A stretch of DNA of 37,016 nt from Candidatus Melainabacteria bacterium 17Bon1m (GCA_032128875.1 JAVLKG010000021.1:1-37016); one strand, 5' to 3'. Shown: positions 1-37,016, counted from the first letter of the stretch. Numbers and translations are program-made. The notes: a model not told the origin generated them from the sequence alone.

Positions 1-369
1 CAACACAAAGGTTCTGTAAGTGTTGAATCCAACGGTCACAACGTAGTTCTTGCTCCAGGTCGCCACGTGATGATCACGAAGCACCACACAGCAGAATTCG
101 CACAAATCAACGCTGTCGAAACCATCGCTCACCGCAACGTTCAAAGCACCGTCAAGAACGGTCACAGAGCACATACCTCTGAGTTCTCGGTCTTGACCGC
201 GATCGACACAGTAAAACCGCTTAAGGCATTGGCGACGTCGAAGCACTCGCATGCAAAACAAATCGCAGAGCGCATGATGAAGACAACAGCCATCATCTTG
301 CAGCTCGGTGGCGGCAGCGGCGGACAGTATCAGCACTACTTCAAGCCACGCATGACCGCGAAATTGTAG
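1..369 (+). CDS. 3' end of a surface-protein paralog (conserved C-terminal domain), truncated by the window edge
   Basis: Frame +1 is open from base 1 (QHKGSVSVESNGHNVVLAPGRH...QYQHYFKPRMTAKL*). It aligns without gaps to 15455-15823; by manual count about 87% nt and about 92% aa identity. Confidence 0.92.
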   Translation, partial: QHKGSVSVESNGHNVVLAPGRHVMITKHHTAEFAQINAVETIAHRNVQSTVKNGHRAHTSEFSVLTAIDTVKPLKALATSKHSHAKQIAERMMKTTAIILQLGGGSGGQYQHYFKPRMTAKL

Positions 370-389
370 GACGATGCCATGCCTCACTC
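366..389 (+). repeat. Degenerate GTAG-type REP-like element overlapping the stop codon
   Basis: GTAGGACGATGCCATGCCTCACTC aligns to GTAGGGGCGACGCCATGCATCGCCC at 15820-15844, at the same position relative to the stop codon; the stem has decayed. Confidence 0.6.
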
Positions 390-925
390 GGTTCGAGTGT
401 GCGACTGTTTTTAGTTCTGTGCGCACGCAGAATGATGGCCGCCAGAAGTTAAAGCGTTATCGCTCCAACTTCTGTAGTCCATGTCGGTGCTACATAAATA
501 GGTAAGGCTGCCTGACAAATATTCGTGTCATTTGTTTGGTATCCAACATTCTGGAGTGGCCAGCTTGGCGCTTCTATCTCCGGGAATTTTTCAGTCCCGT
601 AACCATGGTTTTATGGCAAATCTTTTAGATGGACACATTTGTCTGCAATCAAAATGCGCCGCACCGGCTGTGTACACGCTTGTAGCAAATTAGATACGGG
701 CGCGAAAGCCGCAATGGTCCTTCGATTAAGCGTGTCTTAATAGCACTTCATTGTCCGCTTTGATACGCTTTGGCATTGGGTACCTCGGTATCCACTATCA
801 ACTGCCACTTTGCCGAGCTAGCAGTTTGTTTCTAAAAGTCGCACCGACTTGTCTTCAAGTCGCTACGCCTTTTAGTCGTTTGGCATTTGTTTTCACTTGG
901 GCACTGGAAACTGGAGAACACACTT

Positions 926-3900
926 ATGGGAACGACCAGATTCGTGAAGATCAGCCTTAGCAGCATGGTCTTCAAGAAAACTTTCTCGTTGCTTACGGTC
1001 TTCCTCTTCCTTGCTTCGAGTAACCTGTCTACCGTCGCCCTCGCAGAGGGCGCGCGTCACGCTGCTTTCGAACAGTTCCAACTCGAAAATCCGGGGCTCG
1101 ACAAGAAAGAGCTGAACCAGATGTTCAAACAAGAATGGAGAATGCAGCGCGCCAACGACAATGACGTCCGAGATCTCGTCAACCCAGTCGATGCTTCTGC
1201 TGCTGTAATCAACAACCAAAACAACATTCAGCAGCAAATCGATAGAAACGATTTTGCGACGAAGGCAGAGTGGCAAGCAGCAAAGCAAGCATTCAAGCTA
1301 GAGCAGAAAGCTATCTCCAATAATCTGAATCAAACAATTCAGCAGACTTCAAACAACAAACTCGTCAGTATCAATCACGGTTTCTCACTGGATCTTACCT
1401 CTGCAGTAGAAAGCATTACTTTAGGCGACAAGCTTTTCCAAGGACAAAATTCAGTAGTTATCAATGTTGGCGGGCAGGACAAAACAGTCAGTGCCGGTTC
1501 GAAAGTAACCGCGGCAGAGTATGTTGCTGCCAGACAAGCACTGGGTGGCGGGTCGCAAACCGTCACACTTGATGCCGACGGACGCGCAACCGGCGGACAG
1601 GTCGATCTCTCGGCAATGACTAGCGGCAATCAGACAATGAAGGTGCGCGATCTCACCGTTCCAGTCGCCGTAACTGCCTCTGGTGATTTTGGCAAAGGTG
1701 GCGATGTCCGAATCCTCGGCGACCTGACCAACGCCGGAAGCATCGTTGCTTATTCGTCTGACAAGAACATCAACAATGCTGGAATTTTCGCAGATAACAT
1801 CACTAACACCGCAAGCGGAAATATCACATCGCAGCTCAACGACGTCGCCAAAAACAATGGTGGCGTTGTTTCGGATTTGAACCTGAGTTTGCGCGCCAAT
1901 GATTTCCTGACTAACTATGGCAATATCGACAGCGCAGGTGATTTGAACTTGTCTGCCGGCATCTCAGTGAAGAACCTCGGCGCTAGCTCGACATTGACCG
2001 CGGCTAAGACCGTCAATATCGAAACGCCCCATGTAGTGAATCAAGGCAGTGTTGCTGCTTTGGGCGGAAACGTGAACATCGCTGCGCCTCTAGCCACCGA
2101 TCTATATGTAAGTGGATACGGCGGAAACGTTCAAGCACTTAGCGGTGATATTAATATTGGAACAACCGGTCAAGTCGAGAAAATCAATACGACCATTCAC
2201 GGTGGCGACTGGAAAGCGAACAGCTTCAACATCACATCCGGTGATGGACATATTCTTGTTCAAGCTAACTCGATAGATGCTCCCGTAAATGCAACAGCAG
2301 GTTCCGGCGTCATCGGTGTGACTCAAGGTGACATGACGACTGGGCGAATGACTTTCAGTGGAGACCCGATAATCTTCTCCCAATTCGGCAACGTCAATTT
2401 GACTGACCAAGTTGCTGTAGGTGCTCCGATCACAATTTTGGCTGGTCAGAATATCACGGGCTCTGCGCAAACGATATTTTCCGGAAATTCATCAGGCTCA
2501 GGTGGAGATATCACACTCATTGCAGGTGCAAACATTAGCGCAGCTTCTGGAAGAGTGATTGTTTCAGGCGCTAGTGGCGCCGGGGGTAGTATCAACCTCG
2601 CTAATCTCAATACTCTTGATTCGAGTGGTTCCATAGATGGTGGCGATGTTCTACTCGTGGCTTTTAAAGGCAGTATCAGTCTTTCGCCATCCCTGACAAT
2701 ACAAACCGGCGGTGGCGGCTCAGGTGTTAATGGTAACGTGACAGCTATTGCAGGCGCTACTTCTGGAACTGGAATATCACTTCCAAGCATAAACACGACG
2801 GGTGGCACTGGAGGTGGCGGGAATGTCACGCTCGCTAACGCCACGCCTACGATTGTTGGACCTTTCGTTGAATATAGCGGAACCACCGGCGCTCTCGTAT
2901 CTGGATCTTTTGGAATAGGCACGCGGCAGTCTGGCGCGACCTTATTCGTGAATCAAATCACCGCTGGGAATGGCAATGTTTCATTGTTGGGAGGCTCTTC
3001 GCTAAATTCTATCCAAGTGAATTCCGCGAATTCATTTTCAGCCAGCTCGCTTGGAACCTTGGATTTAGGCTCGACTAGCGCGCAAACTATTTCTGGTGCA
3101 GCAAGCGGTGATATCACTCTGTTCGGCTCTCTTGCAGCGCCGGGAGGCATACTCCTTGTGTCCGGACAAGACATTGTTTCGAATGCCCTTGTCACTTCTA
3201 ACATCAGCCTGAATGCTTCCAGAGCAAATGGTGACGCTGGAAATATTTCGATGGTTGCTGGCGCCGCTTATACAGAGAACGCTAACAACGTACAAGTTAC
3301 TGGTCGTTCTGCAACCGGCGGCTCAATCAATTTGACCGCTACCACAGGTTCTGTCTCTACTCAAGTCACTTCTGGTAGTGGCTCCGGCGGAGCAGTAAAT
3401 CTCATCGCTTATACAGATGCAGGGTTTACGCAAGGCGGACAAATTCTCATGCCTGGCTATCCCATAGCCACTGATGGAAGCATCGTCAGCGGCGACGTCA
3501 ACGTTGTAGCCGAACGTCCGAGCGCAACTGCCATTCAGTTGAATACCGTCAACACAATGTCATCAAATCCCAGCAACCAAACTGGGAATATTTATCTGCG
3601 GACTGCCACGCCATTTTCAACAATTACATTCTCCACGCTGACACCTGGATTTGCCGGTACCAATAATTCCTTTATGCAAGGTACCTTGCAAGCTGGCGAT
3701 ATTATTTCGTCGACGTTGACTGCGCAAGGAGGCTTAATTCGAATCGAATCTGGAAGAAATATTCAGATCGGTAATATCACCAACAATATCGGAACTGGTC
3801 TGGGTGGCAACGTCACTATTCTCACCAACGGCACTTCTGCCCTACAGGTAGGTGGGGCCGGAGCCAATTTCACCGGCACAATTTCTGCAAATGTTGACAC

Positions 3901-6900
3901 CACAGGCATGGTCAGAACCATTTCAATCACCAACCTTGGCACCGCCGGAATTGACGTTATTTCGTTGCCGACTCAGTCAGTAACTACTCAAGGTCGAGGC
4001 GGTTCGCTGATTTTGGATGCCGATAACGGCACTCTTACTGTTTCTGGAACCATTGATAGAAACGGAGTGGGAACCAATAGTGACGGTGGAAGCATTATCC
4101 TGCGAGGCGCAAGTATTGCAAATCCAAGTGGTAATCTCTTTCTTACCGCTAATGCGACAGGCACTGGCAGTGGTGGCTCGACACTCGTTGAAACAGAGAC
4201 GGGAGCTATCACCGTAGGTACGGGCGCTACTCAAATAAGAGCTACTGCCAATGGTACCGGTGGCACCGTTGAGTTTCGATCTGGTGGCGGTATGAGTGTG
4301 CAAACGGCTATCAGCGCTGATCACGTAATTTTGCAGTCGAGCGGCGGCGGTTTGTTTTTCAATAATTCAGTTACTGGAAATAGTGATGTTACTCTCACTA
4401 CTCTTGGTTCTTCAACCATGAGCGGTACTGGTTCCATCAATACAAATGTATTGAATATCAACGCTGACTCCGGCGCAGTCACCCTGTTCACTGGAGCGAC
4501 CAGTGTAAGTATCAATACGAATTCAACTGTCACTCTCACAGAAGACAGTGACCTCACAATCAACGCTGGCACTACAGGCGCTGGCGATCTCAATATCTCT
4601 ACGATCGGAAATCAAAACTTCAACGGCAATTTTAGTGCTGCTAACTATTTGCTCACAGTTAACGGTAACTTTTCTCTAGGTGGAACTGGTGTGTTGTCTT
4701 CAGCCGGACAGTTAAACATCACTTCTCTGTCACCTGCTGGGCAAGCTGTTTTGAATACTGACGTCGCTACCCTGGTCGCTGGTTTTGAGGGAGCTGTAGA
4801 AATTAATGAAGCTAACAGTATAAGTTTGGGCAACACCCTTTCTGTGACGCACCTGAGGGTTAATGCAGGCGGCAGCATAAATGTAAATGGCGCGGTGACC
4901 GCGCAGAGAATTACACTCCTTTCAAAAGGAGAGATAGCAATCGCAAATGATATTTCTGCTCTGGGCGGAGGCGCTGGCTCCGGTCTCTTGCTTGTAGCTG
5001 CTGGAAATATTAGGACGTCTGCTGCAAACGTGGACATCACCACCGGCGTCTCTGGTGGGCAAGGGGGCAATATTGTAATGATTGCCGGCGCTGACTATGT
5101 CAATGCCGGTGCAAGCTCTATTCAGATTACAGGCGCATCTGCTTTGGGTGGAAATATCAACTTCGACACTACTGATATTTCATCGCTTAGAACAAGCAGC
5201 GTTAACGCCGGAAGCTCTGGTGGCGACTTGACACTTGTTGCCTACAACAGTGCAAACCCGCTTACCGGGAGGGTTCTGTTGCCCAGTTCATCAAGCTTGA
5301 TTACTTCCGGCAACGGTGGCGCTTCTGGAAATGTAGTAGTCGTTGGAAGCGGGACTGGCACGCAAGTGCAAATTGGGGCCGTAAACACTTCTGGTGGCAC
5401 GAGTGGTGGAAGCATCGATATTGCAACTTCTACTCTATCCAACCCCGTCTTCGTTTCAACTGGAATGCCAACATATACTGCTGGCGCCTTCTTTGATGAT
5501 CTAGGACCGGGAGCGATCACAACTGGTGCGCTAACTACATCCAGCGGCAACGTCTGGGTAAGAACTGACGGTGCAATCAACCTTGGTGCCATAAACACGA
5601 CTGCAACTGTCTCCGGTGCAAAGGGCGGCGATGTCAGAGTTGGTGGAGATGATCGAATAGCTAATTTGACTTTGTCGACCATTACAGCAAACGGACTGGG
5701 CTCTGGTCGGGGCGGCGATGTTGTAATCGATGCTAACGGGCTTGTGGTCGGAGTCATTAACGCGAACGGCGGAGCAACGGGGGCTGGCGGCTCAGTCATC
5801 GCAACCCACACTAATGATAATTTCGCTACAACTGTCTTCGATGAATTGGTCAGCGCGGCAGGTAATGGTGGCGGTAATGGTGGCACCATCAGATTGAAGA
5901 ATTTGGGTATTGCAGGTCTTCGGATCTCCGGTAATGACATTGCGGTTGGTACTGGAGGATCGATTGGTGGAACTATTGAGCTTGACGCCGGCACCGGCCA
6001 GACCAGTACTAGATATCTGATCATCAGCAACGCCGACTGGAACGTAACCGGTACAACCTCCAACGGACAAATACTGTTGACTGGCAACAGCATCGAATTT
6101 ACCGGAGCAGGACCCGCCACGCTCAATGCCGGATCCACCTCATCTACATCTGGACTTGTCCAGCTGAATTCTTCTGGTGCCAACACAGGTCTCAATATCC
6201 GCACCTACGGCAATAACCTGAATCTGTCGGGTGGCACAGTTACTGTTAACGATGCCATCAGAACCGTCGGTGGAAATCTGACGGTTAATGCCGGTACAGG
6301 AGGATTCAGTGGAATATACGTCAGCACCAGTGATACAAATCCTCCAAATGGTGCCAGCGGAAACATCATCATAAATTCTGCTGGGAACATTGATGGAGGT
6401 ACATTCGACACCAGTACTTCAGGTTCGGCTACCACAGCAGGTTCCATCAACCTCAACCTGACTTTTGGAACTGGAACTATAGACTCTCTGAACTTGTTTG
6501 CTATGGATGGTAATACCGGCACCAATACCATCACGGTAACCGCTAATTCTGGTTCTCTCCTCAATCTCGGAAGCGTGCGTACAAACGGCGGAACTGTAGG
6601 CGGCAACATCTCGATCACTAATTCTGGCACCGGCGGAATTGATGCATCCGATTTGGTAGCTGTTGGTACGACTACGAAAGGCGATGTGACCTTAAGCTCC
6701 TCTGGCGGATTGAGTTCTGCATCAGTCTATGCTGATCAATTCAATGTCAATTTTGTAAGTGGTAGTGCAAGTTTTACAACTGAGATTAGTAGTTTCAACG
6801 CGACCGCACCTTCAGGCTCGCTCACCATCAATGAGAGAGATGGAGTCGACATCGGTGTCGTTAGTCTCAATTCTCTTACTGTAAATGCAGGGAATTTTGC

Positions 6901-9900
6901 AGCAGGTGATATCGTGGCCACTGCGAACATTTCAGTTCCTGGAACTTTGACGTTGCACAATGCCAATGGAGCAATTCAGCTTAACAACAGCATCAGCGGC
7001 ACTACATCAGTAACTCTCGATGCTGAAGGCATAGCTCAACTAGGAGGCACGATCTCAGGCGGTTTGCTAACGGTCAACATGGCCAGTGGAATCAGTACTC
7101 TTACGACAAATGTGTCCCAGCTCCGTACCAATGTTGCGACTGGGTCTACTCTGTCCATTCAAGAAGCTAATGGTATTGAATTGTTGGACATTGTGGGCGA
7201 CACAATTACAGTGACCGCAGGAATGCTAGGCGCCGGAAATATAACAACTGCAAACGATATATCTGTGGGCACCTTGGAACTGGTCAATCAAAATAGCTCG
7301 TCGAACATTGTCTTAAGCAACAATATCGATGCGACAAGCCAGCTTCGCCTCACGGTGACTGGAAATGGCAATATAAGCCAAACAGCTGGCACGCTTACAG
7401 CTTCGCAATTCATAGTAAACGTTGGTGATGGATCTTTCGAACATCAGGGCGGCACAAGCGCTCAAATTCAAGGCGTCGGAGGATTTGGTCCCTTCATTGA
7501 CTTCAATTCGAACAATGGAAATCTAAATGTCGAAAACGTCGGACCAGGTTCTCTAACCTTCCTGAATTTTGTTGGAAACAGTCTAACTGCGAAGTCCAGC
7601 ACAATAGAGCTTGATAACGGCATCTTCATCGGTCTCACTAGTGACGCCAATTTGCTCACTAATGTCTTGAATCTCCATGGATCAACAATTGATACCACTA
7701 ATGGTGTCATTACCGTGTCTTCCATCAGTGGCGGATTAACTGTAGATGGTGGCAGCGGTGGCGTGCTAAATAGCACAAAGTATGCTCCTGGCAGTCCCGG
7801 ATTCCCAAATACTCCTGGAGTTGTTCTCAACTCGAACGGAGGATATCTCACGATCGCCGGCGACGTTACCGTTGCGTATGACTCTGAATTCAACGTCGGA
7901 AATCGCGATCTGATCGTAAGCAATTCCGCCAACTGGTACAGTGATTACAACATTTCGGTCAACGCACGTAATATCGAGTATCAGGGAGCCGGCCAGATTA
8001 CGGCTAACAATCTCATTTTTACGTCCAGCGCTCACAACGGCACTATAATCAATACCAGTGGCGATGTCACTCTCACTAGCGATCTGACTTTCAATGGACA
8101 AGACCTGGCGATTGTCGCAAGCGGCAACATCATTGCGTCTGGAATTACGTCCATCAACTTGAATAGTTCAAGCGGCAATGGCGGCAATCTGCATTTGGTC
8201 GCCGGCTACAATGCTACGCCTTCCAGCGGTGGACAGATTCAGACCTCAAATCCGTTCACGATTACGACAGCCGGAACTGGCAGCGTCAATCTCGGGGCGG
8301 TCACCATCAATACCAGCGCAACCGGAGCAACCGGTGACGCCGGCGATGTAGTTGCCGTCGCAAGCAACGGCTCCGTAAGCCTTGGTGACATCACCGCTAC
8401 ATCAACTAATGGAGTTGGTGGCAACGTACTTGTCGTTGGTCAGACTGGAGTGAATGTAACCGAAATAAACGTGACCGGTGGATCGGCAGGTGGAAACATC
8501 GAGCTTTCTGTGTCTGCTCCGCAGATTGTTGGCGGACCAATTAAGATTACTGATGGTGCTGTTGAAAATGGATCGTTTGCTGCTGGAACTACGGCTACTG
8601 CTGGCAATCTTCTTTTCCGCGGTACCACCGGTGCTGATGAAGTGACGTTTAGAACCGGAAGTGGGACTGTCAACCAGATCTTTGGCGGTGTGCTTAGAGC
8701 GAACACCCTGAACTTCCTTGCCGGCACAGGCGCTGTTTTACTTGATTACATTGCAGTCGGCACAGTGAATAGCGATTCACAGGGTTCGGTCACATTGAAC
8801 AACCAGTTGGGCAATGTCATCTTAGGCAATATCACAGGTGCGAACCAACACTTCATTCTCGGCACCGCGCAAAACATCACAACAAGTTCGGACATCAGCA
8901 TTGAATATATAAACTTAGCTGCCGTCAGTCTTACTTCTCAAATTAACCTTTTGCATAACATCACCGGGTCTTCTGGCGTGACCCTGTATGCCAGAGATTC
9001 GTTTACCCAGACATCTGGAACCAAAATAAGTGGTGGTGATTTGGTCCTTGGTCATTTCGCTACAACAACTTTGGCTACCAATGTCAATACTCTTTCAACC
9101 AGTGGAACTTCAACCGCCACGCTGACTATCAACGAAGACAATGGCATTCAGCTTCTTGGTCAGAGCGGAAATGTTCGAGTCAACACTTTGGGCGCCGGCA
9201 ACATCACAACAGGGAATAACATGAGTTTGACCTCTATTGTGCTTGATACAAGTGTTGGTGGGGGCAACATTATTCTTGGTCACAACGTGACTGGCAGTGC
9301 TAGTGTAGAACTGCGCACAGGCAATGGTGGTTCCATAACTCAGAATGCCGGCAAAATCAGCGGTGGAGTGCTTACCGTCTCCAATCCGGGTGGAAACACG
9401 ACACTTTCAACTAACGTGACTAGCTTGGCTGTTCAAGACTTATCTAGCCTCGTTATCAATGAAGATGATGGTATCGCAATAGGTGGCAACACCAATGGCG
9501 GTTCATTGACCGTGAATGCAGGTGTAGTCACAGCTGGCGTGCTGTCAACTAATGCCACTGTAGCGGTTGGAGCGGGAAGCATTACACTCAACTCGCAAAG
9601 CGGCGGCGGTTCAATTCAACTGAACAACAGTCTGAATTCGAGCGGTAGCATCAGTTTGACGGCTGTAGGTGATCTGTCTCAGACAGCCGGCAAAATCACT
9701 GCCGACCAACTCACAATTCATAGTGGCGGCAGTACTGCAGTCACTCTCTCTACCGACATCAATCAATTCAATGCGGGGGGCATATTCGCTCCGCTGACGA
9801 TTAATGAAGACAATGGCATCGCTGTCAGATCAGTTGTGGGCTACACAGCAAACAATCTGACCATCAATTCAGGTGTTGTATCCCCAGGCAATATCACGAC

Positions 9901-12900
9901 TGCTGGGAACATCAGCGTGAATGCAGGCTTGACCTTGAATGCACAGGGTGCTGGATCAGACATTGTTCTATCTCACAGCACAAGCGGAAATGCTGGTACT
10001 TCAGTCGTTCTGTCCGCCGCAGACACTATTCAGCAAACTGCGGGAACAATTACCGCTGGTTCTCTGACAGTCGGATTTGCGAATGGTTCGGTCAGTTTGA
10101 ATACCAATGTCAATCAACTCACCACTACTGGTGGGGACTCGCTGACAGTAACCGACGTAAATGGGGTTATTCTCAATGCGCAAGCAGTAACGAACCTGAC
10201 GGTCAATACGACTGGACCTATCACCACGAATACCAATATTTCAATTGCCGGTCTGCTGACATTGAATGCTTCTGGTAGTGGCAACATAAATCTCAACCAT
10301 GACGTTAACGGCACCACCGGCGTGACACTCAATGCTTTGGGAACGATCAGCCAAACAGTAGGAACGACAGTGTCCGGTGGCGCGTTGTCGGTAGGATTTG
10401 GCACTACTCCTTTGACACTGAAAACCAACGTGTCTTCACTCACAACGACCAGCGTCGGCTCTCTAACCATCAACGAAGACAATGGCATTCAGTTAAATGC
10501 ACAAACAGTCGGCTCGTTGACGGTGAATGCTGGTCTGCTCGCAACAGGCAATATCACAACCGGTGCTGCGATCACCACTAATACCTTGGTTTTGGACAAT
10601 GATAATTCGAGTGCTTCCTCAATCATCTTGTCCCACGATGTGACCGGTACCACGTCTGCAACCTTGCGAGCAACTGGCGATATCACAAACGCAGTAGGAA
10701 CCTCGCTTACCGCAGCTACATTCTCAGCTGACGCAATTGGAAACATAGGAGCAGGATTAGCAACTCCGTTTAATATCAATTCCTCTAACATCACTGCGCG
10801 TTCGACAAATGGCAGTGTTGCCCTCTCAAATGCTGCTACTGGAAATGTCAATGTTCAAACCAACAGCTTTGCGAATGCAGCTAATGGCACCTGGTCACTG
10901 ACTTCAGTAAATGCTGGCGGGACCACCACTAATGTGACCGGAGATATAACGGCAAACAACATTAGTGTTGTTTCTCAAAACGGATCTCTTTCGGCTTCGG
11001 GTAATTTGCAAGCAACTAGCACTCTTACACTGGGTGCTGCAAATGACATTACGAATGCAGCATTTACAGGAACGCTTACCGGCAGCAATCTAGTGTTGTC
11101 GTCAACACTCGGCAGTATCGGTAGCGCCGACGGCAGCGTTCGTTTCGTTACTTCATTTGCAAACGTAGAAGCGGATGCTGCAGGTTCTGTCTACCTCACT
11201 GGAAACAATGCCGGAGGGACCACAATCAATGGCACCATCAGTTCTGCAGGTAATGTGTTTGATGCTCTTGCCGCTCAAGGAAATCTGACTGTGGGCTCCG
11301 GAACAACAGTTTCCGGCTCTACCATCAGACTCCGGTCGGCAAATAGCTCAGTAGTTATGACCGGAAATGCAACAGCCAGCAGCAGTGTCAGTTTGACGGC
11401 CGCCAACGACATCATGGGCACGGGTCTTGTGACTGCGACCCTTGGCGGAATCGTTTCGCTAACTGCCACCAACGGCAACATCGCAGGAGATGGCGTATCC
11501 ACCAACTTCAATACGGCTGCGGGAACCTTGACGCTGGATGCGAATAACGCATATATCAGCAACACAGGCAACATGCAACTTGCAGGGGCAAATTTCGGTG
11601 GCACTGGCACGATTTCCGTGACAAATGCTGGTAACTTGAATGTTATTTCTTCTGTATCCGCTGACTCTGTTTCGCTTACGACTACGTCGGGCGGCAACTT
11701 ATTGTTGAGTGCCGGCGTTACTGGCGTGAGTGACGTTACACTGACATCGGCTGGTACGATTGGCAACAGCAATTCTTCAGTAATATCGACCGCTGATATC
11801 ACGTTTAATTCCGTCAGCAATATTGGCTCGCCGAGTGCTCACATGCTGGTGACAAACAGCGGCAGTCCGCTTGCACTCAAAGTCAACACCAACGCCGATT
11901 GGTGGATTGATATTCTCGACAATAGCTTGGTCAATTTGAACGCATCTACAGGTGATGACGGCACATTGGTAGCGACTGGAGGTGTTAACACCAATGGCAA
12001 TACCACTCTGACTGGCACGCTTGATATCACGACCAGCTCCATCAATGTTGAGAACGACAGCCTTACGGCTAACATCATCAACATTCACGCTGTACCTAAC
12101 GCAAACCTCAATATTGATGGCGGCCTCAATGGAGGCACGTTCAATTCAACAGTTTCCACAACCTGGTCCGCTAGTGGCAACGGGGACATCATCTTGTCCG
12201 GCGTTATGACTATGAATGGAGAAACTTTCATCACCACGGATAATACCGGTGAAGTAAGAGTTAATAACCTTGCAGATTACACTGGCAACGATGCCGTTAC
12301 CGTCACAACTGGAAGGTACACAATCGTTGGAAACGGGCGTCTCGCTGGTGATCCGCTTACCTTTGACATCACAAGCCGAACCATAGCTAACAGCAATGGT
12401 AATGTAACACTCGACGGGGACATCATCTTCGTTGGTGGAGACTATGCCATCATTGCGTCCGAAAACATCAATTTCGGTACTGCTACAAATATCAGCCTCG
12501 CGAACGGGGCTGGTAATGGCGGTAACCTGACCATGATTGCAGGATACAACTTCTCCCCTGCGACGAGCGGTCAGGAAAATTCTGCAGAAGAATTCACCTT
12601 CGATGGAACTCAGTCAACTAAAGGTGGCTCCATCGATATGACAGGAGTGACTATCTCTCTAAATGGCACCGGCAACGGTGGCAATCTCCTGGTCGTCGCT
12701 CAAGGTCAAACTGGCGTCGGCTCAAATGCCGGCACCGTAGTCCTCGGAAATGTAAACACTTTCGGAGGCGTTAACGGTGGCGCAGTGACAGTCCTCGCTA
12801 GTGGCGGAATTGAAACAGGATCGCTGGTCTCTAGCGGAGGTTCGAGTGGCGTCGGAGGTTCTATCACTCTCAACGTCGGAAACACTGCGTTGTCTGGTGG

Positions 12901-15823
12901 AATCGCCAGTGTTGAGAACGGCGTATTCTCTGGTCCTGGCGCATTCGGAATAACCGGCGCCACTTCCGGCAACATCAGTTTTGCAACTGCCAATGCAGGG
13001 ACTGGAGATTTCACAGCCACGACTGCAGGCAATATAACTGCCTCGTCAGCGCTTTCGGCTCACAATATTACGTTGACAGCCGATCAGCTGAACTTCACGT
13101 CGCTGAATACTCTCGCATCGGCAGTTGATGCAAATGGTAATTCTGGTGACATCAATGTCACCGCATCGGCGATTACGAGCCAAGGCTCCCCCTTAGCGCT
13201 AGTCGCAGCTGGAACAGGAGCTGGAGATGGCGGTGACATCAACCTGACCCTCAACAACTCTACTGCGGTCACAGTTGGTGCAAGCGGAAGCTTCCAATTC
13301 GATACTTCTGCTGACGGCACTGGAAATGGTGGCACCGCGACCTTCATAAGTTCAGGTGCAGTCACTCTGGCAAATGGTGCCTTTGTGGGCAGCAGTGCGG
13401 GCGGCAATGGCGGCGGCGCTGTTGTAGACACTACCGGCAACATCAATGTGCAAGCCGGAGCATTTGACCTCGCTGGAGCTCTCGATGGAGCAACAATTTC
13501 TTTGAGTTCTGATGGCACCATCGACCTTTCATCTGGAATTGGATTCTTCTCACAAGCGAATGCGGTAGGAACTGATTCGAATGGCGGCACTTTGGTCCTT
13601 CGTGGTGCAAGCTTTGTCCTTCCGGCAGGCGTCGGCAGTCTCGCCACACCATTGAACCTGACAGCAACTGCTAATGGAAATGGCAACAACGGAACCATAG
13701 TCTTCGAAACTAATTCGACTACAGCAATGGTGGTCGGCGCTTCGACCGGCAAAGCACCGAAGGGCGCAGTACTCTACGTACAAGCTGATGCATCCGGAGG
13801 TGGTGGCAACGCCGGTTCGATAACCCTGGCTACAGGTGGCGATCTGATAGTCAACGACGTTTCATTGCTCAATGCCAGCAGTTCGTTTACTGCTGTTGGT
13901 GCACTTGAGGGTGCAAGCTACAGTTTGACCGCAGGCAGAAATGGAGTTGGAAATCTAATCGTCAATGGAGCCCTCGATGGTTCCGGCTTCAACAGTGGAG
14001 TTGGCGGAGACATTACATTGGCGTCTAATTCCAAGACTGCTTTTGCAATAAACACCACAAAGGCTCCTAAAAACGGAACTCTTGGAGCCATAACGACTGA
14101 CAATGGTGGCGCAGTAACCATCTCCAACCTTGGAGGCGGAATTACGCTTAGCAATGCGGGGGCTGTTGTCGCCGACAGTCAAGCATATGACCTTGGTGGC
14201 AAAGGAACATTCTCTGCCAAAAAGTTCACCATCAATGCGTTGGATGATTTGACTATCACATCTTCCGGAACATCGGCTCTTTCCAACTTGTCGGTCAACA
14301 CTGCGAATCTCAGTGTCTCGACAGGTGGTGCTGTATCAATCACCAACGAATTCGTCGGCAACTGGAATTTGGAAAACGCTACTGGTAAATCAATAACAAT
14401 CAATTCAGGCGCATCTGGTTCCGTGACGGTGAACGACGTCCTTGCAACTGCAGGAAACGTACTTATCGTCAACAACTCAGGCGACCTTACTGTTGCTTCT
14501 GATGCCAATCTCAGAGCAACCAACGGTTCAATGACATTGCAGAACACCAATCTCAGCGGACATATCCAAGTGGGCGCGAATGCAGTTGTGGAGACCTTTG
14601 GAACCAAAGGTAAGAACACGACCCTTACGGTGTCGTCCACCATTCCGAAGAATGGAACCAACCCGACTTCAGTGAGTGTTGGAAACATCAACGTGACTGT
14701 TGAGGGCAAAGGTCTCGTATACCTCGGAGCGTCGGGCACTGTAGTTGCAGCCGCGCCGGTAAATGTAAATGCGCTGAACAAGAACGTTATCTTTAATGGA
14801 CCAGCTGGCTCGATTGTTCTAGGTGCAGGCTCAACCATTACTGCAGACCCGCCGTCCGCCGCAACAAGTGCGTCCGCTGCTAGTGTTGCTGGTGCTGTTC
14901 CCTCAGTGGCAGCTGCTCTTCCTGCACAAAGTGAACTCAGTACAAGTGGGTTGTTTGGTTTTGTGGGAGAAAACTTGATTGCAACCGCCGACCTCTCGGT
15001 AGCTAATCTGAATGCAGCTCCCCTCGTACAAGTTGCGAACAACGCTTCATTGATCACCACGGCGGGCGGCATGAATGCCGCCCCTACAATGGGTGACACT
15101 GAAGACAACTCTTATATGGTTGGCTTCATGGGTAATGGTTTCGGCGAAACTGAAGCGGCTCTCTGCAGCGATGCTGAAATTCTGGGAGCGCCGGCGGCTC
15201 GCCGGCTTAGTGACAGCAATGCTGTGGATAGCGCCAGGAGCGCAGGCTTCCAGCCGGCATCTGAAAATGTCGCTGGAACGATCCAGACCGTTCAACATTC
15301 CGATCGCGTTGTAATTAAGAAAGGCAACGTACTCTTCGTTCCGTTCAAAGCTACGACTGTCGAGACGCCTAACGGTATCGTCCACATCGATGCGAAGTCC
15401 GTCGCTCTCGTTTCATCTAGTGATGCAGGTTTGGCGGTCTACGATCTCGAAGATCAACACAAAGGATCTGTAAGCCTTGAATCCAACGGTCACAATGTAG
15501 TTCTTGCTCCAGGCCGCCATGTGATGATCACGAAGCACCACACAGCAGAATTTGCGCAAATCAACGCTGTCGAAACGATCGCTCACCGCAACGTTCAAAG
15601 CGTAGTGAAGAACGGACACAGAGCACACACCTCTGAGTTCTCAGTCTTGACCGCAATGGACACAGTGAAACCACTCAAGGCATTGGCAAGTTCGAAGCAT
15701 GCACATGCGAGACAAATCGCAGACCGCATGATGAAGACGACTGCCATTATCTTGCAACTTGGCGGTGCAAGTGCTGGTCAATATCAGCACTACTTCAAGC
15801 CGCGCATGACTGCAAAAATGTAG
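926..15823 (+). CDS. Giant secreted filamentous-haemagglutinin-like beta-helical repeat protein (about 4965 aa), putative adhesin or surface filament
   Basis: Uninterrupted ORF. ATG 926 has GGAGA at 913-917 and is preferred over TTG 887. Sec-like signal ending VALA|EG; G/S/T/N/A-rich beta-strand repeats; N- and C-terminal domains shared with 16192-25374. Confidence 0.9.
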   Translation: MGTTRFVKISLSSMVFKKTFSLLTVFLFLASSNLSTVALAEGARHAAFEQFQLENPGLDKKELNQMFKQEWRMQRANDNDVRDLVNPVDASAAVINNQNNIQQQIDRNDFATKAEWQAAKQAFKLEQKAISNNLNQTIQQTSNNKLVSINHGFSLDLTSAVESITLGDKLFQGQNSVVINVGGQDKTVSAGSKVTAAEYVAARQALGGGSQTVTLDADGRATGGQVDLSAMTSGNQTMKVRDLTVPVAVTASGDFGKGGDVRILGDLTNAGSIVAYSSDKNINNAGIFADNITNTASGNITSQLNDVAKNNGGVVSDLNLSLRANDFLTNYGNIDSAGDLNLSAGISVKNLGASSTLTAAKTVNIETPHVVNQGSVAALGGNVNIAAPLATDLYVSGYGGNVQALSGDINIGTTGQVEKINTTIHGGDWKANSFNITSGDGHILVQANSIDAPVNATAGSGVIGVTQGDMTTGRMTFSGDPIIFSQFGNVNLTDQVAVGAPITILAGQNITGSAQTIFSGNSSGSGGDITLIAGANISAASGRVIVSGASGAGGSINLANLNTLDSSGSIDGGDVLLVAFKGSISLSPSLTIQTGGGGSGVNGNVTAIAGATSGTGISLPSINTTGGTGGGGNVTLANATPTIVGPFVEYSGTTGALVSGSFGIGTRQSGATLFVNQITAGNGNVSLLGGSSLNSIQVNSANSFSASSLGTLDLGSTSAQTISGAASGDITLFGSLAAPGGILLVSGQDIVSNALVTSNISLNASRANGDAGNISMVAGAAYTENANNVQVTGRSATGGSINLTATTGSVSTQVTSGSGSGGAVNLIAYTDAGFTQGGQILMPGYPIATDGSIVSGDVNVVAERPSATAIQLNTVNTMSSNPSNQTGNIYLRTATPFSTITFSTLTPGFAGTNNSFMQGTLQAGDIISSTLTAQGGLIRIESGRNIQIGNITNNIGTGLGGNVTILTNGTSALQVGGAGANFTGTISANVDTTGMVRTISITNLGTAGIDVISLPTQSVTTQGRGGSLILDADNGTLTVSGTIDRNGVGTNSDGGSIILRGASIANPSGNLFLTANATGTGSGGSTLVETETGAITVGTGATQIRATANGTGGTVEFRSGGGMSVQTAISADHVILQSSGGGLFFNNSVTGNSDVTLTTLGSSTMSGTGSINTNVLNINADSGAVTLFTGATSVSINTNSTVTLTEDSDLTINAGTTGAGDLNISTIGNQNFNGNFSAANYLLTVNGNFSLGGTGVLSSAGQLNITSLSPAGQAVLNTDVATLVAGFEGAVEINEANSISLGNTLSVTHLRVNAGGSINVNGAVTAQRITLLSKGEIAIANDISALGGGAGSGLLLVAAGNIRTSAANVDITTGVSGGQGGNIVMIAGADYVNAGASSIQITGASALGGNINFDTTDISSLRTSSVNAGSSGGDLTLVAYNSANPLTGRVLLPSSSSLITSGNGGASGNVVVVGSGTGTQVQIGAVNTSGGTSGGSIDIATSTLSNPVFVSTGMPTYTAGAFFDDLGPGAITTGALTTSSGNVWVRTDGAINLGAINTTATVSGAKGGDVRVGGDDRIANLTLSTITANGLGSGRGGDVVIDANGLVVGVINANGGATGAGGSVIATHTNDNFATTVFDELVSAAGNGGGNGGTIRLKNLGIAGLRISGNDIAVGTGGSIGGTIELDAGTGQTSTRYLIISNADWNVTGTTSNGQILLTGNSIEFTGAGPATLNAGSTSSTSGLVQLNSSGANTGLNIRTYGNNLNLSGGTVTVNDAIRTVGGNLTVNAGTGGFSGIYVSTSDTNPPNGASGNIIINSAGNIDGGTFDTSTSGSATTAGSINLNLTFGTGTIDSLNLFAMDGNTGTNTITVTANSGSLLNLGSVRTNGGTVGGNISITNSGTGGIDASDLVAVGTTTKGDVTLSSSGGLSSASVYADQFNVNFVSGSASFTTEISSFNATAPSGSLTINERDGVDIGVVSLNSLTVNAGNFAAGDIVATANISVPGTLTLHNANGAIQLNNSISGTTSVTLDAEGIAQLGGTISGGLLTVNMASGISTLTTNVSQLRTNVATGSTLSIQEANGIELLDIVGDTITVTAGMLGAGNITTANDISVGTLELVNQNSSSNIVLSNNIDATSQLRLTVTGNGNISQTAGTLTASQFIVNVGDGSFEHQGGTSAQIQGVGGFGPFIDFNSNNGNLNVENVGPGSLTFLNFVGNSLTAKSSTIELDNGIFIGLTSDANLLTNVLNLHGSTIDTTNGVITVSSISGGLTVDGGSGGVLNSTKYAPGSPGFPNTPGVVLNSNGGYLTIAGDVTVAYDSEFNVGNRDLIVSNSANWYSDYNISVNARNIEYQGAGQITANNLIFTSSAHNGTIINTSGDVTLTSDLTFNGQDLAIVASGNIIASGITSINLNSSSGNGGNLHLVAGYNATPSSGGQIQTSNPFTITTAGTGSVNLGAVTINTSATGATGDAGDVVAVASNGSVSLGDITATSTNGVGGNVLVVGQTGVNVTEINVTGGSAGGNIELSVSAPQIVGGPIKITDGAVENGSFAAGTTATAGNLLFRGTTGADEVTFRTGSGTVNQIFGGVLRANTLNFLAGTGAVLLDYIAVGTVNSDSQGSVTLNNQLGNVILGNITGANQHFILGTAQNITTSSDISIEYINLAAVSLTSQINLLHNITGSSGVTLYARDSFTQTSGTKISGGDLVLGHFATTTLATNVNTLSTSGTSTATLTINEDNGIQLLGQSGNVRVNTLGAGNITTGNNMSLTSIVLDTSVGGGNIILGHNVTGSASVELRTGNGGSITQNAGKISGGVLTVSNPGGNTTLSTNVTSLAVQDLSSLVINEDDGIAIGGNTNGGSLTVNAGVVTAGVLSTNATVAVGAGSITLNSQSGGGSIQLNNSLNSSGSISLTAVGDLSQTAGKITADQLTIHSGGSTAVTLSTDINQFNAGGIFAPLTINEDNGIAVRSVVGYTANNLTINSGVVSPGNITTAGNISVNAGLTLNAQGAGSDIVLSHSTSGNAGTSVVLSAADTIQQTAGTITAGSLTVGFANGSVSLNTNVNQLTTTGGDSLTVTDVNGVILNAQAVTNLTVNTTGPITTNTNISIAGLLTLNASGSGNINLNHDVNGTTGVTLNALGTISQTVGTTVSGGALSVGFGTTPLTLKTNVSSLTTTSVGSLTINEDNGIQLNAQTVGSLTVNAGLLATGNITTGAAITTNTLVLDNDNSSASSIILSHDVTGTTSATLRATGDITNAVGTSLTAATFSADAIGNIGAGLATPFNINSSNITARSTNGSVALSNAATGNVNVQTNSFANAANGTWSLTSVNAGGTTTNVTGDITANNISVVSQNGSLSASGNLQATSTLTLGAANDITNAAFTGTLTGSNLVLSSTLGSIGSADGSVRFVTSFANVEADAAGSVYLTGNNAGGTTINGTISSAGNVFDALAAQGNLTVGSGTTVSGSTIRLRSANSSVVMTGNATASSSVSLTAANDIMGTGLVTATLGGIVSLTATNGNIAGDGVSTNFNTAAGTLTLDANNAYISNTGNMQLAGANFGGTGTISVTNAGNLNVISSVSADSVSLTTTSGGNLLLSAGVTGVSDVTLTSAGTIGNSNSSVISTADITFNSVSNIGSPSAHMLVTNSGSPLALKVNTNADWWIDILDNSLVNLNASTGDDGTLVATGGVNTNGNTTLTGTLDITTSSINVENDSLTANIINIHAVPNANLNIDGGLNGGTFNSTVSTTWSASGNGDIILSGVMTMNGETFITTDNTGEVRVNNLADYTGNDAVTVTTGRYTIVGNGRLAGDPLTFDITSRTIANSNGNVTLDGDIIFVGGDYAIIASENINFGTATNISLANGAGNGGNLTMIAGYNFSPATSGQENSAEEFTFDGTQSTKGGSIDMTGVTISLNGTGNGGNLLVVAQGQTGVGSNAGTVVLGNVNTFGGVNGGAVTVLASGGIETGSLVSSGGSSGVGGSITLNVGNTALSGGIASVENGVFSGPGAFGITGATSGNISFATANAGTGDFTATTAGNITASSALSAHNITLTADQLNFTSLNTLASAVDANGNSGDINVTASAITSQGSPLALVAAGTGAGDGGDINLTLNNSTAVTVGASGSFQFDTSADGTGNGGTATFISSGAVTLANGAFVGSSAGGNGGGAVVDTTGNINVQAGAFDLAGALDGATISLSSDGTIDLSSGIGFFSQANAVGTDSNGGTLVLRGASFVLPAGVGSLATPLNLTATANGNGNNGTIVFETNSTTAMVVGASTGKAPKGAVLYVQADASGGGGNAGSITLATGGDLIVNDVSLLNASSSFTAVGALEGASYSLTAGRNGVGNLIVNGALDGSGFNSGVGGDITLASNSKTAFAINTTKAPKNGTLGAITTDNGGAVTISNLGGGITLSNAGAVVADSQAYDLGGKGTFSAKKFTINALDDLTITSSGTSALSNLSVNTANLSVSTGGAVSITNEFVGNWNLENATGKSITINSGASGSVTVNDVLATAGNVLIVNNSGDLTVASDANLRATNGSMTLQNTNLSGHIQVGANAVVETFGTKGKNTTLTVSSTIPKNGTNPTSVSVGNINVTVEGKGLVYLGASGTVVAAAPVNVNALNKNVIFNGPAGSIVLGAGSTITADPPSAATSASAASVAGAVPSVAAALPAQSELSTSGLFGFVGENLIATADLSVANLNAAPLVQVANNASLITTAGGMNAAPTMGDTEDNSYMVGFMGNGFGETEAALCSDAEILGAPAARRLSDSNAVDSARSAGFQPASENVAGTIQTVQHSDRVVIKKGNVLFVPFKATTVETPNGIVHIDAKSVALVSSSDAGLAVYDLEDQHKGSVSLESNGHNVVLAPGRHVMITKHHTAEFAQINAVETIAHRNVQSVVKNGHRAHTSEFSVLTAMDTVKPLKALASSKHAHARQIADRMMKTTAIILQLGGASAGQYQHYFKPRMTAKM
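9070..10490 (+). repeat. Intragenic protein repeat of about 110 aa (LxTNVxxL...LTINEDNGI)
   Basis: NEDNGI-like motifs start at 9131, 9458, 9803, 10151 and 10472 (spacings of 109, 115, 116 and 107 codons). Confidence 0.8.
15185..15258 (+). repeat. Two GGAG-type REP-like palindromes embedded in the coding sequence
   Basis: GGAGC-GCCGGCG-GCT-CGCCGGC (15185-15206) and GGAGC-GCAGGCT-TCC-AGCCGGC (15237-15258). They share the architecture of the intergenic copies at 28016-28037 and 28049-28070. Confidence 0.75.
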
Positions 15824-15844
15824 GGGCGACGCCATGCATCGCCC
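15820..15844 (+). repeat. GTAG-type REP-like element whose GTAG contains the gene's TAG stop
   Basis: GTAG-GGGCGACGC-CAT-GCATCGCCC; a near-identical copy lies at 32059-32083. Confidence 0.8.
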
Positions 15845-16191
15845 GGTCTTGACTGGTACTACCGCCATTTTTCGGCTCCTTGGTGGTGAGACTGGCGTTA
15901 ATAGTGGCGGGTTGGCGTAAGTAGCCTAACTCAGTCCCGCAAAGCTTTGGGCGATTGGTTGGCAAATATCCAACTGCAGCCAACCACTTTCCTTAAATCT
16001 GAACGTGTCGAAGTGTCGCCACAAAGCTGGAAACCTCTGCAGCACAAAGGGAATCCCGTTTGGGGATTACTCGCCGCATGTCCGGTAATAGTTGCTGGTT
16101 GGATACCATTAAGTTAGACTAATAAAAGAGAAGTTCTGGGGACCCATGGGACTTGAGGCGAGCGCGCCCGTCCTCTTTTTGGAATTAATAA

Positions 16192-19100
16192 ATGCCGAAA
16201 AAATCGTTGCGGAAGAAGCTTGGTCGTGTGACTGTCTTTAGCAAAGTCGGATTGGCTATGGCTGGCAGCATTTTGCTGCAGTCTGCGCCGGCTAGCGCTG
16301 GAAATCCCGATTTTCCTGGTGGGCGCGGTGCCGCTTTCCGCGATTTCAAGCAAGCCAATGACGGGTTGTCCGGCAAGCAGTTAAACCAGCTATTCAAAGT
16401 GCATTGGGCTGACATGAGAAACTCTGCCCAGGCTGTTGCTCAGCCTGTATTCGAGCAAAATGCCAACAACCTTTCGCATGGCCCAAACGTAGTAAACACC
16501 AACCTCAATAATTTGCAGAATCTGTCGAACTTGCCCAATCAAGTTGGCGCGACCAAACAAGAACTCAATCAGCAATTCAAGCTTGAGCGTCAAGCACAGA
16601 AGTTGGAGCATCAAGCTCTTAAGCAAGAGCTTCGCGAAGCAAAGCAAAACATAAATACAGTGCAGCAGATTTCTGCCGACAGATTTATTCGTGGCAACGG
16701 TGGATTCTCGCTTGATTTGAGTTCGGCAGTCGAGAACATCACACTCGGCGACAAACTATTTCAAAACGAGAGTTCGATAACCATCTCAATTGGCGGTGAG
16801 TCGAAAACGCTTTCTGCCGGCTCCAAAGTTACCGCCGCTGAATACATCGCAGCGAAGCAAGTTCTTGCAACAGGCGGACAGAAAGTTGGACTCGATTCAA
16901 ACGGTCGCGCTGTGAGTGGTTCTATCGACTTGAATGAACTCACTCCAGGCGACAAGACGATGAAGGTGCGCGATTTTGTTGTGCCAGAGAACGTGTCTGC
17001 AGCGGGTGATTTTAGTAAGAATGGCGACATTCGAATTACTGGGGACCTGATCAACTCAGGGACTATTCAAGCGTTTTCGTCCGACAACAAAATCACAACC
17101 GCAACGATCTCTGCGGACAACATCACCAACAATTCGAACGCGTCGATAACTTCCGACCTCAATCAATCTGCACGCGATTTAGGCGGTGTTGTTTCAAATC
17201 TTGGTTTGAATCTTCGCGCTGATGATGTGCTTTCCAATTATGGTTCCATCACAAGCTCCGGCGACCTGACTTTGTCCGCTGGTAAAACATTGAACAATTC
17301 AGGTAGTGCCATCGCGCAGAACAACCTCAACTTGCAAGCGCCAAAAATCGTAAACAGCGGACGCGTCGAATCCATCGCTGCGAACGTCAATTTGGATAGT
17401 TCTACTTTGTCTTCTCTCAACGTGAACAATTTTGGTGGCACGATAACTGCGTTGGATGGCGCGATAAATATTCGTAGTTCTGAGTACCAAGAGCGTTTTG
17501 ACACGCTGGTTTCAGGTGGCGATTTACTCTCGAAAGAATTGAATGTCTACACCGGTGGTGGCACGGCCGATGTGTTCGTCAATGCGTTGACCGGTATCGT
17601 GAACACCAGTGGTACAGCTGCACACGTTAGCGCAAATACAGAGGAACTGATACTCGGAACTCAGTGCCTAGTGGGAGATCCTACCTATTACAACACTGGA
17701 AACATTGTTCTCGGTGGTGATATCTTTGTTAACGAAACCTTGGCAATCATTGCGGGTGGATCAATTACAACAAATCAGTCTGACCTCCAGATCAACTCCG
17801 GAGGGCACGACATCTCAATAATTGCTGGAGCTAATGTACATACCGGTAGCGGCGAAATTGGTCCGGGAGCACTACCTTCTCAAATTGGGACGCCTAACCA
17901 TAATGCCAATTCTCCCGTTTCTTTTACTGGTCAGTCTGTGAGCGGTGGCAACATCGATCTCAGAGTTGCCGGTGGAAGACTGGATATCGTTTCTGGAGGC
18001 GGTGATGTTTTGCTGGCGGCATATGGCGGAGAAGTGCGGACCGATCTCGGCGCTATCATAAGTGCCTCTGGTTCTGGCAGCTCCAACAACGGCAACATCA
18101 CTGTAATAGGATCGACCGGAGTAACGATCGGAAACTTAAATACATATGCAGGTACTGGAACATCAGCTGGGACGGGAAACGTCTCTGTATATGCAGCTCA
18201 GCCGACTTTCTCCAGTGGCGGCAGTATTACCTTTGGCACCAATGGTAGTATCACTAGCGGCAATCGAATTGTTGCATCAGATACCATTACACCCACTGGA
18301 GCCGTGGAAATATGCAATGCGCGCTATACCGGTGACCTAACTGTGAAAGCTGGCGGTGATGTAATCATGCCAATATTTCATATTCCAAGTAGTCGTTCTA
18401 ACATTTCTGTGTCTTCATTAAATGGAGATATCTATACTCACGGTGGTTCTCTTGCGCGAAGCTATCTTCTGACGGCTGGTGGAAATATTTGGATAAGGAA
18501 TAGTTTTATCGCTCCTGGCGGCATAGTAATGATTGCTGGCCGTGATATTGCGTCTTACGCTTCTGGTTTCCCAAAGTTTGATGCCAGCAATGCTTCCGGA
18601 AATGGCGGCAACATTACGTTGATAGCTGGCGCCAATTATTCTCCTGGCAGTATTCAAAACATCGTTGGGAAAAGTGCAACTGGCGGTTCAATACGTTTGA
18701 ACGAAGTTGTGAACATGATTGAAAAATTTGATAATCATGGTGGCGGGGTGAACGCAAGCGGCGGCGAAATCAACCTTATCGCTTATGGTGGCGTAGTAAA
18801 TGTTTATCCAACTGCAAATGCCATTCTGACTAATGGTACCGGCAGCGGCAGTAGTGGCAAAGTCACCATCATTTCTGAGGGGCTCAATCTGAGGGGGGTT
18901 GACCAGTCTGGAACAGCTAATGGTGCAGTCAGAATTTACAACATGACTCTGCTCAGTTCCATCTCTCTGACGACCAATTCAAGCACTTCGAGTTTCGGCT
19001 CTGCATCTTTTACTCCGTTTGGAACGTTTTCTTCAGCAAATGTAAGCGCCGGTAGGATGACAGGTGTTCAAAATCTGCAAATCTTGACGGGGGGGAACTT

Positions 19101-22100
19101 AAGGCTTACTGGTATCAATTCTGATGGCTTGTCAGGCGCGGCAATCAACATCTCTATGAACAGTGCCCAGGCCTTCACCGTTGGCGGTGGTGTTTCTTCT
19201 AACGGAGTTGAAACAACAATTAGCGCGAATGCTGGTGCAGTTGGAAATGGCGCATCCCTTTCAATAACTAATTTGGGAACCGGAGGAATAGTTTTAACCA
19301 CTCCGCCTTCGATGAGTGTCACTGATGGCAATGGAATTACTTTACGTCTCAATGCCGGTTCTGGTTTGCTTAATGTTGCAAGCTTAGGTTCTATAGACGC
19401 GAGCGGAGTAGGAACAAACAAAGCTGCAGGAACTATTGAACTTATCGGTGGTTCACTAATTCGAACGAGTGGCAATCTTTCACTGACAGCAAATTCGACT
19501 GGCAGCGGTGCTGGCGGAAAAATTTTCCTTCGAAACGATGGTGCAGACGATATTCTCCTCGGTACAGGAGCTGGACAGATTGCAGTATCTGCCTCAGGAA
19601 GTGGGAGCGTAATTGATTTCGAGACTTCTGGATCGATTTCCGTACTTTCGACTAATCCTCTTAGTGCAGCGAGTATTTCGCTGAAAGCTGGCACTGGCGA
19701 TTTACTGCTAGATTCCTCCATCACCGCTAATGATTTGACAATCACTGCACCTGGAATGGTTTCGTTGCTTCAGAGTATCAGCACTAATGGCGACGTGACG
19801 ATAAACTGTTCGGGCTTGACCCTGAATGCAATCTCTGTAACGGCTTCGAATATTTTTGTATCAAGCCCATTCAACAGTTCTTTTACGTTGGATGGTGGTG
19901 CTGGTTCCACTCTGACTGCTGCAGTTGGCGGACAGGTGAGGGTGTTTGCCGATAGTGGTGATTTGACTCTTTTGGGAAACACAACTTATACGAGGAACGC
20001 AATACTTCAAGCATCTGGACTAGACCAATCTATTGTTGCTGCGGCTGGATCAAGCTCGATTGCATTGTCCAGCTCATACTTGCTGACCAATTCGCTTAGT
20101 GGTAGTGGGAGTTTTGTCACCATTGGATCTACATGGACTCTGGCTAATGGTGGTATGTACGCGAACAGCAATGCAGATGTAGTTGTAAGTGGACACTTGT
20201 CTTTTGCTGGTGCTGACTTCGCAATCATCTCGGGTCGGAGCATAAACCTCACGGGCGCAATAATCGATTTGTCCGGAGACGTTAATGGTGGAAGTCTAAC
20301 ACTGCTTGCTGGATATGATTTCACACCCAGCACCGTAGGCACTGTTTTTGATCGAACAACCACATACACACAATTTATTCCGAACGCGACTGGGGGATCG
20401 ATAGTCGGCGGTGCGAGTATAAGCACTACGGGAGGCACTGGAAGTGGCGGGAACGTCTATGCGTGTGCAAATAAAGGCTCCATCACGCTTGGTAGCATTG
20501 ATACGACCGGAGCAATAACCGGCGGAAAGGTTGTAATTATCGCCAACAATGGAATCGATCTCAGTTCTGGCACGATTACTTCTACCGGAGGGACAGCTTC
20601 TGGAAATGTGACTCTCGGAGTTGCAAGTGCAAGTTTTCCTGTTAGCTCAACCATTCAGAACGGTGTCTTCAGTGCAATTCCTACAATTTCAACATTTACC
20701 GCTGGGAATTTGAAAGTTGGTTCTATAGTTGCTGGTCAAGGCACAGTGCAGTTGATAGGCGGGAATTCTATAAGCAATTCTATAAGTGCGATAGGCACGA
20801 TCACGGGTTCAATGCTGGACGTCACCTTGAGCTCTGGTGTGGCTACGCTCAGCACTTCTGTCTCAAACATATCCGCCAGTGGAATCGGCAGTTTGACAAT
20901 TACAAATAACGCTGATGTTTCTACTGCTACTTTTTCTGGTTCTCTCACTGCAAGTATAGACAACGGCACAAGTGCTTTTAGTTCTGTCAGCGGAAGCTTG
21001 CAAGCTCTGACAATTAAGAGCTCCGAATTGAGCTGCAGTAACCTCAGTGTCGTCGGTCCGGTAAACATAACTACCGTTGGAACCGGTACCGTCAGCGGAG
21101 TTCTGAATATTTCCTCGAATGCGGAATTAACGATAGTCGCATCAAACAATGTTGGAGTTGACTCGAATAATAGATTTTCAACTAATGCACGCAACATAGG
21201 AATCACTGCGGGTGGATCGGTTTTCTTATCGAGCACAAATAGCCAGGATGTTTCTTTCAGAACAACATCCGTCGCAAGCACGTTTGATTTGCTGTCGAGT
21301 AAGTCCGTTTCGACAAGTGGAAGTCTTTCCGCGAACGATATTGTCATCAATGTTATCGATGGTGGGGTCGGCACTTCTGAGTCGCCGTTTCAGATTGCAA
21401 ACGGTGGAAACGCCATGACTGCCTCATTTGTAACGGGTAACTACGATGTAAATGTCATTCACAGCGATAATGGCGTTTTGACACTAGGGACTTCGTCAGG
21501 ATACAAACTGAATCTAACATCAACTACTGCTCAAGTCTCCACCTCAGGAGATTCAAGTTTTGCCGACGACATTACGATTATCACAAATCATTTTGTCAAT
21601 CAGAACAGGCTCATTTCCTCATCTGGTGATATCAGCATTAAAAGCTTGGCAGCAAGTGCTCTAACTTTGGATGGTGGCTCTGGCGGAGCTTTTTCGGCTG
21701 AGAATGGAACAATCAAAGTGACAGCAGCAGCGGGGGTATTGACACTATCAGGTAAAACTACCTATGAAACTACAGCTCGGCTCATAGCTTCTGAGCAAGG
21801 TCAAAGCATCAATCTCTTGAATGGATCCGAGTCTATTGCTCTAGCGCCGTCTTTTCTCTTCACCGGCACTCTGTCTGGTAACGGTACTTTGACGACAGTT
21901 GCGCCGGCTCCTAATCCAACTTGGAGCATCATTAATCAAGGTAGTTTCGTAAACAGTGGTGGAGACATTTCACTTTCTGGAAATTTGAACTTCAGTAATC
22001 TCGCAATAGTTGCCAGTCACAATATTGACCTAACTGGAGCAGTAATTAATCTGAGCGGCGGAAGTCTGACACTGATTGCAGGATTTAGATGTTCTTTGAG

Positions 22101-25100
22101 CACCAGTGGCAATACAGTATTCGACTCTTCCACTATTCTTCACTCGTTTACGCCAACTTCTGGAGGGTCAATTCTTGGTTCAGCAACCATCAATACGTCG
22201 AACTCTTTAGGTAGCGGCGGAAACGTTCTCGCGCTCGCTAATAACGGATCAATCGTTCTTGGTTCTATCAATACTGGAGGAACCGTGAATGGAGGAGGTG
22301 TCACGTTGTTGGCATCTTCGATTCAGACCGGCGCCATCTCTACCATCGGAGATTCGGGATTTTCCGGAGCCGTGAGGATCGAAACCGTGAATCCCACATT
22401 GCCCAGTGGAAATGGCTTTCAAATTCAGGACGGGAAGGTAATAACAGGAGCTGGTTCAGTCGGCATCGGTACAATTGCAGTAGGTAGAACTATTTCGGTC
22501 ACCTCTGTCGATGCTGGAAATTCAAGCGCAAATATTTCTGCGCAAGAGGGAACAGTAATTCTGCAATCCATCACTGCAAAGGACATTAACCTTTCCGCGC
22601 AAGAGCTCACGTTAGGTGTTGGTACTGTTGCTGCTGGAGTTGATGAGAGTGGAAATGCAGGAAGGCTATCGATAACAGCGAGCAGAATTAATACGCCAGG
22701 CAACCATTTGATACTGGAAGCTGTTGGACAGGATGATGGAAATGGTGGCGTTATCGACTTCACCAGCGGTGCTCCTTCAATTGTATTTTCTCAGGCCGGT
22801 GACGTCGAGTTTCATGTTGGTTCTCTAGGCGGAGGAAATGGTGGAAGCGTAAATGTCAATGCTCAAAATATTGTAATTGGTGAGAATGCAGTTTCAGGCG
22901 CTACTACAAAAGGCTCAAGTAGTGTTTCATTTTCAGCCTATAGCAACCTTACACTCAACTCGTCGGCGTTCGATATCCATGGAGCTGATGGACATGGAGC
23001 GCATATCGGGCTAAAGGTTGTGCAGGCAAACGGAACTTTGACCTTGAACGACACCACTTTCATTGACTTAGCAAACGGAACCGGAAGTGATGGAGATGGT
23101 GGCGCGATAAGTTTAGACGCAGCGAACATTGCTTTTGCGAATTCTCAACAAAGTCCACTTGCACTTACTGCGCTTGGAAGTGGCACCGGTAATGGTGGCT
23201 CGATATCTTTCGTAACTCGAAGCCCTTCAAAAATGTATGTCGGCACTGTGGATGGAAAACCATCGAAGACAGCTGGTACTTATATAACACTGGATGCGAG
23301 TAGCGGAGTAGGTGGTGGCAATGGGGGCTCTCTTAACGTGCAGACGGGAGGGACCTTAAGTGTAAATATGAGTGGTGCAAATGCAGCTGCACGGTCTTCT
23401 TCAGGAAACTGGAATGGAGCGTCGTACACTTTTGTAAGCGGTAGAACCTCTACGTCTAAGGGCAGCCCGTTGCTCATCACTGGAAATGTGGATGCAAGTG
23501 GTGTTAATTCTGGACACGCAGGTTCGATCGTCTTGTCTAGTGCATCTACAACTGCGTTCTCGATAAATGCGCCCAAAACCACTCAAAATGGGGTTTCAGG
23601 TTACGTCAGGGCATTCGACACAGTCGATACCACCGGAATCATCAGCATAACAAACGAGCTCGGCGGTGTTCTTTTAGGACAACCTGCTGCAATTGGCACT
23701 TCTGGAACCCTCAACATATCAGCAGGTGGACGCGGATCGATTACGCAGACGAGTGCAAAGTCCAATCCTGTATCGCCACTTCCTAGCGTGTATGCGCAAG
23801 CAAATAGGATGAACTTAAACACGCAGACCGGTTCGATTGGAGGAAACGTTCCTCTCTCAATCGCTGCCAGTTATGTTTCTGCCACATCTCAAGGATCAGT
23901 AAACATCACAGATGGGATTAACGCAGTTGTTGTTCTTGAAGATTCACAGGCCGTCAAAGGATTCACTTTTAATCGCACTTCGCAGCTTGCCCAAGATACG
24001 ATTTTAAATAACATTTCTTGCTACGATGGCTCGATATTGGTCCGGACCAATGGCGCAAAACTTTCAGTTACCGACAGCAAGATAATTAGTGCTTCTGATG
24101 GTGCAGTGGCTCTCATAAACACAGGTGCCTCCACAAGCGATCAAATCATCATTGGCAGTGACGCCATTGTAAGAACTACAGGGAGAGGTAAGCAGGTTAG
24201 CATTATAGTTGGCACGAATTTTGTTCCAAAGGTTGGAACTAATCCTTATCCGACGAATATCGCACCTTCCGGCGTCATTGCAAGTGCGACACCGCGCAAC
24301 GTAATTTATTTTGGAAATCCAGGTGTTGTAACCGTTCCCATCGGAACCGCAACTGTGAACGCTAAAAATGTCAACGTGCTGTTTTCTGGCACTAGTGCTG
24401 GTCAAATCAAACTTGGTAATGGTGCCTTTATCGAAGCAGATCCGCCGTCGTCTGCTGGATCTCAGAGTGTTAGCGGTCTAATGCCGACGCTGGAAAGCGG
24501 AACAACGACGAACTTGTCAATTAGCTCCTCTCCAGCAGTTGAAGGTATTCCATTTGTTAATAAGTCTAGTTTGCAGTATCCATCGCAATTCCAAAACGTG
24601 TCTTTGCTGACTGCAAGCAGTCTTTCTTCAATGGTTGCTAATACTCTATCCCTTCAATCTGGACTTACGCGGTCCGATATAGGAATGTATTCAGGCGATA
24701 GCGTCGATGATGATTCATATGTTGTAGGAAGCTGTAACACTTCTAACGAGATTGACGCTGCTGTTCGCAGTGATGCAATTGTTCTTAGCAGCGGGGAGAT
24801 CTTTGGTGGCAGTATTTCACAAAGTAGTCGGTACGCCAGTAGTGAGCTTACCGAGACATTGAGCTCGAAGGACGGACCTGTTCTTTTTGTTCCAACAAAG
24901 GATACGGCGATAGAAACTCCATTCGGAATCGTCAAGATCAGCGGCAATTCAATTGCTCTGGTGTCGGTTTCAAGCGCGGGACTTTCTGTATTCGATTTAG
25001 ACGATCAGCACAAAGGCTCCGTCTCAGTAGAATCTAACGGTCACAATGTTGTTCTCTCTCCTGGTCGGCATGTGCTGATTACGCCGCACCATAGGGCTGA

Positions 25101-25374
25101 GTTTGCGCAACTGAATCCGATCGAAACTATTGCGCACCGAGCTTTGTCGAGCAGTGTCAAAAATGGACATCGTGCGCACATGTCTGAGTTTTCCGTTTTG
25201 TCGGCGATTGATTCTGTCAAGCCTTTGAAGGCATTGGCGGCTTCAAGTCATCCGAATGCACGCAAGATTTCGGGACGGATGTTGAAGACGACCGCAATCT
25301 TGATGCAGCTCGGGGGAGCTCGTGAGCAGTATCAGCATTACTTCAGACCTCATATGACAGCGATGCAGAAATAG
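16192..25374 (+). CDS. Giant secreted filamentous-haemagglutinin-like beta-helical repeat protein (3060 aa), paralog of 926-15823
   Basis: Uninterrupted ORF with a Sec-like signal (MPKKSLRKK...APASA|GN). A 194-aa ungapped N-terminal block is about 62% identical to the upstream paralog by manual count. Same C-terminal domain, ending QYQHYFRPHMTAMQK. Confidence 0.9.
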   Translation: MPKKSLRKKLGRVTVFSKVGLAMAGSILLQSAPASAGNPDFPGGRGAAFRDFKQANDGLSGKQLNQLFKVHWADMRNSAQAVAQPVFEQNANNLSHGPNVVNTNLNNLQNLSNLPNQVGATKQELNQQFKLERQAQKLEHQALKQELREAKQNINTVQQISADRFIRGNGGFSLDLSSAVENITLGDKLFQNESSITISIGGESKTLSAGSKVTAAEYIAAKQVLATGGQKVGLDSNGRAVSGSIDLNELTPGDKTMKVRDFVVPENVSAAGDFSKNGDIRITGDLINSGTIQAFSSDNKITTATISADNITNNSNASITSDLNQSARDLGGVVSNLGLNLRADDVLSNYGSITSSGDLTLSAGKTLNNSGSAIAQNNLNLQAPKIVNSGRVESIAANVNLDSSTLSSLNVNNFGGTITALDGAINIRSSEYQERFDTLVSGGDLLSKELNVYTGGGTADVFVNALTGIVNTSGTAAHVSANTEELILGTQCLVGDPTYYNTGNIVLGGDIFVNETLAIIAGGSITTNQSDLQINSGGHDISIIAGANVHTGSGEIGPGALPSQIGTPNHNANSPVSFTGQSVSGGNIDLRVAGGRLDIVSGGGDVLLAAYGGEVRTDLGAIISASGSGSSNNGNITVIGSTGVTIGNLNTYAGTGTSAGTGNVSVYAAQPTFSSGGSITFGTNGSITSGNRIVASDTITPTGAVEICNARYTGDLTVKAGGDVIMPIFHIPSSRSNISVSSLNGDIYTHGGSLARSYLLTAGGNIWIRNSFIAPGGIVMIAGRDIASYASGFPKFDASNASGNGGNITLIAGANYSPGSIQNIVGKSATGGSIRLNEVVNMIEKFDNHGGGVNASGGEINLIAYGGVVNVYPTANAILTNGTGSGSSGKVTIISEGLNLRGVDQSGTANGAVRIYNMTLLSSISLTTNSSTSSFGSASFTPFGTFSSANVSAGRMTGVQNLQILTGGNLRLTGINSDGLSGAAINISMNSAQAFTVGGGVSSNGVETTISANAGAVGNGASLSITNLGTGGIVLTTPPSMSVTDGNGITLRLNAGSGLLNVASLGSIDASGVGTNKAAGTIELIGGSLIRTSGNLSLTANSTGSGAGGKIFLRNDGADDILLGTGAGQIAVSASGSGSVIDFETSGSISVLSTNPLSAASISLKAGTGDLLLDSSITANDLTITAPGMVSLLQSISTNGDVTINCSGLTLNAISVTASNIFVSSPFNSSFTLDGGAGSTLTAAVGGQVRVFADSGDLTLLGNTTYTRNAILQASGLDQSIVAAAGSSSIALSSSYLLTNSLSGSGSFVTIGSTWTLANGGMYANSNADVVVSGHLSFAGADFAIISGRSINLTGAIIDLSGDVNGGSLTLLAGYDFTPSTVGTVFDRTTTYTQFIPNATGGSIVGGASISTTGGTGSGGNVYACANKGSITLGSIDTTGAITGGKVVIIANNGIDLSSGTITSTGGTASGNVTLGVASASFPVSSTIQNGVFSAIPTISTFTAGNLKVGSIVAGQGTVQLIGGNSISNSISAIGTITGSMLDVTLSSGVATLSTSVSNISASGIGSLTITNNADVSTATFSGSLTASIDNGTSAFSSVSGSLQALTIKSSELSCSNLSVVGPVNITTVGTGTVSGVLNISSNAELTIVASNNVGVDSNNRFSTNARNIGITAGGSVFLSSTNSQDVSFRTTSVASTFDLLSSKSVSTSGSLSANDIVINVIDGGVGTSESPFQIANGGNAMTASFVTGNYDVNVIHSDNGVLTLGTSSGYKLNLTSTTAQVSTSGDSSFADDITIITNHFVNQNRLISSSGDISIKSLAASALTLDGGSGGAFSAENGTIKVTAAAGVLTLSGKTTYETTARLIASEQGQSINLLNGSESIALAPSFLFTGTLSGNGTLTTVAPAPNPTWSIINQGSFVNSGGDISLSGNLNFSNLAIVASHNIDLTGAVINLSGGSLTLIAGFRCSLSTSGNTVFDSSTILHSFTPTSGGSILGSATINTSNSLGSGGNVLALANNGSIVLGSINTGGTVNGGGVTLLASSIQTGAISTIGDSGFSGAVRIETVNPTLPSGNGFQIQDGKVITGAGSVGIGTIAVGRTISVTSVDAGNSSANISAQEGTVILQSITAKDINLSAQELTLGVGTVAAGVDESGNAGRLSITASRINTPGNHLILEAVGQDDGNGGVIDFTSGAPSIVFSQAGDVEFHVGSLGGGNGGSVNVNAQNIVIGENAVSGATTKGSSSVSFSAYSNLTLNSSAFDIHGADGHGAHIGLKVVQANGTLTLNDTTFIDLANGTGSDGDGGAISLDAANIAFANSQQSPLALTALGSGTGNGGSISFVTRSPSKMYVGTVDGKPSKTAGTYITLDASSGVGGGNGGSLNVQTGGTLSVNMSGANAAARSSSGNWNGASYTFVSGRTSTSKGSPLLITGNVDASGVNSGHAGSIVLSSASTTAFSINAPKTTQNGVSGYVRAFDTVDTTGIISITNELGGVLLGQPAAIGTSGTLNISAGGRGSITQTSAKSNPVSPLPSVYAQANRMNLNTQTGSIGGNVPLSIAASYVSATSQGSVNITDGINAVVVLEDSQAVKGFTFNRTSQLAQDTILNNISCYDGSILVRTNGAKLSVTDSKIISASDGAVALINTGASTSDQIIIGSDAIVRTTGRGKQVSIIVGTNFVPKVGTNPYPTNIAPSGVIASATPRNVIYFGNPGVVTVPIGTATVNAKNVNVLFSGTSAGQIKLGNGAFIEADPPSSAGSQSVSGLMPTLESGTTTNLSISSSPAVEGIPFVNKSSLQYPSQFQNVSLLTASSLSSMVANTLSLQSGLTRSDIGMYSGDSVDDDSYVVGSCNTSNEIDAAVRSDAIVLSSGEIFGGSISQSSRYASSELTETLSSKDGPVLFVPTKDTAIETPFGIVKISGNSIALVSVSSAGLSVFDLDDQHKGSVSVESNGHNVVLSPGRHVLITPHHRAEFAQLNPIETIAHRALSSSVKNGHRAHMSEFSVLSAIDSVKPLKALAASSHPNARKISGRMLKTTAILMQLGGAREQYQHYFRPHMTAMQK

Positions 25375-25377
25375 TGC

Positions 25378-25401
25378 GGGCGGCATTTATGCCGCCCCTC
25401 C
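25378..25401 (-). repeat. GGAG-tagged REP-like palindrome just after the stop codon
   Basis: The minus strand reads GGAG-GGGCGGCAT-AA-ATGCCGCCC, a perfect 9-bp stem with no U-tract. Confidence 0.65.
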
Positions 25402-25549
25402 AGAGACTGTGCAATGACGGAAGGGATATAAATTTCCGTTGGCGATTTTAGCTTGCAGGTTGTCCTCAAATTCTGGGAAAATAGAATTCTCTATTGAGGC
25501 CGAGGCGCTGTTGGAAGAGGGAAAAGAAGATACGCTTGAGCACGTCAAG

Positions 25550-26614
25550 ATGGCGGACAACGAATTGGTTGTCGAGCGGTCCGAGATTGCCAGCGCGTCT
25601 GCGCAAATAGAATCATCGCAACTTCACGAAAAGCCAGGTGACTGGATCACCATGCCTGTCGAACCCAAATCGCCGTGGCATGTTATTCGCTCTCTAATTA
25701 GTTTCAGCTGGTGGCGAAACGCTGGCATCGCGTCGATCGAGTATGCACCGTTCTGTTTGATCCCTGCCACTTTTACTGCTCTCTCCGGAGCGGTGGTCAA
25801 CATCGCAATGATGGTTGGCTTCGAACCATTGCGCCACAACCCTGTCGAATTTGCAGCCTTGATTTTGGTTTTTGCAACGCTGCTTCTCGGCTGTTTGCTC
25901 GGTGTCGCATTCATGATTCTTGGTTTTGGCGGCTGGCTGGTACGGCTTGGCGCGTATTCAATAGCCCTTGTGAAAGCGCCATCCATCAAGTATTTGGCTG
26001 AGTTGTCTAAAGACGAACGCAAGGCATGGTTCAAAACTGCTCTGGTTGAAGTGGAACCTTTGAAGATTCACATCGGCGCTGTTTTGCTCTGGGTGACTGC
26101 TTACATGGTTTTTCCGCTCATTATTGTCGCGGGCTGCACCATGGTCAAAATTATTACCATGCCCGTATTCATGGGAGCGATGGCAATCAAGTTGCCTGCA
26201 TGGATTGATTTTGCATGCGCTTTTGCTATTGTGCCGAACATTTTGTTTCTCGTGATTTATTCTTTCGTCTCTCTCATTGTTTCGGCTTGCTCTCCGTTAA
26301 AACCACAAAGAGCTGCGACCTTTGCATTTAAGTTGTCGTGGAAGTTCTTCTGGCCGTTGGCGATTGTTTCTGCACTATTTGCTGTCCTTAGTTTTGCGCT
26401 AGGTGCGCCAAGTGATTTATTGCAAATGGCGACCGTGGAAAAGACATTGGCGCAGTATGATCCGACAGCAAAGACGATTTCTCATGTCTGGTCTAGCTTT
26501 CTGAGTGTGATTCTTTTTCCGCTTAGCTTTGTACCGATATGTGATGTTCTGCGCCCCCAGTTGAGAGACGATCTGCTGGCGAGGAGATTAGTTGAGTCGA
26601 GGGAAAAGCCGTGA
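25550..26614 (+). CDS. Polytopic integral membrane protein of unknown function
   Basis: About 6-7 long hydrophobic segments. The start is uncertain (ORF open from 25439; TTG 25511 or ATG 25550). The stop overlaps the next start (GTGA, 26611-26614). Confidence 0.8.
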   Translation: MADNELVVERSEIASASAQIESSQLHEKPGDWITMPVEPKSPWHVIRSLISFSWWRNAGIASIEYAPFCLIPATFTALSGAVVNIAMMVGFEPLRHNPVEFAALILVFATLLLGCLLGVAFMILGFGGWLVRLGAYSIALVKAPSIKYLAELSKDERKAWFKTALVEVEPLKIHIGAVLLWVTAYMVFPLIIVAGCTMVKIITMPVFMGAMAIKLPAWIDFACAFAIVPNILFLVIYSFVSLIVSACSPLKPQRAATFAFKLSWKFFWPLAIVSALFAVLSFALGAPSDLLQMATVEKTLAQYDPTAKTISHVWSSFLSVILFPLSFVPICDVLRPQLRDDLLARRLVESREKP

Positions 26615-27744
26615 CATCCGACTTCGTAAGAACAGTAAATTCACCAAACGGCGAGATAGCCGATCTTCTCGCTTCTCTCTCTGGTCGTAAGGGCAAAGGC
26701 GCTTTTTTTCTATGTGTGGCGTCGAGCGAAAGCAGTGATATCGAGGGAATTTCAGCAGCAGGAGCTTCACCAGAATTGCGTCGCTTCACGCCTTCTATCG
26801 ATGCGGAGGCTCTTGTTACGGGTAGCCCCGCGGGTGGTGCAGAGCTTCCTGTGTCGCCAACAGGTGTGGTGTCACCGGTGGTGATCACGAGAGCTTGTAC
26901 GGAATTGGCAGGGTTTGGCATAACTGTTGTAGATTGTGGAACATTCAAAACTCCTGATCTTCCCGATGTGAAGCGCATCGGGAAAGGTGGTGCGAAGTGT
27001 GTTTCGACAGGATTTGCGCAAAATTATGAAGATGTGCGAGAACTTTTTTACGCTGGTTTGGAGATTGGCGGACAGGTCTCTGATGATGTTGAGTATTTGA
27101 TCATGGGCGAATGCGTCCCTGCAGGTACAACAACCGCATTGGGTGTTCTTACTGCGCTTGGAGTCAACGCTGTAGGTTTGGTATCCAGCAGCTTGCAGCA
27201 TACCGATCATGGAACAAAAGGACGATTAGTATCTGAAGGACTTAAGGCTGCGTCGCTTACTCTCGCGGAAATTCAAGAACTTCCTCTCAAAGCAGTTTCT
27301 GCAGTCGGTGATCCAATGCAACCTTTTGTCGCCGGTCTTGCGCTCGCTGCGTCCACGAAAATCCCTGTCATTCTCGGGGGTGGTTCGCAAATGCTTGCTG
27401 TTTTTGCCCTCGCGCAAAGTCTGCTCAAGAGCGACATGAAAGTACTTGATAGATCGCAAGAACACAGAATTTCGGTGATAACTACCAAATGGGTTGTGGA
27501 CGACAAAACCGCAAACGTTGGTGAATTAGCGCGCATGGTTGGAGCGCCGTTTGCATGCGCATGTCCCAACTTCCGTCTGTCACGGCATGAAGGTCTGCGC
27601 AGCTACGAAGATGGCAACGTGAAGGAAGGAGTCGCGGCAGGAGCTTCTATGGTAGCTGCTCACATCGCTGGCGGCGCAACTCCGGATGAGATTGTCGCGG
27701 CCATTGATCGGACTTATGACGAGATGGTTCCGTCTAGAGTTTAA
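26611..27744 (+). CDS. cobT: Nicotinate-nucleotide--dimethylbenzimidazole phosphoribosyltransferase, cyanobacterial/archaeal type
   Basis: Family motifs GISAAG...RRFTP.IDAE.L, GECVPAGTTTA, VGDPMQ, GGGSQM and YEDGNVKEGVAAG. Confidence 0.88.
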   Translation: MTSDFVRTVNSPNGEIADLLASLSGRKGKGAFFLCVASSESSDIEGISAAGASPELRRFTPSIDAEALVTGSPAGGAELPVSPTGVVSPVVITRACTELAGFGITVVDCGTFKTPDLPDVKRIGKGGAKCVSTGFAQNYEDVRELFYAGLEIGGQVSDDVEYLIMGECVPAGTTTALGVLTALGVNAVGLVSSSLQHTDHGTKGRLVSEGLKAASLTLAEIQELPLKAVSAVGDPMQPFVAGLALAASTKIPVILGGGSQMLAVFALAQSLLKSDMKVLDRSQEHRISVITTKWVVDDKTANVGELARMVGAPFACACPNFRLSRHEGLRSYEDGNVKEGVAAGASMVAAHIAGGATPDEIVAAIDRTYDEMVPSRV

Positions 27745-27806
27745 TAAGAAGTGCGTTCAAGAAGAAAACATTTCTCTGCGCTTTGGCGCATGGATGGCGG
27801 CACTGC

Positions 27807-27958
27807 ATTTCGCTCCAAGCATGCTAATCATAAATAGTAAGGTGACACCACAGACGGTTCCGGGCTCCAAGCACCCCTCTCAAATACCGTCACCGTCTGC
27901 AGTGTCACTTGTCTTGTGCTTCCTGATGACAAAATGATATTTGATGGGTGTGCGAAAT
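27807..27958 (-). ncRNA. Candidate structured RNA: long rod with a central bubble, 6S-like topology; family not identified
   Basis: A 17-bp helix (27842-27858 with 27892-27908) plus inner and outer stems. Five C/A mismatches on the + strand are G-U pairs on the - strand. Confidence 0.45.
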
Positions 27959-28015
27959 TGACTGTGGAATTGCACAGTTGTAGGTTAGTTAGTTGAAACC
28001 TGTGATTGAATGGCC

Positions 28016-28101
28016 GGAGCGCCGGCATCTTGGCGGCTAGATGCTGGCGTCGGCGAGCCGCCGACGCACCAAAAGCGGTCGACGCATGGCGTCGACGCTG
28101 C
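28016..28101. repeat. Cluster of REP-like palindromes between convergent genes
   Basis: GGAGC-GCCGGCA-TCT-TGGCGGC (+, 28016-28037); GGTGC-GTCGGCG-GCT-CGCCGAC (-, 28049-28070); GCAGC-GTCGACGC-CAT-GCGTCGAC (-, 28078-28101). Confidence 0.75.
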
Positions 28102-28109
28102 AGATAACT

Positions 28110-28206
28110 GGGCGCGTGCAACGCGCCCCCACGCAACACGCCCCACGCAACACGCCCCACGCAACACGCCCCACGCAACGCGCCCCCACGCAACACGCCC
28201 CCACGC
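28110..28206 (-). repeat. REP-like element with six tandem 14-15-bp units GCAACRCGCCCC(C)AC
   Basis: Units start at 28118, 28133, 28147, 28161, 28175 and 28190. 28110-28132 is the exact reverse complement of 32030-32052. Confidence 0.9.
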
Positions 28207-28208
28207 TT

Positions 28209-29693
28209 TTAAGCTTGGGCGGCTACTTGATTGCGGCCGGCTTCTTTCGCTTGCTGCAATGCGAGTTTTGCGTCGCGCAAAATGGTTTCGGGATTGAGGT
28301 CTTCCATATTGAAGTTGGAGCAACCGACGCTGACCGTTACTTTCGGACCGCGGGTTCCTTGTCCTTTGACAAAGCTGATGCGTTCTACTTCAGAGCGCAC
28401 CTTCTCACCAAGGATTTTGGCGCCGGCGATATCAGTATTGGGCAGAACTACCGCGAATTCATCACCACCGTAGCGCGCGATGAGGTCGCTGGAACGTGTG
28501 ATGTTGAGCAAGCGATTGGCGATGGTTGTGAGTACCACATCTCCGATTTCAAAACCGAACTCATCGTTGATTTGCGCGAAATTATCGATGTCGATAATTG
28601 CCATGCCGACAGCCAGACGTTGTCTGAATGAGAACAACAACTGCTGTTGCAGGAAGCCGACCAAGAACTCGAGATTGTAGAGTCCGGTGAGCGGATCGAT
28701 TGCGGCGCGGAATGCTTCGCGTTCGTGGAGAACTTCGATTTCGTGTTTTGCCATCAGCAATTGAACGACCGGCGCCATCTGCATTTGCAGTTGAGCCATG
28801 AACGCCTTGGAAGTGGCATTGAATGCGTTTTTCTCTGTCGAAGCAAAAACCAGAGCTGCCTTGCCGGCTTTCTCTTGAATGACAGGAAGAATTTCAATTT
28901 CTTCAAAGCCTTTGCCGCCATCAGCCTTCGGCAGTTCGCCGCGCATATCGAGATTGAGGTCGCCGACAACTTCGAGTTCTTTGGTGAGTTTTTCTACGAG
29001 CTTGTCGAACCCTTCCTGGCTCAGACCCTGCTCAAGTTGAAAGGCCGCCCACGGACCATCAGCACTTGCGACTACAATGCCGAGCAAGCTTGGCGAAAAG
29101 AGCTGGCTGATGAGGCTGAAATAAGCATCGACAAATTTCTTGCGAGGATCGATAACTTCAGCCAGTGTGCGAATTACGCGCGCGACCATGCGTTCGATTA
29201 ACAGGTCGTCGAGAAGTCCGCCATAGCTGTTGATCAAGTTGGAGCTTGAAAATGAGCGCGACGGCACAAGAAGGTTTTTCACCATACTTGGCTGCCAGCC
29301 GGAGTCTTGTGCTTTGCTGACGAGATTTTTTATCTGCGTGCAAACCGATTTCAAATCTTTCTCGAGATTTCCCTGCTCAATGACTGCGTCCGCCAAGGCT
29401 GCAACTTTCCAGAATGGGTCTTCGTTAGCCGCATCGCCCTTGGCAAGAAGCATGACCGGCAAGCGGCTGGTCCTATCGTTGGACTTAATCAAGCTGGCCA
29501 GCTGGTAGCCACTTAAGTCCGAAAGATTTGTCGAAGCAACAATTATGTCGGCGCCGTGGGTGCCAAGCTCGTCAAGAGCGTCGAAGCCCCCGACGCACGC
29601 TGTTACTTCAAAACCTTCCTTCTTCAGCTGCGCGCGAAATTCGGTGGATGGGCTTTTCTCATCTTCTACAAGGACAACCTTAGCTATCGCCAT
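28209..29693 (-). CDS. Atypical receiver domain plus GGDEF (diguanylate cyclase family) protein
   Basis: N-terminal REC-like sequence (KVVLVEDE...RLPVMLL). C-terminal DPLTGLYN, DIDNF.QIND.FG...GD, RSSD I-site and RYGGDEF. Confidence 0.9.
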   Translation of the reverse strand: MAIAKVVLVEDEKSPSTEFRAQLKKEGFEVTACVGGFDALDELGTHGADIIVASTNLSDLSGYQLASLIKSNDRTSRLPVMLLAKGDAANEDPFWKVAALADAVIEQGNLEKDLKSVCTQIKNLVSKAQDSGWQPSMVKNLLVPSRSFSSSNLINSYGGLLDDLLIERMVARVIRTLAEVIDPRKKFVDAYFSLISQLFSPSLLGIVVASADGPWAAFQLEQGLSQEGFDKLVEKLTKELEVVGDLNLDMRGELPKADGGKGFEEIEILPVIQEKAGKAALVFASTEKNAFNATSKAFMAQLQMQMAPVVQLLMAKHEIEVLHEREAFRAAIDPLTGLYNLEFLVGFLQQQLLFSFRQRLAVGMAIIDIDNFAQINDEFGFEIGDVVLTTIANRLLNITRSSDLIARYGGDEFAVVLPNTDIAGAKILGEKVRSEVERISFVKGQGTRGPKVTVSVGCSNFNMEDLNPETILRDAKLALQQAKEAGRNQVAAQA

Positions 29694-29855
29694 TTTCGAC
29701 TTCCTATTGGCTAGTTACCGAGATATCGGTGAATTTTACCGGGTTTGGATATAGATGGTAATTCTCACACAGTCATTATCTTATGCCTGCGCAACGGGCG
29801 CCATAGTGATATGATCTTCGCTTGGGCAACCAGTGAAGCTGGTCTGGGACTGGCT

Positions 29856-29885
29856 TTGACAGCTTTATTCGGTGCCGGACATAGT
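29856..29885 (+). promoter_or_regulatory. Putative sigma70-type promoter for the acyl-CoA dehydrogenase gene
   Basis: TTGACA (29856-29861), 18-nt spacer, CATAGT (29880-29885); it ends 45 nt before the ATG. Confidence 0.45.
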
Positions 29886-29930
29886 GTGGATACCTTGGCG
29901 GCGTCTGTCCGCCACACTTGGTGAGTGTGA

Positions 29931-31109
29931 ATGTTGACTGCAACAGCTTCAAAAGAACTGCCCCTGAGCTTCAGACTGACTGAAGATCAAATGTTAATTC
30001 AAGAAACGATTGCCGAAATCGCGCAAAAGGAGTTTGCTCCGAGAGCCGCAGAGATTGACAAGGATCATAGATTTCCAAGAGAGAATTGGGAATTGCTGGC
30101 GGCGTCGGAATTTTGCGGACTGCCTTTTCCCGAAGAGTACGGCGGCGCTGGGCTGGACCACGTTTCTTATGCGATAGTTGTTGAAGAGTTGGCGAAGCAC
30201 TGCGCAACGACTTCAGTTATGTTCTCTGCGCACGTTTCACTCTGCGCGTCGCCGATTTATCTGATGGGCAGTGAAGAGCAGCGCAAGCGCTTCTTGCCTC
30301 CGATGTGCAAGGGCGAAAAGATGGGTGCGTTTGCTTTGTCCGAGCCAGGAACCGGCTCTGATTCAGCGGCCGCGACATGCATGGCAGAGCTGAAAGGCGA
30401 CCACTTTATCTTGAATGGCTCGAAGAACTGGATTACAAACGGCATTGAAGCAGACTATTACCTTGTCATTGCTCAAACCGACCGCGCACTGCGCCACAAA
30501 GGGTTAGTCGCCTTAATTGTGGAAAAAGATTCTCCCGGCTTTACATTTGGAAAGCTCGAGGACAAGTTGGGCATCAAAGGCTCTTCCACTTGTCAGATTA
30601 TGTTTGAAAACACACCAGTGCCTGTTGAAAACATGCTGGGCAAGGTAGGAGAAGGCTTCAAGGTCGCCATGATGACGCTTGATGGCGGAAGGATCGGTAT
30701 TGCCTCGCAAGCCGTTGGAATTGCCCAGGGCGCCTGGGATCATGCCTACCGCTATGCCAAAGAGCGTGAGGCTTTTGGAAAAACCATCAACAATCTCCAA
30801 GCAATCCGCTTTATGTTCTCCGAGATGCAAACAGAGATCGATGCGGCTCGTCTTTTGACATATCATGCGTCTTTGGCACAAGATCGAGGTGAGAAATTCA
30901 CTCGCGCTGCTGCACATGCGAAGCTCTACGCATCGGAAGTAGCGATGCGCTCGACAGTCAAATGTGTGCAGATTTTCGGCGGATATGGGTATGTTACTGA
31001 TTACCCTGTCGAACGTTATATGCGCGATGCGAAGATCACTGAAATCTACGAGGGTACCTCAGAGATCCAACGTCTGGTGATAGCGAATTCGCTTTTAAAA
31101 GACCAGTAG
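29931..31109 (+). CDS. Acyl-CoA dehydrogenase (short/branched-chain, butyryl-CoA dehydrogenase-like)
   Basis: Motifs GAFALSEPGTGSD, LNGSKNWITNG, KLGIKGS, LDGGRIGIA, GGYGY and IYEGTSEIQ (catalytic Glu). Confidence 0.95.
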   Translation: MLTATASKELPLSFRLTEDQMLIQETIAEIAQKEFAPRAAEIDKDHRFPRENWELLAASEFCGLPFPEEYGGAGLDHVSYAIVVEELAKHCATTSVMFSAHVSLCASPIYLMGSEEQRKRFLPPMCKGEKMGAFALSEPGTGSDSAAATCMAELKGDHFILNGSKNWITNGIEADYYLVIAQTDRALRHKGLVALIVEKDSPGFTFGKLEDKLGIKGSSTCQIMFENTPVPVENMLGKVGEGFKVAMMTLDGGRIGIASQAVGIAQGAWDHAYRYAKEREAFGKTINNLQAIRFMFSEMQTEIDAARLLTYHASLAQDRGEKFTRAAAHAKLYASEVAMRSTVKCVQIFGGYGYVTDYPVERYMRDAKITEIYEGTSEIQRLVIANSLLKDQ

Positions 31110-31197
31110 ACTCAAGGCCGCGAGGGTACAAGGCATATTCGAGGATTCGGCTCAAAACCCCGACGTCCTGAACGTTATTACTAAGAGGAATGCAACG

Positions 31198-31977
31198 ATG
31201 AACTGGCAAGTACCACCGAACTGGCAACCGCCGCCCCCTCCTCCGAGACCCGGAATGCCACCTCCCGGTGGCGGCGCACCCGGCGGTGGTGGAGCGCCCG
31301 GTGGTGGACCAGCTCCCGGCGGCGGACCAGGTACTGCAACTGCTCAAGCAAAAGAACTTTCTCTGTATGAGTTGTTGCAAGTCGATCGCAATGCGCACTC
31401 GACGATCATCCGTTATGCATACCGATATTTGGCTGCGATGTTCCATCCGGACAACAGCGAAACCGGAGATGCTGAAAAGTTCAGAATCATCACTGACGCC
31501 TGGAAGATATTGTCTGATGACACAAGGCGTCAAGCTTACGACATGACACTATCCGTACAAGATGCCTCTAAGCCTCAAGCTAAGGCTCCAGGTGCTCCAT
31601 CGTCATTCGGACGCGACAGTTTGCCGAAATTCGAGCGCACCAGTTTGACCTGGAACGAAGTTGAATTGAGAGTTGCTGTCTTGCAGGTTTTGCTTGCGCA
31701 GAGACGTAAAAAACCCTCGAGCGGTGGCTGCTCCGGTAAGATGCTCATGGATATTTTGCAAATCGACGATGTTACCGATATCGAATTTGCATTGTGGTAT
31801 CTGCGCGAGAAGAGCATGATCGAAACCGGCGAGCGTTCTTTCATGATCACTGCAATCGGTCTCGACTACTTGACTGAGCAATTGTCGAAGACACAGGTTC
31901 TCGATGGTGGCACTCAGATGGAAAAGAAAACTTCATCTGTGGTCAATGCCGGTCTGCCCGCGGTTCTCGGCAAGTAG
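31198..31977 (+). CDS. J-domain (DnaJ class C) protein with a Pro/Gly-rich N-terminus and a putative C-terminal winged helix
   Basis: SLYELLQV...AYRYLAAMFHPD...AWKILSD..RRQAYD; an AAGAGG ribosome-binding site lies upstream. Confidence 0.85.
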   Translation: MNWQVPPNWQPPPPPPRPGMPPPGGGAPGGGGAPGGGPAPGGGPGTATAQAKELSLYELLQVDRNAHSTIIRYAYRYLAAMFHPDNSETGDAEKFRIITDAWKILSDDTRRQAYDMTLSVQDASKPQAKAPGAPSSFGRDSLPKFERTSLTWNEVELRVAVLQVLLAQRRKKPSSGGCSGKMLMDILQIDDVTDIEFALWYLREKSMIETGERSFMITAIGLDYLTEQLSKTQVLDGGTQMEKKTSSVVNAGLPAVLGK

Positions 31978-32001
31978 TAAAACCTGGTCACGCCAAACAG
32001 C

Positions 32002-32112
32002 GTGGGGCGCATTGCCTGCGCCAAAAAGCGTGGGGGCGCGTTGCACGCGCCCTTTTCTGTAGGGGCGACGCCATGCGTTGCCCGACCTGTAGAAGGGCAT
32101 TGTATGTGCTCT
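32002..32112 (+). repeat. Cluster of 3-4 co-oriented REP-like palindromes between convergent genes
   Basis: GTGG-GGCGCA-TTGCC-TGCGCC (32002-32022), GTGG-GGGCGCG-TTGCA-CGCGCCC (32030-32052), GTAG-GGGCGACGC-CAT-GCGTTGCCC (32059-32083), and a possible decayed GTAG copy at 32089-32112. Confidence 0.8.
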
Positions 32113-32117
32113 CTTAT

Positions 32118-32858
32118 CTAATCGAATTGCAATGTAAGCTGTTCGTTTAGCACCGTGGACAAGAACGTCTTGCGATGCCAGATTGTCGGTCCGTGCATCT
32201 TGATTGCATCGCGGTGCGCTTGCGACGCGTAGCCCTTATTGCTTTCCCAAAGATAGTGCGGAAATTGCGTTGCGAGATTCGCCATCATTCGATCTCGGTA
32301 CACTTTAGCAATGACTGAGGCAGCTGCAATCGAGGCTGAGTGCGAATCTCCGTCGATGACAGTCATCTGCTCGAGTTGCAGGTCAATGATTTTTTTGTTT
32401 CCGTCTACAGCAACAAGATAGTTTTTGCATTCGCTTTGGTGCGTTTCCAAAAGCGAACCTATAGCCCTCGACATCGCTAATAGACTAGCTTTCAGGATGT
32501 TGATGGTTTCGATTTCTTCAACCGATGCTTCGGCAATTGCGCAGTGCGCGTGTTGATGAATGATTTCGGCAAGACGCTCTCGCTGCTGGCTGGACAATTG
32601 TTTGCTGTCATTGAGATCTTCTAGAGCTTGGCTTAGTTTTGTGCCCGACCTGACAGGCGGCAGGATAACGGCGGCAGCAACGACTGGTCCGGCTAGACAG
32701 CCACGTCCGACTTCATCCGTGCCAATGAGCACGGCTTCTTTTCCGCGCATTCGAACATCAAATTTGAGCATGCGTTTGAGACGCGTTCCGCACTCTAAAA
32801 TCTCGGTTTGAGCTTTCGGATTTTTCTTGGCGCGAACTGTCTCTTCTTTCTTCGACAT
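32118..32858 (-). CDS. rnhB: Ribonuclease HII
   Basis: Motifs GTDEVGRGCLAGPVVAAAV, LNDSKQL, VDG, GDSHSASIAAASVIAKV and NKGY; downstream of rplS-rbgA. Confidence 0.96.
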   Translation of the reverse strand: MSKKEETVRAKKNPKAQTEILECGTRLKRMLKFDVRMRGKEAVLIGTDEVGRGCLAGPVVAAAVILPPVRSGTKLSQALEDLNDSKQLSSQQRERLAEIIHQHAHCAIAEASVEEIETINILKASLLAMSRAIGSLLETHQSECKNYLVAVDGNKKIIDLQLEQMTVIDGDSHSASIAAASVIAKVYRDRMMANLATQFPHYLWESNKGYASQAHRDAIKMHGPTIWHRKTFLSTVLNEQLTLQFD

Positions 32859-33022
32859 GTGCCACTTCCGGTGGTGCCAAAATCGAATTGGCGGCTAACT
32901 TACGTCTAAGCTCGTAGCTATGCCACTTAGCATGGCATTTGTGTCTTGCTAAGTTACCACCTCAAGAGGTCGGAACTACCGGTTGTGAGAAGCGAAAAAT
33001 CTGAAAAAAATGGCAATTCAGT

Positions 33023-34165
33023 TTACTTGCCGTCTGGGCTGTCAAACGTTATACGGCCAAGCCTTCCATTCCGTATATCTCCTAGAAATACGGCGGCGGC
33101 GCGGCTGGTATCGGGGCGACCTTTGGTGGTCAGGAAGCGTTTGCGTTCGGCGATTAGTTGCAGATTGATTTTTTCGTTGATGACAGTCGCTGGCTCCGGC
33201 TGACTGACTTCCGAGTCATCATCCTCTTCGTAATCAAGAGCATTGTCTTCGCCGGACCGCCGGTTGCGCTTGGATTGTTTGGTGATGTTCAAATCTCGCT
33301 CGAGTTTCCAATTTTGACCATCTTCCTCATCGTCATCATCGATCAAGGGAGGGTTCTCTAAATCCAATCCAGCCGGAATGTCGTCACCTTCCGCCTCGGG
33401 GATGTATTTCTCAAGAGCTCCAGGGTAGCGTTTTTGTAATTCGGCAATGGCGCGTTCGGCCAGCTCTTCGGGCGCATACGCTCCGGCGGGTGCCAAATTG
33501 AAAATGCCAAGTTTTTCGCCGACGTTTCTTGATGAGATGTTTGGCGGCAGGATGCCTGGGGTGTCAAGCAGCTCTAGTTTTGGATGCACTCTGATCCACT
33601 GCGGACCGCGAGTGACGCCGGGACGGTCGGCAACTTTGACTTGCTTCTTGCCAATTAGCCAATTTATGAGGCTCGACTTGCCGGTATTTGGCATTCCGAC
33701 GACACAAATTCTGACCGGTCGCGGAAGCAGGCCTTTCGCTTCAATCTGTTTGAGCTTTTCTTCGCTCAATTCCAATGCCATGTTTACAACCTCCGGTTGG
33801 CGCCGGCGGTCTTTTAAGGAAAGAACAATTACCTTGACGTTTTCAGAGGAAAGCTTTTTGGCGCACTCTCTGCTGACTTTGTGGTCAGCCAGGTCGTCTT
33901 TAGTAAGAAATATTAGTCGCGGTTTATTTCCGAAGATCTCGTCATTTTTCGGGTGCCGGCTGGACAGCGGCGCCCGTGCATCGAGAACTTCGAAGATGAG
34001 ATCCACCCACTTCAATTGCTGTTGAAGCAATTGAAAGGCTGTTCGCGGCGGACCCTTGGACTGGCCCTTAGATTGTCCCCTGGACGGTCCTTTCGACGAT
34101 CCTTTGGGAGTTTCTTTGGGCTGACCTTTAGGCTGGCCTTTTGAAGGTTTGCTGCCTTTCGGCAT
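33023..34165 (-). CDS. rbgA: Ribosome biogenesis GTPase RbgA/YlqF (circularly permuted) with an atypical N-terminus and an acidic insertion
   Basis: VLDARAPLSS, G4 TKDD, G1 GMPNTGKSS, G2 PGVT and G3 DTPG; synteny with rplS and rnhB. Confidence 0.92.
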   Translation of the reverse strand: MPKGSKPSKGQPKGQPKETPKGSSKGPSRGQSKGQSKGPPRTAFQLLQQQLKWVDLIFEVLDARAPLSSRHPKNDEIFGNKPRLIFLTKDDLADHKVSRECAKKLSSENVKVIVLSLKDRRRQPEVVNMALELSEEKLKQIEAKGLLPRPVRICVVGMPNTGKSSLINWLIGKKQVKVADRPGVTRGPQWIRVHPKLELLDTPGILPPNISSRNVGEKLGIFNLAPAGAYAPEELAERAIAELQKRYPGALEKYIPEAEGDDIPAGLDLENPPLIDDDDEEDGQNWKLERDLNITKQSKRNRRSGEDNALDYEEDDDSEVSQPEPATVINEKINLQLIAERKRFLTTKGRPDTSRAAAVFLGDIRNGRLGRITFDSPDGK

Positions 34166-34182
34166 TGGCAGATTGACTGTCC

Positions 34183-34635
34183 TTAAGCTTCAGCGGTCTC
34201 AGCTGCCTTTTCGGCGGCTGGGGCAGCCTTTTCAGCCTTAGCGGCAGGAGCTTTCTCAGCAACCGGAGCAGCTGCGACGTCCTTCTTCCCGGTGACCTTT
34301 TCTTTGATTCTGGTCGCTTTACCGGTGCGCTTTCTCAGGTAATACAGCTTGGCGCGTCTGACATGACCGCGGCGCTGTACCGTGATTTTTTCGACACGGG
34401 GAGAGTGAATCAGAAATACACGCTCGATGCCGATACCCTGGAAAACGCGACGAACCGTGATGGTTTCGCCGACGCCCGAGCCACGGCGCTTGATAATCAC
34501 GCCTTCATAGCCCTGGGTCCGTTCCTTGTTGCCTTCTACAATTTTGACGAAGACTTTGACGGTGTCGCCGATATTCATTTGAGGAACGTTGTCCTTGATG
34601 AGCGGCGCTTCAATTTCTTGGATGATTTGGTTCAT
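34183..34635 (-). CDS. rplS: 50S ribosomal protein L19 with an Ala/Glu/Lys-rich C-terminal tail
   Basis: [39 protein letters not shown] and [10 protein letters not shown]. Confidence 0.98.
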
Positions 34636-34656
34636 GACAAAAAGACTCTTTTCTTG

Positions 34657-34710
34657 CCCTGCAGACGGACGGCAGGGGATTCCAACACGTGTAGACAGGA
34701 AATATTACCA
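34657..34710 (-). promoter_or_regulatory. Putative extended -10 promoter and leader hairpin of rplS
   Basis: Minus-strand TGGTAATAT (34702-34710) fits TGn-TAATAT; hairpin CCCTGC-9 nt-GCAGGG at 34657-34677. Confidence 0.35.
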
Positions 34711-34793
34711 GTTGAACCCCCGCAGGATACCGGATGTTCATCTTTGTTGAGCAATTGACATAATCTATGAGAACTTGTTTATAAAGCCGCTTC

Positions 34794-35330
34794 TCAGCTG
34801 GGCTGATTGGGTTTGCCGTCAGCGGTACCAGATATGGTGGCAGCGCTACGCTCTGTGTTGGATTTCTTAGCACCCGAATCGCCTTGCCCTGTCAGAGAAT
34901 GCAGCTCTGCTACGAAATCTTCAATGGAGCGAAACTGCCGGTACACGGAGGCAAAACGGACATAAGCAACTTGGTCGAGATTGCGCAGTTTGGCTAAAGC
35001 AATCTCACCAAGATTGGTCGCCGTCACCTCGCGCTTGCCATCGGCTGCCAGCTCGTTTTCCACAGCCTCGACCAGATCGTCGATTTGTTCGGCAGTGACC
35101 ATGGTTTTCGAGCAAGCTCGTGAAACTCCGGCTCTTAATTTCTCCCTTGTATAAGGTTCGCGGCTGCCCGATCGTTTGATCACGAGCAATTGCATTACTT
35201 CAACCCGCTCGTAGGTCGTAAAGCGCCGATTGCAAGTCTCGCATTGACGGCGACGGCGAACAGAGTTCTCTCCCGCCACGCGGGATTCAAGGACTCGACT
35301 ATCTTTTGCGTTGCAAAACGGACAAAGCAT
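34794..35330 (-). CDS. nrdR: Transcriptional repressor NrdR
   Basis: MLCPFC...SRVLESR...RRRRQCETC.RRFTTYE zinc ribbon, ATP cone, and LDQVAYVRFASVYRQF. Confidence 0.98.
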   Translation of the reverse strand: MLCPFCNAKDSRVLESRVAGENSVRRRRQCETCNRRFTTYERVEVMQLLVIKRSGSREPYTREKLRAGVSRACSKTMVTAEQIDDLVEAVENELAADGKREVTATNLGEIALAKLRNLDQVAYVRFASVYRQFRSIEDFVAELHSLTGQGDSGAKKSNTERSAATISGTADGKPNQPS

Positions 35331-35533
35331 AGAGAGAAATTATAGTGCCAAAGACTGTTTCAGTTCGCTGATTTTGGACGATTGATAATGGGTGAAAACA
35401 TTTAGGGCATAATTGATAGGTAATGCAGGCGGCGCCAGACTGGTAGTGGGCTGCGAACGACAGGTAGCCTGCAGCGAATGAAACTTATCAGGTACCGCAT
35501 AAGGCTGAGGAAGGAAAGCCGTATATAGATAAG

Positions 35534-36202
35534 ATGGCTAAGGAGAAGCTTACTCATTACGAAGTATTAGGTGTGAAGCCTGAAGTCTCTCAAAAGGAGA
35601 TCAAGGACGCTTATCGTGCGCTGGTAAAGAGTAATCATCCTGACGTTGATTACCAGGATCAACAGCGGCGCGGCGAGGCAACGCTGCAAATGACGCGTTT
35701 GAATGAAGCCTATGAGACGCTCAAAGATAAACGCCGCCGAGCCGAATATGACACGATCATTGGTGTTCATAAGCAACGAAGCAATCCGAAAGTAAAGCTC
35801 GATGAGAACGACACCGTTGAATCTCGCGAACGTTTTCTCAAGCGCATTTTTCATCCGGCGCGCTCAACGATGGTCAAAGTGCTTGGTAAGTACAAAAGTG
35901 AGTTGAAAAAACTTTCCGAAGATATTTACGACGATATTCTTGTTGCCGATTTTGATGGTTATTTAGACAGTGTTGAAAACGCGCTCAGAAAGGCTGCCGA
36001 TGCATATTCGTCTGAGAGAGCGCCTTCATCGCTTGAGCCGGCAGTTCATATGATGCGACATGCGATCGCGCAAGCCGTCGATGGCTTAGAAGAAACAAGA
36101 CAATTTTGCCAAAACTATAATTACGATCACTTGATGATGGCGGAAAATCTCTTTCGCATCTCAGTTGATCTCAGTCGCAATGCGTTGCAGCTGACGCGGT
36201 AA
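35534..36202 (+). CDS. J-domain (DnaJ class C) protein with a helical C-terminal domain
   Basis: THYEVLGV...EIKDAYRALVKSNHPD...LNEAYETLKD..RRAEYD. Confidence 0.9.
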   Translation: MAKEKLTHYEVLGVKPEVSQKEIKDAYRALVKSNHPDVDYQDQQRRGEATLQMTRLNEAYETLKDKRRRAEYDTIIGVHKQRSNPKVKLDENDTVESRERFLKRIFHPARSTMVKVLGKYKSELKKLSEDIYDDILVADFDGYLDSVENALRKAADAYSSERAPSSLEPAVHMMRHAIAQAVDGLEETRQFCQNYNYDHLMMAENLFRISVDLSRNALQLTR

Positions 36203-36274
36203 TCTGATTCGTTCGCAAAGCAACTTATTTCTCAAATTATCTCTCTATCTGATAAGTGAGAAGCGCTTCAGGTG

Positions 36275-36913
36275 TCAGCCTGCGAGGTCTCGTTTAACCA
36301 AGCTCTGAAGCTTGTTGTTATTTTCGATGTTGAATTCGGATTGTTTGTTGTTCAATTTTGTCCAAAGAACATTTGACGCTTCAAATCGTTTTAGTGCGAA
36401 TTGGAAATAGTTTATGCGTTCACCTCTTTCTGACGATGCAGTGCCTTTCAAATAAAGGCACAGAGCCAGGTTGTTTAAATCGCGAGCAACTTCTTTGCTG
36501 TTCTCGCCGTAGAGTTTTTTGTCGTAATTTATCGATAACTCATAAACTTTCAGTGCTTGGTCAAAGTTTCCATGGTCCATATAAACAGCAGAAAGGTTTT
36601 GCGCGATGATGCCAAAATCCTTATGTTGTGCTGTCTTCCAGTTGGCAGCCATGGACATCCACTGGTCGTACCAAATTTTTTCGGCAGCGGAAAGATCGTT
36701 TAGCTGCCATTGTAATTGCGCTTCTGCTACCACATCTTCGATTTGCTCATGCCCTTTGTCGTTGGCAATTCTGCTTTTAACTGCGCTCAGCTGACTTCTA
36801 AGAATGTCGTTTCGCTCACTTTCTGGTGAAAGGTTGCCGACATTTATGACACCAACAAGAGTCCCGATCGAAATCAGGACTCCCGTCAGAAGCAATGTCA
36901 CTGGCCTGAACAT
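36275..36913 (-). CDS. Membrane-anchored or exported tetratricopeptide-repeat protein
   Basis: Hydrophobic N-terminus; TPR-like segments NLSAVYMDHGNFDQALKVYELSI and VARDLNNLALCLYLKG. Confidence 0.82.
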   Translation of the reverse strand: MFRPVTLLLTGVLISIGTLVGVINVGNLSPESERNDILRSQLSAVKSRIANDKGHEQIEDVVAEAQLQWQLNDLSAAEKIWYDQWMSMAANWKTAQHKDFGIIAQNLSAVYMDHGNFDQALKVYELSINYDKKLYGENSKEVARDLNNLALCLYLKGTASSERGERINYFQFALKRFEASNVLWTKLNNKQSEFNIENNNKLQSLVKRDLAG

Positions 36914-36916
36914 GCC

Positions 36917-37016
<100 letters not shown>

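Follow-up and report, generated by a model that had tools for sequence, protein, structure and literature searches.

A tandem array of giant beta-helical proteins in Candidatus Melainabacteria bacterium 17Bon1m and a predicted partner of their C-terminal domain

How might proteins of several thousand residues, encoded side by side with conserved ends and no recognisable secretion module, leave the cell and be held on it? This question is raised by a stretch of 37,016 nucleotides from Candidatus Melainabacteria bacterium 17Bon1m (GCA_032128875.1 JAVLKG010000021.1:1-37016), the whole of which is called the window below. An earlier reading, made from the sequence without database searches, had proposed a lineage-specific pathway in which the conserved termini of these proteins act as signals for export or anchoring.

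The array and its distribution

ORF listing and translation revealed three co-oriented giant-gene frames in the window, one 3' end and two complete. The tandem, co-oriented paralogs of common architecture described by the sequence-only reading were confirmed by the ORFs, BLASTP, and segment identities, and translation returned the protein ends that it had listed (MTAKL, MTAKM, and MTAMQK). Judged from its sequence, the window covers part of a tandem array encoding giant proteins that are fibre-like and putatively secreted, with the following features.

1..369, + strand: 3' end of an upstream paralog (C-domain residues ~63-184, ending RMTAKL + stop), its 5' side cut by the contig start
926..15823, + strand: giant gene 1 (P0002), ~4965 aa, ending RMTAKM
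926..1045, + strand: gene 1 signal-peptide-like N-terminus, with basic and hydrophobic stretches and ALA|E (by eye)
1046..1345, + strand: gene 1 Q/N/K-rich, low-complexity, helix-prone segment
1346..2377, + strand: gene 1 conserved N-domain, with the motif block LDLxS ... GDP
2378..14842, + strand: gene 1 variable G/S/T/N-rich beta-helical stalk (predicted), ~4150 aa
14843..15268, + strand: gene 1 ADPP motif and A/S-rich linker
15269..15820, + strand: gene 1 C-domain, with a FecR/CJM-like beta part and helices (predicted)
15824..15844, no strand: G+C-rich hairpin with a 9-bp stem, directly 3' of the gene 1 stop
16192..25374, + strand: giant gene 2 (P0001), 3060 aa, ending HMTAMQK
16192..16299, + strand: gene 2 signal-peptide-like N-terminus, ending ASA|G (by eye)
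16300..16668, + strand: gene 2 Q/N/K-rich, low-complexity segment
16669..17700, + strand: gene 2 conserved N-domain, the modelled copy (pLDDT 90.5, right-handed beta-helix)
17701..24435, + strand: gene 2 variable beta-helical stalk (predicted), ~2245 aa
24436..24819, + strand: gene 2 ADPP motif and S-rich linker
24820..25371, + strand: gene 2 C-domain, the modelled copy (pLDDT 86; CJM-like beta part, three helices)
25378..25397, no strand: G+C-rich hairpin of 8 bp with loop TTTA, four bases 3' of the gene 2 stop, read from the sequence

The ORF of gene 1 is open from TTG 887 (887..15823, 4978 aa), and P0002 denotes its product as translated from 968 (4951 aa). Candidate starts are 887, 926, 965, and 968, with ATG 926 the likely one by its likeness to the N-termini of the paralogs. 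Judged by eye, the N-terminus of each complete protein shows a basic stretch, then a hydrophobic one and an A-x-A site; next comes the Q/N/K-rich segment, the length and composition of which differ among relatives. BLASTP of P0001 against P0002 showed 36% identity over ~1250 N-terminal and ~1300 C-terminal residues; by segment, the C-domains were 71% identical, the N-domains 47%, and the stalks 32-36%. The gene 1 stalk contains internal repeats of the TINEDNGI type. The ADPP motif is located at residue 2749 in P0001 and 4626 in P0002, the linker that follows it is rich in Ser in P0001 (26%) and in Ala in P0002 (22%), and the linker region of gene 1 includes a small conserved motif, DNSYxVGF...CSD.

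The hairpin at 15824..15844 has a T-run on the minus strand only. No promoter-like site was found in the two spacers, a result of little weight since the scan used a sigma-70-type consensus only. Three sequencing runs labelled RNA contain the region, including the 15781-28147 stretch, which was assembled identically in them; their contigs are the same pieces as those of the DNA run from the same sample (12,367 and 3,883 bases), and depth was flat across genes and spacers. These runs therefore look like DNA and show no transcription.

Just past the array, at 25439-26614, lies a gene for a 391-aa membrane protein without a family, found beside the array elsewhere only in a genome of the same genus (G011). 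The next gene, encoding a CobT-type phosphoribosyltransferase, did not recur beside giant genes of other genera. Because of this lack of recurrence, both were dropped as parts of the system.

The genome carries at least 8 giant genes, 4 complete and 4 cut by contig ends, with C-domain matches at 9 places and N-domain matches at 9 places. Contigs C24 and C26 each consist of one uninterrupted open frame (7489 and 5934 aa, respectively), and a profile search added two small stand-alone C-domain ORFs. By our own sum, the giant genes account for ~95 kb on five contigs whose breaks fall within such genes, and contig C9 adds another 8.6 kb.

As far as searched, sequence matches place the giant family in a single order of non-photosynthetic cyanobacteria, to which it appears confined; source names of partner homologues (see below) in public records give this order as Candidatus Obscuribacterales. 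The C-domain was detected in 98 of 107 genomes of the order, with open frames of up to 14,400 aa, and in none of 300 genomes from other families of the phylum. In some relatives, the number of C-domain genes per genome reaches 31 or more. A full-text literature search, with subscription journals outside its reach, yielded no description of the family.

The C-terminal domain and its predicted partner

The C-domain is ~180 aa long (184 aa as modelled) and closed the chain in each of the 32 ORFs examined, with only 0-37 aa after it. Proteins bearing it range from 155 aa, the small members consisting of a signal peptide, linker, and domain, to the 14,400-aa open frame. Searching 1.84 billion proteins gave 2555 cluster representatives at E<=0.001, and the C-domain proteins among the 150 matches listed were up to 7943 aa long. 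Neither Pfam nor NCBIfam had a family for the C-domain alone (0 at E<=1 in NCBIfam), and no PDB sequence scored below E=0.09 when searched with profiles built from the alignments of the C-domain, the N-domain, and the partner.

The model of the gene 2 copy consists of a beta-solenoid and three helices, the latter carrying a conserved LKTxAI motif. Structural comparison with VIA-align matched it to 4m0h_A (Z 9.0, 102 residues aligned, rmsd 2.5) and to residues 111-251 of PupR, 6ovm_R (Z 8.0, 102 aligned, rmsd 3.2), the next match reaching only Z 3.6; Foldseek gave nothing at E<=0.001. The beta part as modelled is a CJM-type beta-solenoid of the FecR/PupR kind by fold only, PF04773 being matched by sequence only at E=0.058 in one distant small member. 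The sequence-only reading had allowed that the domain might turn out to be a known barrel or a described sorting domain; what was obtained is this FecR/PupR-CJM-like fold with helices, and no curated model of a T9SS CTD, PEP-CTERM, or LPXTG-type sorting signal in NCBIfam or Pfam was matched. According to PMC7186176, PupR residues 110-238 form a periplasmic CJM subdomain, which contributes to binding an outer-membrane barrel through the signalling domain that the barrel has in the periplasm.

Clustering of 342 ORFs from 24 flanks of giant genes in 6 genomes yielded only five kinds of recurrent neighbours: two-component regulators, patatin-like lipases, two unknown families, and a secreted protein of ~400 aa, hereafter the partner, which recurred at 6 loci in 3 genomes. 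The partner sequence starts with a signal peptide, shows an amphipathic beta pattern, and lacks any transmembrane helix. Five members searched against Pfam matched no family at E<=0.01, including PF04575 (Slam, DUF560) and PF01103, and the NCBIfam search gave only a faint match to FomA_fam_porin (E=0.019). All the names seen among its 374 database homologues were "hypothetical protein".

This genome has two partner copies (C1:559336-560745 and C4:529581-530888), both unlinked to giant genes, as is mostly the case in its genus; in many relatives the genes are adjacent. Of the 39 best partner matches, 15 had an N- or C-domain match no more than 5 kb away, as did 13 of the 20 best, compared with ~1.4 expected by chance (a rough figure, estimated by eye), and further adjacent pairs were seen. 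The taxonomic range of the partner is that of the C-domain (22/24 in family f1, 3/3 in family f2, and 0/13 in other families of the class). Among the 107 genomes of the order, 96 have both partner and C-domain, 8 neither, 2 the C-domain only, and 1 the partner only, although kinship among these genomes means that such co-occurrence overstates independence. There are 1-10 partner genes per genome versus up to 31 or more C-domain proteins, so a partner must be shared. The claim that no secretion module is recognisable thus stands for the window and fails for the system, which has a dedicated, barrel-like partner family.

The C-domain of a giant protein and the partner encoded next to it in another genome of the order (G021) were folded together; this C-domain is only 26-27% identical to that of the window. 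The complex scored 0.74 (runs 0.70, 0.75, and 0.74), and the best of 3 controls scored 0.00. Of 157 solved complexes, 116 attain the score mark used, as do 2 of 215 mismatched pairs; this calibration is only rough here because our own alignments were used. Partner pLDDT was at least 77, and contact agreement between runs was at least 42%. In the model, the C-domain sits on the terminal extensions of the partner and not in a pore. Its contact residues are K158 (38/41), T159, A161, I162, and P81 (41/41), and those of the partner are P348 (43/48), Y350 (39/48), R358 (41/48), and Q360 (45/48); in both families the interface is made up of the most conserved positions outside the cores. Binding of the C-domain to the partner is therefore predicted. 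The sequence pattern, the faint FomA-porin match, and the meeting of both partner ends with the C-domain in the complex model suggest that the partner is an outer-membrane barrel.

A periplasmic module seated on the periplasmic extension of an outer-membrane barrel would be a feature shared with FecR/PupR (PMC7186176), in addition to the CJM superposition (Z 8.0-9.0). The same fold, together with a gene for an ECF sigma factor that lies immediately upstream of the C9 paralog, would fit cell-surface signalling, in which the FecR-like C-domain reports fibre contact or tension to the sigma factor. PupR is described in PMC7186176 as having a cytoplasmic anti-sigma domain, a membrane helix, the periplasmic CJM, and a C-terminal STN subdomain, in this order; the giant proteins have a cleavable signal peptide and neither an anti-sigma domain nor a transmembrane helix, and a three-helix bundle replaces the STN subdomain. 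The partner is no TonB-dependent receptor by Pfam. The sigma factor gene did not recur in the 24 flanks of the 6 genomes, it was rejected as part of the system, and none is present at the array in the window. A signalling role is consequently considered highly improbable.

The N-terminal domain and two-partner secretion

The conserved N-terminal domain noted earlier is present, its size being ~340 aa once relatives are aligned, not the 194 aa given then; conservation is highest over the first ~190 aa. The gene 2 copy was modelled as a capped, right-handed beta-helix, and by homology the N-domain of gene 1 is probably also a beta-helix with an N-terminal cap. In VIA-align, the first five places were taken by TPS secretion domains or the proteins that contain them: HxuA (Z 18.7, 209 residues aligned, rmsd 3.1), HMW1 (18.4, 231, 3.2), and EtpA (17.8, 241, 3.5), then HxuA again (17.4) and EtpA again (16.9), with FHA at 15.4. 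Generic, unrelated beta-helices reached Z 16.5, a narrow margin from the 18.7 of the best TPS match. Foldseek also ranked HxuA first (E=0.013), with nothing at E<=0.001. In predicted structure, the N-domain appears closest to TPS secretion domains.

Sequence searches gave a different picture. At E<=1, neither Pfam nor NCBIfam had a family for P0001 or P0002, apart from sub-threshold noise. PF05860 (Haemagg_act/TPS) was unmatched in both proteins at E<=1 and genome-wide, as it was in the control genomes. The motifs NPNG and NPNL, conserved in the TPS domain, were absent from the first 600 residues and from the rest of either protein in a regular-expression scan. Matches to FHA-type repeats were below threshold (Fil_haemagg, E=0.01; fil_hemag_20aa, 16.1 bits versus a cut-off of 18). 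GGxGxD repeats numbered 0 in either protein, and the autotransporter barrel PF03797 was unmatched in the giant proteins and in the partner family. The hallmark-free character asserted by the sequence-only reading thus holds for NPNG, PF05860, RTX, and PF03797 and does not extend to the N-domain, which is TPS-like in predicted structure.

TpsB (PF03865, ShlB) had no match in this genome, which possesses one Omp85 only (a single PF01103 match). At E<=1e-10, PF03865 was found in none of the 107 genomes of the order (weak hits in 12, the best at 2.7e-5), whereas the same search detected it in 73 of 121 genomes of the phylum's other families. Of a Haemagg_act match with a co-occurring TpsB, which would have spoken against the earlier proposal, neither part was seen in these searches at the thresholds given.

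These data bear on whether the system is a divergent type Vb one, in which the N-domain would be a highly diverged TPS domain, the fibres would leave via an Omp85-type transporter (an undetected TpsB or BamA itself), and the C-domain and partner would serve only retention, regulation, or maturation. The structural ranking, with TPS proteins in the first five places and HxuA first in Foldseek, argues for it, as do the sub-threshold FHA-type repeats and the presence of an Omp85. Against it are the missing family and motifs, the contrast in PF03865 between this order and the rest of the phylum, the single PF01103 match, and the fact that generic beta-helices come within 2 Z units of the TPS matches. 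We regard this explanation as unlikely. Type Vb systems (FHA, HMW1, EtpA, and HxuA) share with the giant proteins a Sec signal, a very long right-handed beta-helical fibre as cargo, and one dedicated outer-membrane partner (here a putative one); they may also share the capped N-terminal beta-helix domain, the model of which has TPS domains as its best matches. They differ in that PF05860, NPNG/NPNL, and TpsB/ShlB are not found here, the partner lacks an Omp85/POTRA signature, and it is predicted to bind the C-terminal domain instead of the N-terminal one.

Proposed display mechanism

The best reading of these data, to which we give about an even chance of being right, is that this lineage has a display system of its own, which resembles an autotransporter divided between two proteins. 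The architecture, family size, taxonomic range, TpsB absence, partner co-occurrence and adjacency, and predicted complex on which it draws were computed here. The N-terminal signal peptide would direct Sec export across the inner membrane, and the protein body would be a very long right-handed beta-helix beginning with the conserved, TPS-like capped N-domain. The C-domain would serve as a periplasmic docking module, composed of the FecR/PupR-CJM-like beta-solenoid and the three-helix bundle, that grips the partner at two places, the N-terminal segment ahead of its barrel and the C-terminal helix that follows the barrel. The S/A-rich linker after ADPP would then thread the pore of the partner, as in a "split autotransporter", and the beta-helix would fold outside the cell as an adhesive fibre that the C-domain holds to the cell from the periplasmic side, with one or few partners serving many interchangeable cargoes. 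We infer the passage of the chain through the partner, the surface display of the fibre, and its role in adhesion. The earlier idea of a lineage-specific pathway that reads the conserved termini as signals for export or anchoring is partly supported, its core having stood up so far; its surface display part is still an inferred one.

If true, this would be a new way for a diderm cell to move and hold very large fibres across the outer membrane without ATP, using a C-terminal address and a separate barrel unrelated by sequence to Omp85 or autotransporter barrels. It would also give a role to two large families absent from curated libraries, the C-domain and the partner, and account for the large share of the genome that this little-known order, most of it uncultured, invests in such genes; the cargo includes open frames that are among the largest in these bacterial genomes. 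In water systems and soils, the fibres would likely shape how the cells attach, whether to surfaces, to prey, or to partners. A further-reaching proposal is that Obscuribacterales, which lack TpsB unlike most of their sampled relatives, use an undescribed outer-membrane secretion and display system for cargo of any size, from 155 aa to the 14,400-aa open frame. In it, a dedicated small POTRA-less barrel would recognise, in the periplasm, the FecR-like docking domain at the C-terminus of the cargo, let the chain out, and then retain it, so that two genes would make up a C-terminally addressed "split autotransporter" deserving a class of its own; we consider this possible, if rather doubtful. 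To our knowledge, there is no precedent for a ~245-residue barrel core without POTRA moving chains of 3,000-14,000 aa, and no energy source for translocation is evident. The TPS-like fold of the N-domain would also allow a different route.

The seat of the modelled C-domain on the terminal extensions of the partner, rather than in its pore, would also suit a complex acting as an anchor only, the fibres crossing by another general route (secretin-type) or staying in the envelope as a structural or sheath layer and the barrel-like protein merely tethering them. Such a complex would likewise fit the excess of cargo genes over partner genes and the small, passenger-less C-domain proteins, which still share operons with the partner in 4 genomes and by which the pair may act otherwise than in export (as a plug or regulator). 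However, no other outer-membrane component recurred by giant genes in the neighbour clustering, and a fibre of thousands of beta-helix residues, by our estimate >100 nm long, would be hard to house in the periplasm. An anchor-only complex is therefore held to be improbable.

Among known systems, the proposed split display system has its logic in common with type Va. The classical autotransporter consists of a passenger, a linker, and a 12-stranded C-terminal barrel in one chain. The order of beta-helical passenger, linker, and membrane-proximal C-terminal module is shared, as would be the passing of a linker through a small barrel, proposed here; the predicted core of the partner, ~245 residues, is near autotransporter barrel size. 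The barrel here would be a separate gene product, joined non-covalently through the FecR-like docking domain, and the C-domain models as a soluble beta-solenoid with helices and has no PF03797.

Type I RTX adhesins, which lack a Sec signal and carry GGxGxD nonapeptide repeats, differ from the giant proteins, which have signal-peptide-like N-termini (by eye) and no GGxGxD. In type IX CTD and type XI (Slam) systems, many cargoes of varied length carry one C-terminal domain and are served by few dedicated outer-membrane proteins. The giant proteins match no sorting-domain sequence of these systems, the partner is neither a DUF560 protein nor a T9SS component, and the fold is another one; what is shared is a single C-terminal domain on many cargoes with few partners.

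Giant genes of the window and their paralogs

The source genome comprises 7.55 Mb in 35 contigs and is 93% complete; the window is one entire contig (C21, 37 kb) of it. ORF listing and translation showed that the first 25.4 kb of the window consists of three co-oriented frames:

1-369, + strand, 3′ end of an upstream paralog (last 122 codons, cut by the contig start, ending RMTAKL)
887-15823, + strand, giant ORF 1, ending RMTAKM
16192-25374, + strand, giant ORF 2, 3060 aa, ending HMTAMQK

Where the first complete gene starts is uncertain; of the candidates, ATG 926 agrees best with the paralogs' N-termini. At the beginning of either complete protein is a stretch that, by eye, resembles a signal peptide, followed in the same order by a Q/N/K-rich stretch, a conserved N-domain, a G/S/T/N-rich stalk, the motif ADPP at the stalk end (residue 4626 in the first protein and 2749 in the second), a Ser- or Ala-rich linker of approximately 130–140 aa, and a C-domain of approximately 180 aa. 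The two proteins share 47% identity in their N-domains, 71% in their C-domains and 32–36% in their stalks. The ORFs, translations and segment identities bore out the architecture described in the sequence-only reading; its conserved N-terminal block was present, and its length of 194 aa had to be corrected to approximately 340 aa once relatives were aligned. A G+C-rich hairpin lies 3′ of the stop codon in both complete genes. In the linker, otherwise of low complexity (window 14843-15268 and 24436-24819), a short paralog-conserved motif was observed (acidic residues, SYxVG(F/S), ...AA(L/V/I)(C/R)(S/T)D), which could be a processing site or a pore-spanning segment.

When paralogs were counted genome-wide, as that reading had proposed, the C-domain matched at nine places and the N-domain also at nine. 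Four giant genes are complete, i.e., the two in the window and the following:

C25:626-10618, complete paralog, 3331 aa
C9:114108-122690, complete paralog, 2860 aa

Another four are cut by contig ends, on contigs C25 (>3470 aa), C30 (>2347 aa), C24, and C26, the last two being one frame each, open at both ends (7489 and 5934 aa). Contigs C24 and C26 break at identical points within the N-domain and C-domain. Evidently, the assembly collapsed at the conserved ends of the giant genes, and the array is therefore longer than any single contig shows. Across the C-domain coding region at window 14668-16001, summed contig depth was 4–5 times that of the flanks in all four runs, and numerous contigs link from here to other locations. 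The pattern fits collapsed near-identical copies, the depth value not being a copy number. Three runs labelled RNA that contain the region resemble DNA when compared with the window. Profile search added two small stand-alone C-domain ORFs (C3:191831-192805 and C1:853948-854826).

The terminal domains and known families

Searches of Pfam and NCBIfam gave nothing above noise for the whole giant proteins or the separate domains, the nearest library matches of the giant proteins being sub-threshold FHA-type repeats. Profile searches of PDB sequences with the C-domain and the N-domain were empty, and no description of the giant-protein family was found in the literature searched. Neither the NPNG/NPNL motif nor the RTX nonapeptide occurs in the two complete giant proteins, in agreement with the earlier claim that these hallmarks are lacking.

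The C-domain closes proteins as short as 155 aa and as long as many thousands of residues, and ended 0–37 residues before the stop codon in 32/32 ORFs examined from relatives. In the small C-domain proteins, a signal peptide and a low-complexity linker are all that precedes the domain. A profile built from 34 copies and searched against 1.84 billion proteins retrieved 2555 cluster representatives at E ≤ 0.001, of which 793 reached E ≤ 1e-30. Among the matches listed (150 of 2555) were proteins of up to 7943 aa and a few with two or three tandem copies. These tandem proteins, such as P0005 and P0006 (database proteins of approximately 600 aa with three copies) and P0019 and P0020 (two copies), are exceptions to the single terminal copy that is otherwise the rule. 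Counting across taxa, which had also been proposed, found the domain in 98/107 genomes of the order (Candidatus Obscuribacterales), with at least 31 candidates per genome in many of them, and in 0/300 genomes from other families of the phylum. The largest C-domain open frames in the order have 14,400 and 10,978 aa and are, to our knowledge, among the largest bacterial open frames. The two are convergent in one relative's genome, both ending in the C-domain (G386:C12:216851-217378 and 217959-218492).

The AlphaFold model of the C-domain (pLDDT 86) has an all-beta part followed by three helices. With VIA-align, it matched the putative anti-sigma factor 4m0h_A (Z 9.0, 102 residues aligned, rmsd 2.5) and PupR (6ovm_R, residues 111-251; Z 8.0, 102 aligned), the next match having only Z 3.6; Foldseek found the same two entries at an E of only about 0.02. 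The beta part matches a CJM-type fold: residues 110-238 of PupR are described as a periplasmic beta-solenoid-like "CJM" subdomain, which acts with the STN subdomain to bind the signalling domain that PupB, an outer-membrane transducer, has in the periplasm (PMC7186176). Compared with PupR, the C-domain of the window proteins has helices in place of the STN subdomain, and the anti-sigma domain is absent.

The N-domain has the same range as the C-domain, being present in 13/24 genomes of one family (f1), 3/3 of another (f2), and 0/13 of six other families of the class, with up to 32 matches per genome and 30 in one genome of 2.9 Mb. Its model (pLDDT 90.5) is a capped right-handed beta-helix. The five best VIA-align matches were two-partner-secretion (TPS) domains or their proteins, including HxuA (Z 18.7), HMW1 (18.4) and EtpA (17.8), with FHA at 15.4; unrelated beta-helices came close behind the best (Z 16.5), and Foldseek gave no significant match. 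Our reading of the model is a TPS-like fold, with TPS membership unproven. Profiling against TpsB (PF03865), as suggested earlier, revealed no match in this genome and, at E ≤ 1e-10, none in 107 genomes of the order; weak matches in 12/107 were to ORFs of approximately 700 aa (best 2.7e-5). The identical search elsewhere in the phylum was positive in 73/121 genomes, including 39/40 in a sister family of the same class. Omp85 had one match in this genome. As judged by these searches, the transporter needed by a TPS system is missing in this order.

A candidate outer-membrane partner

From six genomes, 24 flanks of giant genes were taken, and 342 neighbouring ORFs were clustered. A protein of 400–450 aa, here called the partner, recurred at six loci in three genomes. 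It has a signal peptide with no hydrophobic helix thereafter, an amphipathic beta pattern, and a core closing with the aromatic-rich motif GFDFRFFGGLR, followed by a disordered tail. No Pfam family was matched, a faint resemblance to a porin being the sole library match, and the 374 database homologues are all named "hypothetical protein", several being labelled Candidatus Obscuribacterales.

The partner has the range of the giant family (f1 22/24, f2 3/3, other families 0/13). Among genomes of the order, 96 have both C-domain and partner, 8 neither, 2 the C-domain only and 1 the partner only; these are counts across kin genomes, which are not independent, and carry no test statistic. The eight lacking both, two of which are >90% complete, are spread over four genera. 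Since three of these genera also contain members with both, joint loss in some genomes is suggested. Of the 39 best partner matches, 15 were no more than 5 kb away from a match to the N- or C-domain, as were 13 of the best 20 (counted by eye; rough chance expectation, about 1.4). The arrangements in relatives' genomes were as follows:

Partner immediately 5′ to a giant gene, co-directional: G013 (two loci), G021
Partner immediately 3′ to the C-domain end of a giant gene: G021
Divergent arrangement: G004, G017, G025, G024
Small C-domain protein then partner in a tight operon, gaps 87–218 bp: G013, G016, G020, G022

More adjacent pairs were found in other genera (G338, G344, G365, G381, G390, G413, and G414). 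The two partner genes of the window's genome, C1:559336-560745 and C4:529581-530888, are unlinked to giant genes, as in most of the genus.

A complex was modelled from the G021 partner (residues 55-385, 48-sequence alignment) and the C-domain of the adjacent giant gene (41-sequence alignment), a pair from another genus than the window's genome. The score was 0.74 (runs 0.70, 0.75, and 0.74), and the best of three controls scored 0.00; pLDDT of the partner chain was at least 77 and contact agreement between runs at least 42%. In calibration, the score mark was reached by 116/157 solved complexes and 2/215 mismatched pairs, counts that apply only roughly because our own alignments were used. On the C-domain side, the interface comprises the helical part (129-167) together with residues 63-65 and 80-81; on the partner side, it comprises segments just before (88-102) and just after (348-365) the beta core. 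Outside the cores, both families are most conserved at these positions: LKTxAI (K in 38/41) and an invariant Pro in the C-domain, and F.PG..F.FQ and P.Y...M..LR.QL in the partner (P in 43, Y in 39, R in 41, and Q in 45 of 48). The LKTxAI helix is kept in the window's C-domains; as read from sequence, the C1 partner retains the motif before the barrel and some of the helix after it, whereas the C4 copy has a short tail. Both partner ends meet on one face of the model, as would be expected of a closed barrel with both termini periplasmic. The model supports binding of C-domain and partner but does not show it.

From these data, the most likely system is an autotransporter split over two genes, with a FecR-like docking domain in place of the covalent link. 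The giant protein would cross the inner membrane by Sec, as its signal peptide suggests, and its C-domain would dock on the partner, a step to which co-occurrence, synteny, the complex model and interface conservation point. The partner would be a small outer-membrane barrel whose pore holds the S/A-rich linker that follows ADPP. Outside the cell, the beta-helix would fold, with the TPS-like N-domain first or last, and the fibre would stay tethered through its C-domain. Docking of this kind has a precedent in FecR/PupR, whose periplasmic domain binds an outer-membrane barrel at its periplasmic extension (PMC7186176). Weak points of the split autotransporter are that the modelled pair comes from another genus, that few partners would have to serve many cargoes, and that small passenger-less C-domain proteins are also paired with the partner. 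The giant proteins would work like type V fibres, keeping the known plan of a beta-helical passenger and one dedicated, predicted outer-membrane partner, but they lacked the features tested as defining for TpsA, classical autotransporters, RTX adhesins, FecR regulators and known C-terminal sorting signals. That giant proteins and partner constitute a separate class of secretion system is a real possibility.

Genes neighbouring the giant and partner genes

The remaining window genes are ordinary, encoding a family-less membrane protein, a CobT-type enzyme, a GGDEF response regulator, an acyl-CoA dehydrogenase, DnaJ-domain proteins, RNase HII, a GTPase, L19, and NrdR. At window 25439-27744, the gene for the 391-aa multi-pass membrane protein overlaps by 4 bases that for the CobT-type (TIGR00303) phosphoribosyltransferase; this pair is kept after the array in G011, of the same genus, and is not found beside giant genes of other genera. 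The response-regulator and GGDEF diguanylate cyclase gene (window 28209-29693, − strand) lies 2.8 kb downstream of the array, and in G011 and G024, neighbour clustering placed related genes close to giant genes. A tie of c-di-GMP to fibre production is possible.

Directly upstream of the C9 paralog, at C9:107871-113720, is an ECF sigma factor gene, before which lies a gene for a 1114-aa VIT-domain protein, followed by an exosortase (EpsH) gene. Convergent to the C4 partner gene and 20 bases from it, C4:526304-529561 encodes a 1086-aa protein of TPR and CHAT (caspase-like protease) type; its start resembles a signal peptide, and it could be a fibre-processing protease.

Two further family-less groups recur beside giant genes (G021:C7:388172-392525, G024:C10:368228-370396, and G016:C2:23870-25234). 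One, of approximately 470 aa with a G-rich hydrophobic C-terminal part, has five paralogs in this genome (e.g., C3:197306-198709 and C3:694578-695957); the other is a helical secreted protein of approximately 250 aa, with its closest homologue here at C8:15868-16419. Patatin-like lipases also recur beside giant genes (3 loci).
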